DNA of 64,000 nt from a virus: the IMG/VR virus record IMGVR_UViG_3300032315_000774, positions 1 to 64,000 of that record. One strand, written 5' to 3'. Shown here piece after piece: positions 1 through 64,000 of this stretch. Numbering within the stretch: the first letter of the stretch is position 1; each line of letters begins with the position of its first letter. Below the pieces are notes generated by a model, which saw only the letters and a program-made list of their open reading frames with translations, was not told the DNA's origin and did no database searches. The position numbers and the translations under genes are program-made.

Positions 1-252
1 GCCGCCACCACCGCTGCCACCACCCGGCGTCGGTGTCGGATCGTTCGGTTGCGCGGTGAACGTCACCGAGATCAAGCTCTGTGCGATGGCACGCGAGATG
101 TCCTCGCTCAGGTTGAGCATGTAGGGCGTCAAGACGTCGCCGACGTTCCGCGACTCGCGTGGCAGCAACGTCAGCGGATAGCCGCTGCCGTCGTCTTGCT
201 GCAGGTTGAGCGACAGTGTTCGGTCAGTCAGGTTGCGGATGACGATCAGCAC
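1..252 (-). CDS. 5' part of a gene running off the window (MLIVIRNLTDRTLSLNLQQDDG...PTPTPGGGSGGG), possibly structural
   Basis: GTG at 250-252 next to the upstream stop at 246-248; frame stays open to position 1; Pro/Gly linker. Confidence 0.6.
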   Translation of the reverse strand, partial: MLIVIRNLTDRTLSLNLQQDDGSGYPLTLLPRESRNVGDVLTPYMLNLSEDISRAIAQSLISVTFTAQPNDPTPTPGGGSGGGG

Positions 253-2783
253 AGAACCTCCACGAGCGCCCAGTCGAGACCCTTTGCAGGCTCCACTGCC
301 GCGTCTTTGTTGAGAACGTACATAGCTTTGCCGAAGCGCACGGCATCAGCGGATTGCTGAGCTGCCGTCACGAGCGCGTCTTCGAGCGACATGTTATCGG
401 CGCATCGAATGACCTTCGCGTTCGGCTTCAGCTGGATCGGCTTGGTCGCGTAGCCTGATGCGAAGTGCGTGATGTCGCCATCGCGACCCGCGACGTAGCC
501 GTAGTAGACCTCGCCCTTGAACTTGTCGTGCTTGTGACGGGAGCGCGCGGTCTTCGTCACCGACTTCCAGATGTACCAAGTGATCGCTTGCACCGCTTGC
601 GGTGTCAGGCCGAACACCTCCGCTGCGCGCGCGTAGTCTCGCAGCATCGCTTCGCGCTCGGCTTTCGTCGGTCTCGACAAGCCCTTCAGGTTGCGCTTCT
701 CGCCGCGCCAGATGTTCATGGCGTGGCCGTCGAGGACGACATCACGCGCGACGCTCTCGGGGTCGACCAGCGATTGGAAGAACGTCTTCACCTTGGGTCC
801 TGTCAGCAGCGACACGTCTTCCGTCGCCAAGATCTGACGCGCCTTCTCGACGTTGCGCGGGTACGCGTTCGTGCGGGTCGAGTTCTCGATGACCTCGGCT
901 GCCGCGCGCAAGTTCAAGCCCCACTTGTTGCCCGGCGAAAGCACCGCGACCACGGCCGCTGTCACGTCGAACGGCAGCCCGTACTCGGTCGCGAGGTGTT
1001 CGACGTTCTTCTTCGCCATCGGATACCACTCGCTCCAGTATTCGATCTCCGCTGGCGTCGCGAGCGACAACACGCGCACGATGTTCTGCAGCCCCTCGCC
1101 ACTGTCCTCGTACGCAGACAGGTCGCGGTCGACCTCCGACTGCAGCAGCTCGTCGAGCGGCACCTTCTTCCGCTTCGGCTCGGGGATGATCTCCGACCCA
1201 TCGAACTGCGCACGACGCACCCGCTCCAGCACCGTACGCGCACGCGCGCTCGGCTCTCGCGTCAGGAACCCCTTCCCCTTCGCCTTGTCGTACGGCACAG
1301 GCGACGAGAACTGCGACGACGTCACGTCGAGGATGCGCCCGTCTTCGTGCTTCAAGAACCAGTGCGGCGATCCTTCGTGCTCGATGAACATCGGACGCCA
1401 CTCCGGACCCAAGAGCGAACGCAGCGCTTCGCTCGCCACGTAGCAGTGCCCTGTCATCGGGTCGCAGTCATCCGCCAACGTCTTCCACCGTCCCTTGCGC
1501 AAGTCCGGCGTCAGCGCCCGCTTCACCCTCTCGACAAGATCTTCTTCGTCATCTTCGTCGGCACGGATAACGAACTCGCCGAAGCGCTTCCCTGCGCCTT
1601 CAACGAAAGAACCGACTGTGCGTACTGCACTGACGATCTTGGATTCTTCAGGTGACAGGTTCGGGACCTTGTCCAAGATCGAAGCCAGTTCTTCACGAAC
1701 GGCCACATAGAGGTGACCTTCTGAGCCGACGTCCACAAGCGGGCGAAGGAGACTAACCGCGAAGCTGTCCGACACCTGCGTCGCACCTGTGATGCGGTGG
1801 TCCAGCTCTTCGTGGTCGGACTCGTCGAGGTGCGCACCGTCAGGACGTGCGACCATCATGTCACGCTGGCGCTCGACGCCTTCTTCGTCTTCCCACGGGT
1901 CTGTGTGGAACCACGTGCCTGTGGAAGGCGGGTACAGGTTCCCGGCCGCCATCCCGTGCTCTTCGGCGATGTCCACGACCTCATCGAGTGACTCGACGAA
2001 CGTGTCCTCAACCTGATCGATCGTCGCTGCATCGAACGGTTCATCAGGGTCCGCCGACTCCTCGAACACCTGCACCCAGTATTCGCCGCGCTTCTTCAGC
2101 GTGTCGTCTTCTCCCTTGAGGCCCATCGCACGAGCTGCTTGCTCCAAGTACCCGAGCGACACTTCAAGAGGCACGATTTGATCTGAAGGAATGAAGCCTT
2201 CTTCGTCTGGATTCGTGAACTTCCCGGTGATCGCGCGATGCACAGCATCATGCATAACGGTGTTGGTCTCGCGAGCGAACTCGCGCTCGTCGACACCGAG
2301 CTTCCCGATCCGGCGACCCTCGCCGTACTTCTCGTTCAGCTGCTTGTACGCGAGCGCGTGTGACAGCTCGTGGATCTTTCGCCACGAACGTGTCTGTGCT
2401 TCGTCGTCGAAGTCACCGCCTTGACCTGGAGTCGGGTCGTAGACCATGAGGTGACCCGTGTTGTAGTTCTTGTTCTCCAGGTCCGGCCGACCGTACTTGC
2501 CGCCTGCGTAGTAGACCGAGTACCCGTGCTCTGCGACGGCATCGTCGATCTGCTGTTCGTACGGGCGGTAGTCGTAGTTGATCAGCTTCGACTTCTGTGT
2601 GGGATCGATCTTACCATACAGCGGTGCGATTCGGCCGTACTCGCTGCCTGCTGAGTCGCCACGCTGTACGACCTGATCATTCTTGACGGGCGGCTCGGGC
2701 ACAGACGTGTGCGGATGCGCGCGCTCGTCGGCGTCGATCGCGAAGTTGCCCCAGGCGTAGCGGTGTGGATGCGCGTAGCTCAT
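246..2783 (-). CDS. Polyvalent protein (845 aa): zincin HExxH, papain-like C-H-D domain, HhH/glycosylase-like domain
   Basis: ATG 2781-2783 overlaps the upstream TGA (ATGA); motifs IHELSHAL, GHCYVASEAL..HWFL..ILDVTSSQF, WY..A..VVAVLSP..W..N..GPKV..F..VVLDGHA. Confidence 0.75.
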   Translation of the reverse strand: MSYAHPHRYAWGNFAIDADERAHPHTSVPEPPVKNDQVVQRGDSAGSEYGRIAPLYGKIDPTQKSKLINYDYRPYEQQIDDAVAEHGYSVYYAGGKYGRPDLENKNYNTGHLMVYDPTPGQGGDFDDEAQTRSWRKIHELSHALAYKQLNEKYGEGRRIGKLGVDEREFARETNTVMHDAVHRAITGKFTNPDEEGFIPSDQIVPLEVSLGYLEQAARAMGLKGEDDTLKKRGEYWVQVFEESADPDEPFDAATIDQVEDTFVESLDEVVDIAEEHGMAAGNLYPPSTGTWFHTDPWEDEEGVERQRDMMVARPDGAHLDESDHEELDHRITGATQVSDSFAVSLLRPLVDVGSEGHLYVAVREELASILDKVPNLSPEESKIVSAVRTVGSFVEGAGKRFGEFVIRADEDDEEDLVERVKRALTPDLRKGRWKTLADDCDPMTGHCYVASEALRSLLGPEWRPMFIEHEGSPHWFLKHEDGRILDVTSSQFSSPVPYDKAKGKGFLTREPSARARTVLERVRRAQFDGSEIIPEPKRKKVPLDELLQSEVDRDLSAYEDSGEGLQNIVRVLSLATPAEIEYWSEWYPMAKKNVEHLATEYGLPFDVTAAVVAVLSPGNKWGLNLRAAAEVIENSTRTNAYPRNVEKARQILATEDVSLLTGPKVKTFFQSLVDPESVARDVVLDGHAMNIWRGEKRNLKGLSRPTKAEREAMLRDYARAAEVFGLTPQAVQAITWYIWKSVTKTARSRHKHDKFKGEVYYGYVAGRDGDITHFASGYATKPIQLKPNAKVIRCADNMSLEDALVTAAQQSADAVRFGKAMYVLNKDAAVEPAKGLDWALVEVLC

Positions 2784-5700
2784 GATGACCTCGTCGTGCC
2801 GATGATCGCCGCGTCGATGAACTTCTCTCCGCGTTGCAGCGCCAGCGTAGCGCGGTGATGGCCATCGTGCAGCCACCACACCTCCTCACCAACGACCGGC
2901 TCGTGACCGTCGAGGAACGGGTACTTCTCGTGCGGGTAGTCCGTCTCCTCTACCTCGTCTGGACCGTTCACGACAACAGGCGGCAGCTCGTATCCCGCGT
3001 CCGTCAGCTCGGCCAGCTCTTCGACTCGCGCGTCCGACACCGGGTTCATGAACGGTGACGCAAGTTGCGACAGCGGCACGCGGCGCACCTCGAAGTCACG
3101 CGCGTACGCGTTCTGCTGCCCGTAGTCCTCGTCCCACTCTGCTGCTGTCAGCTTCTTCCACGTCTTCTCGTCCGGGTAGTCGTCCTCGCCAGGCTTCGCC
3201 GGACGCTCGCCGCGCTCTCGCTTCTTGCGGACGTTCTCCCAGAGGCTCGCGGTGCGCTCTTCCCAAGGCTCGAAGAAGACTTGTCGGCCTGACTGGGACT
3301 TCCAAACACGACGTGCAGGTACACGCTTGAGCTGGAAGCCGAATGGACGCATGCTCTCCAGACCAGCGTTGCTGAACCACCGGATGGCGTCCTGCTCTGT
3401 CGCGAAGCCGTACAGCTTTCCATGACGTTCCTTCTGTTCCTTCTCCGAGAAGTCTTCATGTGGATATGGGTGCGCTGATACGACACTCTCGTCGCCGTCA
3501 TACGCGATCCCCATGTCTGGCAAGTACATCCTGTACGGTCCGATGCCTTGCTCGTTCTCGACCCGCCAGACATACATCGGTGCTTCGTCTGAGTCGTAGA
3601 TCTTCGCTGCGACGCGAGCGGTGAGCTGACGGCGGTACTGAGCGAAGTTGGTCTCGACCCAGTCGAAGATCTTGTCGATGTGGGGGCTGCTGAAGAGAAC
3701 TTCGCGATTCGATGTGCCTGACCGCGAACGAACCTCCCATTGACCGCGAAGACCTTTTCGACCACCTCTGTCGATCACGGCGTAGTCGTACTCGACGAGC
3801 ACCATGTTCTGCGTGGGCACGTCCGGCCCCCAAACGATGACCTGCGAGTCTCGGTCTGACGTATGGTACGCCTTCACTCCTGGCGCGAAAAACATGACGA
3901 AGCTCTCGCGATCTGCATAGCTAAGGATGTGCTTTTCTGCATCCGCTACCGTGAAAGCGAATGTGTATCCACCTTCGTCGAGCTGTTCTTCTGGCAAGTA
4001 TCCAGTGAACGCGATGTTGTCAGGCTTCGGTACACCTCGTGTAAAACCTTGCTCAACGATGCTTGACGCGTACGGTGAAAAGTGAACCAGCCACGTGTCT
4101 CCGAGGATGTACTCGGGCTTCTTCAGCGTAGCCCAGCTTGGTGCTGACCCAGGATCGTCCTGGACCATCCAAGCAGCAAAGCTACGCTTCTCCGCAGCTG
4201 TCATGCGTTGCTCGATTTGATCACAGAGCGCGTCGAAGTCTGGTGCGAACTCGTCGCCTTGAAAGTTTTCGAAGTCTTCAGGTGCGACGCTGACACGCGA
4301 CAAGATGCGTGGCCACGTCTCGTCGTCGGTATCGTACGCCCACTGTCGAACGGCGGCCCAGTTGTCGTGAAAGTTGATCTGATCAGACTGAAGGAACTGC
4401 TTCAGCTTGTCGACGGGACCTGCTTCGTGGTGTTCGCCGCGCTTACGGTAGCGCTGAGCACGTGCGAGCACGCGATCGACGAACGCGCGCGTGTACTCGG
4501 GGACGCCGCCTGCTTCGCGGACCTTGCGCGGACCTGCGTTGTACGCTGCGAGGGCTAGCTCAAGGTCACCCTTGAACAGGTCGATGAGCTTCTTCAGATA
4601 GCGCGCTCCGACGCTCACGTGCTCGCGCACGTTCTGCGGTTCTGCGGCATCGAGCGACTTCCACGACGACGGTGTCAGCTGCAAGAGCCCACGTGCACCA
4701 ACACTAGACGTCGCGTCGTGGTCGTACTTCGACTCTTCCCAGACGAGCGCATCGAGCAGCGCAGGATCGACGCCAACTTCCTGCGCCACCTCGACGACGA
4801 CAGGCCGATGAACCTTGCGGTCCTCCATCGGCGAAGACAAGAGCGCCGTGGCCAACGCCAGCTCAGGCAGCGCCGCCTGGCGGCTGTTCGTGTCGAACAC
4901 GTTGGCGACGTCGAGGTCGCCGAGGTTCCAGACACCGACGGCCACTGTGTCTGTTCGCGGCAACACGGCGCCGTCGTAGCCTGCCAAACGCAGCACGTCG
5001 GCGATCTGGTCCAAGTCGATGACCTCGAAGACCTCGTCGACAGGCGCGCTCCGTACACGCTCTTCGAGTGCGTCGAGAAGCAGAGGGTCCACTTCACCAC
5101 TCTCGCGTGCTTCTGTGAGACGCACGAGCAGTTCGGTCGCGTCGCGTGGCGCGCTCTGCGAGACGAAGTCGTGCGCCGCCAGCTCGCGCTCGTAGTACGC
5201 AGGCCAGCTCGATGACCCTTCGTACGTCTGGTAGACGACGCCGTCGACCTCGAAGCGCCACTCGCCTACGCCACGCTGCGTGAACTCGCCTTCGTAGAGG
5301 CGCCCCGTCCACAGGAGTTCGTAGACGAACGGCGACTTGACCGCCGCGTCCGCGTAGAACAGGTCGCCGATCAGCATCTCACCGAACGGAGTCGACGACA
5401 CGCCGAACGACTTCGCGGTGAGGTCAGGCTCGTTGCGCCCGACGTAGATCGTCATGACGCTCGGCGGTGTCGTCTGCTCGCGCTGCCCGCGACGACGGTA
5501 CGCGTAGTCGAGCCATGGCGCGTTGGTGATCTTCTGCTTGCCTGCGTCATCAGGTGCGTCCTTGTCGAGCCAGTTTCGGTACACGCTGCGTGGGCCGACT
5601 TCACGACGTTCGAGCGACGCATCGTCGAAGCTCTTCTGCCAGAACTTCTCGTGGCTCTCCGACACGCTGGTGTCCGACTGCAAGAACGCCCCGCGCGCGG

Positions 5701-8700
5701 ACAGCTTCGACATGATCTCCGAGACCGCATAGCTCCCCCACCCTCCCTGATGTGTCTTCACCCACACGAGTTGCCACACGTTCTTGTCCGCCGTCTGCAT
5801 CGCTCGCGCGACCGCCACCTCAAAGCCATCTTCGTCGAAAACCTTCGCCTCCAAACGACCCTTGCCGCCCAGCCAGTTCCGTCGAGCGTCCTCGTGCCAC
5901 TGGAGCTGCCACCCCTCCGGCAGCCCCGCAGGCAACGGCATCGCCGTGATCTGACGCCGGTATTGTGTGAAGTTGTTCATGACCCACTCAACGCACGACT
6001 CAAGCTCTCCACGATACACGTAGTCGCGCTTTGCATCACGACGTCGCGCAACTACTCCGTACGGGCCTGGGTCTGTCTTCTCGATCAAGACCATGTGCGT
6101 CGTTGGAATCGACGGACCCCACACGATGACTTGTACGTCTCCGTCATAGTGATGGTACGCCTTCACACCAGGCGCAAAGAACATCACTACGTCTTCGCCG
6201 TACCACGACGTGGCCTTTCCAGCATTGAAACCAGCGGCCTCGAATGCGAAGACGAAGCCTCCGCTGTCTTTGTCGTCCTCCGGTAGATGCTTCGTAAGCG
6301 GCAAAAGATCAGGGTCACTTACACCGCGCGTGAATCCTTCCTCTACAATCGAACGACCTGCATGCGTGAAGTGTACAAGCCACGTGTTGCCAAGAACGAA
6401 CTTCTTGTAGTCGAATGCAGCCCACCCAAGCATCTCGGACGACGACGCGTCAGGTCCATTCGAATAGCGACCTTGAAGCTCAGGGAATCGATCGTTCAAC
6501 TCCGCTTCGACGACATCCAGCTTCTCGAAGAAGTCGTCCATGTCGTACTGAGCCTCGTACAAGTCTACGAGAGACGTGGTGCCCATGACGCGACCAACCA
6601 CGTCTTTGAAGATCGACGGCTCTTCTCGAATGAGCCAGCTCAGCACTGCGTTCCAGTTACGCTGCAAGTTCCAAGGCTTGCTTGTGAAGTATCGCGGCAG
6701 CTGCGTCACTTCCAGTTGCGCGCCACGCGGCTGGCTCAACAGGCGTTCGACTTCCGCGCCCCACGCGGGTGGTGTGCCCATGTTCGAGAGCTGCGTCAGG
6801 ACGCGCGTGATGTCCTCGTTACCGCGCGTGTTGCCGTAGACCCAGTCCGACATGGTGCCGTTGTTGTGTGCTGTCGTCAGCGCCTCGTTTAACGCGCGAA
6901 TCTTCTGGACGAGCGACGTCGCGTTCCAGTTGAAGAGCACACCTCGGATCGTCGCCAGCATCCCCTTCACGCCTTCGTACGTCAGCACGCGCTCGTTCTG
7001 CGAGAATCGGTTCAGCTCGTTCTTGAACCGGAAGATCATGGCGTCAGCGTCAGAATCTCCCTCGGGCGAGTAGTTCATGAGCTGCTCTTTCGACACAGCG
7101 TCTGAGAAGTCTTTGACGAAAACGAGCCAGTTTTCAGGATAGCCATCCTTCATAAGCTGGCTTTGCAACGCCGAAGCATTGAAGATAGACGCCAGGTCTT
7201 TCAACAGTTGCAGGTAGCGCTCATCTGACAACTTCGAGCGCCCGCTCCCGTAAACGAACTCGACGAGTTGACGCTCAAAGACAGCCCAGAAGTTGCGTTC
7301 GATGTCGTCTCGGTTCCGACGAGCGTCGACCCACTTCTGTAGCGTGTCACGAATCAGCCTCAGTTCGTTCCAGACGGCGACGTCGAGGCGTCGTGTGTAG
7401 TCGTAGTACGCGCGCACGGCAGCGTCGCTGAGCCCTGAGAGACCTTCCTTCTCGACGACCTTGTGGAGCTGGATCCACTTGAACTCCAGCTCGTAGATCG
7501 TCTCCAGGTTGCTCATCTTGTACTCTTCGTCAGAGAACTCGGTCGCACGCTGAGAGACCGCCGCGTACGCGTCGCTTACGTCGCTCGTGATCTCGTTCCA
7601 CAGCTCGTCGCTCGACAGTGACGGACCGACATACGTCGAGACGCTGTACACACCTTCGAACAGCGCGAAGGTCATCGTGCCGTCGAGGTCCAGGTTGACG
7701 GAGACTCTATAGACGCCGTCATCGCTCTCTACGTGACGTAGGAACGACCTGCGCAACTGAATGTGGCTCATCGCGAACAGCTGTCGCTCAATCTTCTTCG
7801 CTTGCTCTACGAGGTCGAACACGCCGGGGTCGACAGGCGTCTCGCGGATTGTCTGCTCGAACCTGTTCACCACAGGTACGACGCCTAGATGAACTCCGGT
7901 CGTGCCGTCGGGCAGACGCGCGATCGTTGCGGTCAGCGAACCGTTCGAAGGCGACTTACCGGACGCCGTGAGCATGCCATAGATCTGACCGAGGACTGCG
8001 TTGAGCTGCAGCGCTACAGCGAAGAGGTCACGCGCAACTTGCTTGAAGCTCTCTGGCAGTTGCTTCAGCTCGTCTTGTACCTTCTCTTCTTGCGGATCGA
8101 ACTTGATCTGCGCTTCGACGGTGAAGCGCTCGACCAGCGTGTCGAGGAAGTAGTCGCGCGGCACGGTCACGATGTCGCCGAACATCTTGCGAGGCCACAG
8201 GAGCAGGAAGCCCGCTTGTGCTGCAGCCTCGGACTCGAAGCCGAACATCACCTTGAACTGCGTGAAGTCTCCCTCTGGCGACGTTTGCGTCGCGATGTAG
8301 ATCTCGTCGTCCTTGATCGCGCCGCTCTCGTCGACCGCGCCTCCGATGATCACATCGAGACTGTCACCATCGAACGTAGGCACGTCCTTGATGTAGCCCA
8401 TCCCCACCCAACCCTCGGGCAGGTGCTGCGGGTAGCGCTGGTCCGCATGCCGCGTGTCGCCGCCAGCCGCTTCGATGCACACTGGCAGCCCACGCCACTC
8501 GAACGTCTCCACCGGAGCCATGTCCTCTGCAGAGCGCGACAGCGTCGCGCGCTTGCTTCTTTTTTCTTGGACCATCTCCAGATTGTTCGCCAGCTCTTGT
8601 GCTGACATAGCGTCGATGGTCGATCGAAGATGGTCCAGCTTCTCGGGGCGCACTGAAAAGACTTCTTGAAAAGCGGTAAAGAGCCGTTCTCGAAGCTCCG

Positions 8701-9532
8701 ATTCTGTTCCCTGAACAGGCGCGTCAGGTCGTGCTGGTTTCTTGTCTCCGGGCTTCCATGGCACGACCTTGTAGTCGCCTGGGCGCACAATGACTTCGCC
8801 GACGCCGAGGTCTCGGCGGTCGAGACCCGGAAACCGTCCGATGTCGATCACGACATGCTCAGGACGGAAGATCGCCGAGACCGTACGTCGGTCTCCCCAT
8901 CCAAAGCCGTGAACGTCATCGTACGACGGCGACCATGCTGTGAACCGTGTGCGGTACTGGTCAGGCTCATTCGTCGGTTCTGAGCGGAACAGCTGAACCG
9001 GACGTGTCGGGCGCGTCTTGGCGAGGACGTCTTCGACAGCATCGAACCGCCGCTGCCAGTATGGCGTGTCGCGGAGATCGTGATGGTGCTTCTGCCAGTC
9101 GCGGACGAGCCGCTCGACTCTCTGTGTGTCACGGCCCGTGAGCGACTCGGCCATCGCTTCGCGGCGCGACGCCCACTTCACGGCGCCGATGGACTCGACG
9201 GCGTAGCGGTAGATCTGGTAGGCGTCGCCGTTCGCGCGACGGAACACGACGAAGTCTGGACCGAGGCCCACGATGTCGCCTTCCTCGCCTGGCTTGAGCC
9301 AGACGGTCGACGGCACCGGCTTGCCCTTCGCGTCGGCGAGAGCGTGCGTCTTCGCCTTGATGCGCCCACGTGCCCCTGGAACGTAGCGGATGCCGTCGCC
9401 GCCCTGAGCCCAGCTCGGCGCAGGATCGCGCCACGCAGGCGGCTTCATCTGCTCAGGCACCTTCTTCAGCACGTCTTCCGGGATCAAGCGACGAAGACGC
9501 TCGTGAAGCGGTGTAGCAGTACGCGTGGTCAT
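2780..9532 (-). CDS. Giant polyvalent protein (2250 aa): ART-like, inorganic pyrophosphatase, duplicated ART-like, GNAT-like, SLT lytic transglycosylase, ParB-like domains
   Basis: InPase GYIKDVPTFDGDSLDVIIG..FKVMFGF; SLT VWEES..GARGLLQL..GARYL..ALAAYNAG; ParB LPPVVV..LHDGHHR; ATGA coupling at both ends. Confidence 0.85.
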   Translation of the reverse strand: MTTRTATPLHERLRRLIPEDVLKKVPEQMKPPAWRDPAPSWAQGGDGIRYVPGARGRIKAKTHALADAKGKPVPSTVWLKPGEEGDIVGLGPDFVVFRRANGDAYQIYRYAVESIGAVKWASRREAMAESLTGRDTQRVERLVRDWQKHHHDLRDTPYWQRRFDAVEDVLAKTRPTRPVQLFRSEPTNEPDQYRTRFTAWSPSYDDVHGFGWGDRRTVSAIFRPEHVVIDIGRFPGLDRRDLGVGEVIVRPGDYKVVPWKPGDKKPARPDAPVQGTESELRERLFTAFQEVFSVRPEKLDHLRSTIDAMSAQELANNLEMVQEKRSKRATLSRSAEDMAPVETFEWRGLPVCIEAAGGDTRHADQRYPQHLPEGWVGMGYIKDVPTFDGDSLDVIIGGAVDESGAIKDDEIYIATQTSPEGDFTQFKVMFGFESEAAAQAGFLLLWPRKMFGDIVTVPRDYFLDTLVERFTVEAQIKFDPQEEKVQDELKQLPESFKQVARDLFAVALQLNAVLGQIYGMLTASGKSPSNGSLTATIARLPDGTTGVHLGVVPVVNRFEQTIRETPVDPGVFDLVEQAKKIERQLFAMSHIQLRRSFLRHVESDDGVYRVSVNLDLDGTMTFALFEGVYSVSTYVGPSLSSDELWNEITSDVSDAYAAVSQRATEFSDEEYKMSNLETIYELEFKWIQLHKVVEKEGLSGLSDAAVRAYYDYTRRLDVAVWNELRLIRDTLQKWVDARRNRDDIERNFWAVFERQLVEFVYGSGRSKLSDERYLQLLKDLASIFNASALQSQLMKDGYPENWLVFVKDFSDAVSKEQLMNYSPEGDSDADAMIFRFKNELNRFSQNERVLTYEGVKGMLATIRGVLFNWNATSLVQKIRALNEALTTAHNNGTMSDWVYGNTRGNEDITRVLTQLSNMGTPPAWGAEVERLLSQPRGAQLEVTQLPRYFTSKPWNLQRNWNAVLSWLIREEPSIFKDVVGRVMGTTSLVDLYEAQYDMDDFFEKLDVVEAELNDRFPELQGRYSNGPDASSSEMLGWAAFDYKKFVLGNTWLVHFTHAGRSIVEEGFTRGVSDPDLLPLTKHLPEDDKDSGGFVFAFEAAGFNAGKATSWYGEDVVMFFAPGVKAYHHYDGDVQVIVWGPSIPTTHMVLIEKTDPGPYGVVARRRDAKRDYVYRGELESCVEWVMNNFTQYRRQITAMPLPAGLPEGWQLQWHEDARRNWLGGKGRLEAKVFDEDGFEVAVARAMQTADKNVWQLVWVKTHQGGWGSYAVSEIMSKLSARGAFLQSDTSVSESHEKFWQKSFDDASLERREVGPRSVYRNWLDKDAPDDAGKQKITNAPWLDYAYRRRGQREQTTPPSVMTIYVGRNEPDLTAKSFGVSSTPFGEMLIGDLFYADAAVKSPFVYELLWTGRLYEGEFTQRGVGEWRFEVDGVVYQTYEGSSSWPAYYERELAAHDFVSQSAPRDATELLVRLTEARESGEVDPLLLDALEERVRSAPVDEVFEVIDLDQIADVLRLAGYDGAVLPRTDTVAVGVWNLGDLDVANVFDTNSRQAALPELALATALLSSPMEDRKVHRPVVVEVAQEVGVDPALLDALVWEESKYDHDATSSVGARGLLQLTPSSWKSLDAAEPQNVREHVSVGARYLKKLIDLFKGDLELALAAYNAGPRKVREAGGVPEYTRAFVDRVLARAQRYRKRGEHHEAGPVDKLKQFLQSDQINFHDNWAAVRQWAYDTDDETWPRILSRVSVAPEDFENFQGDEFAPDFDALCDQIEQRMTAAEKRSFAAWMVQDDPGSAPSWATLKKPEYILGDTWLVHFSPYASSIVEQGFTRGVPKPDNIAFTGYLPEEQLDEGGYTFAFTVADAEKHILSYADRESFVMFFAPGVKAYHTSDRDSQVIVWGPDVPTQNMVLVEYDYAVIDRGGRKGLRGQWEVRSRSGTSNREVLFSSPHIDKIFDWVETNFAQYRRQLTARVAAKIYDSDEAPMYVWRVENEQGIGPYRMYLPDMGIAYDGDESVVSAHPYPHEDFSEKEQKERHGKLYGFATEQDAIRWFSNAGLESMRPFGFQLKRVPARRVWKSQSGRQVFFEPWEERTASLWENVRKKRERGERPAKPGEDDYPDEKTWKKLTAAEWDEDYGQQNAYARDFEVRRVPLSQLASPFMNPVSDARVEELAELTDAGYELPPVVVNGPDEVEETDYPHEKYPFLDGHEPVVGEEVWWLHDGHHRATLALQRGEKFIDAAIIGTTRSS

Positions 9533-12500
9533 GAAAGAAGCTCCCTTGCTTGCTCAGGGGTAAGACGCTGCAGTGTGTGCGAACGGTCCGTCACGACGAA
9601 GCCGACGCCCTCATCTTCGAACAGCAGCTTGTGCAGCCACGACTTCACCGCTTCGACCTGGTCGAAGAACACGTTCTCGTCTTCCATCGTCTCGAACTCT
9701 GGATGGCCGACCTCGTCGACGTCGTAGAAGTCCGTGAGCATCATGAGCTTGTCTTCGAAGTCGCTCATGTCCACGTTCTCGATGTTGTGATGCACGCGAT
9801 CGACCTCGTCGATGACGTCCTGCCACGAGCTGTCGCCGTTCAAGAACCGCTTGAGCTGGAAGTACAGTGACCGCATCTCTTCGTACGTCCCAGGAATCTC
9901 ACCGGCGAGCGAGGGCACGTTCGTGAGCTGATCGCCACCTGACAGGTACACTGCCTGGATCGCCGAGACCGGGATGTCGCCTTCGTACAAGAACTGCATC
10001 GGCTGGACCTGCCCGCGTAGCATCGGGTTGCCAGGCTTTCCGAAGAAGCTCCTCGAAGGCCAGCGCAGAACGCGTGGGTCATCCATCAGGTCCGGCTGCA
10101 CCGACGCAGGATCGAGCTTCACCTCGATCACCGCGATGTCTTCGTTGTCGCCTCGCAGTCCTTCCGCGTAGCGCACGGCGAGGTCGAACCACGTCGTCAG
10201 GTACACTGCAGGCTGCTTGTGAAGCTGTGGGTCCTTCGCGACCACAGGCGAGAACTTCGCGCCCGTGTCTGCACGAAGACCTACGCGCAAGATCTCCAAC
10301 ACGTTCTCCGCCGACGTCCCGTGATAGTAGACCCCTCCAGGCGCCGCTGTCGGCCGCACCGTACGCGCAAGGCGATGCTGCTTCATCACCTTTGCTAGAT
10401 CTTGAGCAGCTTGTTCGTCTTCGATGATGTGACCGTCGACTCGTACTTCGTCGAAAAGCGCCAAGTCATGCAAAGGCCAACGCTTACGAAGTTGTGACTC
10501 CGAGAAGACACCGTCGACGTCGATGAACGACTTGCCTACTTTCAAGACAACGTGATCCGTCATGCTGTCATCACGCATGACCGCTACCAGGTCTCCGCCC
10601 TTCAAGATCTGCATGGCACGAGCAAAGATCCAGCAACCACCTTCACCAAAGGTCACACCACCCTCGACCGCGCGATCCAAGATCTCGTACGCTTCGTCAG
10701 GCAGAGCGAACTCGGCCACCTTCTGGCGTGCGACCTCGTGAACGGGCAGTGGGTAGAACACAGCGACGGCGTTCGGGAGCGCGGACGACGTGTTCAAGAA
10801 GCCGAAGAAGCCGCGCTCCTTGATCGCCTTGTAGAGGCCCGTGCGACCGTTCGCTCGCCACGCTTCACCGACCCACGGCTCGCCGGACGCGAGGTCGAAG
10901 ATCTTCGCTTCAGGTGGCAGCGTAGCCTCGTACTCGGCCTGCGACACGCCCGTGATCAACGTCTCCGGCTCTGTCCCGGCGATGTAGTAGAACGTAACGG
11001 GTACGCCGGTGTCCTGACGCTCGCGCCATGACAGCTGGCCTGACCCGATGAACTTCGGATCGAGCACGGAGGCCGCGCTTCGGCGAGAAGTGCCGCAGCT
11101 TCGTGCCCCCACTCGGCACAGCGACATCGGCTCGGCGACGTCGCACGTTCGCTCCGCCATCGTGTGCATCGTCTGCGTGTTGTCGCGGACGCGTGTGTCG
11201 TCGATGCGCGTGCGCTCGGGGCGTGGTGCGCGAGGCTTCGGCAGGTAGTGGCCCAGCATCTCTTCTTCGTCTTCAGGCGCGACCGGCATCTGCGGTCCTT
11301 CGACGAGGTCGAGCCCATCTGTGAACTGACGCAGCGAGATGATCGACTGACCTTGCGGCCCGTTCACCCTCACGCGGTAGTTGACGAACGCCTCCGGGTC
11401 CGGGTCCACGAGCCCCAGCTCCATGTCGTGGTCCGCAGGATGCGCACCGTCGATCACCACCTCGGTGCCCGCCATGAGCTGTGGTCCTGCGTACTCGGGC
11501 TCGAAGGTGCGTGACACGCGCATCCGTGCGCCAGGCGCGAACTCGTTCTGCCACGAGGCCGCCTCCTTCGCCTGCACGTCGCACAGCACGATCTCGATCG
11601 GGATCCGCACGCACTCGCCGTCCAGCTCGACGTCCATCTCTTCGCCGTGCTCCTCCACCACCTCGACGTCCTCGACGCCCTCATCTGTCGCGATGCGCAC
11701 CACGCGGCGTGGCGCGAACAGCGAACGGAACGTCGACGCCGCACGCGACGACGACCGCAGCTGCTTCGCCAGCGCTTCGCCTTCGCTCGCGCGTGCCTCG
11801 ATCGCCGCCTGGATCTGCAGCTCCAGCGCTTCGAGCGCTGCCGCCGTACCACGCACCGCGTCCACGTCCCCAGGTCGCGGCAGGTCGAAGTCGCTGTCGA
11901 CGCGCTCTGTCGCCTCTGCGTACGCGCTCGCCAACACCTGGTACTGGCGCTCCAGGTCTCGCAGCGCGAACGTCGCTGTGCGGCCTGGCAGCTCGAAGAC
12001 GTTGTCCTCGTACACTTCTCCGTTCGCGTCCATGAATCCTCCACCGGGGTACAGCACGAACAGCTTCAGCCCTCGCAAGAGCTGCTGGTGCGACTCCATC
12101 TTGCCGCGCGCGATCAAGTTCTTCGACACGCGGCGCGCAACAGCAGCAGCCTCCGCTTCGGTCCGCGCATGCGGTGCCGTCACTGCGAACGCCTGCATCG
12201 GCCACAGCTGCACCGCTTCGTCGATGTCCACCATGCCCTCGGGCTTGATTGACTCGCGCGCAGGCACCGACGTCGGCTCGCCGTACTGCGCACGCAGCAT
12301 GTTGATCGCACGCCGGTCGGGCGCATCCTCGACATCAAACAGATCGAACCCGTCGATCGACTGTGCAGCGCGTTCGAACTGTGCTCGTTCTTCTGAAGAC
12401 AAGTAGTCCACTTCAGGTGTCTCCCAAGTGAAGCCAGCCTCTTTCAGCGCTCCCGCAAGAGCTTTGAGCTGAGAAGCGGAGTAAGTGCCCATGACAGCGT

Positions 12501-13752
12501 TCGTCATCACCGAGATGCCCTCGGCCTCGTACGTCAAGAGCGCCCCGACGTCGTCGCCTCGGATCTCTTCTTGGCTAGACCCAAACGTTAGGATCTTGAT
12601 CTTTCGGCTGCCTCTGATCGTGTGGATCGCCCACTTCTGGTCGCCAACATGCGCGATGTACGTGTCGTATCTGTTGTTGTAGTGATCGAAGAAGTTCTCA
12701 GACTCTGTCGCTGAGATGCACCACTTTGTTCCCCTGCCAAGTACACACGACGCTTCTTCAGAGAAGACGCGAAAGATCGTCACGTCTCCGGCAGAGAAGA
12801 TCTTCTGGTAGCCTTCGCGCGCCTTCTGCTTCTTCTGTCCGTGCGACGGACCGAGCGCTTTCGCGGCGGCATACGCCTCCATGAGCGTGTGCTGATAGAT
12901 GTCACGCTCGTTCGCAGGGAGGCGCTGCTTATTCGCCCAGAAGAAGTCGGCTACCTCGCGAATGGTGTCACGAACGAGAAGGATGTTTCCGTCGCCGTCA
13001 CGCACAGGCGCAAACTCGCGCATCATCCAGCGGAGGTAGGACTGACGGCCGCCTGAAGGGTCGTGTCGTGCGAAGAACTGAAGATGCTCGTCGTCGCGAG
13101 ACACGCCGAACTCGCGTGCGACGTCGTCGATGACGCCCGCGACGAACTGAAGGCTGGCGAACTTCGAGGGGTCGAACGAGGTGTCGACGTCGCCTTCGGG
13201 TTCGCGTGCGTCGTGCTCGATGTCGTCGTCGGCCAGCTCTTGGTAGTAGGCTTCCTCGTCCCGGCGAAGAAGCTCGTCTTGAACGTCGGACGGGATCGTG
13301 GCGCGGCTCAGGCGCTCGTCGCCGATCTCCTCACCGATCGCCTGCAACACGTCGAACACCGTGTCGGTGCCACTGCGCGCGCCGCCGATCTTCGCGTCCT
13401 GCAGGTCGCCCCACGTGCGCACCACGTTCTTCTGACGCGCGGCGCGGATGAGCGCGATGACGGCGTCGAGGAACGTCTCGATCTTCGGCATGCGGGGCAG
13501 CACCGCGACCAGCTTGTCGCGCACGCGCTGGTCGTCGACGTCGATCGTGCCGAAGTCGTGCCCGATCTCGTCCTCGATCGCCGTCGCGATGGCGCGGTCA
13601 CTGCGCGGTAGCCCGACCCCGCGTCGCTTCGCCTGCACCTGCAGCTGAGCGCTGCGACGCAGATCGGCCTCGCGCTCTTCTTCCGTCTGGACGAGTGCCC
13701 GCTGGCCGTCTGCCAGCTGACGGAACTGCCACAGACGATGTGCCACGCGCAT
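9529..13752 (-). CDS. Polyvalent protein (1407 aa): PcfJ-like, papain-like and Tpt1/ART-like domains
   Basis: EASCVLGRGTKWCIS; GGCWIFA..DHVVL..FIDVDG; YYHGTS..ILRVGL..VYLTT..A.RYA. Confidence 0.8.
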   Translation of the reverse strand: MRVAHRLWQFRQLADGQRALVQTEEEREADLRRSAQLQVQAKRRGVGLPRSDRAIATAIEDEIGHDFGTIDVDDQRVRDKLVAVLPRMPKIETFLDAVIALIRAARQKNVVRTWGDLQDAKIGGARSGTDTVFDVLQAIGEEIGDERLSRATIPSDVQDELLRRDEEAYYQELADDDIEHDAREPEGDVDTSFDPSKFASLQFVAGVIDDVAREFGVSRDDEHLQFFARHDPSGGRQSYLRWMMREFAPVRDGDGNILLVRDTIREVADFFWANKQRLPANERDIYQHTLMEAYAAAKALGPSHGQKKQKAREGYQKIFSAGDVTIFRVFSEEASCVLGRGTKWCISATESENFFDHYNNRYDTYIAHVGDQKWAIHTIRGSRKIKILTFGSSQEEIRGDDVGALLTYEAEGISVMTNAVMGTYSASQLKALAGALKEAGFTWETPEVDYLSSEERAQFERAAQSIDGFDLFDVEDAPDRRAINMLRAQYGEPTSVPARESIKPEGMVDIDEAVQLWPMQAFAVTAPHARTEAEAAAVARRVSKNLIARGKMESHQQLLRGLKLFVLYPGGGFMDANGEVYEDNVFELPGRTATFALRDLERQYQVLASAYAEATERVDSDFDLPRPGDVDAVRGTAAALEALELQIQAAIEARASEGEALAKQLRSSSRAASTFRSLFAPRRVVRIATDEGVEDVEVVEEHGEEMDVELDGECVRIPIEIVLCDVQAKEAASWQNEFAPGARMRVSRTFEPEYAGPQLMAGTEVVIDGAHPADHDMELGLVDPDPEAFVNYRVRVNGPQGQSIISLRQFTDGLDLVEGPQMPVAPEDEEEMLGHYLPKPRAPRPERTRIDDTRVRDNTQTMHTMAERTCDVAEPMSLCRVGARSCGTSRRSAASVLDPKFIGSGQLSWRERQDTGVPVTFYYIAGTEPETLITGVSQAEYEATLPPEAKIFDLASGEPWVGEAWRANGRTGLYKAIKERGFFGFLNTSSALPNAVAVFYPLPVHEVARQKVAEFALPDEAYEILDRAVEGGVTFGEGGCWIFARAMQILKGGDLVAVMRDDSMTDHVVLKVGKSFIDVDGVFSESQLRKRWPLHDLALFDEVRVDGHIIEDEQAAQDLAKVMKQHRLARTVRPTAAPGGVYYHGTSAENVLEILRVGLRADTGAKFSPVVAKDPQLHKQPAVYLTTWFDLAVRYAEGLRGDNEDIAVIEVKLDPASVQPDLMDDPRVLRWPSRSFFGKPGNPMLRGQVQPMQFLYEGDIPVSAIQAVYLSGGDQLTNVPSLAGEIPGTYEEMRSLYFQLKRFLNGDSSWQDVIDEVDRVHHNIENVDMSDFEDKLMMLTDFYDVDEVGHPEFETMEDENVFFDQVEAVKSWLHKLLFEDEGVGFVVTDRSHTLQRLTPEQARELLS

Positions 13753-13771
13753 GCAGGAGCGTGGCAGAGTG

Positions 13772-14146
13772 TCAAGATGTCAGTGTCGTTAGCGCGTTCT
13801 TGAAGAAGCGATCACGCGCTCGCTGCGACCGGGGCAGCTCGCGCAGGTCGGGCACCAACACACCGCCCAGCTCCAGCACCTCGGCGAGCCGAGCCCAGAA
13901 CGCTGCACCGTGCAGGTCGTTCGGTTCCCATGCCAAGAGGTGCGCTACCTCATGCGCCACCACGACGCGTATAAGGCCGCTGGATGCGTTGGCGGGCAGG
14001 GAGACGTTGATCCTAGAGGTGGCGGCGACGGCCGAACCAGAGGCCCATGGATGATGCCACACGCGAACCCGTAGAGACGGCAGCGGGCGGTCGGAAGGCC
14101 ACAGCTCACGCAAGATGCTGGCAGCTCGATCTGCGACAGAAGGCAT
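13772..14146 (-). CDS. SprT-like zinc metallopeptidase
   Basis: VVAHEVAHL...HGAAFW motif. Confidence 0.7.
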   Translation of the reverse strand: MPSVADRAASILRELWPSDRPLPSLRVRVWHHPWASGSAVAATSRINVSLPANASSGLIRVVVAHEVAHLLAWEPNDLHGAAFWARLAEVLELGGVLVPDLRELPRSQRARDRFFKNALTTLTS

Positions 14147-14156
14147 ACGACGCAGC

Positions 14157-14456
14157 TTAGCGCGCTGCGTCGTCCAAGTAACGCTGCATGAGCACGCACA
14201 GATCCCCGTGCGCGGCGTGGTGGGTCTGCATGACGCGACCATGGAGCGCTCGGACCGCCTCGTACGCGCCGTGCGAGGACAACGCGTTCAGCGCCCCGGC
14301 GATGCCCATGGGCGAGAGGCGTTCGACGCTCAGCAGCCCGATCGACGCGATGACGTCCTCACGCGGGAAGTGCTGCGCGAACAACAGCAGCGTTGCGTAC
14401 TGTTGGCTGCGCGGTGCTGCATAAAGCCGCTCGAAGTCGAGCTTCAGCGCGTCCAT
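14157..14456 (-). CDS. Hypothetical protein
   Basis: ATG ORF packed between co-directional neighbours. Confidence 0.6.
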   Translation of the reverse strand: MDALKLDFERLYAAPRSQQYATLLLFAQHFPREDVIASIGLLSVERLSPMGIAGALNALSSHGAYEAVRALHGRVMQTHHAAHGDLCVLMQRYLDDAAR

Positions 14457-14995
14457 TCGAACTCCTCTTCGCGCATGAGCTGCCGGATGGCGTCGGCACC
14501 GAAGTCGCTCAAGAAGTGCGCGATGTCAGCTTTTCCACCGATGGAGATGACGACGCGACGTCCGCCTTCGACGATGTTGACGCCGTGCAGCTCGTGGCTC
14601 ACGCACACCTGCGCCGCGTCGCCTGGGTCAAGATACACCGTCTTGTACGTGCGATCCTTCTTGACGAACAGTGCGCCTCCGCTCGTAGGCGCCTCCAGAC
14701 ACACGATCATGCGCCAGTGTTCTTTAGGGCGCAGAAGTACGTCGACGTGCTCGTTCCGCCAGTGCCCTGTGGCGTAGGGCAGCAGGTCCACGCTGTAGCC
14801 CTCTTCTGGCTCGCGCTTGAGCTTCGCGGCGACGGCGTCGTACACCTCGCGGACGGCACGGTCGTTCGGGCTGAAGTTGATCACGCCGTTGAGCCCTGGA
14901 ACAGGGCGCTCCAGCGTGTAGTGAGCGATGGGCAGCAGCGCCTTCTGCGCGCGCTCCAGCTGCTCGCCGACGAAGAACTTTCGGAAGACGCGCAC
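14444..14995 (-). CDS. 2OG-Fe(II) oxygenase
   Basis: HVD...GGALF...PGDA...HGV..VEGGRRVV (HxD..H..R). Confidence 0.75.
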   Translation of the reverse strand: MRVFRKFFVGEQLERAQKALLPIAHYTLERPVPGLNGVINFSPNDRAVREVYDAVAAKLKREPEEGYSVDLLPYATGHWRNEHVDVLLRPKEHWRMIVCLEAPTSGGALFVKKDRTYKTVYLDPGDAAQVCVSHELHGVNIVEGGRRVVISIGGKADIAHFLSDFGADAIRQLMREEEFEWTR

Positions 14996-15007
14996 AGTGC
15001 ACCTCGG

Positions 15008-15451
15008 TCAGTTGAGCCGCAGCTTCCAGCCGTCGCCGCCCGTCCATTCGACCTGCGCGAACTCACGCAGCGCGTACATCACGAACTGGACGTCGCTACT
15101 GATCTGCTTGAGCGCGTCAAGACGATGCACCTCGGCGTCGTCACTCGACGTGACGTTCGTCAGGTGCATCGCGTGCTCGAAGTCCGAGATCCTGCGACGT
15201 AGGTCTTCGCTGCGAATCTTGAAGTAGTCCCTCTCTCGCCCGTCCTGACACGTGTTTGCGACGTCGTCCGTGGCCTTCTTCAGCGTCACGAGGAGCTTGT
15301 CGATCTTCGTCGCGCGCGTCTGCATCTCGTAGTCTGTCCATTCGCCGCAGATGAGCCACAGCACGAGCTTGCTGTCGAACTCGTGCAGCGCACACTTCGC
15401 CATGTCACGCAGGCGCTCCGCCTGCAGGAAGTCCTCACTCTTGAAGTCCAT
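15008..15451 (-). CDS. Hypothetical protein
   Basis: ATG with GGAG upstream; helical sequence. Confidence 0.6.
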   Translation of the reverse strand: MDFKSEDFLQAERLRDMAKCALHEFDSKLVLWLICGEWTDYEMQTRATKIDKLLVTLKKATDDVANTCQDGRERDYFKIRSEDLRRRISDFEHAMHLTNVTSSDDAEVHRLDALKQISSDVQFVMYALREFAQVEWTGGDGWKLRLN

Positions 15452-15672
15452 CACTTCTCCTTCCACAAGCACGGGCCGAGAATCCACGCATCGAGCACGA
15501 CGACGCCTGCGTAGGCCAGACCGAGTGCCACGTGCACGTGCACGAACACCACAGCGTTGAACAGCGCCATCGTGCCGAACACGACCGCCCACAAGCGGCG
15601 CTGCGACAGCGGCAGCGGACGCCAGCTCTGACGCCGCAGAGTGTACCACTCGTCGAGCTTCATGAGCCTCAT
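15451..15672 (-). CDS. Small membrane protein
   Basis: Two hydrophobic segments; ATGA overlap. Confidence 0.55.
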   Translation of the reverse strand: MRLMKLDEWYTLRRQSWRPLPLSQRRLWAVVFGTMALFNAVVFVHVHVALGLAYAGVVVLDAWILGPCLWKEK

Positions 15673-16181
15673 GGCAGCCTCACGTACGTCAGAAGGTCCG
15701 TGAACGGGATCTTCAGTTCCACTCCGTGAGTCGTTCGCATGTAGAACGCTGTGTTCGTCTTCGACGTGATGCGGAGCTTCGTGCTGCCCAGGATCATGTT
15801 CATGGACTTGCTCACGTGAAACGTCCTCGACGCGACGACTTCGTCTCCGACCTGCAGCGCGCGGAGCTTCGCGTGCGTACGGCAGCTCTCGCGCCACTTG
15901 GTGGCCTGCTCCGACGTCGTTGGCGTGAGCGCGTCGAGCACTTCAGTGCTCGCCTCCCAGTAGTACGGACCCGACCCTTCGTCGAGGAACTTTACGCCGA
16001 CCCCGCCCTTCCCGCGACGGATCAGCATCACGACAGCCGTCACGCGACCGACGCGGTCACGCACCGCCGCATAGAGCGCTTGGCGGCTCGTGTTGTGCGC
16101 CACCACAGGCAGCTTGTACAGCTGCCGGAAGATGTCGATCGACTTCGTACCGCGCGGGTACGACGCGTAGTCCCAGCCCAT
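15669..16181 (-). CDS. DUF6927-like protein
   Basis: MGW..LYAAV..AVVMLI..KFLDEGSGPYYW..VLDALTPT pattern. Confidence 0.6.
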   Translation of the reverse strand: MGWDYASYPRGTKSIDIFRQLYKLPVVAHNTSRQALYAAVRDRVGRVTAVVMLIRRGKGGVGVKFLDEGSGPYYWEASTEVLDALTPTTSEQATKWRESCRTHAKLRALQVGDEVVASRTFHVSKSMNMILGSTKLRITSKTNTAFYMRTTHGVELKIPFTDLLTYVRLP

Positions 16182-16182
16182 G

Positions 16183-16548
16183 TCAGCCTCCGATCCGGAC
16201 GAACCGCGTGACCGCCAAGAGGCGGTTCGCTTCGTCGCGGATAGCGCCGTCGTTCGGCCCCGTCCCCGGGGCCAGCACGTCAGTGCGCCCAGCCTTCGTC
16301 GCGGCCTCCGCCACGAGGGCGGAGGTCAAGTACACGGTCCCCTCGACCGGGTCAGGGAGCCCCGTGACCTCACCGAAACGCGTGCCCGACACCGGCACCT
16401 TGACGGCGTCACCGTTGACCTCGACTTCGAGGTTGCCCAGCTGATGAGTCGTCGACGCGACCCGAGCGAGCCCCTGCGACAGGAACTCGACCCGGCGATC
16501 GCCGGTGTCGAGGTAGATGGTGTGCGGGGTGAGGTTCACGATCTTCAT
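16183..16548 (-). CDS. Conserved phage protein (NLTPH family)
   Basis: MKIVNLTPH..GLPDP..YLTSALVA..RTDVLAPG; start 12 nt after motif. Confidence 0.75.
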   Translation of the reverse strand: MKIVNLTPHTIYLDTGDRRVEFLSQGLARVASTTHQLGNLEVEVNGDAVKVPVSGTRFGEVTGLPDPVEGTVYLTSALVAEAATKAGRTDVLAPGTGPNDGAIRDEANRLLAVTRFVRIGG

Positions 16549-16553
16549 GTGCT

Positions 16554-17000
16554 CTACTCCTTCACTTCGCGTGCCAGGTAGCGGAAGTCGACCTGCTCGC
16601 TCTGTAGCTCGGACGTCACCTTGCGGAGCACGCGCGACGTCCGCATGGACTTCGGGAGCACGTCCTTGAGCCAGCCGCTGATGCTGTCGGTCTTGCCGAT
16701 GCCGTACTGATGGCGGACCACAGCCAACGCAAGCAGCCCGAGCGGCTTGTTGGCCTCCTCCGCCTCCATCCCGACGAACTGCCGGGCCTTACGGTTGTCG
16801 TCAGAGTCCGCCGCGAGGTCCGTCAGCTCATGGTACGAGTCCTCGCGGCAGAACGGCTCGCCTCGCTCGATCGCCTCGCCGTCGCCGATCAGCTCGCGCC
16901 AGCTCTGAAACTCCATCACGTCGACGCCGTGACCATCCGACCGCGCGATGACGATGGGAAAGTCGCTGCCCTGCATGTAGTACCAGACGTTGGTCTTCAT
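16554..17000 (-). CDS. Hypothetical protein ending LAREVKE
   Basis: ORF reads through motif copy 1. Confidence 0.65.
   Translation of the reverse strand: MKTNVWYYMQGSDFPIVIARSDGHGVDVMEFQSWRELIGDGEAIERGEPFCREDSYHELTDLAADSDDNRKARQFVGMEAEEANKPLGLLALAVVRHQYGIGKTDSISGWLKDVLPKSMRTSRVLRKVTSELQSEQVDFRYLAREVKE
16561..16576 (-). promoter_or_regulatory. TGGCACGCGAAGTGAA motif copy 1
   Basis: Exact copy, 12 nt before ATG. Confidence 0.8.
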
Positions 17001-17002
17001 GA

Positions 17003-17380
17003 TCACACCTCGAAGTACGGCATGTTGTACTTCTTCAAGAAGTCCTCTACGTTCTTGTACTTCTGCACCGACTCGCGATCGGTGCACCACGCCCAGTCGG
17101 GGTACATCACGAACGCCTTGCGGAGCGTCGCGGCCGTCAGATCGGCTGCTGTCAGGTCTCGCGCGACCGAGAAGCCCGTTCCGGTCCGGAGGTTCGGCTT
17201 GTGAACTGTCGTCAGGGAGAACGTCCCTGTCGCCTCGGCCTGGATGTAGCCGATCTTGTCACCTTGGACGAAGTAACAGTACGTCGGAGCGTTGACGTCC
17301 GACACGAACACCCGGAAGCCGGAAACGAAGACTCGGAAGCCGAGGGACTTGATCAGGGCGATGGGAACGAGGTTGCGCAT
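17003..17380 (-). CDS. Hypothetical phage protein
   Basis: ATG 12 nt after motif copy 2. Confidence 0.7.
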   Translation of the reverse strand: MRNLVPIALIKSLGFRVFVSGFRVFVSDVNAPTYCYFVQGDKIGYIQAEATGTFSLTTVHKPNLRTGTGFSVARDLTAADLTAATLRKAFVMYPDWAWCTDRESVQKYKNVEDFLKKYNMPYFEV

Positions 17381-17388
17381 GTGTTCTT

Positions 17389-17856
17389 CTACTTCACTTC
17401 GCGTGCCAACGCCGCTTCGGCGTCGACCAGCGCGCGGCGCGCGGCCACGAGCTGGTCCCAGCTGCGCTGCCACTGCGCGATCGCCTCGCGGACGGCGGCC
17501 TCGACGTCGACATCGCCGTCACCCGACGACACCTGGATGTAGCCGTCCGATGCGATGTACACGGAGCACTGGTTCATCTTGATGACCGGCATGCTCTCGG
17601 AGACCTCCGCCATGCGGTTGCGCGCGAGCCCGAGCGCCTTACGCGCGTTCGCGAGCGCCTCCGCACGCTCGTCCACGTGCCACTCGCCGACCTCCAGGTG
17701 CAGCCCGTTGATGTTCGTCAGCCGGATCTTCCCGCATTTGGTGCAGGTCTCCTTTTCGCACACGTTGCCGTGCGCAAGCGGGTTCTGATCTTTGCTGACG
17801 GCACCGAAGAACGGCGCCGTCCGAACCTTGACGTTGAAGTGCGTGCAGTTGCTCAC
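17389..17856 (-). CDS. Hypothetical protein with CxxC, ending LAREVK
   Basis: ORF with GGAGG upstream. Confidence 0.65.
   Translation of the reverse strand: MSNCTHFNVKVRTAPFFGAVSKDQNPLAHGNVCEKETCTKCGKIRLTNINGLHLEVGEWHVDERAEALANARKALGLARNRMAEVSESMPVIKMNQCSVYIASDGYIQVSSGDGDVDVEAAVREAIAQWQRSWDQLVAARRALVDAEAALAREVK
17393..17408 (-). promoter_or_regulatory. Motif copy 2
   Basis: Exact copy, 12 nt before ATG. Confidence 0.8.
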
Positions 17857-17867
17857 GGTTCCTCCGA

Positions 17868-18056
17868 TTAGGCTGCAAGGTTTGCGACGGTCGCGTCCAT
17901 CTCAGCGATGATCTTGCGAGCGGTCTCGATCTTGGCGCTCAGCTCACTCTGGTTCTTGCCCATCTCCTCGGCCTCGATGAGCACATCCTCAGAGTTGTCG
18001 ACGAACTGGTTGAGAGCTTCCCAGACAACAAGAAACTGAGCGCGAGTGATAGACAT
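17868..18056 (-). CDS. Small hypothetical protein
   Basis: ATG 12 nt after motif copy 3. Confidence 0.65.
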   Translation of the reverse strand: MSITRAQFLVVWEALNQFVDNSEDVLIEAEEMGKNQSELSAKIETARKIIAEMDATVANLAA

Positions 18057-18064
18057 GCTTGCTT

Positions 18065-18358
18065 CTACTTCACTTCGCGTGCCAGGTCTTCGCCGAAAGC
18101 CACGGCGCCGATGGCCACGTACCGCTGACCGATCTGCATCGCAGCCTCGCCGTACGCGGTGACGAAGCCACCGGCCGCTCGGACCCACTTCTCGGGAAGG
18201 GGCGTCGCGCACTGCGCGTTCCAGCCCGCGCCTGCCGAACGCAGGTGCTGGAGCTTCTTGTAGATCTCTCGAAGAGAAGTCACCTCGATCTTGTAGCTGC
18301 GTACGACGTCCCCGTTGAACGTCTGCTTGATCGTCACCGTCATCTTCTCCACGCTCAC
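18065..18358 (-). CDS. Hypothetical protein ending LAREVK
   Basis: GTG ORF, tightly packed. Confidence 0.6.
   Translation of the reverse strand: MSVEKMTVTIKQTFNGDVVRSYKIEVTSLREIYKKLQHLRSAGAGWNAQCATPLPEKWVRAAGGFVTAYGEAAMQIGQRYVAIGAVAFGEDLAREVK
18069..18084 (-). promoter_or_regulatory. Motif copy 3
   Basis: Exact copy, 12 nt before ATG. Confidence 0.8.
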
Positions 18359-18361
18359 GAG

Positions 18362-18628
18362 TCACCTCTTCGAGAAGGCCCGTTCGATACGGGCCAGCGT
18401 GTTCTCGTCCAGCCGCGCGAGCGCGACCTTCTTACCGTCGAGCGCGGCGTTGACGTCGGCAAGCGTCAACAGACGCCAGTCTGCACCGACAAGGACGTCA
18501 CACACGCGCACGAAGGCGGAAACCTGCTCCAGGGTGACGCCGTACAGCTCTTGGATGTACGCGTCGTTGAAGCACATGTCTTGCCGCGCGGCCGTCAGCC
18601 CGGCGAACTGCTTCTTGGTCAGCTTCAT
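18362..18628 (-). CDS. Hypothetical protein
   Basis: ATG 12 nt after motif copy 4. Confidence 0.65.
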   Translation of the reverse strand: MKLTKKQFAGLTAARQDMCFNDAYIQELYGVTLEQVSAFVRVCDVLVGADWRLLTLADVNAALDGKKVALARLDENTLARIERAFSKR

Positions 18629-18837
18629 GCCTTGGATCTCTTCACTTCGCATGCCAACTCGTACGCCTTGTACGCGGCAGCGGCCTCGGCTCGCGCCTGA
18701 CGAGTGACCTTCCACGCTTCGATCGCGTCGGCCTCCGTCGTCGCCTGGACGATGCGCAAGGCGATCTCGCGCGCCTCTTCGTTCTTCGCACGCCACGCAC
18801 AGAAGGCTTTATGAGCACGCTCCTTCTTCGTCGACAT
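18625..18837 (-). CDS. Small Ala-rich protein ending LACEVKRSKA
   Basis: ATG with AAGGA upstream. Confidence 0.55.
   Translation of the reverse strand: MSTKKERAHKAFCAWRAKNEEAREIALRIVQATTEADAIEAWKVTRQARAEAAAAYKAYELACEVKRSKA
18641..18656 (-). promoter_or_regulatory. Motif copy 4 (TGGCATGCGAAGTGAA)
   Basis: 1 mismatch, 12 nt before ATG. Confidence 0.75.
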
Positions 18838-18897
18838 GATGTCCTTACCTCCACCGACGCACGGGAGGCGTAGTGCCTCCCGTGCGTCGTGCATGCA

Positions 18898-19779
18898 TCA
18901 GGCGCCAGCTTCGTCGCGGAGCGCGACCCGGTTCTCGGCCTCGATGCCGAACACTGAGCGCGCACAGTCGCTGCCGACCCAGATCGAGCGGGGCTGCTTG
19001 TCGCTGGTCACGACCACCGGGACCCAGTTGGCGGCGTTCGTAATGCGATGCCCGCACGCGTGGCAGCACGAGTACCGCGACGCGAAACGGCTGGTGTTGT
19101 GCTTGGTGCTCTCGGGCCACTTCAGCGTCGGCCGCCACGACCCGCCACCGTCAGGCACCAGCTCGATCTCGGGCATCGAGATCTCCGCCTCGGAAGCCTT
19201 CACAAACCCCATGTCCTGAAGCGTCGCCGTGATCGTCGGCGACACACCCAGCAGCGTGAACACCGGCTTCGGTCGCTGCGCGTCGAGCGCCTCGAACGTC
19301 TGCGCGACCAGCTGCGCGTCGTCGCGACGCGCGAAGATCTCATCGAAGAGCTTCGCCACTGCGCCCTTGTCCTTGTCCTTCTCGATCTCGTCGATCACCG
19401 CGTTCCGCACGAACGCAAGGTCCCCCTCGAAGTCCTGCCCGTCGTAGCGCACTCGCACCCGAGCGAGGTAAAACACACCGTAGGTTGCGGCCATGTCCAC
19501 AGTGTGGACGAGGTCTTGACACGCAGGCTGATCGCGCTGCCACTCCCAGCCCTTGCGACGCAAGCGATCCAGAGCCTTGAGCATCGCGCCGCCCATACGG
19601 CCGTTCGCGAGCTTCTTGCTGAGGGCAGCCCGCAGCTGCCGGGAGGTGTGCTCCTCCCAGTAGCCCTGGGTGACGGACTGAGCGTACGCCGCACGGAGCG
19701 TGGCGTACTTCGCCTGCTCCTTCGCAGGCAGGAAGGTGGCCAGGTTGTCGGAGGCGGTGAGGATGGTGTTGGTGTCCAT
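18898..19779 (-). CDS. Hypothetical protein with C-terminal Zn-finger (CxxC..GSDC)
   Basis: CHACGH...WVGSDCA; ATG 13 nt after motif copy 5. Confidence 0.75.
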   Translation of the reverse strand: MDTNTILTASDNLATFLPAKEQAKYATLRAAYAQSVTQGYWEEHTSRQLRAALSKKLANGRMGGAMLKALDRLRRKGWEWQRDQPACQDLVHTVDMAATYGVFYLARVRVRYDGQDFEGDLAFVRNAVIDEIEKDKDKGAVAKLFDEIFARRDDAQLVAQTFEALDAQRPKPVFTLLGVSPTITATLQDMGFVKASEAEISMPEIELVPDGGGSWRPTLKWPESTKHNTSRFASRYSCCHACGHRITNAANWVPVVVTSDKQPRSIWVGSDCARSVFGIEAENRVALRDEAGA

Positions 19780-19792
19780 GCCCTACTTCTAC

Positions 19793-19808
19793 TTCACTTC
19801 GCGTGCCA
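19793..19808 (-). promoter_or_regulatory. Motif copy 5
   Basis: Exact copy, 13 nt before ATG. Confidence 0.8.
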
Positions 19809-19814
19809 ACATCT

Positions 19815-20516
19815 TCACTGCTTGGGCTGTGAGAGGTGAGCGAGCGACCCCCGCACAGGATGGGGCTTGGTGTGGTCTTCGGCCTGAGCGAGTGCCGTGG
19901 CCAACTTCTCGATCTTCTGCTGAGCCTGAGCGACCGCTTCTTCGATGCGCTCCTCGATCTCGCTGACGTCGAGCGGGAGCGTCATACCGCCCGTCCACTC
20001 TTGGACCACGACCATGTCGAGAACTTCGACCTCGACACACATCACGATGGTGTTCTCAGTTGCGTGCTCGATCGCACGCAGGAAGCAGCGCTTCTGGTCG
20101 CGTTGCTCCTGAGACCAGACGCCCCGAGACATGCCGCTGGGTTTCCAGGTGACGCCATCGCTGACCGTCACCCACGCACCGAACACGCGGCTGTAGATCG
20201 TGTCGTGCGAGACTGCATGGCACGCGCGTGCGGTGCTGTCTTCACTCGCATGAACGAACGTCAGCTCTCCCGCCTCGAAGAGATCGGTGGCTTCGTCCTC
20301 TTCCAGCTTCACGTAGACCTGCACAGGCAGTAGACCGATCGTTCGGTCACACAGATGCTTGCGTGTGCGTGGACGCTCCTCGTTCACGACGCGGCACAGA
20401 TGCGCCGCTTGCGCATCGTTCTTCTGTCGCCAGGCAGTCTTCGCCTGGCACATCGCATTCCGAGGACTGTTACCCTCAGAACGGAACTTGATGTAGTCGG
20501 AGTACAGAGCGCTCAC
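19815..20516 (-). CDS. Hypothetical protein
   Basis: GTG 12 nt after motif copy 6. Confidence 0.65.
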   Translation of the reverse strand: MSALYSDYIKFRSEGNSPRNAMCQAKTAWRQKNDAQAAHLCRVVNEERPRTRKHLCDRTIGLLPVQVYVKLEEDEATDLFEAGELTFVHASEDSTARACHAVSHDTIYSRVFGAWVTVSDGVTWKPSGMSRGVWSQEQRDQKRCFLRAIEHATENTIVMCVEVEVLDMVVVQEWTGGMTLPLDVSEIEERIEEAVAQAQQKIEKLATALAQAEDHTKPHPVRGSLAHLSQPKQ

Positions 20517-20761
20517 GCCTGCTCCTTCTTCACTTCGCGTGCCAGGCGCGCGAGCGACCGCCACATGGCATGCAGCTCGCGCTCGTTGGCGTCCCACCAA
20601 CCAGCCGCTCGCGCATCTGCGTGCAGGGCAAAGTTCGGCCGCGATACCACCTCGCGAAGGTCGTCGACTTCTGTGCGAAGGAGATACGCACACGCCTCCA
20701 GCGACAGGTTGTCGGTCTGCCACGTGATCTCGGGCATGTTCTCTGGACGCTTCGCGTTCAT
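20513..20761 (-). CDS. Hypothetical protein ending LAREVKKEQA
   Basis: ATG 12 nt after motif copy 7. Confidence 0.65.
   Translation of the reverse strand: MNAKRPENMPEITWQTDNLSLEACAYLLRTEVDDLREVVSRPNFALHADARAAGWWDANERELHAMWRSLARLAREVKKEQA
20529..20544 (-). promoter_or_regulatory. Motif copy 6
   Basis: Exact copy, 12 nt before GTG. Confidence 0.8.
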
Positions 20762-20769
20762 GCGCTCCG

Positions 20770-21555
20770 CTACTTCACTTCGCGTGCCGACTCCTCACTG
20801 CTTCTTTTCACTCTCTTGAAGAAGTTCTCTCTGCGAAGCCACAACGCGGCGGCCTGCGCTTCTTCGTGGCGCTCCCCTTCAGACATGGGCTCTAGCGTGA
20901 AATCGCGAACCTCCAGCTCTAGTTGAGCTTTGACCTGCTCACAGATGTGGCACAAGCCCGCCTTTGGAACTTCTCGCTTGCAACGCGAGCACACATAGTG
21001 CGGCGCAGACCGAAACTTCAAGATCTCAGCTTTGGCACTGACGAGGTCTGTCGTCACACCTGTTTTCGTGAACTCCTTGTCGTTCACATGCCGCGCCCAC
21101 CATACGAAAACGAAAGCACCTGCAGCGTTCTCGTGGCACTCGACTGAAGCGTGAGGATCGGAGAGTCGCTTAGGCTCCCATTTCCCATTCTCGTCCATGT
21201 CAGCAAAGCTCGTCATCTTCATGGTGCCGTCCTTTTCGAGAGGCGCACTTGCTGAGAGTTCGCTCGCTTTTCTAGCGAGCCATACGCTTGGCTTTGACCA
21301 CATATCGCGTATCTCTTGCGATTTATGCTTGTCGCTCACGGTCGCTTCTACACCGATGGCATGAAGAGCTGTTGCCTTTGCTTCTTTCAGACCGTGAGCT
21401 TTCGTAACAAGTTCGCCGTCGACTACTACAGACCACAATCCTGTGTGTCGTTCTCCTCGCTTGTAGGCAGCGACCTCTAAGACTCGACCGTTGACTGTGG
21501 TTGTGAGTCCTGGCCCTTTACGACACCAAGCTACACTGTCTGTCTTCGCCTTCAT
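20770..21555 (-). CDS. Hypothetical protein, lower GC, with CxxC..CxxC, ending SAREVK
   Basis: 261-aa ORF with GAGG upstream. Confidence 0.6.
   Translation of the reverse strand: MKAKTDSVAWCRKGPGLTTTVNGRVLEVAAYKRGERHTGLWSVVVDGELVTKAHGLKEAKATALHAIGVEATVSDKHKSQEIRDMWSKPSVWLARKASELSASAPLEKDGTMKMTSFADMDENGKWEPKRLSDPHASVECHENAAGAFVFVWWARHVNDKEFTKTGVTTDLVSAKAEILKFRSAPHYVCSRCKREVPKAGLCHICEQVKAQLELEVRDFTLEPMSEGERHEEAQAAALWLRRENFFKRVKRSSEESAREVK
20774..20789 (-). promoter_or_regulatory. Motif copy 7 (CGGCACGCGAAGTGAA)
   Basis: 1 mismatch, 12 nt before ATG. Confidence 0.75.
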
Positions 21556-21556
21556 G

Positions 21557-21805
21557 TCAGTCCTCTAGCTTTTCTCCGGTCTCCGGGTCGAAGCCTTCGC
21601 GCTGAGCTTGCTGTCGAAACGCGTCGAGCACCGGCCGCCACGTACGCCCGTCGACCCACCGCGCGGTGTGTATCAGCTCCAGCGCGCGTGACCACTCGCC
21701 GCGCAGCGCGTGCGTGTATGCGTCGGCAGCGCAGTCCCATGCTTCAGCCTCACCTTCAGGCATCTCGACGCAGCGCGCTTCGATGAGGTCTGCAAGATGC
21801 TGCAC
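21557..21805 (-). CDS. Hypothetical protein
   Basis: Packed co-directional ORF. Confidence 0.55.
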   Translation of the reverse strand: MQHLADLIEARCVEMPEGEAEAWDCAADAYTHALRGEWSRALELIHTARWVDGRTWRPVLDAFRQQAQREGFDPETGEKLED

Positions 21806-21978
21806 GGCTCAGCCCGCCTGCACGTAGAACGCGCAAAAGCCTCTCTGGTCGCACCACATCCGTTCGACACGCCAGCCGTCAGGGCACGACTTCGCGAGCA
21901 GCAAAGCCGCACCAGGACGCACGACCGTGACCGCGAGCTGGCGGTCGTCGGACACGTGTGTCAGCCACACTTCATCGC

Positions 21979-23049
21979 TCATCGTTCGCTCTTGCGCAGC
22001 TTGTTCGGGACGATCGTCTGGTGCCGCCAGTGGTCGTTGGTCTGCACGTGGTTAGCGCGCACGTACTTCGCGACGCGCGAACCGAACTGGTCTCGCGTGA
22101 ACGACCCTGCAGGCCGCACGACGTAGCCTTCGTGCTCGCCCTCGTCTGCTTTGATCGGCACGTTTTCGAGACCACGCAAAAGCAGCTTGTGGATGCTTTC
22201 CTGCATCGAGACAGCTGCTGCCACGGACTTCGACAGCACCGGCACCGTGTGCAGCCCGAGAAGCGACGCCCACTCGACGGTGTCGGCCCACGACAAGCAC
22301 TCGTTGTCGATCCAGATCGAGAAGACGAGGAAGAACGACGGCAGCTCGCTGTAGCCGATGCTGTGCTTGGCGTACAAGTTCTCGCCGCAGATCCGCATGT
22401 TCGGTGGGATGTCGTGGCAGATCGAGGCCCAGAGACTCTTGATCCACGCGCGGTCAGGCGTCGCTCGATCGCTGTCGACCGACCGTGCGTGTACGTGGTC
22501 GCGATACAGCGTCGTGTTCTCGCCATCGAGCTTCAGTGTGGAGATGATGGTTCGGCTGAGCAGCTCAGTCGCTTGTGGCACAGTGAGGCGCTTGTCGTCG
22601 CTGGTCGCGCCTGGCGACCAGGGAAGATGCGGCGTGCGTGGATACTTCACCCACGACACGAACACGTCGGGATCGTCGTGGCCGCGCACGATGCGCGCGT
22701 GTGCCTCGGTCGCGTAGAGCGGCCCCTTGAAGCGACGACGCCCGTCGACGTACGCGTTGCCCCACTTATCGTACCGCGAGTCCGCGTCGAGCGACGGCGG
22801 CAGCAACACGCTCTTGATGCCAGCGTGCAGACGCAGCTCTTCGCAGCTGACTTCAGTCGATTCGGCCTTCACGTGGCAGCTCGCGCAAAGGCTCACACCG
22901 TTGTCGAGGTAGTAGCCGCCATCGTCCCACAGCTTGCGCTCAATGATGTGGTGCGCGTCGACGGCCGGTGCTGCACACACCACGCACGTCTGCTTGTCGC
23001 GCGCGAACACGCGCTCGCGGAAGTGGTCTCTCGTCAGCAGTGTCGTCAT
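21979..23049 (-). CDS. HNH domain fused to RNA ligase (nucleotidyltransferase)
   Basis: RD..CVVC..DAHHI..NG..LC..CH; KYPRTPHLPWS; motif I KLDGEN; CGEN; EGYVVR; VAKYVR. Confidence 0.85.
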   Translation of the reverse strand: MTTLLTRDHFRERVFARDKQTCVVCAAPAVDAHHIIERKLWDDGGYYLDNGVSLCASCHVKAESTEVSCEELRLHAGIKSVLLPPSLDADSRYDKWGNAYVDGRRRFKGPLYATEAHARIVRGHDDPDVFVSWVKYPRTPHLPWSPGATSDDKRLTVPQATELLSRTIISTLKLDGENTTLYRDHVHARSVDSDRATPDRAWIKSLWASICHDIPPNMRICGENLYAKHSIGYSELPSFFLVFSIWIDNECLSWADTVEWASLLGLHTVPVLSKSVAAAVSMQESIHKLLLRGLENVPIKADEGEHEGYVVRPAGSFTRDQFGSRVAKYVRANHVQTNDHWRHQTIVPNKLRKSER

Positions 23050-23513
23050 GACTTCTTCTCGTCCAGCCGCTCGAACGCAGCTGCAAGGATCTTGGCGTCG
23101 TCAACACGAGCGAGCACCTTGTCAAGAGCGCGTCGGACTGTCTCTTTGTACTCCTCCACCATGCAGGCGACCTCTTCTTCCGTCATACGATGAGCGAGCG
23201 GACGATAGCGCATCGGCTTGTTCGCTGGCCGATGCACGAAGCGCTCGGGGTAGCGCTCCAGCACCATCTCGACGAGCATGTCATTTTCGACACGTCGCGC
23301 TGTGCTCCAGTCGACTGAAGGAAGATCGCGCTCACGGAACGAGCCGTCCAGCTCGACGCGGATGAAGACCACCCGGTTGTGATCGTATCGCAGCTCGACA
23401 CCCGTCGCTTCGAAGATCCAAGCCGTGCGTCGCATGACGCGTCGTACGCGGAGGGCCGCAGCGTCGAGCACGTTGCGCTTGTCGTCGAATCGAAACGTGA
23501 TGACCTTGGCCAT
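23046..23513 (-). CDS. Hypothetical protein
   Basis: ATG with GGAG; ATGA overlap downstream. Confidence 0.6.
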   Translation of the reverse strand: MAKVITFRFDDKRNVLDAAALRVRRVMRRTAWIFEATGVELRYDHNRVVFIRVELDGSFRERDLPSVDWSTARRVENDMLVEMVLERYPERFVHRPANKPMRYRPLAHRMTEEEVACMVEEYKETVRRALDKVLARVDDAKILAAAFERLDEKKS

Positions 23514-23515
23514 AT

Positions 23516-23914
23516 TTACTCCGCGCAGTGTCGCCGAAACTCTACGATCTTGTCCCGAATGCGCTCCCAGACACGCGGGTCGACACGTGCGATGAGCACG
23601 AAGTCGTCGCACGTCAGAGGGTCCGTGTTATCGCCCCAGTCCGCGCGCACCACGTAGTCGACGATCTGTGCGTAACGGTCCTGCGTGGGCTCGTCGCTCG
23701 TCGCCGCTACGACCCACCGTGGCTCGGGGGACCAGTCTTCGACCGGCGTCACCGGCTCCGCGTCGCCCACGTAGCTGAGCGCATGCCCCAGCTCGTGGTA
23801 CAGGTCGGCCACCGTCAGCCCGACGACCATGTCTTCCCTCTGTTGAGGTAGGCGGCCCAGACGGGCGTCGTAGCCCAGGAAGCGAAGAAATCGGATGACG
23901 ACGTTCGCGTTCAC
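23516..23914 (-). CDS. Hypothetical protein with HExxH
   Basis: LYHELGHAL. Confidence 0.55.
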   Translation of the reverse strand: MNANVVIRFLRFLGYDARLGRLPQQREDMVVGLTVADLYHELGHALSYVGDAEPVTPVEDWSPEPRWVVAATSDEPTQDRYAQIVDYVVRADWGDNTDPLTCDDFVLIARVDPRVWERIRDKIVEFRRHCAE

Positions 23915-24222
23915 GCGGTGACTCCTACGGTATGGAGACGCGGCTCAGCGTAGCGCAGCACGAACACGAAGCGCGACGGCTCGAAGAGCTTTGCTTGTGC
24001 TGCGAGCATGCCGCGCACGACCTTGTCGTCGAGACCGAACCGCGCCCGCCACGCATCGGTGGCGAGCGCGTCGAACGTCCCTTCGGACGAGTACGGCACC
24101 TCGTACGTCGAAGACTTCTCCAGGCTCGTGAGGCACAGGAGCAGCAAGCGCACGTGCGTCTCGAACACGATCGGCTCGCGCCAAGCGAACACGTCGAAGC
24201 TCTTGAACGCAGGCTCGTTCAT
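23911..24222 (-). CDS. Hypothetical protein
   Basis: ATG with GGAGG. Confidence 0.55.
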   Translation of the reverse strand: MNEPAFKSFDVFAWREPIVFETHVRLLLLCLTSLEKSSTYEVPYSSEGTFDALATDAWRARFGLDDKVVRGMLAAQAKLFEPSRFVFVLRYAEPRLHTVGVTA

Positions 24223-24415
24223 GACTCCTCCACTGAGAACACGCTGTCCGCGACGAAGTGCTCGCGGAACACGGCACTGAAGCACAGGCCACTGTGGCCC
24301 GGTTCGAGCGAGCAGTGCCGGTTCATGTCCCTTCTGTAGTTGGCACACGTCAACACCGGGTTCGGTGGCGGAGGCGTCGGCGTCGCCCGCTGCACGTGGT
24401 TCTTGCGTCGTCCCA

Positions 24416-24886
24416 TCACACCACCTCCGCCGCCTGAGCGGCCTGCGTGTTGCGCTCGATGCTCACGTCGAGCTTGGCGGTGACGCGGCCCGCCACCTCG
24501 ACGCGGGGCGCGTTCTCGACGATCTCGTCCTGGATCGTCTGGATCGTCTGCTCCAGCTCATATTCCTTGACGAGCTGCTCCCGCATCTCGTCGTTGAGCC
24601 GAGCCGACTCGCGCAGCACGTCGCGAAGCAGGAGCTTCGCCGTCTCGCGCGTGATCCCTGCACGCTTGAGCAACACCGCCACGGTACCCAGGTTCAGCAG
24701 GCGGCTCGTCGGCCGCTGCGTGTAGCCGACACCGCGCTTGACGACGCCCGTCACACGGACGGTGAGATCCACCGACGCCGAGGAGCCCTCGGCGATCTCG
24801 GTCTTCTTGCGCTCCATGAGCGCGTCGCCGACCAGCGCGTAGAGCGCCGCCAGCTCGAAGGAGGTCAGGTCGTTCAGCGTAGCCAT
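24416..24886 (-). CDS. Hypothetical protein
   Basis: ATG 12 nt after motif copy 8; strong codon bias. Confidence 0.75.
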   Translation of the reverse strand: MATLNDLTSFELAALYALVGDALMERKKTEIAEGSSASVDLTVRVTGVVKRGVGYTQRPTSRLLNLGTVAVLLKRAGITRETAKLLLRDVLRESARLNDEMREQLVKEYELEQTIQTIQDEIVENAPRVEVAGRVTAKLDVSIERNTQAAQAAEVV

Positions 24887-24898
24887 GCCTCTCGCTAC

Positions 24899-24914
24899 TT
24901 CACTTCGCGTGCCA
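24899..24914 (-). promoter_or_regulatory. Motif copy 8
   Basis: Exact copy, 12 nt before ATG. Confidence 0.8.
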
Positions 24915-24915
24915 A

Positions 24916-25476
24916 CTACGAGGCGCGAAACCTCGGAAGCTCAGGCAGATCGTTTGACTTGACAGTCTTGGCCAGGTCGAGGAAGCACTGCGCACCGAGC
25001 ATGTATTCGAGGATGTCTCGGTTGCAACGACACTGCGTGTAGTTCTCGAATGCCGTTCGTGAATCGATGGACGCGTTTCGATGCTCCGCCCAGTCTTCGA
25101 ACGGCGTCTCGACGGTTGTCGCAGCATCCTTCACAAGCGCAAACAAGATCTGCTCTGACGTTGGCAATCTTGCGCCTTGCAAGTGGACTTGCCACGGCAT
25201 CGTGATCGCGTGCCGGTTGTTTCGTATCGTGACGCTCATGTGCACAGCGAGACTTGCCCCCTGGAACTTGAGGGTTGGCACAGAGATGACCATCCGAAGC
25301 CCAGAGCTGTAAGTCTCCTTGACCAGACGCAGCCACCAGTGCGTGACGCGCCCGAGGCCGATGGCTCGGTGCACGAGGTCGTCGGAGCGCAGGTCTCCCA
25401 GATGCACGGAGAGATCCGGTTGCGCCTTCTCCTTCTCGAAGGCCGCTTGGTCGAAAGCTGCAGGCTCGTAGTTCAT
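24916..25476 (-). CDS. Hypothetical protein
   Basis: ATG with GAGGAGG; stop abuts motif. Confidence 0.65.
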   Translation of the reverse strand: MNYEPAAFDQAAFEKEKAQPDLSVHLGDLRSDDLVHRAIGLGRVTHWWLRLVKETYSSGLRMVISVPTLKFQGASLAVHMSVTIRNNRHAITMPWQVHLQGARLPTSEQILFALVKDAATTVETPFEDWAEHRNASIDSRTAFENYTQCRCNRDILEYMLGAQCFLDLAKTVKSNDLPELPRFRAS

Positions 25477-25964
25477 GTGTTCCTCCTCTTCACCGCCTCC
25501 AAGAAGCGGTCAGCGCCTTCGACCAGATGCTCGTCAGTGTTCACATCGTCGAACTGCGAGAACTTGAGCATGTTCACCAAGTACGCGGCTCGGTCGTAGT
25601 TCTTGGCTCGAATCGCTGCGATGAGCGAGCCTTCGAGCCGTTCGACTTGCCCTCGGTACTTGTTGCGGTTGCGCTCTCGCCAGTCGGTTTCCAGAGCCGT
25701 CGCCGCAGCTTCCGCTTCGCTGACGTGAACGATGTCGTGCTTGACCGTCCGATACATCTTCGTCGTCTTGATGACCTTGAGCTTGAGCGGATGCAAGATC
25801 ACGACGTCCGCCGCACGACACGCAGCTTCTCGTGTCTGGATGAAGCTCTGAGGTTCGCGTCGAACCAGCGGGAACGTGATCGTGAGGGTCCCAGCTCCGT
25901 CTTGGAGCTTCCCTCGGAACACGATCCCTTCGATCTTTATCTCGAACTGCACTCGGACGTTCAT
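25473..25964 (-). CDS. Hypothetical protein
   Basis: ATGA overlaps on both sides. Confidence 0.65.
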   Translation of the reverse strand: MNVRVQFEIKIEGIVFRGKLQDGAGTLTITFPLVRREPQSFIQTREAACRAADVVILHPLKLKVIKTTKMYRTVKHDIVHVSEAEAAATALETDWRERNRNKYRGQVERLEGSLIAAIRAKNYDRAAYLVNMLKFSQFDDVNTDEHLVEGADRFLEAVKRRNT

Positions 25965-26416
25965 ACAGGCTCCTTCCAGTCGTTCGCCAGCATGCGCACG
26001 AACTCGTTGCGGGCTTCAGGATCGGTCGTGTAGTCGAGGACGTGCACGTGGCAGCGCGTGTCGCAGACGCGGTCCTGGAATCGCCAGTGAAAGTTGGTGA
26101 AGCACTTGCCGTGTAGCTCCGGATTCTTCGGCAAGTCGAGCACCAGCTTGTCGTCGAGGAACGCGCGCAACGTCAGCAGTCGTTGTCGACCGTCCACGAC
26201 ACTGCGGTTCCCGTGCGCGTCCTCGACGACGAAGAACGGCGGCAGCGGTACGCGCATCAGCATCGACTGGATCAGACGCGACTGCTTCTGCAGATTCCAC
26301 GTCGGAGCGTGAGGCTCTTCTCGATCAGCCAAGTACACGATGCCACCTCGAAGCTCACGTACGAACTCGTCTGCGGACATCGTCGTGCTGCGAAAGGTCA
26401 GCTCATCGAGCTTCAT
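25961..26416 (-). CDS. Stand-alone DUF262 (GmrS/ParB-like) domain protein
   Basis: W..QSRLIQSMLMRVPLPPFFV..VVDGRQRLLTL. Confidence 0.75.
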   Translation of the reverse strand: MKLDELTFRSTTMSADEFVRELRGGIVYLADREEPHAPTWNLQKQSRLIQSMLMRVPLPPFFVVEDAHGNRSVVDGRQRLLTLRAFLDDKLVLDLPKNPELHGKCFTNFHWRFQDRVCDTRCHVHVLDYTTDPEARNEFVRMLANDWKEPV

Positions 26417-26632
26417 GGTCGTCCTTCTTCCACGACACGCGGCAGTGGGCAACGGGAGCGCTCCCGAAGCGGTTGTGGCGAACGACGCGCACCTCGATGC
26501 TGTTCTCGGTGCGTGTCGTGTCGATGGGCTCGATGTCGAGCGTGGCGTTTGTCTTCTGCACACGCCACGAGAGTGCACCCAGCGCGCACGCTTCGTAGGT
26601 CCGACCCTCGCGCTCGCGTGCTTCGAGCACGA

Positions 26633-26686
26633 GAGGCCAGCCTCGACGCGAGAACGTCTCGACGTCCTCGCGTCGAGGCTGGCCTC
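26633..26686. repeat. 54-bp near-perfect palindrome
   Basis: GAGGCCAGCCTCGACGCGAG (26633-26652) / CTCGCGTCGAGGCTGGCCTC (26667-26686), plus inner ACGTC/GACGT. Confidence 0.9.
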
Positions 26687-26694
26687 CACCTTGA

Positions 26695-27654
26695 TCACGC
26701 CGTCCGCCACTTCCGGAAGTCGATTTCGCCCAGGTCGATCTCCATGTGCGGCGGCAGCGTCGCGATGACCGCCTTCTGTCGCGCCGTCTGCTTCTCCTCG
26801 CTCTCGATCGAGAACGTCATCAGCACCCAGCGCGCGACCGACATGATCAGCATGACGTTGGGCGCGTTCGCCGCACGCTGCAGCAGCCTGCGGCACGCGG
26901 GCGAGAACTCGTCGACCTCGTCGATGAACAGCACACCGTGCTCCGCGAGCTTGATCTCCTGCTCCAGACCGCGCTCCGACACCGAGTGGTGCGGCGCGCG
27001 GAACGGAGCGCTCGTGATCGGCCGGTACAGCCCGAGGTCGTCGAAGTTCTTCAGCACCTCGATCCGCGCCGCCTCGCTCAGCGGCATCATCGCCGCACAC
27101 CGACGCGCCGCCAACGTCTTGCCGACGCCAGGCTTGCCGTTGAGCAGCAGCGTGCGCTTGGTGTTCATCGCCGCCTTCAGCGCCGCGATGACGCCCAGCG
27201 GCGCACGCAGGTCATCGAACGACATGTCGGGCGCGTACGGATCGTCCTTCGACGGTGCGAGCTTCGCCACCGCCTTCGCCTCCCCTGTGACGAGGTCGAT
27301 CGGCGTCGCCTCGAAGCCCAGCCCATGCAGCACGCGCGCGAGGTCACTGGCCGCGACGATCTTCGTCGTGCATCGAGCGTCCAGCGCACGGCGGAGATGG
27401 CCCTTCATGCGGGTGACGCTCCCGAGCGCGCTGACCGCGCCGAGGTACAGCGTGTCCGGCTCGGCCTTCTTGAAGGCGCGGTACAGGATGTCGAGGTCGC
27501 TCCACATCACGCCTACCTGCTTGAAGCAGAGCTTCGCGTCCAGCAGCGCGCGTTCGAGCACAGCGGCCTCGGACGGCGTCGTCTGTCGACCCAGCAGCTT
27601 GTGCGCGGCGAGCTTCAGCTCGACAAAGTGCGGGTCGGTCTTGTCGTAGTTCAT
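26695..27654 (-). CDS. Protein with YifB/ComM (Mg-chelatase-like) AAA+ domain fragment
   Basis: GKPGVGKTLAARR, PFRAPHHSVS, LAEHGVLFIDEVDEF. Confidence 0.75.
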   Translation of the reverse strand: MNYDKTDPHFVELKLAAHKLLGRQTTPSEAAVLERALLDAKLCFKQVGVMWSDLDILYRAFKKAEPDTLYLGAVSALGSVTRMKGHLRRALDARCTTKIVAASDLARVLHGLGFEATPIDLVTGEAKAVAKLAPSKDDPYAPDMSFDDLRAPLGVIAALKAAMNTKRTLLLNGKPGVGKTLAARRCAAMMPLSEAARIEVLKNFDDLGLYRPITSAPFRAPHHSVSERGLEQEIKLAEHGVLFIDEVDEFSPACRRLLQRAANAPNVMLIMSVARWVLMTFSIESEEKQTARQKAVIATLPPHMEIDLGEIDFRKWRTA

Positions 27655-28163
27655 CGCTTGCTCCTCTTGGCCTTCTCGATCTTGCGGTACTCGTCGTGCA
27701 CATCGTGCTTCATCGCGGCCCACGCGCACTGGTGCAGCATGAACTCCACACCGTGATCGAGCAGGTGTTCGCACAGGTCGTAGTCAGAGCCTGAGCGCGC
27801 GTTCTTCGTCAAGGCCAGCACGCGCAGACTCGTCTCGATGTCGTCCGGCAGCGTCGTCTCGACCTCGTCGTCGATGTCGTCAGCGTTCGAGTCCGAGATC
27901 TCTCGGACCTTCGCCCAGTACGTCTCGTGCGACATCGTGGGCGACATCGCCGTCGACGGCGTGGACACCGCGCGGGCAGGATAGATCGCGTCGACGAACG
28001 TGATCGGCTGATCGAGTGACATGCGCACTGCCATCACGCGTGCGCATGCGTTCTCGATGTAGCCGAACGCGACGGCGTCGATCGTCAGCTCCTCGGTCAT
28101 CTCTTCGTGAGAGAGCTTGCTCCCGACGCAAGCAGAGCCTCGGTAAATGTCGTAGGTGATCAT
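27651..28163 (-). CDS. Hypothetical protein
   Basis: ATG with AGGAGG. Confidence 0.6.
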   Translation of the reverse strand: MITYDIYRGSACVGSKLSHEEMTEELTIDAVAFGYIENACARVMAVRMSLDQPITFVDAIYPARAVSTPSTAMSPTMSHETYWAKVREISDSNADDIDDEVETTLPDDIETSLRVLALTKNARSGSDYDLCEHLLDHGVEFMLHQCAWAAMKHDVHDEYRKIEKAKRSKR

Positions 28164-28172
28164 GTGTCCTCC

Positions 28173-28724
28173 TTAGACCGAACGGCAGCCTTCTCGTGCG
28201 ACCACGACGTGGTCGATGAGCGTGATCCCCAGCAGCGCGCCCGCACTCCGCAGGCGCTCGGTCAGCACTCGATCCTCTTCGCTCGGCGTCGGGTCGCCGC
28301 TCGGGTGGTTGTGCACGAGGATGAGCTGCGCCGCCTTGTGCGTGATGGCGAAGCTGAACACCTCGCGCGGGTGCACGAGGCACGCGGTCAAGGTCCCGCG
28401 CGCGATGCAATCGGCGCCGATGACACGCAGCCGCGCGTCGAGCGCGATGACCCAGAACGTCTCGACGGTCTCGTGCCGTAGCTTCTGCTGGAAGAAGCGG
28501 CCGACGTCGTCCGGTCCCTTCAGACTCTCGCCGACGGGCTCGTTCGCCAGCTGGTCCAGCACTTCACGAAGTGCCTCGAACTGCGCAGCGAACGTCGGCG
28601 ACTTGTCGGGTTGCTGCAGCTGCGCCTGCAGACTTCCGACCTCGCGCAGCTCCTTGCGCAGCGCGGCCCGCTTGCGGCCGAAGTTCGTCACACCGAACAA
28701 GGTCTCCAGATGCGTGGTGTCCAC
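28173..28724 (-). CDS. radC: RadC-like JAB domain protein
   Basis: VHPREVF..LILVHNHPSGDPTPSEED..LIDHVVV. Confidence 0.9.
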   Translation of the reverse strand: MDTTHLETLFGVTNFGRKRAALRKELREVGSLQAQLQQPDKSPTFAAQFEALREVLDQLANEPVGESLKGPDDVGRFFQQKLRHETVETFWVIALDARLRVIGADCIARGTLTACLVHPREVFSFAITHKAAQLILVHNHPSGDPTPSEEDRVLTERLRSAGALLGITLIDHVVVAREGCRSV

Positions 28725-28733
28725 AGTGGCCTC

Positions 28734-29015
28734 CTAGCGCAGCGGCCGAGGCCGCTGGATGATCTTGCAGTGCCCGACGAACTTCTCGCGCTCGAACAGC
28801 GCGACCAGCGCTTCCTGTTCCGCTTCGAAGTCGACGTAGATCGACGTGCCGCGCACGTGCGCGCGACGCTCGAATGAGCCGAGGATCGCCTTCATGGGCT
28901 TGCGCCCATACGCGAGCGCACGCGCCTGGTACTCGTCGGTGCCGAGCACACGGCGCATGAAGCGCCGCGCGCCCGAGGTCATCGGCTTCACGGAAAAGTA
29001 GACAGTCTGCATCAC
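28734..29015 (-). CDS. Hypothetical protein
   Basis: Packed ORF. Confidence 0.55.
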   Translation of the reverse strand: MMQTVYFSVKPMTSGARRFMRRVLGTDEYQARALAYGRKPMKAILGSFERRAHVRGTSIYVDFEAEQEALVALFEREKFVGHCKIIQRPRPLR

Positions 29016-29254
29016 AACTCCTCGATGCGCGCCGCGATCTGACGGGCGCGCTCCTCCAGCTCCGCTTGCGTGTCGCCGTCCTCGACGGCGACGACGCAGC
29101 GCTCGATGTAGCGCCGCTCAGCCGCGAGCAGCGCTCGCAGGGCTGCACGCGGCGTGCGGTAGCGTGTCAGTTCTGCGTCCGTCACACAGTCCCACGTGTA
29201 CGACGTGGGACCCAGAAGAGGTTCGGCACGAACAGCTGCGACGATCGCGTTCAT
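29012..29254 (-). CDS. Hypothetical protein
   Basis: ATG 12 nt after motif copy 9. Confidence 0.65.
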   Translation of the reverse strand: MNAIVAAVRAEPLLGPTSYTWDCVTDAELTRYRTPRAALRALLAAERRYIERCVVAVEDGDTQAELEERARQIAARIEEL

Positions 29255-29266
29255 GCGAACAGCTAC

Positions 29267-29282
29267 TTCACTTCGCGTGCCA
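29267..29282 (-). promoter_or_regulatory. Motif copy 9
   Basis: Exact copy, 12 nt before ATG. Confidence 0.8.
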
Positions 29283-29284
29283 AC

Positions 29285-29808
29285 CTAGTCCGGCGTGCAC
29301 ATGATGTCGCGCAGGTTCTTGACCGCACGGTCGAGATCACTGAGCACATCCTCGCGCGCCACGTCCTCGTCCGCGAGCCGACCACACACGCGCATCAGCT
29401 CGACGGACAGCTGCCGCAGTCGGCTCATCGTCTCGCGATGTGCCGACATAGCCTCGTTGAACTTCTCGGCGCTCGCGAGGAACATCCCTTCGACTTCGTC
29501 ATACGCTTGATCTGGTGCTCGAAGAGCAGGTGCAGGATCGCCCGCTCGTACTGGTCGTCGCCCCACTCGCGCGTCAGCGTACGAGCTTCCTCGGCGTGCT
29601 GGATCGCCACCGTGATGTCACCACCCGACACCACCTCTCGGATGCGCTCGTACAGCGAGTTCGCTGTGACGGCGTCGGCCCGTGCTCGCTCTTCGCGCTT
29701 GCGCAGGACGCGTCCTGACGGCTCCACACACGTCTCGACGGCCAGCTCCCACAGTTCCTGGGAGTGCTCGATCAGCGCGTTGATCTTCGATGAGAGTTCC
29801 GTGTTCAC
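29285..29808 (-). CDS. Hypothetical helical protein, apparently split by a frameshift near 29510
   Basis: ORF 29425-29808 looks protein-like to LLFEH; ORF 29285-29566 looks protein-like from DQAYDEVEG. Confidence 0.45.
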
Positions 29809-30431
29809 ATCGACTCCTTCGCGGCGGTCAGCACCTTGTTCAAGCGCTCCGCGTTCTTGGTCTTACCGGTCGAGAGAAGGTGCAGAACCGACCCTTCGAC
29901 CGCTTCGAGCGTCACGCGCTTCGCGCGCAGGTCGTCGAGCAGCAAGCTCTCCGCCTGCTCACGGGTCAGCTCGACGAGCTGACCGTCGCGGTGCCAGAGC
30001 ACGCGGGGGTCGTTCTTGCCGTCGCCAAACAGCACCAGGACTGCCTGACCAGGCGCGAGGCGCCACAGCACATCAGTCCACGAGCCGATGCGTCCCGCGT
30101 CGCCATCGGCGCCCGTACCCTCTGCCAAGAGACGCGGCTGGCCGAGCCAAGCCGCGCTCTCGCCTCGCCGGTTGCGGGTGTACGTGCCGTCCGACGACAC
30201 ACGCACGAGCACGTCGGCGGTCGCCGTCTTCGGCGCAAGGAAGCGCCCGTGCACATCGGCCTCGACGATGCGGTCGCCCTCCATCATCGGCGGGTTCGTG
30301 CGCTCGACGCGCACGAAGTTCGGGACGCGACCACGTCCCGTTTCACCGAGCAGCACGTGCTGCCCGGCCCCGTCGGTGTCGGTGGGGATGCCGACGGTGA
30401 GACCCCGCTTGGTGAAGTTGTACGCCTTCAT
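29805..30431 (-). CDS. Hypothetical protein
   Basis: ATG 15 nt after motif copy 10. Confidence 0.75.
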   Translation of the reverse strand: MKAYNFTKRGLTVGIPTDTDGAGQHVLLGETGRGRVPNFVRVERTNPPMMEGDRIVEADVHGRFLAPKTATADVLVRVSSDGTYTRNRRGESAAWLGQPRLLAEGTGADGDAGRIGSWTDVLWRLAPGQAVLVLFGDGKNDPRVLWHRDGQLVELTREQAESLLLDDLRAKRVTLEAVEGSVLHLLSTGKTKNAERLNKVLTAAKESM

Positions 30432-30446
30432 GATGTTCTCCTCTTC

Positions 30447-30462
30447 TTCACTTCGCGTGCCA
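30447..30462 (-). promoter_or_regulatory. Motif copy 10
   Basis: Exact copy. Confidence 0.8.
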
Positions 30463-30476
30463 ACGCGTGCACGCCT

Positions 30477-30665
30477 TCAGAACGGAATGTGGTTCTCGTC
30501 GTCGACGACGACAGACTCCACAGGCTCGACAAGCGCGACGGCGGGCTCGTCGTTCTGCTCACGGTCCTCGTCCATCCAGGCTTCGCAGGGTCCGCAGACC
30601 CCGTCGAAGAGGCCGCAGTCCGACGAGATGCGGACATGCGGATGGTGGTTGCAGTAGCGGTGCAT
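30477..30665 (-). CDS. Small Cys-rich acidic protein ending in IPF
   Basis: ATG 12 nt after motif copy 11. Confidence 0.65.
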   Translation of the reverse strand: MHRYCNHHPHVRISSDCGLFDGVCGPCEAWMDEDREQNDEPAVALVEPVESVVVDDENHIPF

Positions 30666-30673
30666 GCTTCGGT

Positions 30674-30862
30674 CTACTTCACTTTGCGTGCCAGCCGAGC
30701 ACGAGCGCGGCGCGGAGACCGCACACGTACAGGCGGCGGAGCATGGAACTCCGCTGCGTGATCACGGCAGAGCGCCATGACGAAGCCCTCGACGACGACC
30801 GTCGTCGTAGCAGGCTGACCGCAGAGCTTGCCTGCGTGGTCAGGAGCGACACACCGATTCAT
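30674..30862 (-). CDS. Small Zn-binding protein ending LARKVK
   Basis: C..CG..A..LC..H; ATGA overlap. Confidence 0.55.
   Translation of the reverse strand: MNRCVAPDHAGKLCGQPATTTVVVEGFVMALCRDHAAEFHAPPPVRVRSPRRARARLARKVK
30678..30693 (-). promoter_or_regulatory. Motif copy 11 (TGGCACGCAAAGTGAA)
   Basis: 1 mismatch, 12 nt before ATG. Confidence 0.75.
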
Positions 30863-31227
30863 ACAGCCTCCGGGAGCTTGCGACGCGCCTGCGCGCGAAT
30901 GACGCGTGCATCGAGACCCTGCTCCGCGCACCACACGCGGAGCGTCTTGGCCTGGCGCGCGCTGTTGCACGAGCGGCACGCGACGACGAGGTTGGTGGCC
31001 GTGTCTTCGCCACCGAGCGACTTCGGCGTGAGGTGATCGAGGTGCAGATGCGCACCCGAAGACTTCTCGGTCGCGCCGCAGTACACGCAGCGGTGACCGT
31101 CCCGAGCCGCGATCAGGCGCGCGAGCTTGCCGAGCCGCTTCTTCAGCGACTCGCGACCCGGGCGCGCGCTGTGGGCCGCGCGCCCCTTCTGCGTCGTGTA
31201 CCGGGCGGCTCGCTTCGTCGTCGTCAC
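30859..31227 (-). CDS. HNH endonuclease
   Basis: RDGHRCVYCG..HLDHLTP..GG..NLVVACRSCN; GTG 12 nt after motif copy 12. Confidence 0.85.
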   Translation of the reverse strand: MTTTKRAARYTTQKGRAAHSARPGRESLKKRLGKLARLIAARDGHRCVYCGATEKSSGAHLHLDHLTPKSLGGEDTATNLVVACRSCNSARQAKTLRVWCAEQGLDARVIRAQARRKLPEAV

Positions 31228-31239
31228 GCGACGAACTAC

Positions 31240-31255
31240 TTCACTTCGCGTGCCA
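31240..31255 (-). promoter_or_regulatory. Motif copy 12
   Basis: Exact copy, 12 nt before GTG. Confidence 0.8.
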
Positions 31256-31257
31256 GG

Positions 31258-31428
31258 TCAGGTCTCGAAGTCTTTCGCGATCCATCCCGCAGCAAACATC
31301 CAAGATGCGCTGATGGCGCCTGCGACCACCATGATCCATGTCTGGTAGTCCGGAAACATGTCTGCAAGACGAAAGGCGGCGACCAACGTCTTGCAGATCG
31401 CGAATATGCCGATCAGAAACCAGATCAT
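31258..31428 (-). CDS. 56-aa two-TM membrane protein (MIWFLIGIFAICK...), not in ORF track
   Basis: AAGGAGAG SD, two hydrophobic stretches, TGA 2 nt before motif. Confidence 0.6.
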   Translation of the reverse strand: MIWFLIGIFAICKTLVAAFRLADMFPDYQTWIMVVAGAISASWMFAAGWIAKDFET

Positions 31429-31579
31429 CGTAGACTCTCCTTGACGTCTCCAAGCGGGTGTGTGAGCGTATCCACAGCACGGGGCGGGGTTTCTTCGGTT
31501 TAGTCCATTCCTCGTGCGGATGGCTCCTGATGGGGTGAGCGGCGGAGCAGGACCCGCAGACCTGCTCCGCCGCTTGCTT

Positions 31580-31843
31580 TCAGCGCGGAAGAAGCTCCAG
31601 AACGCGCAGCTTCGCTTCGATCTGAGTCGCCATCTGCGCCTGCGTCTTTTCGCCTTTCAGCAGAAGATCGGTCCGCACCATGCCTCGTGGCAGCGGAGCG
31701 TCCGCCTCCCAGACGTCCGACCACATCATGTGCGGTCGGTAGACCAGGACCAGTGGCTCGGCGTTGTAACAGAGAAGCCAGAACGCCTTGGCGGCGAGCG
31801 CCTCGGCTTGAAGCTGCAAGAGCTTGACTGTGTCAAGGCTCAT
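31580..31843 (-). CDS. Hypothetical protein
   Basis: ATG ORF. Confidence 0.55.
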   Translation of the reverse strand: MSLDTVKLLQLQAEALAAKAFWLLCYNAEPLVLVYRPHMMWSDVWEADAPLPRGMVRTDLLLKGEKTQAQMATQIEAKLRVLELLPR

Positions 31844-31852
31844 GTCTGCCCT

Positions 31853-32053
31853 CTAGTTTCCGGCGAAGATCGACACGTACTCCTCGCCCTCGTCGAGGTC
31901 GAACGGTCCTTCTTCGTTGACCTCTTTGGTGACGCGCGCGCTTCCTAAGAGGCCGCAGTCACCAGACGCACCGTGCCGGTACAGAACCTCTTTATCGCCG
32001 TGTCCGGTCGCTTCGAGCTTCTGCAGATTCTTGATGAACTCGCTGAGCTTCAT
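31853..32053 (-). CDS. Small hypothetical protein
   Basis: ATG 12 nt after motif copy 13. Confidence 0.65.
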   Translation of the reverse strand: MKLSEFIKNLQKLEATGHGDKEVLYRHGASGDCGLLGSARVTKEVNEEGPFDLDEGEEYVSIFAGN

Positions 32054-32065
32054 GAGATATACTCC

Positions 32066-32081
32066 TTCACTTCGCGTGCCA
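32066..32081 (-). promoter_or_regulatory. Motif copy 13
   Basis: Exact copy, 12 nt before ATG. Confidence 0.8.
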
Positions 32082-32084
32082 AGA

Positions 32085-32966
32085 TCAGGCGGCGACCGCC
32101 TCGGGTTCGGTCTCGGGCTCGGCCTCGGCCTTGGTCTCAGCCTTGCCGAGGACGCAGTCGGCGGCCTTCTGGGCTGCGCTCGCGGCGCGCAAGAAGATTC
32201 GGACGTCGTCGCTGATCCTCTTGCGCCAGCTCGCGAGGTAGCTGGCGCTGTTCGACTCGACGTCGGGCCGCAAGATGCCGGTCATCGCGCACAGCATCGA
32301 GGCCGCGCACTCGGCTACCAGCTCCTCCTCTGCGTACGTGTGCGAGCCGTACACGATCGGGTCCATGACCCCCGACCGATCGAGGCGGCTCGCGTGCCCC
32401 GTGGAGTGGGCCAGCTCGTGGTAGAAGGTCGAGTAGTAGTGCTCGACCGACGCGAACGCCACGCGGTGCGGCATGCGGATGACGTCGCTCGACGGGATGT
32501 AGCAAGCTCGGTCTCCACCGACCTGCAGGCGCGGCCCCTTCGCGAGGTACGCGTCGACGACCGTCTTCGCGTCCTCCTGCTCGACGATCTCCGTCGTCGC
32601 CTCGGGCTCGGCCGTCGTCTGCTCCGCGTTGAACACGACGGCGTATCGAAGCAGTGGGAACTTCTTCGGCTTCCCGTTCTTGTCGAACTGCGTCTTGGAC
32701 TCGACCATACCGTACCAGGTGACCGGCCACCCCTTCTCGCCCTTCTTCACCGGCGAGTTCCGATCGAGCCACTGCTTGAAGCTCCCCCAACGGGGGTCAG
32801 CGTAGCCCGCGCAGCCGAGCAGCATCGTGTTGCTGCCTCGGTACGCACGCCCGGTTACTACGTTGCGGGGCGTACTGGACTGCCATGGCTTCTGCCAGGG
32901 CACGACGCCCTTGTCGAGGAGCGCCAGCAAGCGCTCGGTCACCATCGCGTAGATCTTCTCGCTCAT
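32085..32966 (-). CDS. ardC: ArdC antirestriction protein (ssDNA-binding N-domain + zincin-like domain)
   Basis: PWQKPW..TGRAYRGSN..FKQW..KKGEKG..VFNAEQ; YYSTFYHELAHSTGH..RLDR; YAEEELVAE. Confidence 0.9.
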   Translation of the reverse strand: MSEKIYAMVTERLLALLDKGVVPWQKPWQSSTPRNVVTGRAYRGSNTMLLGCAGYADPRWGSFKQWLDRNSPVKKGEKGWPVTWYGMVESKTQFDKNGKPKKFPLLRYAVVFNAEQTTAEPEATTEIVEQEDAKTVVDAYLAKGPRLQVGGDRACYIPSSDVIRMPHRVAFASVEHYYSTFYHELAHSTGHASRLDRSGVMDPIVYGSHTYAEEELVAECAASMLCAMTGILRPDVESNSASYLASWRKRISDDVRIFLRAASAAQKAADCVLGKAETKAEAEPETEPEAVAA

Positions 32967-32980
32967 GTGTGTCTTCTTGC

Positions 32981-32996
32981 TTCACTTCGCATGCCA
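32981..32996 (-). promoter_or_regulatory. Motif copy 14 (TGGCATGCGAAGTGAA)
   Basis: 1 mismatch, 14 nt before ardC ATG. Confidence 0.75.
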
Positions 32997-32999
32997 ACT

Positions 33000-33271
33000 C
33001 CTCACTGCTCCTCACTTTTTCCTCACTTACTATAAGTACCTTATTTTATTAGAGAAAAAGCTAGTCTAGTGAGGAAGTGAGGAAAGTGAGGAGTATTTAG
33101 CGCTATGATACGAGATACAGAAAGAGAAACCCTTCTTTTGTGCAGAAAAGCACAGACAGCTTTTCTCCATGAGCACAATAGGAGCTACAGCTTGGGACCT
33201 CACCTTCCTCACTAAACGAGGAAAAGCTTAAGTAAACCGAAGGTTTACAGGTCAGTGAGGAGGAGGTGAGG
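33000..33271. repeat. AT-rich region with inverted arrays of CCTCACT iterons; candidate replication origin
   Basis: CCTCACT at 33000, 33010, 33021; AGTGAGG at 33068, 33076, 33085; second set at 33198, 33207 / 33254, 33265. Confidence 0.65.
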
Positions 33272-33742
33272 AGACAGCCACGTCACTAGCATCGTCTGGT
33301 CTTCCAACAGACGGCTCGTGAACTGTCGAGAATCATCTGGGGTCAGCTCGACGAGTGTGTCCGACAGCACATGTAGGATGTGGTCGATCCGGGAAACCGA
33401 GCATCGCTCACGACGCATCGCGTCGCGCTTGGCGGCCAGCGCTCGCACTTGAGCCACAGCGGCGAGCGGTCCTGACGTCGGCATGACATCAGCCTCGTGT
33501 GGCGCTGTGCAGAGCCCTTCCAGGAAGCGCTCGGTGCTCGGGTGGAGCGACCAGCCTGCGGCAGCTTGGAGCGCATACGGACAGCTTGGCGTGAGCCCAA
33601 AGAGCAGCTGGTAGCCGAGCTGCGTAGCCGGGTCTGAAGTGAGAGACGCGGGTACACGCAGCTGTGGTCCGAGCACAGGCGCGACACCGAACGTTGCGAC
33701 GAACAGCTTGCGGAACTCGACGGTCTTCACGCAGCCCGCCAC
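33245..33742 (-). CDS. Hypothetical protein
   Basis: 165-aa ORF. Confidence 0.5.
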   Translation of the reverse strand: MAGCVKTVEFRKLFVATFGVAPVLGPQLRVPASLTSDPATQLGYQLLFGLTPSCPYALQAAAGWSLHPSTERFLEGLCTAPHEADVMPTSGPLAAVAQVRALAAKRDAMRRERCSVSRIDHILHVLSDTLVELTPDDSRQFTSRLLEDQTMLVTWLSPHLLLTDL

Positions 33743-33977
33743 AGCTCGCGGTTGATGCTGCGCTCTCGAAGCAAGCGCAACATGAGCATGTCGGCTTGCT
33801 CGCTCGTGATGCCGAGCGTGTGTTCAAGACGTTGCGTAGGTAAGCCGACGGTCGGCAACAGCTCGACGACGATGTGCCATCCATCGTCGCGTTGTACGCG
33901 CGTCACCGCGCTGATTGAAATCGGCGTCTTCTGCACAACGCGAACACTAGCGTTTTCTGCAGAAGTGGTCTACTAGC

Positions 33978-34625
33978 TTGTTCATGCTTTCCATCGAGGA
34001 GCTGATCACCACCTTCAACACGATGCCCGAAGAGCAGCGTATGTCGGCGTTCAACGTCGTCTTGCGTTGGCTCGGGCCGGATGGCGCGGACATCGTCATC
34101 GCAGATGCGGATGGCGAGGCCCGACTCGCCGCGAAAGAGGAAGACAAGAAGACACCAACAGAGCGCAAGCCGCCAGCGACTGAGGTGATGGACGCGCTGA
34201 GCGCCATCGTGAGCTACCTGTACGGACGCGACGCGAGGACGGTGCCCGAGCTGGCGCAGGCGCTGAAGCTCGACAAGTCGCTCGTGATGAAGGCCCTGTA
34301 CCAGGGGAAGAAGCTCAACAAGCTGACCGAGCTGAGCCTGACGGCGCCGCGTGCGATGCCTGGCTCGCGCAAGCCCGCAAGCAAGGGCTACGTGCTGTTC
34401 GGCCAGCCCGAGTTCTGGCGCCCGTCTCCCAAGGTCAGTGGCCTGCTCGACGGCGAGGTCGTCGAAGACAGCTCGAAGTTCGAGTTGGTCAAGACGATGG
34501 TCGAGGAAGCGCCTACGGCTGACGCAGTCGTCAACGAGTTCGAGCGCGTCCTCGACTCGCTCGTGTCGCCTCCGACGTCGACGCCGGTCGTGCCGCCCAA
34601 GGTTCTGAGCCTCGACGATCTGTGA
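33978..34625 (+). CDS. Hypothetical protein, possible winged-HTH
   Basis: Strong codon bias; TVPELAQALKLDKSLVMKAL. Confidence 0.65.
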   Translation: MFMLSIEELITTFNTMPEEQRMSAFNVVLRWLGPDGADIVIADADGEARLAAKEEDKKTPTERKPPATEVMDALSAIVSYLYGRDARTVPELAQALKLDKSLVMKALYQGKKLNKLTELSLTAPRAMPGSRKPASKGYVLFGQPEFWRPSPKVSGLLDGEVVEDSSKFELVKTMVEEAPTADAVVNEFERVLDSLVSPPTSTPVVPPKVLSLDDL

Positions 34626-34802
34626 GCAAGCCACACGTCCTCACGCGTGTGCTCACCGAGTACGCTGCACTGCTCCCTGCGGAGCGTGCGGCGTACCGGG
34701 AGCGCCTTCTGGCTCTTGCGGAAAAGTACAAGCTCACGCGCGAAGAGGTTGAGCGTCGACTCGACGCGATCGACGCCGCGCGTGTCGTGAAGGTGGTTCC
34801 TC

Positions 34803-35159
34803 ATGGTGATTGATCTCAAGAAGGACCCTGTTCCGTGCATCTGGTTCTGCATGTGGTTTGGCCTGTTCTGGTACGGCCGCAGTCGACCAGGCACGCACAA
34901 GATCGCGCTGACCCTCAGAGGTCTCGTGACAGAAGCATGCGCCGACGAGCAGAAGCGCGCGTACGAATACTTCGACGTACACCTCGGATTCACGCCGGTG
35001 CCTGCCAGGTTCCTAGACAAGATGAAGATCGAGGTGCCGTACAACAAGCTGCCGAAGATCGACGACATGCTGTTGATCGTTCCGTTCATGTTTTCACCGA
35101 GCACGTTTGTCACCAAGTGGTGGACGCTGCGCGCCATGCAGAAGATGTGGGGAACCTGA
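34803..35159 (+). CDS. Hypothetical protein
   Basis: Packed ORF. Confidence 0.55.
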   Translation: MVIDLKKDPVPCIWFCMWFGLFWYGRSRPGTHKIALTLRGLVTEACADEQKRAYEYFDVHLGFTPVPARFLDKMKIEVPYNKLPKIDDMLLIVPFMFSPSTFVTKWWTLRAMQKMWGT

Positions 35160-35695
35160 TGAAACACGCAGTTCTGGCTGTGATGATCGCAGTCGTGATC
35201 GTCATCGTGTTGTTCTTCGCGGTGCGCGACCACAGCTCGCGCGGCGACTCGGGGTTCCTGGTGACCGCCGAGTGCCAGCGCTACGACCGCGTGTGGCGCA
35301 CGCTGCGCGTCGGAGGACCGAGCTTGACTGCAGCAAAGCGCGAGGCGCTGTCGATGGCCGCCGAGTGGTGGAACGAAGAGCTGAAGCTACACGCGTTCGA
35401 GTTCGTCGAGGACGACCGCGATCTCGACGTCATCGTCGACACCAGCGCGGCGAAGAGCTACACGCAGTTCGAGATGACGTCGTGCGAGTCCGTCATGCGC
35501 ACACGCGTGTATCTCTACGACGGAGAAGCGCCGTCGAAGTGGATCGGCGTCTTCTCGCACGAACTCGGGCACGCGCTGTTTCTCGCAGACGACAACGTCG
35601 CCGAGTCGATCATGTACCATCGCGCGGGCACGCAGTTCTTTGGCGACGTCACGGACCAAGACAAGGCGCGCGTCACTGCGCGCTTCGAGGAGTGA
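35159..35695 (+). CDS. Membrane-anchored matrixin-like metallopeptidase
   Basis: N-terminal TM; HELGHALFL..SIMY Met-turn. Confidence 0.7.
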   Translation: MKHAVLAVMIAVVIVIVLFFAVRDHSSRGDSGFLVTAECQRYDRVWRTLRVGGPSLTAAKREALSMAAEWWNEELKLHAFEFVEDDRDLDVIVDTSAAKSYTQFEMTSCESVMRTRVYLYDGEAPSKWIGVFSHELGHALFLADDNVAESIMYHRAGTQFFGDVTDQDKARVTARFEE

Positions 35696-35699
35696 GCAC

Positions 35700-36638
35700 A
35701 TGTACCGAATCATCGGCCTCTGCGGCGCTGCAGGCGTCGGCAAGAGTTACATCGCGAACATGCTGGGCAAGAACGAGAACTTCGTCGAGCGCTCGTTCGC
35801 CAAGACACTGAAAGAAGCTGCAGCTGTCATCTTCGACTTCAGTCACGAGCAGCTGTACGGTCCGAGCGAGAAGCGCAACGAGCCCGATCCTCGATGGGCA
35901 CGCGAAGGACGCGAACCGCTGTCGCCGCGCGAAGCTCTGCAGGTGCTGGGGACGGAGATCGCGAGACAGCTGCACGACGATGTTTGGATTCGTGCAGGCA
36001 TGCGCGCGATGGACCCGAACACTCGGTACGTGTTTCCAGACGTTCGCTTCAACAACGAGGCCCGGGCGATCCGCGACATGGGTGGTGTCGTCGTGAAGGT
36101 GTGTCGTGAAGGTACGAAGTCTGTCCGCGCACACGCTTCGGAACAGGGCATCGACCCCGCACTGATCGACTTCGAACTCGACAACGTCCTCGGTGACAAC
36201 GGCTTTACGATGACCGCGCTCCAGTCGCTCGTGTCGATGTCGTTCACTCCGTACGTCTTCCCGAAGCGACTGTGGGTCGCTCCTGGCTTCTTGAAAAGAC
36301 CTGGTGGTGACGACTTCAAAGCGTACATGCGACCTGTCCCGCTGCTCTGGATGAGAGTCGGTGAAGCTGCGCTCAATGCCGGGTGGCAGTGGCGCGCAGG
36401 CACACTCGACCTTGACGGCAACCGGATGATTCGAGACCGCGCACCGTTCGAGGCGTTCAACGTCTTCACCGAAGCGCGGCGCTCGTCGCCCTCGATCGAC
36501 GTGATGACAGTACCGGACTTCCGCGACGACGCTACGTTCGGTTGTCTGCAGATCCAGGCGCATGATAAGCAGACGTCGTGCGGAGCCCTTTTGGAAGTTC
36601 TCCGCCAAGCCGAAAACAATCGACGGCTCTACTTGTAG
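35700..36638 (+). CDS. Deoxynucleoside monophosphate kinase (T4 gp1-like) with C-terminal extension
   Basis: IIGLCGAAGVGKS, SFAKTLK, REALQVLGTE..R, DVRFNNEA, HASE. Confidence 0.85.
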   Translation: MYRIIGLCGAAGVGKSYIANMLGKNENFVERSFAKTLKEAAAVIFDFSHEQLYGPSEKRNEPDPRWAREGREPLSPREALQVLGTEIARQLHDDVWIRAGMRAMDPNTRYVFPDVRFNNEARAIRDMGGVVVKVCREGTKSVRAHASEQGIDPALIDFELDNVLGDNGFTMTALQSLVSMSFTPYVFPKRLWVAPGFLKRPGGDDFKAYMRPVPLLWMRVGEAALNAGWQWRAGTLDLDGNRMIRDRAPFEAFNVFTEARRSSPSIDVMTVPDFRDDATFGCLQIQAHDKQTSCGALLEVLRQAENNRRLYL

Positions 36639-36681
36639 CCGCAGCCGCCATCGACACCGAGTGGACCCATCTGGAGCACCT

Positions 36682-37311
36682 ATGAACGACAAATACAAGA
36701 ACTGGCCGAGACCACGAGCTGTCGAGCAGAAGCTGGCAAATGCGGACCTCGTCGTCTTTGGTGACGAGTGGTCTCTCATCCACGGCTCCGCGAAGATCTT
36801 CTCTCTTCAGTACGAAGACAAGATGAAGCGATGGGAAGAGGTCTCTTGGCAGATCTTCGAGCTGATGTCAAAGCCACGCTTCTTGACTGAAATGCCTGTG
36901 CCGCCTTCGTCGATGGACGACGTCGACCTGCTTGACGTCTACGTTCAAGACATGCGGGCGTTTGCATGGTATAAAAGCGATCCAATGCATCAAACAAAGT
37001 GTGAGCTGTATGAGCAAGGTGCGTCAGGAGATGCACTCGCGCGTCAACGGTACGTGGAGATCTTCGCTTACTGCAGCGAGCACGACCGACCGAACAAGTT
37101 CTTCTTGTTCAAGAAGTTCGAGGTGGTCGGCGAGTCATATACGCGCTCTGTTGACGACATCGAAGACACCAACACGCCTTGTACGAAGTGCGGCGGTCGG
37201 AAGTGGATCGAGCACGATTGCGGCGACTCGTCGTGCGGGCAAGAGTACGACGTGTGCTCTGCATGCAGCGCACCGACGAGCAACGAGCAGCTCAAGAAGT
37301 CTGAGGTGTAA
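36682..37311 (+). CDS. Hypothetical protein with C-terminal Zn ribbon
   Basis: CTKC..CSAC; GGAG SD. Confidence 0.6.
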   Translation: MNDKYKNWPRPRAVEQKLANADLVVFGDEWSLIHGSAKIFSLQYEDKMKRWEEVSWQIFELMSKPRFLTEMPVPPSSMDDVDLLDVYVQDMRAFAWYKSDPMHQTKCELYEQGASGDALARQRYVEIFAYCSEHDRPNKFFLFKKFEVVGESYTRSVDDIEDTNTPCTKCGGRKWIEHDCGDSSCGQEYDVCSACSAPTSNEQLKKSEV

Positions 37312-37312
37312 C

Positions 37313-37630
37313 ATGGTGGGCAAGGCACTCACGCTCTCGAATCTGATGCCATGGCACAACATCGTGCAGACGTTCTGCGATGGTAAGCTGTTGCTGAGCG
37401 GCGATGACCGTCCTCACCGCAAAGAACTGCTCGTGCAGTACGCTTCTGACAAGTACGACACCGTCGGTCAGTCATCCGATCCGGAGCTGACAGTGAACAA
37501 GTTCGTGCGCGACCGCGTCCGCAAGCTCCTCGTGAAGCGCGAAAACGAGCGCGAACGCCTGCTCGAACGGCTGCAGATCGTCGAGGAAGAGCTGCGCATC
37601 TACAAGCAGTACGAAGCGGAGAACCCGTGA
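37313..37630 (+). CDS. Hypothetical coiled-coil protein
   Basis: GAGG SD, packed. Confidence 0.55.
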   Translation: MVGKALTLSNLMPWHNIVQTFCDGKLLLSGDDRPHRKELLVQYASDKYDTVGQSSDPELTVNKFVRDRVRKLLVKRENERERLLERLQIVEEELRIYKQYEAENP

Positions 37631-38007
37631 CCTTGCTCCTCAAGCTGTGCTTGTTCGTGCCGTGGCTGCTTCCGCTGTTTCGTCGCGCCGTCGCGAAGCG
37701 GGTCATGCAGCGCATCGCGATGCCTGGTGACTACGCCGAGGCACCGAAGGTGCCAGGCAGCATCGTCGTCGTTGTGGGCCGTCCGTCGACGAAGCGAGCG
37801 ATGATGTTCACGTTGAACACTTCGCTCGAAGTAGAGATGACAGGCGCTGACCTCGGCGTGTCTGGTGACTGCATCGACACTATCTCTGCAAGCTACGACC
37901 TTGCACGAGGCTCGTTCGACGAGCTGCTGGACGTGGTACAGTACGTCAGCTTCGGTATGCTGGTGAGGAACCCACGCGGCGCTGAGTCGAGGTCACCTTC
38001 TTCATGA
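37627..38007 (+). CDS. Hypothetical protein
   Basis: GTGA overlap. Confidence 0.55.
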   Translation: MTLLLKLCLFVPWLLPLFRRAVAKRVMQRIAMPGDYAEAPKVPGSIVVVVGRPSTKRAMMFTLNTSLEVEMTGADLGVSGDCIDTISASYDLARGSFDELLDVVQYVSFGMLVRNPRGAESRSPSS

Positions 38008-38219
38008 ACTACGACGACATCAAGAAGCGCTTTGAGCAGCGTCTGCACGATCTTCGGTCGAAGGCAGGAGAAGAGCGCGACAGAGAAGCGCTCGAACTGG
38101 TGTGGCGTGTCGTCGGCCGCGACTTGACTCGGGCGATGCGAGAGTACGAAGCAGAGCTTCATGACACGTCCAACACTGACCTCGACACGTCCATCGCTGA
38201 CCGACGAAGACGCAGCTGA
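38004..38219 (+). CDS. Hypothetical protein
   Basis: ATGA overlap. Confidence 0.5.
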   Translation: MNYDDIKKRFEQRLHDLRSKAGEERDREALELVWRVVGRDLTRAMREYEAELHDTSNTDLDTSIADRRRRS

Positions 38220-38439
38220 GCTGCGCGCGCTGCGCGTCGCACGCGACCAGTCTTCCGCTCGCATCGAGAAGCTACGGGCGGAGAACTACGCGCTCAGGGC
38301 TTCGGTAGAGCAGGCGCAGACGGCGCTGCGTGATGACCGTGACGAACAGCTGAAGGCGCTGACGGAGCGTGTTCAACAGCTCGAACTCGACATGGACAGC
38401 ATCCGTCGGTGGGGTAGCCCGAGACCTCGTCAGCGGTAA
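38161..38439 (+). CDS. Coiled-coil protein
   Basis: Heptad-like sequence. Confidence 0.5.
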   Translation: MTRPTLTSTRPSLTDEDAAELRALRVARDQSSARIEKLRAENYALRASVEQAQTALRDDRDEQLKALTERVQQLELDMDSIRRWGSPRPRQR

Positions 38440-39093
38440 CCGCACTCGCATCCCCAGAGTACACGCCACACCTTCGCCCACCACGACTGTGGTCGGACTT
38501 CGATGACCCTGACCGTCGACAGCGTGCCCAAACGCGCACTCACGAGCGCCCGCTCTCGTGCGTCGAGCTGTGCCTCTTCACGTGTCTTGCGCAGCGGACC
38601 AGCTGTGCAAGGACAGCCTTCTTGGGCTCGGTATCCGATCGGTTGCATGGCGCGATGTTCGCACAGAGCTGCAGCGCCAACAAGTTGACGTCGGCAAGTC
38701 GACGCCGTACGTTGTGCGTGCAGAGCAAAGGCTCTGCTCTCTTCTTCTACTTGAGCCGTGGAGTGGCCTCGGCTGGCGTCGGGGCCACTCCATGAACCTA
38801 AGCCATCGTCTGCACAGCGAAGTTGTACGGGAGCTGCGCCAACAAGCTGCTGCTTCACGGCACAGGAACGCGCAGCACGAGGCTACGAAGCATCTTCTAC
38901 ACACGCTCGTTCGTGAGGCTCTACCGGACCTGGTGCAGCTCGCTGTGCAGCGCTTGCGTGTGCGCGCTTCGCGTTCGTGATAGAGAAGCGACATGGTCTT
39001 CGCGGCTTTGATCGGTGCAGCTGTCGTCAGCTGCGTGCTTGGTGAGATGGCGCTGCAGGCGTTCATCTGGCTCATCACGAACCGAGGTGGCGA

Positions 39094-39339
39094 GTGACGC
39101 TCGTGTACGTGTGGGCTTCTTGGAGCGAGCCGAGCACACGGTTTCGCGAAGACGCAGAAGCCTACGCGAAGCGACGCGGCTGGCGCTTCGAGCCCTGCAA
39201 CCTCGACCTCGATCTTCCTCCATGCACTGTCGTCGCTTTGCCGACGATCGCGGTGTTCGACGAAGGGGACGCGCTGGTTGACAAGCTCATCGGAGCTGGG
39301 CGACTGGAAGCACTATGTCCAAGCCAGAGAGACGCGTAA
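39094..39339 (+). CDS. Small degenerate thioredoxin-like protein
   Basis: VYVWASWSEPS..VVALPTIAVF..LIG (CxxC replaced by SxxS). Confidence 0.5.
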   Translation: MTLVYVWASWSEPSTRFREDAEAYAKRRGWRFEPCNLDLDLPPCTVVALPTIAVFDEGDALVDKLIGAGRLEALCPSQRDA

Positions 39340-39756
39340 CGCTCGTCGACCTCCGCTCGAAGAACGGAGGCATCATCAAGAAGGGCACGAACTGCTGCGC
39401 CATGCCGCGTGGAAGAGTCTTCACGATCGGTGACGACACGACCGGCGTCGTCATGACGCGCATCCAACCCGAGTGGCTGGGGCCGCGCCTGCGAGGTGCG
39501 CGATGAGCCCCGCGAGCGTCGCTGTGTACCTGAAGATGGCCGACGTTTTCTTCGCGCTTGCAGTTCTTGTCGCGGTCATCATGCTCGCGAACAGGTTCGA
39601 CCCGGCCACGTGCCCACACGCGAACGCGAAGACCGAGGCGCTGTTCGAGCGTTGTCTCAAGCAGCATCCACAGACGGCCGACGTCGTCCTTTGGGCACCC
39701 TCGCCCATCGATCGATGCCTCAACGTCGCGTGCGTGCTGACGTCCACGACCACACC

Positions 39757-39981
39757 ATGAAGTACGACAAGGACACAGGCACGTTCGTAGTCAGCTTCGA
39801 AGAAGTCAAAGCTACGGTCTCTGCGCAGCTGGACGTCGACGAGAAGGGTAACGTCATCAAAGGCACCTGGTGTGATCGAGCTGGGCAGCATCACGTCATC
39901 GAGATCGTGGATGTGTTGAAGCTGACGTGGTGGCAGCGCCTGAAGCAGTGGTGGCGTCGGTTCACACGCCAAGGAGAATAA
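39757..39981 (+). CDS. Hypothetical protein
   Basis: ATGA overlap. Confidence 0.55.
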   Translation: MKYDKDTGTFVVSFEEVKATVSAQLDVDEKGNVIKGTWCDRAGQHHVIEIVDVLKLTWWQRLKQWWRRFTRQGE

Positions 39982-40228
39982 CATGCTTATAACCCGGACT
40001 GACTCACGACTTCCAATGTTCAGATCAAGAATCTGGTCATCGAGTCGACCTTTCGCGACGATGGACACGTGAAGATCATGCTGGTCACTGAGACGTCAGG
40101 TCTTCCGCATCCGCTGTTTCGAGTCAGTGGCTGCTCGAACTTCGTCAGCACGTAGCTTCCGATGATCACCTCTCAGCTGCAGCGGTCGACGAGATCAACG
40201 CATTCTTCGACCGCGTGGAGAGCCTGTC

Positions 40229-40837
40229 ATGAACGACCAAGACATCATCTACGAACTCGTAAAGCAGACTGTTTCGCTCCGCCGTCGACTGCGGAACGCG
40301 CGCGCTGTCTACAACAAGACACGTACACGTGCAGACGAGCTTTCGGACGCCGTAGACCAAGCAAATATGAGAGAGTACGGCGCCACGAAACGTGTGGACG
40401 ACGCGTGCGCTCGTTTGCTGCGCGAGTTCGACATCCCAGCGAACTCCTTCTCCAACACCGACGCCTTTCAGATCGAGGGTGCGATCACGAAGGCGACGAA
40501 CAAGTTTCGCGAGGCCGCTCAAGAAGCGAAGGACGCGAAGACCTTCATCGTAGGTGCGACGAGGCGGTTGATCGAGGAGTTCGGGATTCAGAACCACCAA
40601 CAGCTTGGTCTTCTCGAAGTCGTCGAAGCATGCGTGCGCAAGGCGAAGCAGCCGAACGAAGAGTTGCAGCGAGTGACGCGACAGCTGGAGTCGTTGCAGA
40701 GCCGAGCTGCAGACATGTGCGGAGCGCTGGAAGCGCTGCCCTCGATCGCCGACGCGAACGTGCAGCGCGCATACGTCAGCCTGGCTTTGGAGCTGAAGCG
40801 ACCTGTCAAGTACGCTGTCGTCGACGTCGGTTGTTGA
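40229..40837 (+). CDS. Coiled-coil hypothetical protein
   Basis: 202-aa ORF with GGAG SD. Confidence 0.65.
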   Translation: MNDQDIIYELVKQTVSLRRRLRNARAVYNKTRTRADELSDAVDQANMREYGATKRVDDACARLLREFDIPANSFSNTDAFQIEGAITKATNKFREAAQEAKDAKTFIVGATRRLIEEFGIQNHQQLGLLEVVEACVRKAKQPNEELQRVTRQLESLQSRAADMCGALEALPSIADANVQRAYVSLALELKRPVKYAVVDVGC

Positions 40838-41090
40838 CAGCTCGACTCGGCTTGGCCTAGCTCGAAGGTGTGGTCGACGAGCTGCATCACACCTTGCGCG
40901 ACCCGATCGAGGCCGCAGAGCTGACCTGGGGGCGCTTCGAGCTGCGCTTCGACCCGCCTGTGCCGGTCGTCACACGCCGCCAAACGCACAAGAGGGCACT
41001 CCTGGGCCGCGCAAATGCCGTGGTGGTCGTCGACTACCAGAACGAGACGATGACCTCTCTGAGGCTCGTCCGAGGGCCTTGGAGGCGGTC

Positions 41091-41660
41091 ATGAAGCTGC
41101 AGCGTAAGAGTCGAACCTGGTGGTGGCCCATCCTCGCGCGACTTGCGTGGTGGCACTCGGCCATGCTCACCCACGTCTGGACCACGATCGGCGACACCGT
41201 CTACGTACCAAGCTGTCACGACCGCGACACCGACTGGGGTGCTCCCAGCTGGCAGGCGCGGCATCGTCTGGTGCTGGTCCACGAGCGCGTGCACGTGCGG
41301 CAGTGGCGCGACCTCGGCGTGTTGTTCCCGGTGCTGTACTTCGGTCCTGCGCCGTTCTTCGCGCTCATCGGAGCGGCCTTCATGGTGATGGGCGCGTGGG
41401 GCGTCTGGCTGCCCTCGGCTGCGTTCTTCGCGCTGTCGCTGCTCACAGCACCGCTCAGCGTCGGCCTCGCGTACGGGCGGTGGTGGCTCGAACGAGAAGC
41501 GTACCTCGAAGAGTTCTGGGTCACGAAGCGCGAGCACTTGATCACGCGCACCGACCAGATCGTCGAAGCGCTGTGGCTCGACTATCTCTACACGTGGCCA
41601 CGCGCGTGGATGTTCCACTGGTTCTGGACTCAGTACCAGCGACGTGGAGTTCGCCCGTGA
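41091..41660 (+). CDS. Membrane-associated HExxH metallopeptidase-like protein
   Basis: WTTIG..LVHERVHVRQW..LEREAY. Confidence 0.65.
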   Translation: MKLQRKSRTWWWPILARLAWWHSAMLTHVWTTIGDTVYVPSCHDRDTDWGAPSWQARHRLVLVHERVHVRQWRDLGVLFPVLYFGPAPFFALIGAAFMVMGAWGVWLPSAAFFALSLLTAPLSVGLAYGRWWLEREAYLEEFWVTKREHLITRTDQIVEALWLDYLYTWPRAWMFHWFWTQYQRRGVRP

Positions 41661-41920
41661 GGCGAGCGCCTGTTCAAGGCACGTGGCACCACGACCCTAC
41701 GAAGCGACGTGTCGACGGCTCGATCAGCTGGGAAGAGCACGAGCGCGCCTGGCAAGTATACGCGTCGAAGTTCGGGCACGACCAGAGCGCGCTCCGCATG
41801 GCAGCGCGAGCAGGCTTCGACTACGAAGAGCTGACCCGCTTGCTCGGGCACGAGCCGAAGACCTGGACCGCTGAAGGCTGGGGCGCAGCGCTGCGCGACG
41901 CACAGCTGCGCGAGCGCTGA
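41657..41920 (+). CDS. Hypothetical protein
   Basis: ISWEEHERAWQVY..GHDQSA.RMAARAGF; GTGA overlap. Confidence 0.55.
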   Translation: MRRAPVQGTWHHDPTKRRVDGSISWEEHERAWQVYASKFGHDQSALRMAARAGFDYEELTRLLGHEPKTWTAEGWGAALRDAQLRER

Positions 41921-42733
41921 CTACCTCTCCTTCGGATCTGCGGGCAGCGTTACGTACGAGTAGTCCTCAACCAGCGTTACGTACGGGTGCGAGTCTACGT
42001 ACTCGCGCAGTTTGTGCTGTAGGGGACGCACGGCGACAACCTTGCCGTCATGGAACGTGACGACAACCTGCTCACCGAGGCATGGTGGACGTGACACGCC
42101 TGGATAAAAAGAGGTGACCGAGAACTGACACACATCGGAGTTGCTGAAGCGGATGGTGCCGGTGAGAGACGGCGGGTTGTACGACTCCACGAAACCGACA
42201 AGCACACCTTCGCCCTTCACGGCGGGCTTTGACTCCGGTGCTGGCGTGCTTGGCGTGGTCTTCTCGACGAGGCCGACATACCGAATGTTCCGGAAGTTTC
42301 GGCTCAGCTCTCGGAGCTTGCGGCGCTCCTCATCGGCGGCGTCCTGCAGCATCTTGATGTTCCTGCAGATCTTCGCGTGCTCACGACCGCACGCGGACAG
42401 ACCGTCGTCGGCGATGACGCCCTGCTTGACGAGCTGATCGTGCTTGAGGAACACCTTGCCCGTTGCTGCGCACTCGAAGCCTTCGATCTCGCGGTTCGGG
42501 TCGCTGATGTGGCGCAGTGCGTACACCTTGTGGCCTTCCAAGCATTCGATGTCGCCGAAGCCCATCGTCTGCGCGAGCGCGAGCAGGAACGTCTTGATCG
42601 TAGCCTCAGATCGATCGGGAGCGTCGATCATCATCCTGTTCATGATGCCTCGGTACTGAGGCTCTGATGCGCGGAAACAGACGTATCCGAGCGTGGAAAG
42701 ATTGATCTGACCGAGAATGCGTGTGTAGTCCAT
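41921..42733 (-). CDS. Hypothetical protein with C-terminal cold-shock/OB-like domain
   Basis: GFVESYN..TGTI..F..TSF..GEQVVVTF. Confidence 0.55.
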   Translation of the reverse strand: MDYTRILGQINLSTLGYVCFRASEPQYRGIMNRMMIDAPDRSEATIKTFLLALAQTMGFGDIECLEGHKVYALRHISDPNREIEGFECAATGKVFLKHDQLVKQGVIADDGLSACGREHAKICRNIKMLQDAADEERRKLRELSRNFRNIRYVGLVEKTTPSTPAPESKPAVKGEGVLVGFVESYNPPSLTGTIRFSNSDVCQFSVTSFYPGVSRPPCLGEQVVVTFHDGKVVAVRPLQHKLREYVDSHPYVTLVEDYSYVTLPADPKER

Positions 42734-43018
42734 GCTGCACGCTAACGCTGCGTGCAGATACAGGTCAACGGAGCACGGTCGTGAAGTGCGTGCCGTTGAG
42801 CGCTTCGACTTGCTCGCGACCCCAGAGCGCTGCACCCGCTGCCGACCACACACGTTCACAGCTCGCGAGCTTGACGTCGTCACGGAACACTTCGACCGCG
42901 AAGCGCACAGGACGCACTTCGATCGCGTCGAAGTGCTGGCGCGAGAGGACGCGGTGAAGATGTGGCCACGAACGAACGCGCACCGAGTATCGTCGCGTCA
43001 GCTTCACGACAGGGAACC

Positions 43019-43402
43019 TCACGCGAGCGCCCAGTGGTTGATGATCAGGTGCAGCGTGTTGTCGGCGATGATGAGCAGCCAGACCGCAAGCCACGGTGGC
43101 CGATCCTGGTCGTAGCCCGTCTGCTTGCAGCGCTCCCACGACGGCCACTGCGAACGCGGTGCGAGGAAGTTCTTCGCGAAGACCACGTACCGCGCGAGAC
43201 CGAAGTGGTCGATGACCACGTGACTCGCGACGACCACGACCCACGCCCACACAGACGTCGCCACGAACAGGAACGGCACCCCGTACGCCACGCCGTGCGC
43301 GACAGCTGCGAGCCAGCTCTGTCGCTTGTGGAGCGCCATCCAGTCACTCTGCAGAAGGTAGTCGCCGATGAGATGTGCCAGCAGCTCGTTCATCCAGTTC
43401 AT
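43019..43402 (-). CDS. DUF3307-like membrane protein
   Basis: AHLIGDYLLQSDWMA.HK..H..Y..SH..ID..DNTLH. Confidence 0.75.
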   Translation of the reverse strand: MNWMNELLAHLIGDYLLQSDWMALHKRQSWLAAVAHGVAYGVPFLFVATSVWAWVVVVASHVVIDHFGLARYVVFAKNFLAPRSQWPSWERCKQTGYDQDRPPWLAVWLLIIADNTLHLIINHWALA

Positions 43403-44022
43403 GGTCTGACGGTGTAGTCGAGGCGGGCGCCCCTGGCAAAGATCTTCATCTGGTTCTGCTTCGGGATCGCCACCGTGATGAGCGGAGGTCCGCATTGATG
43501 TGCGAGCGCGCGCCTGAATGCTTCGCCCGCTTCGTCGTACCGAACGCCGAAGTTCCCGCAGCCCCACGCACCCGTCACGAGGTGCTCGAACCCTTGCGTG
43601 GCGACGACCGCGAAGAGCCCTGCGAGGTAGTCTTCGTACGAAGGCATCCAGCTCTTGGGCGCCGCACAGAACGCGAAGCCCAGGTCGTACTTTGGCACCG
43701 TCACGAGAAGGATGTTGCCGGTGCCGTTCTCGTCCGCACGAGCGCCTGCTTCGTAGAACGGCTTAGCGTCGTCACTCAGCAGCGTGTCGTAGAACGGGAA
43801 CTCGCGGAGCAGATCTTCTTCTTGGCCGACGGCTCCGTACTTGTAGCCGCCACCGATGCTGCGCTCGCTCGCGAAGACATGGATGCAGGTCTTCTTGTTC
43901 GACTCACGTGCAGCAGTCGCCGCGTCGATGACTCGCGCTTGCACACGTGACTCGCGTGCCGTGCTCGCCTTCGCGAGCACGTGCGCTTCCCGTCGCCTGA
44001 AGAACTGAACGGTTGTGGTCAC
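43399..44022 (-). CDS. Microbial-type PARG macrodomain (DUF2263/TIGR02452-like)
   Basis: FAS...GGGY..GAVGQEEDL.R; LVTGAWGCGNFG. Confidence 0.85.
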   Translation of the reverse strand: MTTTVQFFRRREAHVLAKASTARESRVQARVIDAATAARESNKKTCIHVFASERSIGGGYKYGAVGQEEDLLREFPFYDTLLSDDAKPFYEAGARADENGTGNILLVTVPKYDLGFAFCAAPKSWMPSYEDYLAGLFAVVATQGFEHLVTGAWGCGNFGVRYDEAGEAFRRALAHQCGPPLITVAIPKQNQMKIFARGARLDYTVRP

Positions 44023-44025
44023 AGG

Positions 44026-44415
44026 TCACCCCAGGTAGTAGTCGAGGTACACAACGTCGTCGCTCGCGACGACGTTGAACGGAGGTCCCTCGCCACGCTC
44101 GATCAGCGCCTGCAGCGTCGGCACCATGCTCAGGTCGACCTTGTTGACGCCATGCTCGCGCAAGTCGCCCGCGATCATCTGAACGAACACAGCCCAGCAG
44201 TCACGAGGCGGCCACTTCGCAATCTCTTCGTCGTCCCACGCACCGAAGTCGCCAAGCCACTCGCGAAGTGCGGCGAGCGGTGGCGGTTCGGAGACCAACC
44301 ACGAGCTGCGCTTCTTGGCGATGTCACGCGCGTGCTTGTACGTGATCTCTCCGGCCTTCTCGCCCAGCTCCATGACGGAAGCGGAGCAGACGCGCGGGTC
44401 GAACTGCGAGAACAT
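44026..44415 (-). CDS. Hypothetical protein
   Basis: SASVMELG..AG.IT..FGAWDDEEI..FVQMIAGDLRE. Confidence 0.6.
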   Translation of the reverse strand: MFSQFDPRVCSASVMELGEKAGEITYKHARDIAKKRSSWLVSEPPPLAALREWLGDFGAWDDEEIAKWPPRDCWAVFVQMIAGDLREHGVNKVDLSMVPTLQALIERGEGPPFNVVASDDVVYLDYYLG

Positions 44416-44442
44416 CTTGGTGAGGTTGATTCGAATGTTCAC

Positions 44443-44514
44443 CAGGGCCGGAGAGATTCGAACTCTCGTCGTCGGTTTTGGAAACCGCTGCACTGACCGC
44501 TGTGCTACGACCCT
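44443..44514 (-). tRNA. trnW: tRNA-Trp(CCA) with G27.A43 mismatch (4-bp anticodon stem)
   Basis: AGGGTCG/CGGCCCT acceptor; GCGGT TTCCAAA ACCGA; GAGAG TTCGAAT CTCTC. Confidence 0.9.
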
Positions 44515-44519
44515 ATCAT

Positions 44520-44590
44520 CAGGGGCTGAAGGACTCGAACCTTCTTACGCGGATTCAAAGTCCGCTGCTCAACCCATGAGCCAAACCCCT
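44520..44590 (-). tRNA. trnQ: tRNA-Gln(UUG)
   Basis: GCGGA CTTTGAA TCCGC; GAAGG TTCGAGT CCTTC. Confidence 0.85.
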
Positions 44591-44607
44591 GCGCTACGTG
44601 TACCACG

Positions 44608-44967
44608 TCAGCGACGCGGTGTCTTGCTTCCTGTGTAGCCCTGACGCGCCCACGCGAGGCCCGTCGGCGTCCACTGCCCTTCGGGCGTCAGCACACGGCG
44701 CTCGACGAGCACAGCGTGCACACGGTCGACCTCGCCATCGCCGAACAGTGCTCGCAGCTCGGCCTCGGTCTCGGTCTCGGTCTTGTCGTGCAGCGCCTTC
44801 GCCAGCCGCACTTGCGTGAGCTTGCCAAGAGGCTTCGGCTGCAGTCGCTTCCGTGCAGCAGTCACGAGCTGTACCTTGCAGCTCAGCAAGCGCGCGATCT
44901 CCACGTCGCTCTTCGTCGCGTTCGCACGCACGAACTCCTGCACTTCGTGCGGCTCCAGATTCAACAC
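44608..44967 (-). CDS. HTH-like protein
   Basis: KSDVEIARLLSCKVQLVTAARKRL. Confidence 0.55.
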   Translation of the reverse strand: MLNLEPHEVQEFVRANATKSDVEIARLLSCKVQLVTAARKRLQPKPLGKLTQVRLAKALHDKTETETEAELRALFGDGEVDRVHAVLVERRVLTPEGQWTPTGLAWARQGYTGSKTPRR

Positions 44968-45662
44968 TTCCAGTGCTCCTTTCCGAGACCCAAGAACGCC
45001 TTGACCTCGACGTTCAGTTGCTCGCGCATGTCGTCGCTCAGGCGACCGACACGGAACATGATGATCATGTGGTGCCGACGCACCTCGATCCAGTAGATGT
45101 AGTCGATGGGCAGAGGGTCCCACTCGATGACGACGTCACGACCTGGAGGCCCATTGTGCAGGATGTACTTGTAGTCGGTCAGCTCGTCGAACGTCTTGAT
45201 CTCTCCTAGACGAAACTCGGGGTGTCGTCTCCAGTACGCCGCGCTGCGGTTGCCTTCTCCGTGGTCGTGGTCCGCCAGCTCGTAGCGATAGTCGAGGCCG
45301 CGACTCATCATCAGCTCTGCGAACGTCTTCCCCTCGCGAGCCATCGTGGCGAGTCGAGGGTCGAAGGCGTGCTTCGGGAGCAGACCGTCGGCGACGAGGA
45401 CGTCCCGCTGCTTCGGCGCGCAGCCTCGCATCACCAGAGTGCTGTACATCGACTCGTAGCACTTCGACGACTTCAGCCCTGCGAAGACACCCTTGACCAA
45501 GGGGACACGACGCTCGCACATCGTGACCTCGGGCAGCTCTTCCTCCACCAGGTACTCGGGCTGTCGGTACACTTCGTACGGCAGCGACCGCTTCTTCGCT
45601 CGCGCTTCGATCGACGCCTTGCGCTCGGGGTTCGCGTGATCGAGCCAGTTGAACGTGATCAT
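44961..45662 (-). CDS. Hypothetical protein
   Basis: 233 aa, AGGAG SD. Confidence 0.65.
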   Translation of the reverse strand: MITFNWLDHANPERKASIEARAKKRSLPYEVYRQPEYLVEEELPEVTMCERRVPLVKGVFAGLKSSKCYESMYSTLVMRGCAPKQRDVLVADGLLPKHAFDPRLATMAREGKTFAELMMSRGLDYRYELADHDHGEGNRSAAYWRRHPEFRLGEIKTFDELTDYKYILHNGPPGRDVVIEWDPLPIDYIYWIEVRRHHMIIMFRVGRLSDDMREQLNVEVKAFLGLGKEHWKC

Positions 45663-45721
45663 GTTGATCTCCTGGGAAGTCGGTGCCGCCCGAACTCATC
45701 GAGCGGCACCGACTTACTCGT

Positions 45722-46717
45722 TCACTCTGCGTCGGTGCCCTCGACGATGTCGCGCCAGAGGCGCTTGGCCGACGGGTTCTTGATCTCCGTCCCGAGCGCC
45801 CAGCGCAGCACCTCGTTCATGCCACGCAGCATGGCCGCGTCCTCGCCCGAGTGATCGCGGATCGCCTGCTGGATGAGCGCCTGCACCTCCTCGATGCGCC
45901 GACGACCCGGGCGCTTGACCGGGACTTCGACCTCGTCGAGCCCCTTGCCGGTACGAGCCGCCTTGACGACGGCAGCGACCTCGTTCGTCGACGCCTTCGT
46001 CGGCGACATGCCCTTCGTCGGCTCGCGCACGGCGACGATCGCCGTGATGTCGCTGAGCGCCGACACTTGCTGCTCGCGGCTGAGCTTGGCGAGGTCGACA
46101 ATGCTGGTCGACGGAATCTTGCCCGTCTCGATCGCCTCCTGCAGAGCGGGCTCCAGGCTCATGAACAGCCACCACTTCTCACAGGTCATCCATGAGATCT
46201 TGGCCTCGCGCATGAGCGCGGCGCGCGCCGCCGCTTCATCGATGCCCTCGCGCTGCGCCTGGCGCACGTAGGACGCGTACTTGATCGCGGCCGAGCGGAA
46301 CGAGTCGTTGACTCGGTCCTCGTTCGCTACGATGGCGAGCCGCGTCAGGTCGAGCGTCGTGCCCTCGACCATCTTGTACTGGATCTTGAAGAGCCCTTCG
46401 GGCTTGGGCTCCTGACCCGGTCCCGGGACGTAGCCGGTGTTGATGAAGTTGATCGCCGCCCAGCGGTGGCGGCCGTTCACCACCAGCAGACGCGGAGCGC
46501 CATTCGGCAGCTCCCCGTCCTGGCAGACCTGGATCGGCGTCCGCTGACCCTCGCGCAGGAGCGACTGCACGAGGTCGCTGTCGACCTTCGTGTCGTCGTA
46601 GAGCGGGTGCCCCGGAGGGGGCAAGCTGATCGCGGCCGGGTCGATCGCGAGCAGGTCGCTGCGCGAGACCTCGAAGCCTGCCGCCTTGAGCTTGTTGATG
46701 TTCTTGGTGCCGCCCAT
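45722..46717 (-). CDS. ParB/Srx-like N-terminal domain protein
   Basis: LVQSLLREGQRTPIQV..LVVNGRHRWAA..ANEDR; GAGGAG SD. Confidence 0.8.
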   Translation of the reverse strand: MGGTKNINKLKAAGFEVSRSDLLAIDPAAISLPPPGHPLYDDTKVDSDLVQSLLREGQRTPIQVCQDGELPNGAPRLLVVNGRHRWAAINFINTGYVPGPGQEPKPEGLFKIQYKMVEGTTLDLTRLAIVANEDRVNDSFRSAAIKYASYVRQAQREGIDEAAARAALMREAKISWMTCEKWWLFMSLEPALQEAIETGKIPSTSIVDLAKLSREQQVSALSDITAIVAVREPTKGMSPTKASTNEVAAVVKAARTGKGLDEVEVPVKRPGRRRIEEVQALIQQAIRDHSGEDAAMLRGMNEVLRWALGTEIKNPSAKRLWRDIVEGTDAE

Positions 46718-46760
46718 TGTTTTCTCCTCTTCTTCTTTCGTGTCGTGATGACGTCAGACT

Positions 46761-47036
46761 CTACTTCACTTCGCGTGCCAACCGCTGGCGTCGGTTGGCC
46801 TCGTCCACAGCCGCGATGCCGAGCGTGCTGTCTTCACGCGACGACGCCACCAGCTGCGCAAGCTGCGCGTCCGTCAGCTCCGCCCACAGCCGAGCGAGCT
46901 GCGCGCGCTGCTTGGTGAGCTGCGCCGCGCGATCTCGCGCGAGGTTCTTGTCGTGGTAGATGTACCAGTCGGCGCCGCTCGGCGCGGTGCCGACGTAGGT
47001 CGTGACGTCGGAGTCGTTGATGGCGAAGTCGCTCAC
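46761..47036 (-). CDS. Hypothetical protein ending LAREVK
   Basis: GTG 12 nt after motif copy 16. Confidence 0.65.
   Translation of the reverse strand: MSDFAINDSDVTTYVGTAPSGADWYIYHDKNLARDRAAQLTKQRAQLARLWAELTDAQLAQLVASSREDSTLGIAAVDEANRRQRLAREVK
46765..46780 (-). promoter_or_regulatory. Motif copy 15
   Basis: Exact copy, 47 nt before the SD-led ParB ATG. Confidence 0.8.
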
Positions 47037-47281
47037 GCTTGCTCCTTCTTCACTTCGCGTGCCAACGCCACGCGGCGACGCAGCTCTGCATCGGCCTCGA
47101 TGCGCAGCTCGGTGCCGATCGCGGCTCGTGACACGATGTACTGGACCTGCGCGTCGGTTTGACGCGCCCACATCGCGCGCAGCATGCGACGCTGCGCCTC
47201 GATCTTCTCGACGTTACCGTCGTAGACGGTCCAACGGACGTCGCTCGGTGAGGTTCCGACATACACAGGCTGGTTCTTCAT
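47033..47281 (-). CDS. Hypothetical protein ending LAREVKKEQA; paralog of 46761-47036
   Basis: Shared YVGT.PS..W..Y and WA..TDAQ. Confidence 0.7.
   Translation of the reverse strand: MKNQPVYVGTSPSDVRWTVYDGNVEKIEAQRRMLRAMWARQTDAQVQYIVSRAAIGTELRIEADAELRRRVALAREVKKEQA
47049..47064 (-). promoter_or_regulatory. Motif copy 16
   Basis: Exact copy, 12 nt before GTG. Confidence 0.8.
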
Positions 47282-47293
47282 GCCACTTCCTAC

Positions 47294-47309
47294 TTCACTT
47301 CGCGTGCCA
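47294..47309 (-). promoter_or_regulatory. Motif copy 17
   Basis: Exact copy, 12 nt before ATG. Confidence 0.8.
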
Positions 47310-47312
47310 AGC

Positions 47313-47516
47313 TCAGAGGGCCACGAGCCAGAACATCGACCCGTTGGTTCGGCGCTTGGCCAGCTTGCGCGCTTCGAGCGCTTCGCAGGTGCGGTGCCAG
47401 CTTCCGAGCGCCAAGCCGCTTCCCTTGTTGCCGCTGGTCTCTGGCTGCCGGACGCCTGTCGGTCCTGCAGCTCGGGCCGCTTCGAGCAGCTTCTTCTGAG
47501 CGGAGCTGAGCTTCAT
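47313..47516 (-). CDS. Small hypothetical protein
   Basis: ATG 12 nt after motif copy 18. Confidence 0.6.
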   Translation of the reverse strand: MKLSSAQKKLLEAARAAGPTGVRQPETSGNKGSGLALGSWHRTCEALEARKLAKRRTNGSMFWLVAL

Positions 47517-47528
47517 GCTGGTGTCTAC

Positions 47529-47544
47529 TTCAGATTGCATGCCA
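47529..47544 (-). promoter_or_regulatory. Motif copy 18 (divergent TGGCATGCAATCTGAA)
   Basis: Keeps TGGCA and TGAA at the same spacing, 12 nt before ATG. Confidence 0.65.
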
Positions 47545-47850
47545 ACGTCAGAAACAGTAGCGCCCACATCACTGTGATGAACTGCTCATCGCTGTCTGTA
47601 GCGAACGCTGACGCCGTCAGAACGGCAAGAGAAAAGAAGAGCATGCTTCACTTCCTTGCTTTTGACTGGAATCTCTGCTGCATGTCCTTGATCTGTCGGG
47701 CCGATAGTCCGAAGACCAGACCGTGAACCTTGATCAAGAAGCTCATCCAGCTGTGACGCTCGTCGTGTGACGCTTGCTGCTTCGCTTTGGGGCTCGGGGC
47801 AGGTCGGCCCTTGCGTCTGAGCCGCGCCAGGCGTCGTCGGCGGGGTCGCA

Positions 47851-48273
47851 TCAGTCTTCGTCCTTGAGGAGGAAGTCGTTGTTGAGCACCTTGAACGACA
47901 GGCGCCCGCCCAGCGTCCGCGATACACGGTCCACCAGCGGTCGCACCACGATCCCTTCGCGGCGGTTCTTGGTTCCCGCGTAGACGCCGTTGGCCATCGC
48001 CAGGTAGCGCTCCAGCGTGTGCTCGAAGCTCCGCGCTTCGTCGCCCCGCACTTCTCGCTCGATTGGCACCGTGGAAAGGCCCAGCGACGCGACGAAGGCG
48101 CGCATCTCGTCGAGCGAGAGATACGCCCCGCGCCGCGTGTCGAACACGCTGAAGTGTCCCAGCTTGGGCTGGACCGTACCGAACATCGGGCGCGAGGCCG
48201 CCCACAGCTCGTAGCCCTGCTCGTGCAGGACACGAAGCGCGTCGGGGAGTGCGGTGTCGAGGACATCGATCAT
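47851..48273 (-). CDS. C-terminal fragment of an Rnl2/DRB0094-type RNA ligase
   Basis: FSVFD..YLS..LSTVPI..REGIVVRP..SFKVLNNDFLLK; no KxDG motif I. Confidence 0.65.
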   Translation of the reverse strand: MIDVLDTALPDALRVLHEQGYELWAASRPMFGTVQPKLGHFSVFDTRRGAYLSLDEMRAFVASLGLSTVPIEREVRGDEARSFEHTLERYLAMANGVYAGTKNRREGIVVRPLVDRVSRTLGGRLSFKVLNNDFLLKDED

Positions 48274-48527
48274 GTCGTCTCCGTCTTCACTTCGCGTGCC
48301 AACCTCTGCACGGCGGTCTTGATCTTCTGACGCTGTGCGTCGGTCAGGTCGCTGCTCAGGTAGCTGACCGGACCGTCCGACAAGATCGACACGTAGTTCG
48401 GATACGCGATGACGCGCAGGTTGACCGTTGACTTCGGTTGCGAAGTGGTAGCTACGACCGTGCACAGGTACGTCTCCGGACGCACGACAGAGGTCTCCTT
48501 GACGACGAAGGTCTTGAACATGGCCAT
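48270..48527 (-). CDS. Hypothetical protein ending LAREVKTETT
   Basis: GAGG SD. Confidence 0.6.
   Translation of the reverse strand: MAMFKTFVVKETSVVRPETYLCTVVATTSQPKSTVNLRVIAYPNYVSILSDGPVSYLSSDLTDAQRQKIKTAVQRLAREVKTETT
48286..48301 (-). promoter_or_regulatory. Motif copy 19
   Basis: Exact copy, 12 nt before ATG. Confidence 0.8.
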
Positions 48528-48529
48528 GG

Positions 48530-48790
48530 CTACCTCTGCAGTGCGTCGAGCACAGCGCTTCGTGCCGCCTCGTAGCGCTCGACGTCGCCGGGCTCCGTGG
48601 GCCTCGACATCAGTGCGAAGATCCGGCCGAGCGCGAGGCGCACGGTGGCGTCTCGCGTCTCGATGTCGAAGCCGACGTGCGACGGCACGAACACCTCGCG
48701 TGCGCGCGGAGCTTCAGGCGCTTCGCGCGGTGCACCGAACAGCTCGCGTTCGATCGCACGTTGCGTGCGGCGTGACTGCTTGCGGGTCAC
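48530..48790 (-). CDS. Hypothetical protein
   Basis: Packed ORF. Confidence 0.55.
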   Translation of the reverse strand: MTRKQSRRTQRAIERELFGAPREAPEAPRAREVFVPSHVGFDIETRDATVRLALGRIFALMSRPTEPGDVERYEAARSAVLDALQR

Positions 48791-49036
48791 TGGACGCGCC
48801 TCCGGAAGAAGTCTGCGGCGGCGAAGCGCATCTGTCCCGCAGAGCCGACCACGGTCCCGACGAGCACGTCACGCTCGTCGTAGACGTAGCCGTGCGTGCC
48901 TGCGACGAACAGCTCTTCGAACTCGGGAGACTCTTCGGTTATGCCTTGCGCGATCAGCTTGGCATCTCGGTAGATGTCGATCTTCACAGCTCGCTCCAGT
49001 CGACGAAGTACGCCGGGTCGTTCAGGCGGTCCATGT

Positions 49037-49489
49037 TCACTTCTCCGTCGTCTTGGCTTGGATGCAGATCCTGATTTGCTTGCCTGCGAACTTCTTGAAC
49101 AGCTCGTCGTTACGCGGCGGCAGGTATGACGGCACGACCAAACAGTCGTTCTTTTTGTCCTTCCAGGCGCTCGGGTCTTTGCGTGGGTCCCACCCACGAG
49201 GCGGTACATGGAAGTCTTCTGGTGAAGACGGGTCGATCCACGCCTTGAAGAAGACTGCGTTGCTGCTGACGAAGTCCCAAGTCACGCCGATGAGCGGGAT
49301 CCTCAGTGCGCGGACCGCGTCGTAATCGTAGTCGACGACGCCATGCACGAAGTCCGCGCTGAGCATGTGCGCTTGGAGGTCCACAGACCCAAGTTTCAGC
49401 CACGGCACGCGTGGCTTGTCGATCTCGACAGTCGTCTTGCCGAAGCGCACGTCGCAGATGTGCGTGAGGTCGAGCTGTTCGATGGTCAT
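49037..49489 (-). CDS. Hypothetical protein
   Basis: ATG with GGGA SD; possible frameshift near the end. Confidence 0.6.
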   Translation of the reverse strand: MTIEQLDLTHICDVRFGKTTVEIDKPRVPWLKLGSVDLQAHMLSADFVHGVVDYDYDAVRALRIPLIGVTWDFVSSNAVFFKAWIDPSSPEDFHVPPRGWDPRKDPSAWKDKKNDCLVVPSYLPPRNDELFKKFAGKQIRICIQAKTTEK

Positions 49490-49689
49490 GTCAGTCCCTT
49501 TCGCGCTCGATGTCGGCGATGACGTGGATCGGCACGTCCGAGCGGTCCTCGAACCGCTCGACGCGATCGAACTTGTAGTCGCGACCGTAGGCCCACGCCT
49601 GAGCCTCACGCTCGGTCTCCGCGACGATGACGGCGAGAAGCGTCGGCCCTCGCATGATCTTCCAGATGCTTCGCATGGTCTCGTTCCTC

Positions 49690-50019
49690 CTAGGCGGTGA
49701 TCTCGACGATCGAGATCTTGTTCGTGCGCGTGTCCAGGACGCGCTGTGATGCGGTGTAGATCGTGAGGACGTCTCGCCACTGGTGTGGGCCGATTGGCGT
49801 CCACAGCGCGTTGTACGCGAGCAGGAACGGCAGGTCCGAGACCAGCGCGCGAGTCTTGCACTGCGGCATCAGCTCGCCTGTCAGGACGTGCCGACAGACG
49901 CCTTCTCCATTGTTCGCGTACACGCCTACGAAGCGGCTGGCGCTCTGCCAGACCGAGAACACGTTCTCGTACGCGTCAGGCGCCTCCAGACGCTGGAGCG
50001 TGGTCCGAAATCGGATCAT
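49690..50019 (-). CDS. Hypothetical protein
   Basis: ATGA overlap. Confidence 0.55.
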   Translation of the reverse strand: MIRFRTTLQRLEAPDAYENVFSVWQSASRFVGVYANNGEGVCRHVLTGELMPQCKTRALVSDLPFLLAYNALWTPIGPHQWRDVLTIYTASQRVLDTRTNKISIVEITA

Positions 50020-50405
50020 CGTATGAAGTCCTTTCCGTTGTTCCCGATGACTCGACACGAGTACGGGATCGTCTCGTTGAAGTAGTCCTCCTCGGGCCGC
50101 GACTGCGACCAGTTGTAGCGGTCGACGATCGCGCGGACGCGCTCGATCACCCAGATGACCTGAGCCGCGCTTGCACGCGTCAGCCAGGGGTAACGCAGCT
50201 CGGCGTCGCGCTGCGCAACCTCCTTCTCGTAAGAGACCTGCTCGATCGGGGCGTCGATCTTGACCGAGAAGGTCATCCACCCCGAACGCGGGTTCACGCG
50301 TACCGTGGCACGCAGACCGCTCGCCTTGATCGCGCGCAACACGTGCTGCGCACGACCGCGCAGGTCGAGGTGCTGGACCTCTGCGTAGCGGGGACCGGGC
50401 GACAT
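50016..50405 (-). CDS. Hypothetical protein
   Basis: ATG 14 nt after motif copy 20; YNWSQSRPEEDYF. Confidence 0.65.
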   Translation of the reverse strand: MSPGPRYAEVQHLDLRGRAQHVLRAIKASGLRATVRVNPRSGWMTFSVKIDAPIEQVSYEKEVAQRDAELRYPWLTRASAAQVIWVIERVRAIVDRYNWSQSRPEEDYFNETIPYSCRVIGNNGKDFIR

Positions 50406-50419
50406 GCGCTTGCTCCTTC

Positions 50420-50435
50420 TTCACTTCGCGTGCCA
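50420..50435 (-). promoter_or_regulatory. Motif copy 20
   Basis: Exact copy. Confidence 0.8.
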
Positions 50436-50541
50436 GACTTGGCCGTGTGGAAGCCGACTTTGTCAGCGACATCACACGTGTGCTCGACGACACAGACCTC
50501 GACGAGGTGCGCTACGAGTGGCGCGTGGGCCGCCCGAAGGT

Positions 50542-51138
50542 CTACGGCGTGCCTGAGCGCTGCGTGGAACGCCTGCGGGTGATCGGCTGGGACGTCTCGT
50601 CGGCCGACTTGCCTGCGCCTGCGTCCGCTACGCTCGTTGAGCTGAGATAAGGCAGCCACAGCGGGTCGGGGTCGGCGATCGACAAGTCGAACTCCAGCTC
50701 GTGGGGCTTGTGCGGCTGGCTCTTGAGACGCATGCCTGCTTGTGCAGGCGTTCGGCTCGACTTCCTCTGGTTACACGTGAAGCAAGCCGCCACCGTGTTC
50801 GTCCAGCTCGACGTGCCGCCTTGTGCACGCGGCACGACGTGGTCGACCGTCGCCTCGCTCTTCGCGAGCTTGGCCCCGCAGTACATGCACGTCGAACGGT
50901 CACGCACGACGACCGCACGCCGAGAGAAACGCGGCGCGCGTCGACGTCGTGCGTGGCCTCGACGCAGCAGGATGACCGCAGGTCGCTCGTAGAGCGTGCC
51001 GTTCGCACCAACGATCGGGTCGTCGTGCACTTCGAGCACGTCACCCTTCGTCGACGCCAGCATGATCATCGCGGCCTCCCACGACACGACCGACAGAGGC
51101 TGGTAGTCGGCGCCGAGGATGAGCGTGCGGTAGTTCAT
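50542..51138 (-). CDS. HNH endonuclease (McrA-like)
   Basis: LILGADYQPL..PAVILL..RD..CMYCG..TVDHVVPRAQGG..W.N.V.ACFTCNQRK. Confidence 0.9.
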   Translation of the reverse strand: MNYRTLILGADYQPLSVVSWEAAMIMLASTKGDVLEVHDDPIVGANGTLYERPAVILLRRGHARRRRAPRFSRRAVVVRDRSTCMYCGAKLAKSEATVDHVVPRAQGGTSSWTNTVAACFTCNQRKSSRTPAQAGMRLKSQPHKPHELEFDLSIADPDPLWLPYLSSTSVADAGAGKSADETSQPITRRRSTQRSGTP

Positions 51139-51173
51139 GCGCGCACTCTACGCGTTGTCGCAAGAAGACACAA

Positions 51174-51479
51174 CTACTTCCGGAGTGCTTCGCTCTGCGT
51201 CGCCGTGATGTGATTCGGCCACGTCCACGTGAAGTGGCGGACCTCCGCCGTGTGCAGCACACCGTCGACGTCCACCGACGCGAGTTCGGAGTAGCCTGCT
51301 GCTTCTTGCCAGCGCTCTTCGAAGCGCGAAAGCGACGACGTGTGACCAGAGACGAGGTGCGTCAGCGCTTCGTGCAGCGCTCTGTTGACGACGGCACCGC
51401 TCCCTGTTGCGGTGCGACTGCCGTCGTCGACCTCGACGAAGACTGAAGTGTGAGCGGTGTGCGTGATGAGGATGCGCAT
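51174..51479 (-). CDS. Hypothetical protein
   Basis: ATG ORF. Confidence 0.5.
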   Translation of the reverse strand: MRILITHTAHTSVFVEVDDGSRTATGSGAVVNRALHEALTHLVSGHTSSLSRFEERWQEAAGYSELASVDVDGVLHTAEVRHFTWTWPNHITATQSEALRK

Positions 51480-51503
51480 GTCACGAAGAGACAGCGCGAC
51501 GAG

Positions 51504-51902
51504 CTACGAGTCAAGCGAACGACCGCGCCAGAAGTCTGCGTTCAAGATCTTGTCGATCTTGTCGCCTTCGAACTCTTCGAAGCTGAAGTTTCCGCGACCT
51601 GTCCACATGACGAGATTGAAGTTGCCGCCTGGCAGTGCCACTACGCCAAGCTGACGCTCGACTTCGGTCGGAAGCTCCGTTACCGGCAGAGCCGTGAACA
51701 GATTGTAGTGCAGGCGCACGTGGCGCACGTACGTGTACTTCGCTGAGTTTTTCAGCTCGAACATGTCAGGAAGGACCATGTCGCCGTGCACAGCGAAACC
51801 GGCTCTGTAGAACGCCTTGTCGACTTCCGACGTCGGAATCTCGCTGTTTGCAGAGAACGTCACGTCGAGCGTGCAGCGATAGAAACGCGTGGTATCGGTC
51901 AT
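51504..51902 (-). CDS. Hypothetical protein
   Basis: ATGA overlap, GAGG SD. Confidence 0.6.
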   Translation of the reverse strand: MTDTTRFYRCTLDVTFSANSEIPTSEVDKAFYRAGFAVHGDMVLPDMFELKNSAKYTYVRHVRLHYNLFTALPVTELPTEVERQLGVVALPGGNFNLVMWTGRGNFSFEEFEGDKIDKILNADFWRGRSLDS

Positions 51903-52264
51903 GTCTTGTCCTCTTTTCGTGCTGCTTCGGACTCCATCACTCGGTCGACTGCTTCGCACCACGCTTGAACGAGGTGCCAGTCCTGCACGCCGCGCCCGAC
52001 TCCGCGATCTGCGCGCTCCTCTTCGAGATAGAGGATGTACGCTCGATCTCTCAGATCGGATCCGTCGACGAATGGGATCAGCTGAGCTACCCACGCGATC
52101 CGCTTGCGCATCGCGGGCAGTTCGGTGCGTGCTTCTTCGACCGCTTCGAGGACCCGTTTCAGCGGTCTGCGCGCCGCCTCGGCCGTGTCTTCAAGAACAC
52201 GAAGCTGACGCACGAGGCTTTCGCACAGCTCCAGCGCGGCGCTCAGGTCTTCGTCGAGAGCCAC
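51899..52264 (-). CDS. Hypothetical protein
   Basis: LRDRAYILY.EE..G.G..VQDW..A resembles DUF2934. Confidence 0.55.
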   Translation of the reverse strand: MALDEDLSAALELCESLVRQLRVLEDTAEAARRPLKRVLEAVEEARTELPAMRKRIAWVAQLIPFVDGSDLRDRAYILYLEEERADRGVGRGVQDWHLVQAWCEAVDRVMESEAARKEDKT

Positions 52265-52274
52265 AGTGCGGACC

Positions 52275-52625
52275 TCACTTCTGAAGGGCGCCGAGAACGC
52301 CTCGCTGCATGCGCTCGGCGACGCGCGCGGCGAGGAAGTCGCGTGCTAACTTGATGTAACCGACCGCGACGTCGTTCTCAGGGCAGGCGAACGGACCTGC
52401 TTGGAAGGTCTCCAGACGATCTTGGAGGATCGCGAGCAAGTCGTCTTCCATGAGGCCGAGCGTGCTCTGTTCCTCGCCTCGCGGCCCATGCTGGAACTGG
52501 ATCTTGATGACGCTTCGATCCGGCAGCTGCACGCCGTACAGGTGCGAAGCGCCACCTGCGCTCATGTCGCGCTTGTCGAGTGGGGCGACGTTGTTCGAAG
52601 TGTGCGTGGCGAGAGACTTCATCAT
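52275..52625 (-). CDS. tad1: Tad1-family immune-signal sponge (anti-Thoeris/anti-CBASS)
   Basis: GGASHLY..IQFQHGPRGEE..G...DLLAILQDRLETFQAGPFACPEN..RVAERMQRGVLG. Confidence 0.85.
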   Translation of the reverse strand: MMKSLATHTSNNVAPLDKRDMSAGGASHLYGVQLPDRSVIKIQFQHGPRGEEQSTLGLMEDDLLAILQDRLETFQAGPFACPENDVAVGYIKLARDFLAARVAERMQRGVLGALQK

Positions 52626-52636
52626 GTGTTGTCCTT

Positions 52637-53161
52637 TCAGAGCTGGAGGAACCGCGCGATGTACGCGTCTTTGACGTCGGCAGGCGTTTGCTGCTTGAGG
52701 GGTGCTGCGCCGAAGATCGCGTCGCCCTGGTCTCAGGTCACCGATCGGTCGTCGCGCTGGAAGATCTGTGCGCGCTCGACGCGTAGCGCTTCACGGTCGA
52801 GGCGCTTGATGTCTGGATGGCTCAGCGAAGGAAGCCCGAAGCGCTTCGCGATGGCTTCTTCCATGCGGTGTTCGAGCGCTTTGTACTCGGGCAGAAGCTG
52901 CTTGAGAGGCGCGCTGACATCGCCAAGATACGCCTCGGCTGCGTCGTGGAGCAGCCCCAAGAGCTGCAGCTCTTTAGGCGCATGCTCGCTCACCCAGAGG
53001 CAGTGGCTCGCGACGCTGTAGAAGGGCGAGGTGTGGCCAGTGAATCGGCAGATGTGTGAGAGCGCGTGTGCGATGTCGATGATGTCGATCGACTCGACCT
53101 GCGGCTCCAGGAGGTGGACGTACTTGCCGGTGTAGGTGAGGATCGTTGGCTCCACACGCAC
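52637..53161 (-). CDS. YfbR/YfdR-like HD 5'-deoxynucleotidase with in-frame TGA at 52733-52735
   Basis: DIAHALS..CRFTGH..FYSVASH..LLHDAAEAYLGD..PLK; frame continues 31 codons to YIARFLQL. Confidence 0.8.
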
Positions 53162-53173
53162 TCCTTGGATGCT

Positions 53174-53368
53174 CGCAGCAGGTACTGCAGACAGTGCTAT
53201 CCGACTGCCTGCAGTACCATCGACGACGTCGTCGGCTTTCGTCGCTGCTGAGCGTGACGCAGATGCTCTACTGATTGAGCTACACCCCCATCGAAAGGGG
53301 GCGTTCCGTTCTGCCCGGAAGTCTTCTGCAATAACAGCGAACTAGGATACGAACGTCATCGTGCTGCG
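53174..53368 (-). ncRNA. Structured RNA with circularly permuted tRNA-like domain (Y/YrlA-like) no. 2
   Basis: GCAGA-AGAC-TTCCG GGCAGAA CGGAA-CGCCCCC loop GGGGGTG-TA-GCTC AATCAGTA GAGC-A-TCTGC on a long basal stem. Confidence 0.7.
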
Positions 53369-53520
53369 TGGGTTCAGGGTCCTTCGGAACAGTTTGATCG
53401 TCATGCGCTGACCGCCGCTCTACCAGTTGGCGTACCTCCCCACCGATTGAGGAGGGCTGGCATCGAACCAGCAACCACGAGTCAGACTTGCTGATCTTGA
53501 ACTTGAACTTCAGCACCCCG
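53369..53520 (-). ncRNA. Structured RNA with circularly permuted tRNA-like domain (Y/YrlA-like) no. 1
   Basis: CTGAC..GCTGG TTCGATG CCAGC-CCTCCTC loop GGGGAGG-TA..AACTGGTAGAGC..GTCAG; outer limits approximate. Confidence 0.7.
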
Positions 53521-53529
53521 AAGGGATGG

Positions 53530-54291
53530 TTACGCTCCGTTCAGGAACGTGAAGAGCTTGCTCGCGTCGAAGACACCCTCGACCTCGCGTGCGTTGGCCT
53601 CGGCGATGGCCGCCTTGGCCGCGTGCATCAGCTTCTCGATGCGTTCGATCAGCGCGGCCTTCTTGGCCTCGTCCCAAGCACCCGAGAGCTGGAACTCGGT
53701 CCAGCGGCCGATGCGCTTCTGCGTCTTGCGGACGGTGGTCTGCGCGGGGTGCTTGTCCGACGCCGGGACGACCACCACGACCTCGTCGATCGAGGTGAAC
53801 TTGTCGCGTGCGGTGGGTCCTGACGAGGCCACCGTCGCGACGGCGCCGCCGATCACCACGGTCTTCGTGGCGATGAAGTTGACCTGCGGGTTGCGCGTCG
53901 GGATGCGCTTCGCCTGCGCGTGGAGGTCGCGGAAGATCTTCTCCAGCGCGATCAGCGTCGTCGTGGGGAGCTTCACCGTCAGCGCCTGACCGTCGACGAC
54001 GATGGCCGCTGACGCGCTCTGGTTCGCCACGTCGCGCGTGGCCATCAGCTCGACGTGCTGTCGAGTCACGGTGAACGCGCGCTCCAAGATCAGGTCGACC
54101 GTCTGCTCGACCTGCTTCGACTCCGGAGGCAGCCGCTCGCCGTCGTCTTCCGTTGGCTGGTACGTGCGATCCAGCCCAGTGAACTTGTCGGGCTTGTCGA
54201 GCAGCTTGTAGCCGTCGCTGGTGACGCGGTTCGTGATCTCGGCCTGCGCCTTGACCTGGCCGACGAGCGCGGCGAGTTTGATCTTGTTCAT
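53530..54291 (-). CDS. Conserved protein of unknown function, extended helical/beta architecture
   Basis: Strong codon bias, GAGGAG SD; FTGLDRTYQP..DGERLPPESK.V..AN..A.A.IVVDG..LEK..IG.W...LSGA. Confidence 0.85.
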   Translation of the reverse strand: MNKIKLAALVGQVKAQAEITNRVTSDGYKLLDKPDKFTGLDRTYQPTEDDGERLPPESKQVEQTVDLILERAFTVTRQHVELMATRDVANQSASAAIVVDGQALTVKLPTTTLIALEKIFRDLHAQAKRIPTRNPQVNFIATKTVVIGGAVATVASSGPTARDKFTSIDEVVVVVPASDKHPAQTTVRKTQKRIGRWTEFQLSGAWDEAKKAALIERIEKLMHAAKAAIAEANAREVEGVFDASKLFTFLNGA

Positions 54292-54372
54292 GATGTCTCC
54301 TCTTTCGAGGGTAGGTTAGAGGTGGAAGAAGAAGTCGGAATGTGCGAGTGACGCGGCGTTTTTCACCTTGCG

Positions 54373-54444
54373 GCGAAGCGAAGGATTTGAACCTTCTACC
54401 CAATGCTTATCATGCATTTGCTCTACCGATGAGCTAGCTTGTAA
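54373..54444 (-). tRNA. Degenerate tRNA-Ile(GAU) (poor acceptor stem, possible pseudogene)
   Basis: GCTC ATCGGTA GAGC; AATGC ATGATAA GCATT; GAAGG TTCAAAT CCTTC; only 4 acceptor pairs. Confidence 0.55.
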
Positions 54445-54467
54445 GCCGACGTCGGAGCACATTCCTA

Positions 54468-54586
54468 CGGGGTGTGATGGATTCGAACCATCTGGCTTGT
54501 ATGGCCATCGCAGAGCCCTTTGCAGGACGAGAGCGCGACCAGTTTGCAACTTTACATAGTTGGTGAGGCCCAGCCTCAAACACCCC
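54468..54586 (-). ncRNA. tRNA-like RNA with about 53-nt variable-region insert, copy A
   Basis: GGGGTGT/ACACCCC acceptor; GATGG TTCGAAT CCATC T-arm; insert shared with copy B. Confidence 0.7.
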
Positions 54587-54603
54587 TTATTGTCAAAGAA
54601 CCA

Positions 54604-54724
54604 TGGACCTGTGTGGATTCGAACCACTTGCTTGTATGGCCGTCGCGGAACTCTTTGCGGAGCGAGAGCGCGACCAGTTTTCTGATGCCCAGTATCAGTG
54701 GGTTGCCATTACCCGTTCAGGTCC
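54604..54724 (-). ncRNA. tRNA-like RNA with about 53-nt variable-region insert, copy B
   Basis: GGACCTG/CAGGTCC acceptor; GGGT AATGGCA ACCC D-arm; GTGG TTCGAAT CCAC T-arm. Confidence 0.7.
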
Positions 54725-54787
54725 GTTGTCGCCTCGGACTCGCGTCGTCAGCGACGAGAGGATGTATCGCTCAGCTCGTTCGCGATG

Positions 54788-55378
54788 TCAACCGCCTCCG
54801 AACACGCCCGAGCGCAAGATCGTCGACGACGTCTTCTGGCCCGAGCGCAAGAACGTCTGCACTGCCAACGCCAAGGACGCCGCGCTCTGCATGATGAGCG
54901 GCAAGAACTCGCCGGTCTCGCACGTCACCGCGCCCGCTGCCGCCTCGTCGGGGACGAACTGCGGCGACCACCGCACGACGCCCATCTCTCCGTTCGGAGC
55001 GAGCGCGCCGTGCACCAGAGGCACACCGTTCGCCGTCGCGAAGCTGATGAGCGTGCGTCGGGCTTCGATGTTGTCCGTCGCGTCGACCAGCAACGTCGGG
55101 TTGTGAAGCGTGGTCTTGACGTTGTCAGACGTGATCTTGCCCGGGGCTGCCACGTACGATGCGCGCGTTCGACCGAAGTTGAAGTTGGCGCTTCGGACGA
55201 ACGCTTGCGCCTTGTTCACGCCCAACGTCTGGGTGCTGAAGGCTTGCGTGGTGAGGTTCTTGGCTTCGACGCGGTCGAAGTCGACCAGCGTGAACGTCGC
55301 GTCTTCGTTGCGCAGGAGCATGGCCGCATTCGAGCCAAGAGCCCCTACGCCGATGATGTAGATGTGTGGCTGCTTCAT
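54788..55378 (-). CDS. ThiF/E1-like adenylating enzyme
   Basis: IIGVGALGS, VDFDRVEAKNLTTQ, NKA, LVDATDNIEARR, candidate catalytic Cys in VTCE. Confidence 0.9.
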   Translation of the reverse strand: MKQPHIYIIGVGALGSNAAMLLRNEDATFTLVDFDRVEAKNLTTQAFSTQTLGVNKAQAFVRSANFNFGRTRASYVAAPGKITSDNVKTTLHNPTLLVDATDNIEARRTLISFATANGVPLVHGALAPNGEMGVVRWSPQFVPDEAAAGAVTCETGEFLPLIMQSAASLALAVQTFLRSGQKTSSTILRSGVFGGG

Positions 55379-55395
55379 CGTCGCAGCATGACACA

Positions 55396-64000: not shown

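Follow-up and report, generated by a model that had tools for sequence, protein, structure and literature searches.

The window analysed here is a stretch of 64,000 nt from the 137,165-nt record of an uncultured freshwater phage in IMG/VR (~61% complete). In it, a short repeat, yTGGCACGCGAAGTGAAG, lies ahead of a series of small genes and in their orientation. The record holds 22 such gene-co-oriented copies, 20 of them inside the window; the only two outside it, at 136231 and 137137, share the plus strand with the genes that they precede. A scan of the window with TGGCACGCGAAGTGAA, allowing up to three mismatches, gave 20 matches, all on the minus strand (15 exact, four with one mismatch, one with three), against a chance level of 1.11 (sd 0.95, maximum 4), and none of 100 shuffles gave 20. 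The three-mismatch match, at 45328, sits within a predicted ORF and was treated as chance; a degenerate copy, TGGCATGCAATCTGAAG, at 47528-47544 is evidently the 20th copy counted in an earlier note on this DNA. With that copy included, the counts of the earlier note hold: 20 minus-strand copies in two blocks, 14 in 16.5-33.0 kb and six in 46.7-50.4 kb. The genome-wide motif scan that it had proposed found 22 copies in the record, with about one expected, and a control pattern gave no match over the whole record. The copies are confined to blocks of small non-structural and replication genes, with none in the structural region.

In the first block, copies 1 (16560-16576), 2 (17392-17408) and 3 (18068-18084) are exact and precede ORFs of 121, 125 and 62 aa that start at ATG 16548, 17380 and 18056, respectively; the ORF upstream of copy 2 ends (...LAREVK, stop) within the motif. 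Copy 4 (18640-18656) is a TGGCAT variant (ATG 18628, 88 aa), copy 5 (19792-19808) is exact with its ATG one base later than usual (19779, 293 aa), and copy 6 (20528-20544), also exact, precedes a GTG start (20516, 233 aa). Copy 7 (20773-20789) is a CGGCAC variant with AGTGAGGAGT just before it (ATG 20761, 82 aa). Exact copies follow at 24898-24914 (copy 8; ATG 24886, 156 aa), 29266-29282 (copy 9; ATG 29254, 80 aa, with a spacer that has no Shine-Dalgarno (SD) core) and 30446-30462 (copy 10; ATG 30431, three bases later than usual, 208 aa), then a GCAAAG variant at 30677-30693 (copy 11; ATG 30665, 62 aa) and two more exact copies at 31239-31255 (copy 12; GTG 31227, an HNH endonuclease gene of 122 aa) and 32065-32081 (copy 13; ATG 32053, 66 aa). 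Copy 14 (32980-32996), the first of the block, is again a TGGCAT variant; it precedes an ArdC-like gene (ATG 32966, 293 aa) and adjoins an AT-rich AGTGAGG-repeat region.

In the second block, copy 15 (46764-46780) is exact and has GTC at position 29; a 47-nt leader with AGAGGAG separates it from the ATG (46717) of a ParB-like gene of 331 aa, which bears out the longer SD-led leader of the earlier note. Copies 16 (47048-47064; GTG 47036, 91 aa) and 17 (47293-47309; ATG 47281, 82 aa) are exact, and copy 18 is the degenerate one (ATG 47516, 67 aa). Copy 19 (48285-48301), exact, precedes a 140-aa gene (ATG 48273) whose match to the RNA_ligase domain is limited to the C-terminal half of that domain, and copy 20 (50419-50435), also exact, has its ATG two bases later than usual (50405, 129 aa).

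The distance to the start codon is nearly fixed. Numbering the element from the T of TGGCAC as position 1, the start codon stands at position 29 (28 nt downstream of the motif start) in 15 of the 20 window copies, which is the spacing of exactly 12 nt reported before (12 ATG, three GTG), and the 13-15-nt spacers in four others are equally real (13 nt for copy 5, 14 nt for copies 14 and 20, 15 nt for copy 10). The repeat itself is as described, although its conserved block is longer than was proposed, reading y-TGGCACGCGAAGTGAAG-n-A-G followed by R27, C28 and R29. Both the repeat and this geometry are observed directly.

Base by base, G2, G3, C4, A5 and G7 are each present in 22/22 copies and a pyrimidine precedes position 1 in all 22, as in a -24 box. 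T13 and G14 are likewise found in 22/22, but position 15 is A in every copy, so the GC ten bases past GG that marks a -12 box (TTGCW) is missing; the lost -12 C is a base that sigma-54 contacts, and its replacement throughout counts against a sigma-54 reading. The triplet R27-C28-R29 is conserved in 21/22 copies (C28 and R29 each in 21/22), and C28 and R29 are kept also in the six copies with a displaced start codon; a transcription start with a pyrimidine at -1 and a purine at +1 therefore fits them better than start-codon context. Positions 18-27 contain 52% A+T –38% for the genome– and 74% purine, as expected for a region that must melt. Positions 15-24 of the window copies contain no TAnnnT-like -10 hexamer, and nothing is conserved among the copies upstream of position 0. 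A contiguous block of 17-21 nt that ends ~9-10 nt before the start fits sigma-54, not -35 and -10 boxes separated by 16-18 nt. Against a sigma-54 reading there is also the fact that the ‘spacer’ bases CGAA are completely identical across the copies of this phage, which a two-box promoter does not require. The canonical form TGGCAY-N6-TGC is present in the record at chance level only (three matches vs. two in the control).

The only real relative found was Virus Rctr197k (59% identity in the major capsid protein, 45% in the sheath), with ~40 genes in common and in synteny with the record and 45 matched ORF translations. It carries 17 copies of TGGCAY-N6-TGCTAT(A/C)AAGTGAG in which G2/G3 and G14/C15 are present in 17/17 and T13 in 15/17, the textbook sigma-54 GG-N10-GC geometry, and a start codon stands at position 29 in 14/17. 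Three copies precede orthologous genes in both phages: copy 7 lies before the 82-aa gene whose orthologue, Rctr197k_152, has a canonical copy; the record copy at 136231, before a RecD2-HHH gene, pairs with Rctr197k 16538, before a Zn-ribbon N-terminus (pairwise E 1e-5); and the record copy at 137137 pairs with Rctr197k 15597, before a RecD-like helicase. The same geometry and the orthologous positions identify the window motif as the same element, with GTGA for TTGC at -12, and this equivalence to a canonical sigma-54-type element is again a direct observation. Kept between both phages are the host-type -24 box yTGGCACG and the TG at 13-14. The downstream half of the relative's element, TGcTATAAA, matches an extended -10 in part, its last position being A rather than T, and on its bases the element can also be read as the extended -10 of a sigma-70-type promoter starting at the ATG, which makes it ambiguous between both classes.

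The earlier note had proposed sigma-54-like promoters with a constant spacing to start codons, producing leaderless or near-leaderless mRNAs, with an intact -24 element and GTGA replacing TTGC. The GG-N10-GC geometry, the same 28 nt and the orthologous genes of Rctr197k give strong comparative support to the proposal. The note's further suggestion that an activator may be dispensable is speculative, and the early timing that it assigns is putative. The GTGA is less exotic than was thought: among 50 E. coli sigma-54 ChIP-seq sites (PMC4591121 Table 1, available in part) eight have no GC at -12, and three have GA, one of them being the confirmed hydN promoter with an identical GTGAA at its end, so the variant occurs naturally. 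As far as the available part of that source goes, the hydN promoter (OS26, CTGGCATGATTTGTGAA; PMC4591121) shares with the phage element a yTGGCA(C/T)G box, TG 10-11 bases past GG, GTGAA at -12 and a single contiguous stretch of ~17 nt with the predicted start ~19 nt beyond its centre. Unlike the E. coli sites, the phage has 22 near-identical copies in one genome, and the -12 C is missing from all of them rather than from a minority. The distances differ too: the phage start codon lies 0-2 nt from the predicted start, compared with at least 18 nt in E. coli, the shortest predicted distance to a protein gene in the available part of Table 1 (PMC4591121), which indicates that sigma-54 genes do not usually lack a leader there.

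Looking for a phage rpoN elsewhere in the genome, as had been suggested, returned nothing in the record (~61% complete) or in Rctr197k, either with the PF04552 and PF04963 profiles or as an RpoN-box-like peptide. According to PMC4591121 (available in part), sigma-54 depends absolutely on an activator, and the following negatives therefore weigh against the sigma-54 reading. Unlike bacterial sigma-54 promoters, the phage copies came with no activator gene or enhancer sites: no enhancer-binding activator was found in either phage, no GAFTGA-like peptide in six frames, and no enhancer word common to the 160-nt stretches that precede the copies. With PF00158 only P-loops matched, one in a ComM/Mg-chelatase-like ATPase and one in a RecD-like helicase. 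A host activator acting from solution is possible. PF00940 (T7-like RNA polymerase) had no match in the ~61% complete record, and the control likewise matched no genome. The nearest RadC clusters belong to Pseudomonadota, a weak lead to the host.

Ceyssens et al. in 2008 reportedly described the dependence of phage YuA on host sigma-54. Thermus phage phiYS40 has leaderless genes in which the -10 box immediately precedes the ORF. The development of Pseudomonas phage YuA depends on host sigma-54 (PMC5053324; bioRxiv 10.1101/2023.10.13.562163; both available in part), and the studied phage would resemble it in using host sigma-54 for part of its programme; in the published literature, as far as the sources were available, YuA was the only precedent for such use by a phage that turned up. 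Unlike the array of ~20 copies abutting start codons here, YuA has one sigma-54-like promoter region (bioRxiv 10.1101/2023.10.13.562163, in the part available). Deinococcus-Thermus leaderless genes, in which a -10 box lies directly before the ORF, offer a parallel for a promoter so near the ORF that the mRNA begins at the start codon (PMC12340547, available in part). Their box is of the sigma-70-type, unlike the window motif, which contains no TAnnnT-like box, whereas the TGcTATAAA of the relative is readable that way.

Strain variants of the phage differ by whole units, with breakpoints at motif edges. The comparison includes two RNA-library runs, used as contigs only and possibly containing DNA. 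The joint 19810->20550 removes one motif-to-motif unit, namely the promoter and gene of copy 6 in the X15 strain, and the joint 17865->18347 replaces the unit that includes copy 3, missing from the same strain. At 31843->32065 the gene was swapped behind a retained motif: in the X15 and X18 strains copy 13 is kept and the gene behind it is replaced by 245 other bases. Further joints were found at 31255->31510, exactly at the 5' edge of copy 12, and at 20788->21556. This modularity is observed at strain level.

On balance we favour, with modest confidence, the reading of the copies as promoters for host sigma-54 holoenzyme that give mRNAs with 0-2-nt leaders, in units of promoter plus gene gained, lost or swapped between strains. 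We regard as unlikely, yet deserving serious weight, that they are promoters read through a phage-encoded factor (a divergent sigma or another appropriator of host RNA polymerase), with a convergent or partial resemblance to sigma-54. T7-, T3- and SP6-type promoters co-evolve with a phage-specific reader, and such a pattern appears here, the -12/downstream half being uniform within each phage and different between the 22 copies of the record and the 17 of Rctr197k. The absence of a detected activator or enhancer in the searches above points the same way, and more distant relatives (PaBG) encode divergent sigma-70-like factors (PMC7412058, available in part). One candidate reader is P0006, a possibly ECF-like protein of 295 aa at record 70025-70912 whose ESM Atlas neighbours are sigma-70/ECF-like (feature score 0.95; structure TM 0.26-0.39, weak). 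Yet it matched nothing in Pfam, PHROG, PDB or phage databases, Rctr197k included, so it cannot be the common reader of the shared TGGCAC box, and Sigma70_r2 had no match anywhere in the record. Moreover, a sigma-70-family factor requires a gap of 16-18 nt between its -35 and -10 boxes, for which a 21-nt block ending ~9 nt before the start leaves no room, and the part common to both phages is exactly the host-type one.

An action of the motif in mRNA, as a start-associated translation signal or a protein/RNA binding or processing site like the SAS of Cluster K mycobacteriophages, seems to us improbable. The parallel is close in several traits, as far as the available part of PMC3203893 describes SAS/ESAS: an asymmetric repeat in strict co-orientation, at a fixed distance just ahead of start codons, at non-structural genes only, with a purine-rich 3' half and the stop codons of upstream genes inside it (here TGA and TAG for the preceding gene), and with function unproven for both. 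The caveat raised earlier about AGGAG in some spacers was also justified, given that an SD core (GGAG, GAGG or AGGA in positions 12-28) occurs in 11/22 copies; it is absent from the other 11, so that the conserved element does not include a Shine-Dalgarno sequence. The 17-mer itself contains none of the three words and its 3' end lies 11-12 nt ahead of the start codon, unlike the 13-bp SAS, which contains AGGAG and sits 3-7 bp before the start (PMC3203893, available in part), and it matches a promoter consensus. Copy 15, whose 47-nt leader brings its own SD, indicates that the box works apart from translation starts; the Rctr197k equivalent ends 2 nt before the ATG and consists of promoter boxes rather than an RBS; and no RNA structure was found (mean z -0.22 over 21 copies, motif alone -2.2 kcal/mol). 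We give very little credence to the repeats being primarily recombination or junction sequences for cassette shuffling –boundary repeats or targets of nearby HNH endonucleases– with any promoter activity secondary. The whole-unit strain differences, the three HNH genes within the motif-bearing blocks and the near-identity of the copies along the 17 nt, even at positions variable in Rctr197k, are what would be expected of them. However, a 17-nt repeat offers homologous recombination little length to act on, the coincidence of breakpoints is confounded by the tendency of phage strains to differ by indels at gene borders in any case, and the 28-nt start-codon distance, C28/R29 and the sigma-54 geometry of the Rctr197k copies would be left unexplained.

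That the copies are promoters, that sigma-54 reads them, where their RNA starts and when they fire are all inferred. Under the sigma-54 reading, yTGGCACG would be the -24 box and GTGAA, ten bases past GG, would replace the -12 box TTGCW. Each copy would be read by host RNA polymerase carrying sigma-54, with transcription predicted to start 11-14 bases past GTGAA (positions 27-29), at the start codon or 2 nt before it. Each of the ~twenty small genes thus probably has a promoter of its own that yields a near-leaderless message, the promoter-proximal gene being translated from an mRNA with no leader or a 2-nt one. As the genes are tightly packed, they would also lie within read-through transcripts from upstream copies, which would account for the SD core retained in half of the spacers and for the stop codons that the preceding gene takes from the motif. 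Each promoter and its gene would constitute one module, acquired, dropped or exchanged from strain to strain.

Another protein, specific to the phage, may bind at the extra invariant bases CGAAGTGAAG-AG, given that AAGTGAG is found in the relative's element and in the repeat clusters as well; recent common descent alone may explain their identity equally well. The first block is headed by an AT-rich, non-coding region (33001-33300) with clusters of CCTCACT/AGTGAGG repeats in both orientations, where a phage regulator may bind. The word AAGTGA turns up again within the motif.

The 16-mer TGGCACGCGAAGTGAA had 20 matches in the window at three mismatches or fewer, all of them (20/20) on the minus strand, compared with a chance level of about 1.1 matches in dinucleotide-preserving shuffles, none of which reached 20 (0/100). 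The match at 45328 (three mismatches, within an ORF) was dropped as chance level, and a degenerate copy at 47528-47544 brought the window set to 20. With this copy included, the 20 copies claimed in the earlier note held, and so did their fixed spacing: a start codon followed after exactly 12 nt in 15 of the 20 copies (12 ATG, 3 GTG) and after 13–15 nt in four others, and the copy at 46764-46780 had the longer leader already described, 47 nt with its own AGAGGAG. A motif scan of the whole 137,165-nt IMG/VR phage record (estimated completeness 61%, the window being its first 64 kb), also proposed at that stage, added two further copies only. Both are on the plus strand (136231 and 137137), and the genes around them are likewise on the plus strand. 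The structural half of the record contained no motif copies.

We aligned the 22 copies on TGGCAC, counting from its first T as position 1; the stretches singled out within the motif are G2/G3, T13/G14, and AAGTGAAG. Position 0 was a pyrimidine in 22/22 copies, and the conserved block extended through G17, then A19 (20/22) and G20 (19/22). Past a variable stretch came a purine at 27, C28, and a purine at 29 (21/22 each). C28 and R29 were retained in all six copies with the start codon away from position 29; thus, a transcription-start dinucleotide explains them more easily than start-codon context. A Shine-Dalgarno (SD) core (GGAG, GAGG, or AGGA) at positions 12-28 was present in 11/22 copies and absent in 11/22. 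The start-associated sequences described for Cluster K have many outward traits in common with the window motif, but, unlike it, they contain the SD core and lie 3–7 bp from the start (PMC3203893). Positions 18-27 (52% A+T, 74% purine) were richer in both A+T and purines than the genome (38% A+T). RNA secondary structure was rejected as a shared feature, since none stood out at the copies (mean z -0.22), and the 160 nt upstream of them had no common word.

The boxes are squeezed between closely packed genes. For roughly half of the copies, the ORF ahead of the copy enters the motif and terminates at the TAG within it or some codons further on; for the remaining ones, the preceding stop codon lies at most 16 nt upstream of the motif. 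Some ten unrelated upstream proteins (window 16554-48527) end in a common tail –LAREVK, LAREVKKEQA, LAREVKTETT, LACEVKRSKA, LARKVK–; their frames continue into the promoter box, and either its TAG or an ATGA/GTGA overlap terminates them. Most genes that follow a copy are small and have no known function. An ArdC-like anti-restriction gene heads the block, and others encode an HNH endonuclease, an RNA-ligase fragment, a ParB-like protein, and RecD2-HHH. The 140-aa ORF behind copy 19 (window 47851-48273) matches positions 90-170 only of the RNA_ligase profile and, because this match is partial, is possibly the remnant of a gene.

Only one true relative was found, Virus Rctr197k (KX853510.1), which came from an enrichment culture. 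Its sheath and major capsid protein (MCP) are 45% and 59% identical to those of the record, and 45 ORF translations of the record match it in conserved order, a few being shadow frames of the same genes. The window 16-mer is absent from Rctr197k, where a k-mer count and a distance scan retrieved 17 copies of yTGGCA(C/T)-N6-TGCTAT(A/C)AAGTGAG-n-C-ATG, co-oriented with the genes. G2/G3 and G14/C15 were present in 17/17 and T13 in 15/17, with positions 8-12 variable; the start codon was at position 29 in 14/17 copies, with two others at 30 and the last at 33. In both geometry (GG-N10-GC) and wording (TGGCAC...TGC), this element, as read from its sequence, matches sigma-54 promoters, the consensus of which, in Barrios 1999, is reportedly mrNrYTGGCACGrNNNTTGCWNNw. 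The start-codon distance is identical in both phages, and three copy pairs are orthologous: before the 82-aa gene 20513-20761 (Rctr197k_152), before the RecD2-HHH gene, and before the RecD-like helicase. Geometry, equal start distance, and orthologous positions thus indicate that the window motif is the same functional element, retaining the -24 box and, of the -12 box, the TG, with A instead of C at position 15. The canonical TGGCAY-N6-TGC was at chance level in the record (3 vs. 2 in the control), and in Rctr197k 14/14 exact matches to it were motif copies.

This comparison also touched on the annotation of Rctr197k. The ORF behind its copy at 16538 (L142:16159-16506, minus; 115 aa, zinc-ribbon-like) overlaps the annotated recD2_2 in another frame and can be aligned to the zinc-ribbon portion at the N-terminus of the record's single 290-aa RecD2-HHH protein (pairwise E 1e-5); thus, the GenBank recD2_2 seems split, frameshifted, or started too late. 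The window ORFs 2780-9532 (2250 aa) and 246-2879 (877 aa, DUF7178) match parts of the 2039-aa Rctr197k_173, reflecting either a gene split in the window phage or a fusion in the relative. The most frequent Rctr197k repeat was rejected as a motif analogue, as it is a CRISPR-like array (L147, record 110700-112400) of 22 repeats of about 36 nt, spaced 62–95 nt start to start (mostly 71–74) with unique spacers of about 35 nt. The 24-nt core of this repeat had zero exact matches in one genome per species of GTDB.

GAFTGA, the RpoN-box, and NADFDGD are known peptide motifs. The phage rpoN that the earlier note suggested looking for did not turn up: sigma-54 domains were found neither in the record (61% complete) nor in Rctr197k, and an RpoN-box-like or GAFTGA-like peptide was absent from all six frames of both. 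A DFDGD-like peptide in Rctr197k_172 was judged coincidental. There was no Sigma70_r2 match and no match to a T7-like polymerase, the control for the latter search being uninformative. The AAA+ protein 26695-27774 touches the Sigma54_activat profile with its P-loop region only; its best match is Mg_chelatase, its first ~190 residues match nothing, and its PFRAPHHS stretch is reminiscent of ComM/YifB. By its sequence features, it is no enhancer-binding protein. The Sigma54_activat match of Rctr197k falls within the RecD-like helicase. A 295-aa orphan protein (record 70025-70912 = L016:6025-6912, minus) carries an N-terminal Cys cluster, CSTCPAKNQC, and has ECF/sigma-70-like neighbours in the ESM Atlas only, at TM < 0.5; it had no match in Pfam, PHROGs, PDB, or the phage database, Rctr197k included. 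For the RadC-like protein, the ESM Atlas gave neighbours from Pseudomonadota, which is a host lead only.

The part common to the elements of both phages is exactly the host-type -24 box, and a contiguous block of 21 nt that stops some 9 nt short of the start leaves no room for a -35/-10 pair. The host sigma-54 holoenzyme is thus the best candidate reader. The TGcTATAAA of Rctr197k also allows interpretation as an extended -10 box for which the ATG is the start; such a sigma-70-type reading stays alive for Rctr197k only, not for the window phage. Sigma-54 is described as absolutely activator-dependent (PMC4591121; PMC5095919), and so the main weakness of the sigma-54 reading is that no activator or enhancer was found. 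Activation may come from a host activator that acts in solution or from a phage protein not recognised as such, or the dependence may be relaxed. Taking all promoter readings together, we are rather confident that the motif is a promoter. That it is a sigma-54-class promoter read by the host enzyme and yielding near-leaderless mRNAs is the reading we lean towards, with modest confidence.

Initiation with sigma-54 is the standard example of a tightly locked step that depends on an activator. It is conceivable, though improbable, that in this lineage the host's enhancer-dependent sigma-54 promoter was turned enhancer-free and phage-controlled, by a relaxed -12 or by an AAGTGA-binding phage protein. 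Loss of the -12 C together with an easily melting purine/A-rich stretch would weaken the sigma-54 lock at -12, which could let about 20 leaderless genes be transcribed in the absence of a classical activator. In the alternative form, an unrecognised phage protein on the AAGTGA word of each promoter would substitute for the AAA+ activator. With GC at -12 in one phage, as in the canonical element, and GA in every copy of the other, the two relatives offer a natural experiment on the role of the -12 element.

Variants at -12 are known from the E. coli sigma-54 ChIP-seq, where, among 50 intergenic sites listed in Table 1, eight are without GC at -12 and three have GA (PMC4591121). The experimentally confirmed hydN promoter, CTGGCATGATTTGTGAA, is among the GA sites and ends in GTGAA, as does the phage motif; the predicted transcription start is placed 19 nt past the motif centre, and the shortest distance from predicted start to protein gene among the sites listed is 18 nt (PMC4591121). 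Applied to the phage motif, the 19-nt rule would put the start at position 27, two bases ahead of the start codon, and the conserved C28/R29 would be compatible with a start at 29; the predicted leader is 0–2 nt in either case. Since GA at -12 has E. coli precedents and a 0–2 nt leader does not (18 nt minimum, sites listed), the leaderless layout, rather than the -12 box, appears unusual. The hydN promoter depends on FhlA, and leaderless transcripts are known for phiYS40. Phages have been said to use sigma-54 rarely, though not without precedent, YuA being the example (PMC5053324), and one sigma-54-like promoter region is reported for YuA (bioRxiv 10.1101/2023.10.13.562163). The open-access literature searched contained no description of leaderless phage genes served by arrays of sigma-54-type promoters. 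Noteworthy here are the copy number, the fact that the layout is leaderless, the -12 C that is uniformly missing where a canonical relative has it, and the lack of a visible activator. With about 20 phage genes on sigma-54-type boxes at their start codons, the questions become what opens these promoters during infection without a visible activator or enhancer, and how leaderless messages from such boxes would be translated.

Strain variation was assessed on contigs of four public runs over 16000-34500, with related strains about 90–99% identical; two runs, X15 and X18, are RNA libraries seen as contigs, without 5' ends or strand and possibly containing DNA. The copy 16560-16576, the sole one that could be judged among the single-base differences listed, was unchanged in 4/4 runs. 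X15 lacked one motif-to-motif unit (gene 19815-20516 and its box), and both X15 and X18 kept the box 32065-32081 with the gene behind it swapped for 245 other bases. Other sequence stood upstream of the boxes at 31255 and 20789, the breakpoints coinciding with the 5' edge of the box, and the unit around copy 3 was replaced by 80 bases. The HNH-RNA-ligase fusion gene 21979-23049 (356 aa, full) was absent from the X15 and X18 strains, with no box at the breakpoint. As strains differ by whole units, promoter and gene behave as a cassette, which would make accessory genes transferable between strains ready for expression. Gene borders are where indels between phage strains usually lie in any case, and so box-driven recombination does not follow.

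Searches for further carriers gave seven single matches to the exact 16-mer in IMG/VR and at least 119 single matches to the 17-mer in metagenome contigs. Among the 17-mer loci fetched, none resembled the record, except for one 55-nt stretch at 80% identity, and a second weak copy was seen in one locus only; both sets were treated as chance and rejected as motif-bearing relatives. Sheath alignment retrieved 26 loci, mostly matching a repeated domain, and two of them fetched whole (G001 and G002) were discarded, having almost nothing in common with the record. MCP alignment retrieved seven short IMG/VR fragments (completeness 9–32%), with no match to TGGCAY...CRTG, and nothing in one genome per species of GTDB. 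Primase-like and DUF7178 alignments gave no relatives, and the Rctr197k-type motif had no exact match in IMG/VR. For the RecD2-HHH protein there were three homologues, 74, 63, and 35% identical.

The copy 32980-32996, first in the large block, comes after an AT-rich non-coding region that carries CCTCACT/AGTGAGG clusters in both orientations; a consensus scan of 32900-34100 gave no sigma-70-like promoter. AGTGAG(G) forms three clusters, at window 33001-33300, directly upstream of the first promoter copy, and at record 98608-98672 and 98785-98869, within the neck-gene region. Each is laid out as two or three reverse copies, then three forward, around AT-rich DNA. AAGTGA is also found inside the window motif and AAGTGAG inside the Rctr197k element, and the clusters may be candidate sites for a phage regulator.

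Finally, ARAGORN predicted 26 tRNA genes, two of them mid-window (44442-44591) and the other 24 in one long minus-strand array spanning the window end (window 62815-63949; record 64033-65473).

What the first reader, a model, noticed from the sequence alone, without database searches (positions are those of the whole stretch)
54468..54724. Pair of 120-nt tRNA-like RNAs with a shared, structured 53-nt variable-arm domain
Seen: both have perfect but different 7-bp acceptor stems, TTCGAAT T-arms, D-like hairpins and irregular anticodon loops (ATGTAA; ACTGGGC). Both carry a near-identical insert AAAC-TGGTCG-CGCTC-TCGY-..GCAAAG..-GCGA-YGGCCA-TACAAGC whose substitutions preserve pairing (TCGT/TCGC with GCGA; TGGTCG with TGGCCA/CGGCCA). 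The insert is more conserved than the tRNA body and far longer than Ser/Leu/Sec arms. Inference: a new tRNA-scaffolded ncRNA class displaying a protein-binding or catalytic domain, co-transcribed between E1 and the 253-aa gene.
Basis: partly seen in the sequence, partly recalled or inferred. Interest (0 to 1): 0.82.

Follow-up and report, generated by a model that had tools for sequence, protein, structure and literature searches.

The report
Phage tRNA mimics carrying Ro60-type handle
Two tRNA-shaped RNA genes in this phage carry a conserved 54-base structured arm that recurs in many giant-phage genomes next to a gene for a Ro60-like protein, so they are probably that protein's partner RNAs and not working tRNAs.

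Summary
On the minus strand, e2 (54724..54604, 121 nt) and e1 (54586..54468, 119 nt) fold as cloverleaves. Each has a 7-bp acceptor stem and a 54-nt arm between the anticodon and T stems. The arms are 47/55 identical; the 5' bodies are 20/44 identical.

The arm is not private to this phage. A covariance model built from 12 copies finds 138 matches (125 distinct) in 56 of 76 sources. Covariation is strong: 89% of cells are paired against 60% in shuffles, and 0/500 shuffles reach the observed score. CUC and ACAAG are nearly invariant.

The RNAs flank a conserved cassette: a 607-aa vWA protein, JAB, Ubl and ThiF/E1. Models of the vWA protein best match Ro60, although Pfam TROVE does not hit it.

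Only 24/54 parsed anticodon loops have U33, against 923/993 for ordinary tRNAs in the same loci.

Best reading (confidence 0.6): these are Y-RNA-like tRNA mimics, and the arm is the docking handle for the Ro60-like protein. Neither binding nor transcription is shown.

They are not members of Rfam YrlA or tRNA. I found no description in print.

This scan has noted the same kind of system before on other genomes.

The parts
54604..54724 (-). e2: tRNA-like RNA gene of 121 nt. Acceptor 7 bp, D arm, anticodon arm with loop ACUGGGC (C33), 54-nt extra arm, T arm GUGG-UUCGAAU-CCAC, discriminator A, no encoded CCA.
   Evidence: Rfam tRNA 26.6 bits, below the cut-off of 29; fold; model R1, 61.7 bits.
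54468..54586 (-). e1: tRNA-like RNA gene of 119 nt. Acceptor 7 bp, D-like hairpin with a 6-bp stem, anticodon arm with the 6-nt loop AUGUAA (GUA after U33), 54-nt extra arm, T arm GAUGG-UUCGAAU-CCAUC, discriminator G.
   Evidence: model R1, 62.5 bits. No Rfam tRNA hit at E <= 10.
54628..54681 (-). Extra arm ('handle') of e2, 5' to 3': linker AAAAC; outer helix UGGUCG+CGC paired with GCG-A-CGGCCA; loop UCUC (conserved CUC at 54664-54666); inner hairpin G-CUCC-GCAA-AGAG-U; UCC; then U-ACAAG-CAA (ACAAG at 54631-54635).
   Evidence: covariation of both helices in the family; CUC 96-98%; ACA-G 100%.
54493..54546 (-). Extra arm of e1, same layout as in e2. CUC at 54529-54531; inner hairpin G-UCCU-GCAA-AGGG-C; ACAAG at 54496-54500.
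54337..54465 (-). e3: the same handle in split form. GGAAUGUGC-UCC-GACGUCGGC-UUACAAGC lies 5' and AAAAAC-GCCGCGUC-ACUC-GCACAUUCC lies 3' of a tRNA-like body (anticodon GAU, only 4 acceptor pairs) plus a GCAA hairpin. The RNA ends sit in the handle, as in a classical Y RNA.
   Evidence: Rfam tRNA 47.2 bits, model positions 4-67 only; the long stem appears in the MFE; flanks against the e2 arm halves: 18 of 20 and 21 of 27 aligned bases identical.
53411..53480 (-). Circularly permuted tRNA-like element (T arm, closed acceptor-like hairpin, D arm) downstream of the 253-aa gene. A second, more degenerate one follows at about 53259-53329.
Evidence: sequence. (Rfam YrlA, only 20.3 bits, E 0.086, cut-off 69).
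59527..61350 (-). 607-aa protein (P0001): N-terminal helical-repeat domain plus C-terminal vWA. Ro60-like by predicted fold. Proposed protein partner of the RNAs.
   Evidence: Pfam TROVE not detected.
54788..55477 (-). ThiF/E1-like gene, last gene of the conserved cassette. e2 starts 63 nt after its stop.
   Evidence: PF00899, E 8e-22. (62 of 74 viral loci). (96 of 136 RNA hits lie within 3 kb downstream of it).
56955..57652 (-). Ubl-like gene (56955-57308) and JAB/JAMM-like gene (57305-57652) of the cassette. The function names rest on motifs seen by eye and on earlier first-reader notes; Pfam gave no hit.
   Evidence: (JAB homolog in 68 of 74 viral loci; Ubl in 21 of 74).
58435..59319 (-). 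294-aa conserved cassette gene of unknown function.
   Evidence: 50 of 74 viral loci, median 2.3 kb after the start of the Ro60-like gene. One search gave nothing usable.

Best explanation
e1 and e2 are stable non-coding tRNA mimics of a large, uncatalogued family from giant phages. Each is a full cloverleaf that carries, in place of the variable loop, a conserved two-helix 'handle': an outer helix, an unpaired CUC, an inner hairpin, and a single-stranded (Y)U-ACAAG-Y run.

The handle is an autonomous module. The next gene, e3, carries the same module split open with the RNA ends inside it, which is the layout of a classical Y RNA.

The RNAs are encoded at the ends of a conserved cassette whose first gene encodes a Ro60-like protein (helical repeats plus vWA).

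Inferred, not shown:
- The handle docks on this Ro60-like protein, as Y RNA stems dock on Ro60.
- The tRNA-shaped body, probably trimmed by RNase P and given a CCA end like M. smegmatis YrlA, presents a tRNA look-alike to some tRNA-binding factor.
- With a 6-nt loop (e1) or C33 (e2), they probably do not decode.
For: Family and structure:
- Twelve copies were first found next to ThiF homologs in 5 phage contigs.
- Model R1 gives 138 matches (125 distinct) in 56 of 76 sources. In the 64-kb window it matches only e1 and e2.
- 89.0% of pair cells are standard pairs, against 59.8% in shuffles and 32-53% when partners are slid. There are 706 double-change cells against 213, and 0 of 500 shuffles reach the observed covariation score. 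18 of the 19 modelled pairs, in all four helices, show double changes.
- CUC is 96-98% conserved, and ACA-G is 100% conserved.

Specificity:
- Among 100 viral loci picked only because they contain TACAAGC..GGTTCGA, R1 hits 4 loci (8 hits). All four lie on contigs that also hold the Ro60-like gene.

Linkage:
- Full elements occur in 46 of 74 viral loci that encode the Ro60-like protein (91 hits) and in 14 of 73 genome loci.
- R1 hits 18 of those 73 genome loci (30 hits), often 100-900 nt upstream of the Ro60-like gene.
- Of 136 viral hits, 96 lie within 3 kb after ThiF (median 518 nt) and 24 lie within 3 kb before the Ro60-like gene.
- The Ro60-like gene is present in 5 of 5 related records.

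Protein:
- The whole-protein model (pLDDT 83) has Ro60/TROVE entries as its first 11 Foldseek matches, with E from 2e-7 and 516-589 aligned columns.
- The N-domain alone, without vWA, ranks the three Ro60 representatives 1, 2 and 3 of 48,161 chains (Z 9.4, 8.7, 7.9; the next is 6.4).

Not decoders:
- U33 is present in 24 of 54 parsed 7-nt loops, against 923 of 993 ordinary tRNAs in the same loci. A further 16 loops have 6, 8 or 9 nt.
- The phage already has normal tRNA-Tyr(GUA) and tRNA-Pro(UGG).

Modularity:
- The e3 flanks match the e2 arm halves at 18 of 20 and 21 of 27 aligned bases.
- L003, L005 and L006 hold a split handle around two small hairpins.
- Rctr197k holds a permuted form.

Precedent:
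- YrlA RNAs are tRNA mimics encoded beside Ro60, and M. smegmatis YrlA is cut by RNase P and receives CCA (PMC4201824, passages read).
- Phage phiLo Ro60 binds two RNAs encoded beside its gene (PMC12135203, passages read).
Against: - No binding, transcript or processing data exist. The RNA-library contigs cannot show transcription.
- Pfam TROVE does not hit the protein: 0 of 1, and 0 of 34 family members at E <= 1.
- Foldseek on the N-domain alone gives nothing significant. Ro60 entries are at ranks 4 and 6, with E 0.14-0.17.
- The VIA Z scores of 8-9 come with rmsd of 11-14 A, in the range that helical repeats can reach by arrangement alone.
- The YrlA Ro-binding motif GNCGAAN0-1G is absent from e1, e2 and e3, and is present in only 1 of 125 family modules.
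- The RNAs lie closest to ThiF in most loci, so the true partner could be another cassette protein.
- The cassette sits inside large co-directional tRNA arrays (976 of 993 tRNAs are on the same strand; 199 Rfam hits in 139 kb). Same-strand orientation alone therefore means little.
- The A6 alignment was fitted to the model, which favours the structure (caveat).
Confidence: 0.6

Rival explanations
1. They are working tRNAs. The extra arm is an add-on, for example to escape host anticodon nucleases or to be recognised by a phage enzyme, and they still decode Tyr (e1, GUA) and Pro (e2, UGG).
For: - Complete cloverleaf, 7-bp acceptor stem and canonical T loop.
- Position 37 is a purine in 45 of 54 parsed loops, and recognisable anticodons are diverse.
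- Two family members pass Rfam's tRNA cut-off: L007:451-588 at 47 bits and L007:933-1077 at 45.6 bits.
- Several copies with different anticodon-like loops occur per phage.
Against: - e1 has a 6-nt loop and e2 has C33.
- U33 is present in only 24 of 54 loops, against 923 of 993 ordinary tRNAs, and 16 further loops have 6, 8 or 9 nt.
- The phage already encodes normal tRNA-Tyr(GUA) and tRNA-Pro(UGG).
- The same arm occurs on RNAs with no tRNA body and on a body with only 4 acceptor pairs (e3).
Confidence: 0.12
2. The arm is an intron-like or mobile insert that is cut out, by a ribozyme or a protein, to give a normal tRNA. The permuted and split forms would be processed through the same helix, as in permuted or split tRNA genes of algae and archaea.
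For: - The same module occurs inserted, split and permuted.
- The conserved single-stranded CUC and ACAAG could be cleavage or recognition sites.
Against: - No intron or self-cleaving ribozyme family of Rfam matches at E <= 10 in 54300-54800.
- No bulge-helix-bulge motif is seen (by eye only).
- Removing the arm would still leave defective anticodon loops.
- The arm is the best conserved part and covaries as a folded unit, and it is linked to a Ro60-like gene, not to a splicing enzyme.
- Splicing was not tested directly.
Confidence: 0.1
3. The RNAs serve the Ubl/E1/JAB part of the cassette, not the vWA protein. For example they could be substrates or guides of a ThiF-Ubl sulfur relay (tRNA thiolation as with TtuB/TtuC or Urm1/Uba4; recalled, not from a call) or of Ubl conjugation.
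For: - 96 of 136 hits lie just after ThiF, and the median gap from the ThiF stop to the first module is 189 nt in 41 loci.
- ThiF is found in 62 of 74 and JAB in 68 of 74 viral loci.
Against: - No PP-loop thiolase or other tRNA-modifying gene was recognised in the cassette.
- In many genome loci the RNAs sit directly upstream of the vWA gene.
- Earlier notes of this scan report similar handles beside Ro60-like genes in other genomes (unchecked by me, and I did not check whether those cassettes contain an E1).
- This rival is compatible with the best explanation and does not exclude it.
Confidence: 0.13
4. They are decaying tRNA pseudogenes that share a duplicated insertion and have no function.
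For: - Irregular anticodon loops.
- No expression data.
Against: - 125 distinct copies in 56 sources keep both helices through compensatory changes, and keep CUC and ACAAG.
- 7-bp acceptor stems are perfect in 91 of 130 motif hits.
- The position relative to the cassette is conserved.
Confidence: 0.02

Closest known systems
YrlA-type bacterial and phage Y RNAs with Ro60/Rsr (Rfam RF02553; Chen et al. 2014, PMC4201824, passages read; structure preprint 10.1101/312249, passages read)
   Same: - A tRNA-mimicking ncRNA encoded on the same strand within a few kb of a Ro60-type protein.
- Modular design: a protein-docking stem plus a tRNA-like effector part.
- Several RNAs per locus.
- An open-acceptor form is known: M. 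smegmatis YrlA after RNase P cleavage and CCA addition.
   Different: - In YrlA the Ro-binding stem replaces the anticodon loop and holds the RNA ends, and the acceptor stem is a closed hairpin (order T, acceptor, D).
- e1 and e2 keep the normal tRNA order, an open acceptor stem and a closed anticodon arm, and the handle sits in the variable-arm position.
- The YrlA motif GNCGAAN0-1G is absent. The conserved bases here are CUC and ACAAG.
- RF02553 gives no hit on e1 or e2 at E <= 10.
- The protein is not recognised by Pfam TROVE.
Thermus phage phiLo Ro60 with Yrl1/Yrl2 (PMC12135203; passages read)
   Same: - A phage-encoded Ro60 with two partner RNAs encoded beside its gene.
- The proposed role is hijacking a host RNA enzyme (PNPase).
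   Different: - phiLo Ro60 was identified as a Ro60 homolog through a UniProt search; whether Pfam TROVE detects it was not tested here.
- Its RNAs are stem-bulge-stem Y RNAs with a CGAA motif. They are not cloverleaf tRNAs with an inserted handle.
Class II tRNAs (Leu, Ser, bacterial Tyr, Sec) with long variable arms (established knowledge, recalled)
   Same: An extra stem-loop emerges between the anticodon stem and the T stem of a cloverleaf.
   Different: - Class II arms are about 13-21 nt and form a simple hairpin.
- Here the region is 54 nt (about 54-85 nt in the cleanly parsed family members), with two helices, an internal loop and about 10 unpaired bases before the T stem.
- The phage's own tRNA-Tyr, tRNA-Ser and tRNA-Leu are normal.
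Circularly permuted and split tRNA genes of red algae and archaea (recalled; also mentioned in 10.1101/312249)
   Same: tRNA parts and a flanking helix occur in several circular permutations.
   Different: Those are processed through bulge-helix-bulge motifs into normal tRNAs. No such motif or enzyme is seen here, and the anticodon loops are defective.

Membership tests
tRNA (Rfam RF00005) | Score at or above the curated cut-off (29 bits) | tested here: not met
   e2 scores 26.6 bits. e1 gives no match at E <= 10. ARAGORN calls neither.
tRNA (Rfam RF00005) | Cloverleaf with 7-bp acceptor stem, D arm, anticodon arm and T arm | tested here: met
tRNA (Rfam RF00005) | 7-nt anticodon loop with U33 | tested here: not met
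   e1 has a 6-nt loop and e2 has C33. In the family U33 is present in 24 of 54 loops, against 923 of 993 ordinary tRNAs.
tRNA (Rfam RF00005) | Aminoacylation and decoding | not testable with these tools
   Needs a bench test.
YrlA Y RNA (Rfam RF02553) | Score at or above the curated cut-off (69 bits) | tested here: not met
   No match on e1 or e2 at E <= 10. The neighbouring permuted element scores 20.3 bits.
YrlA Y RNA (Rfam RF02553) | Order T arm, closed acceptor-like hairpin, D arm, with the RNA ends in the Ro-binding stem | tested here: not met
   e1 and e2 have the normal tRNA order and an open acceptor stem. e3 does have its ends in the handle.
YrlA Y RNA (Rfam RF02553) | GNCGAAN0-1G motif near the 5' end (Chen et al. 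2014) | tested here: not met
   Absent from e1, e2 and e3. Present in 1 of 125 family modules.
YrlA Y RNA (Rfam RF02553) | Encoded near a Ro60 ortholog, on the same strand | tested here: inconclusive
   The Ro60-like gene lies 4.8 kb upstream on the same strand, and the linkage holds in 46 of 74 viral loci. But the protein is Ro60-like by predicted fold only.
Ro60/TROVE protein (for the 607-aa neighbour) | Pfam TROVE (PF05731) match | tested here: not met
   No match in the record, in P0001 at E <= 1, or in 0 of 34 family members.
Ro60/TROVE protein (for the 607-aa neighbour) | Helical-repeat domain followed by a C-terminal vWA domain, with a fold like solved Ro60 | tested here: inconclusive
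   For: the whole model has Ro60/TROVE entries at ranks 1-11, with E from 2e-7. 1yvp_A gives Z 12.5 with 418 residues aligned at rmsd 7.1. The N-domain alone ranks Ro60 chains 1-3 of 48,161, with Z 9.4, 8.7 and 7.9. Against: Foldseek on the N-domain is not significant, and the rmsd values are high.
Ro60/TROVE protein (for the 607-aa neighbour) | Binds Y RNA | not testable with these tools
   Complex prediction takes proteins only. Needs EMSA or co-purification.
Known self-cleaving ribozymes and introns (Rfam) | Match to any such family | tested here: not met
   cmscan of 54300-54800 at E <= 10 lists only tRNA and three chance-level matches.

The most novel reading that the evidence does not exclude
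The handle-tagged tRNA mimics are programmable baits. Each copies one tRNA species, often with position 33 altered. GUA, GUU and CAU types are the commonest of 54 parsed loops (7, 5 and 5).

Each bait would capture the host factor that recognises that tRNA, such as an anticodon nuclease of an anti-phage defence, a synthetase or a modification enzyme. It would bring that factor to the Ro60-like/vWA platform. There the co-encoded Ubl-E1-JAB machinery would tag or inactivate it.

This would be RNA-guided, ubiquitin-like targeting by a giant phage.
Probability: 0.1. Interest if true: 0.93.

Novelty: new variant of a known kind. Interest (0 to 1): 0.72.

Why it matters
Ro60 and its Y RNAs are an old puzzle. 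It is still unclear what the effector end of bacterial Y RNAs recruits.

This finding adds four things:
- A large, uncatalogued branch: at least 125 distinct RNAs, and at least 674 proteins of the partner family.
- A docking handle that is a portable cassette, grafted onto otherwise complete tRNAs or wrapped around them.
- Arrays of different tRNA look-alikes in a single phage.
- A fixed genomic link to a ubiquitin-like conjugation set.

This gives a direct handle on what the tRNA-like end is for: pull down the RNP and see which tRNA-binding proteins come with each mimic.

It also matters for annotation. tRNA finders skip these genes, and the protein is labelled only as a 'vWA domain protein'.

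Tried and rejected
Searches and tests that gave little or nothing:

- Exact 18-mer of the arm in IMG/VR: 0 matches.
- blastn of the region against 50,697 GenBank phages: only T-arm-level hits to ordinary tRNAs.
- DUF7873 (the 253-aa neighbour) as conserved partner: rejected. No close relative in viral contigs, 0 of 5 related records, 4 of 74 viral loci.
- Pfam TROVE in the record and in five related records: none.
- tblastn of the vWA protein against GenBank phages: only Virus Rctr197k, so no cultured phage is at hand.
- MAFFT plus RNAalifold on 12 arms recovered only the outer helix and 2 T-stem pairs. I therefore wrote the structure by hand for the model.
- A loose script search for split handles was too noisy (134 candidates on the gene strand, 42 on the other) and missed e3 itself. 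I report only the split forms seen directly.
- Sequencing runs: 20 of 24 listed runs hold part of the stretch. Most are labelled freshwater or freshwater-sediment metagenomes, and two are RNA libraries.
- Laying X13, X17, X14 and X15 (contigs only): the RNA library X13 holds an 8989-nt contig of the same length as the one in the DNA run of the same sample, so it cannot show transcription. X17 holds short contigs, including a 391-nt piece over 54241-54630. That is no more than a weak hint.
- Promoter and terminator scan: 0 and 0.
- The protein atlas on the 294-aa cassette gene gave nothing usable.
- Foldseek on the N-domain alone gave no significant match.
- Papers: I found no paper describing this RNA family or cassette in searches. 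Two reviews (PMC10870794, PMC6047535) are not held, and supplements were not opened. The supplementary tables of Chen et al. 2014 list the phage YrlA hits and could bear on overlap with this family.
Full report
**What is in the window.** The stretch 54468-54724 encodes two RNA genes on the minus strand.
- e2 (54724..54604, 121 nt) reads: acceptor GGACCUG; D arm GGGU/ACCC; anticodon arm CUGAU-ACUGGGC-AUCAG; a 54-nt region; T arm GUGG-UUCGAAU-CCAC; acceptor CAGGUCC; discriminator A.
- e1 (54586..54468, 119 nt) has acceptor GGGGUGU/ACACCCC, a 6-bp D-like hairpin, an anticodon arm CAACU-AUGUAA-AGUUG with a 6-nt loop, the same 54-nt region, and T arm GAUGG-UUCGAAU-CCAUC.
- RNAfold returns these cloverleaves with the long arm. 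For e2 z = -2.66 (2 of 200 shuffles as good) and for e1 z = -3.91 (0 of 200).
- ARAGORN finds 14 tRNAs in the window and none here.
- Rfam's tRNA model aligns e2 end to end, with the arm as one long insertion, at 26.6 bits (cut-off 29). It does not report e1 at E <= 10.
- The arms are 47 of 55 aligned columns identical. The 5' bodies are 20 of 44 identical.

One correction is needed: the inner pairing it proposed (UCGY with GCGA) is not the one that the wider family supports.

**A third gene with the same module.** Directly downstream lies e3 (54465..54337). Rfam calls its core a tRNA (47.2 bits), but only for model positions 4-67, because just four acceptor pairs form. A long helix made of its flanks encloses the core. 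These flanks are the two halves of the e1/e2 arm:
- The 3' flank (AAAAAC, strand, ACUC, strand) matches the 5' half of the e2 arm at 18 of 20 aligned bases.
- The 5' flank (strand, UCC, strand, UUACAAGC) matches the 3' half at 21 of 27.

The arm is thus a module that can be closed by a loop and inserted in a tRNA (e1, e2), or opened so that it holds the RNA ends (e3).

**Relatives.**
- No close DNA relative exists in GenBank phages or IMG/VR by exact word.
- Homologs of the upstream ThiF/E1 gene led to Virus Rctr197k and five IMG/VR contigs.
- All of them hold, near that gene, unannotated elements with (Y)UACAAG(Y) followed within a few bases by a T arm. ARAGORN calls none of them.
- Twelve have perfect 7-bp acceptor stems and the same arm layout. 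CUCG, ACAAG and the T loop are invariant in 12 of 12.
- Rctr197k carries a circularly permuted form (T arm, closed acceptor, D arm, anticodon arm), which Rfam's YrlA model hits weakly at 24.5 bits.
- Three phages carry a split handle around two small hairpins.

**The protein.** An earlier first-reader note on this genome pointed to a vWA protein upstream.
- This 607-aa protein (59527-61350, minus strand) has only weak vWA matches in Pfam.
- It has at least 674 relatives of about 620 aa.
- An AlphaFold model from 34 sequences (pLDDT 83.4) has Ro60/TROVE entries as its first 11 Foldseek matches, with E 2e-7 to 2e-5 and 516-589 aligned columns. These include D. radiodurans Rsr (TM 0.45/0.54) and phage phiLo Ro60.
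- With VIA-align the vWA domain dominates the list. Ro60 1yvp_A aligns 418 residues at Z 12.5, rmsd 7.1.
- Folded alone, the N-terminal 405 residues (pLDDT 87.2) rank the three Ro60 representatives first, second and third among 48,161 chains. Z is 9.4, 8.7 and 7.9, and the next chain is at 6.4. The rmsd is 11-14 A.
- Foldseek on that domain is not significant, with Ro60 at ranks 4 and 6 and E 0.14-0.17.
- Pfam TROVE hits neither the record, nor five related records, nor any of 34 family members at E <= 1.

I read this as a strongly diverged Ro60-like protein. Homology is likely but not proven.

**Linkage.**
- The protein occurs in 5 of 5 related records.
- A profile search fetched 74 viral loci, many on contigs of 200-600 kb. 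It also fetched 73 genome loci, mostly Myxococcota MAGs and Corallococcus chromosomes.
- A strict motif script required CUCG, ACAAG, a T arm and a 7-bp acceptor stem. It finds elements in 46 of 74 viral loci (91 hits) and 14 of 73 genome loci (18 hits), all on the gene's strand.
- A covariance model (R1) gives 138 matches in 56 of 76 sources, and only e1 and e2 in the whole window. It gives 30 matches in 18 of 73 genome loci, nearly all in the subgroup whose protein is about 40% identical to ours.
- As a control, I searched 100 viral loci chosen only for containing TACAAGC..GGTTCGA. R1 hits four of them (8 hits), and all four are on contigs already known to hold the protein.
- The genes form a cassette: Ro60-like, then a 294-aa gene (50 of 74 loci), JAB (68 of 74), Ubl (21 of 74 detectable) and ThiF (62 of 74), all on one strand.
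- Of 136 viral RNA hits, 96 lie within 3 kb after ThiF and 24 within 3 kb before the Ro60-like gene. The median gap from the ThiF stop to the first module is 189 nt in 41 loci.
- Caveat: these cassettes sit in large one-directional tRNA arrays (976 of 993 tRNAs are on the same strand), so strand agreement by itself is weak evidence.

**Structure of the arm.** On the 125 distinct matches:
- 89.0% of pair cells are standard pairs, against 59.8% after shuffling and 32-53% with slid partners.
- 706 cells show changes on both sides, against 213.
- The covariation score is 0.64 against 0.19.
- 0 of 500 shuffles reach these values.
- All 7 outer-helix pairs and all 7 inner-hairpin pairs show compensatory changes.
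- The alignment was fitted to the model, which favours the structure.
- The unpaired CUC (96-98%) and ACA-A-G (100, 100, 100, 82 and 100%) are the most conserved bases outside the T loop.

**Are they tRNAs?**
- Among 93 distinct open-acceptor elements, 54 parse with a 7-nt anticodon loop. U33 is present in 24 of these 54, and position 37 is a purine in 45 of 54. Sixteen more have loops of 6, 8 or 9 nt.
- Ordinary tRNAs in the same loci have U33 in 923 of 993.
- The phage has its own normal tRNA-Tyr(GUA) and tRNA-Pro(UGG).

Decoding is therefore unlikely, although it is not excluded.

**Comparison with the known.** YrlA RNAs are tRNA mimics beside Ro60. They have the order T arm, closed acceptor, D arm, a Ro-binding stem at the RNA ends, and a GNCGAAN0-1G motif. 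M. smegmatis YrlA is opened by RNase P and gets CCA (PMC4201824, passages; 10.1101/312249, passages). Phage phiLo Ro60 binds two adjacent RNAs and host PNPase (PMC12135203, passages).

Here the logic is the same but the build differs:
- The tRNA order is normal, with an open acceptor stem and a closed anticodon arm.
- The handle sits in the variable-arm position.
- The conserved bases are different.
- The YrlA motif is present in 1 of 125 modules.
- There is no RF02553 hit on e1 or e2.
- The protein is invisible to Pfam TROVE.
- The cassette includes a Ubl/E1/JAB set.

I found no description in print. Earlier follow-ups of this scan reached similar readings on other genomes. I saw those notes after my own analysis, and they are not independent evidence.

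**Verdict.** The finding is real and belongs to a large, conserved, structured RNA family. The most likely role is as partner RNA of a Ro60-like protein, with the arm as docking handle (confidence 0.6). This is a new variant of a known kind. Binding, transcription, processing and the identity of the factor met by the tRNA-like body all remain to be shown.

Noticed in passing
window 54337-54465 (-): e3: a tRNA-Ile(GAU)-like body with only four acceptor pairs. It is enclosed by the same handle in split form, so the RNA ends sit in the handle helix. ARAGORN misses it.
   Followed up: partly
window 53259-53480 (-): Two circularly permuted tRNA-like elements (T arm, closed acceptor hairpin, D arm) lie after the DUF7873 gene. 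The first hits Rfam YrlA only weakly (20.3 bits). Neither carries ACAAG.
   Followed up: partly
window 54788-61350 (-) and loci L013-L159: A conserved cassette: Ro60-like vWA protein, a 294-aa unknown, JAB, a Ubl with a long acidic tail, and ThiF/E1. It occurs in giant-phage contigs and in Myxococcota genomes. Its function is unknown and I found no description.
   Followed up: partly
G000 C1 103356-104915 (outside the window): ARAGORN reports a tRNA-Arg(CCG) with a 1465-nt intron. It may be a group I intron or a false call.
   Followed up: no
L042:17026-17390 and L048:18463-18825: Related giant-phage contigs encode a full bacterial RNase P RNA (299.5 bits) and a tmRNA (109.4 bits) within 9 kb of the Ro60-like gene.
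   Followed up: no
viral loci L013-L086: 65 of 993 ARAGORN-called tRNAs in these loci have C33 instead of U33.
   Followed up: no
window 54677 (linker of e2): A roughly 95%-identical strain in other metagenomes has two extra bases in the A-rich linker before the handle. This fits an unpaired spacer of variable length.
   Followed up: no
L003:7804, L005:7272, L006:7308: A split handle (helix, UUACAAGC ... GAAAC, helix, ACUC, helix) encloses two small hairpins and no tRNA body. It is orthologous in three related phages.
   Followed up: partly
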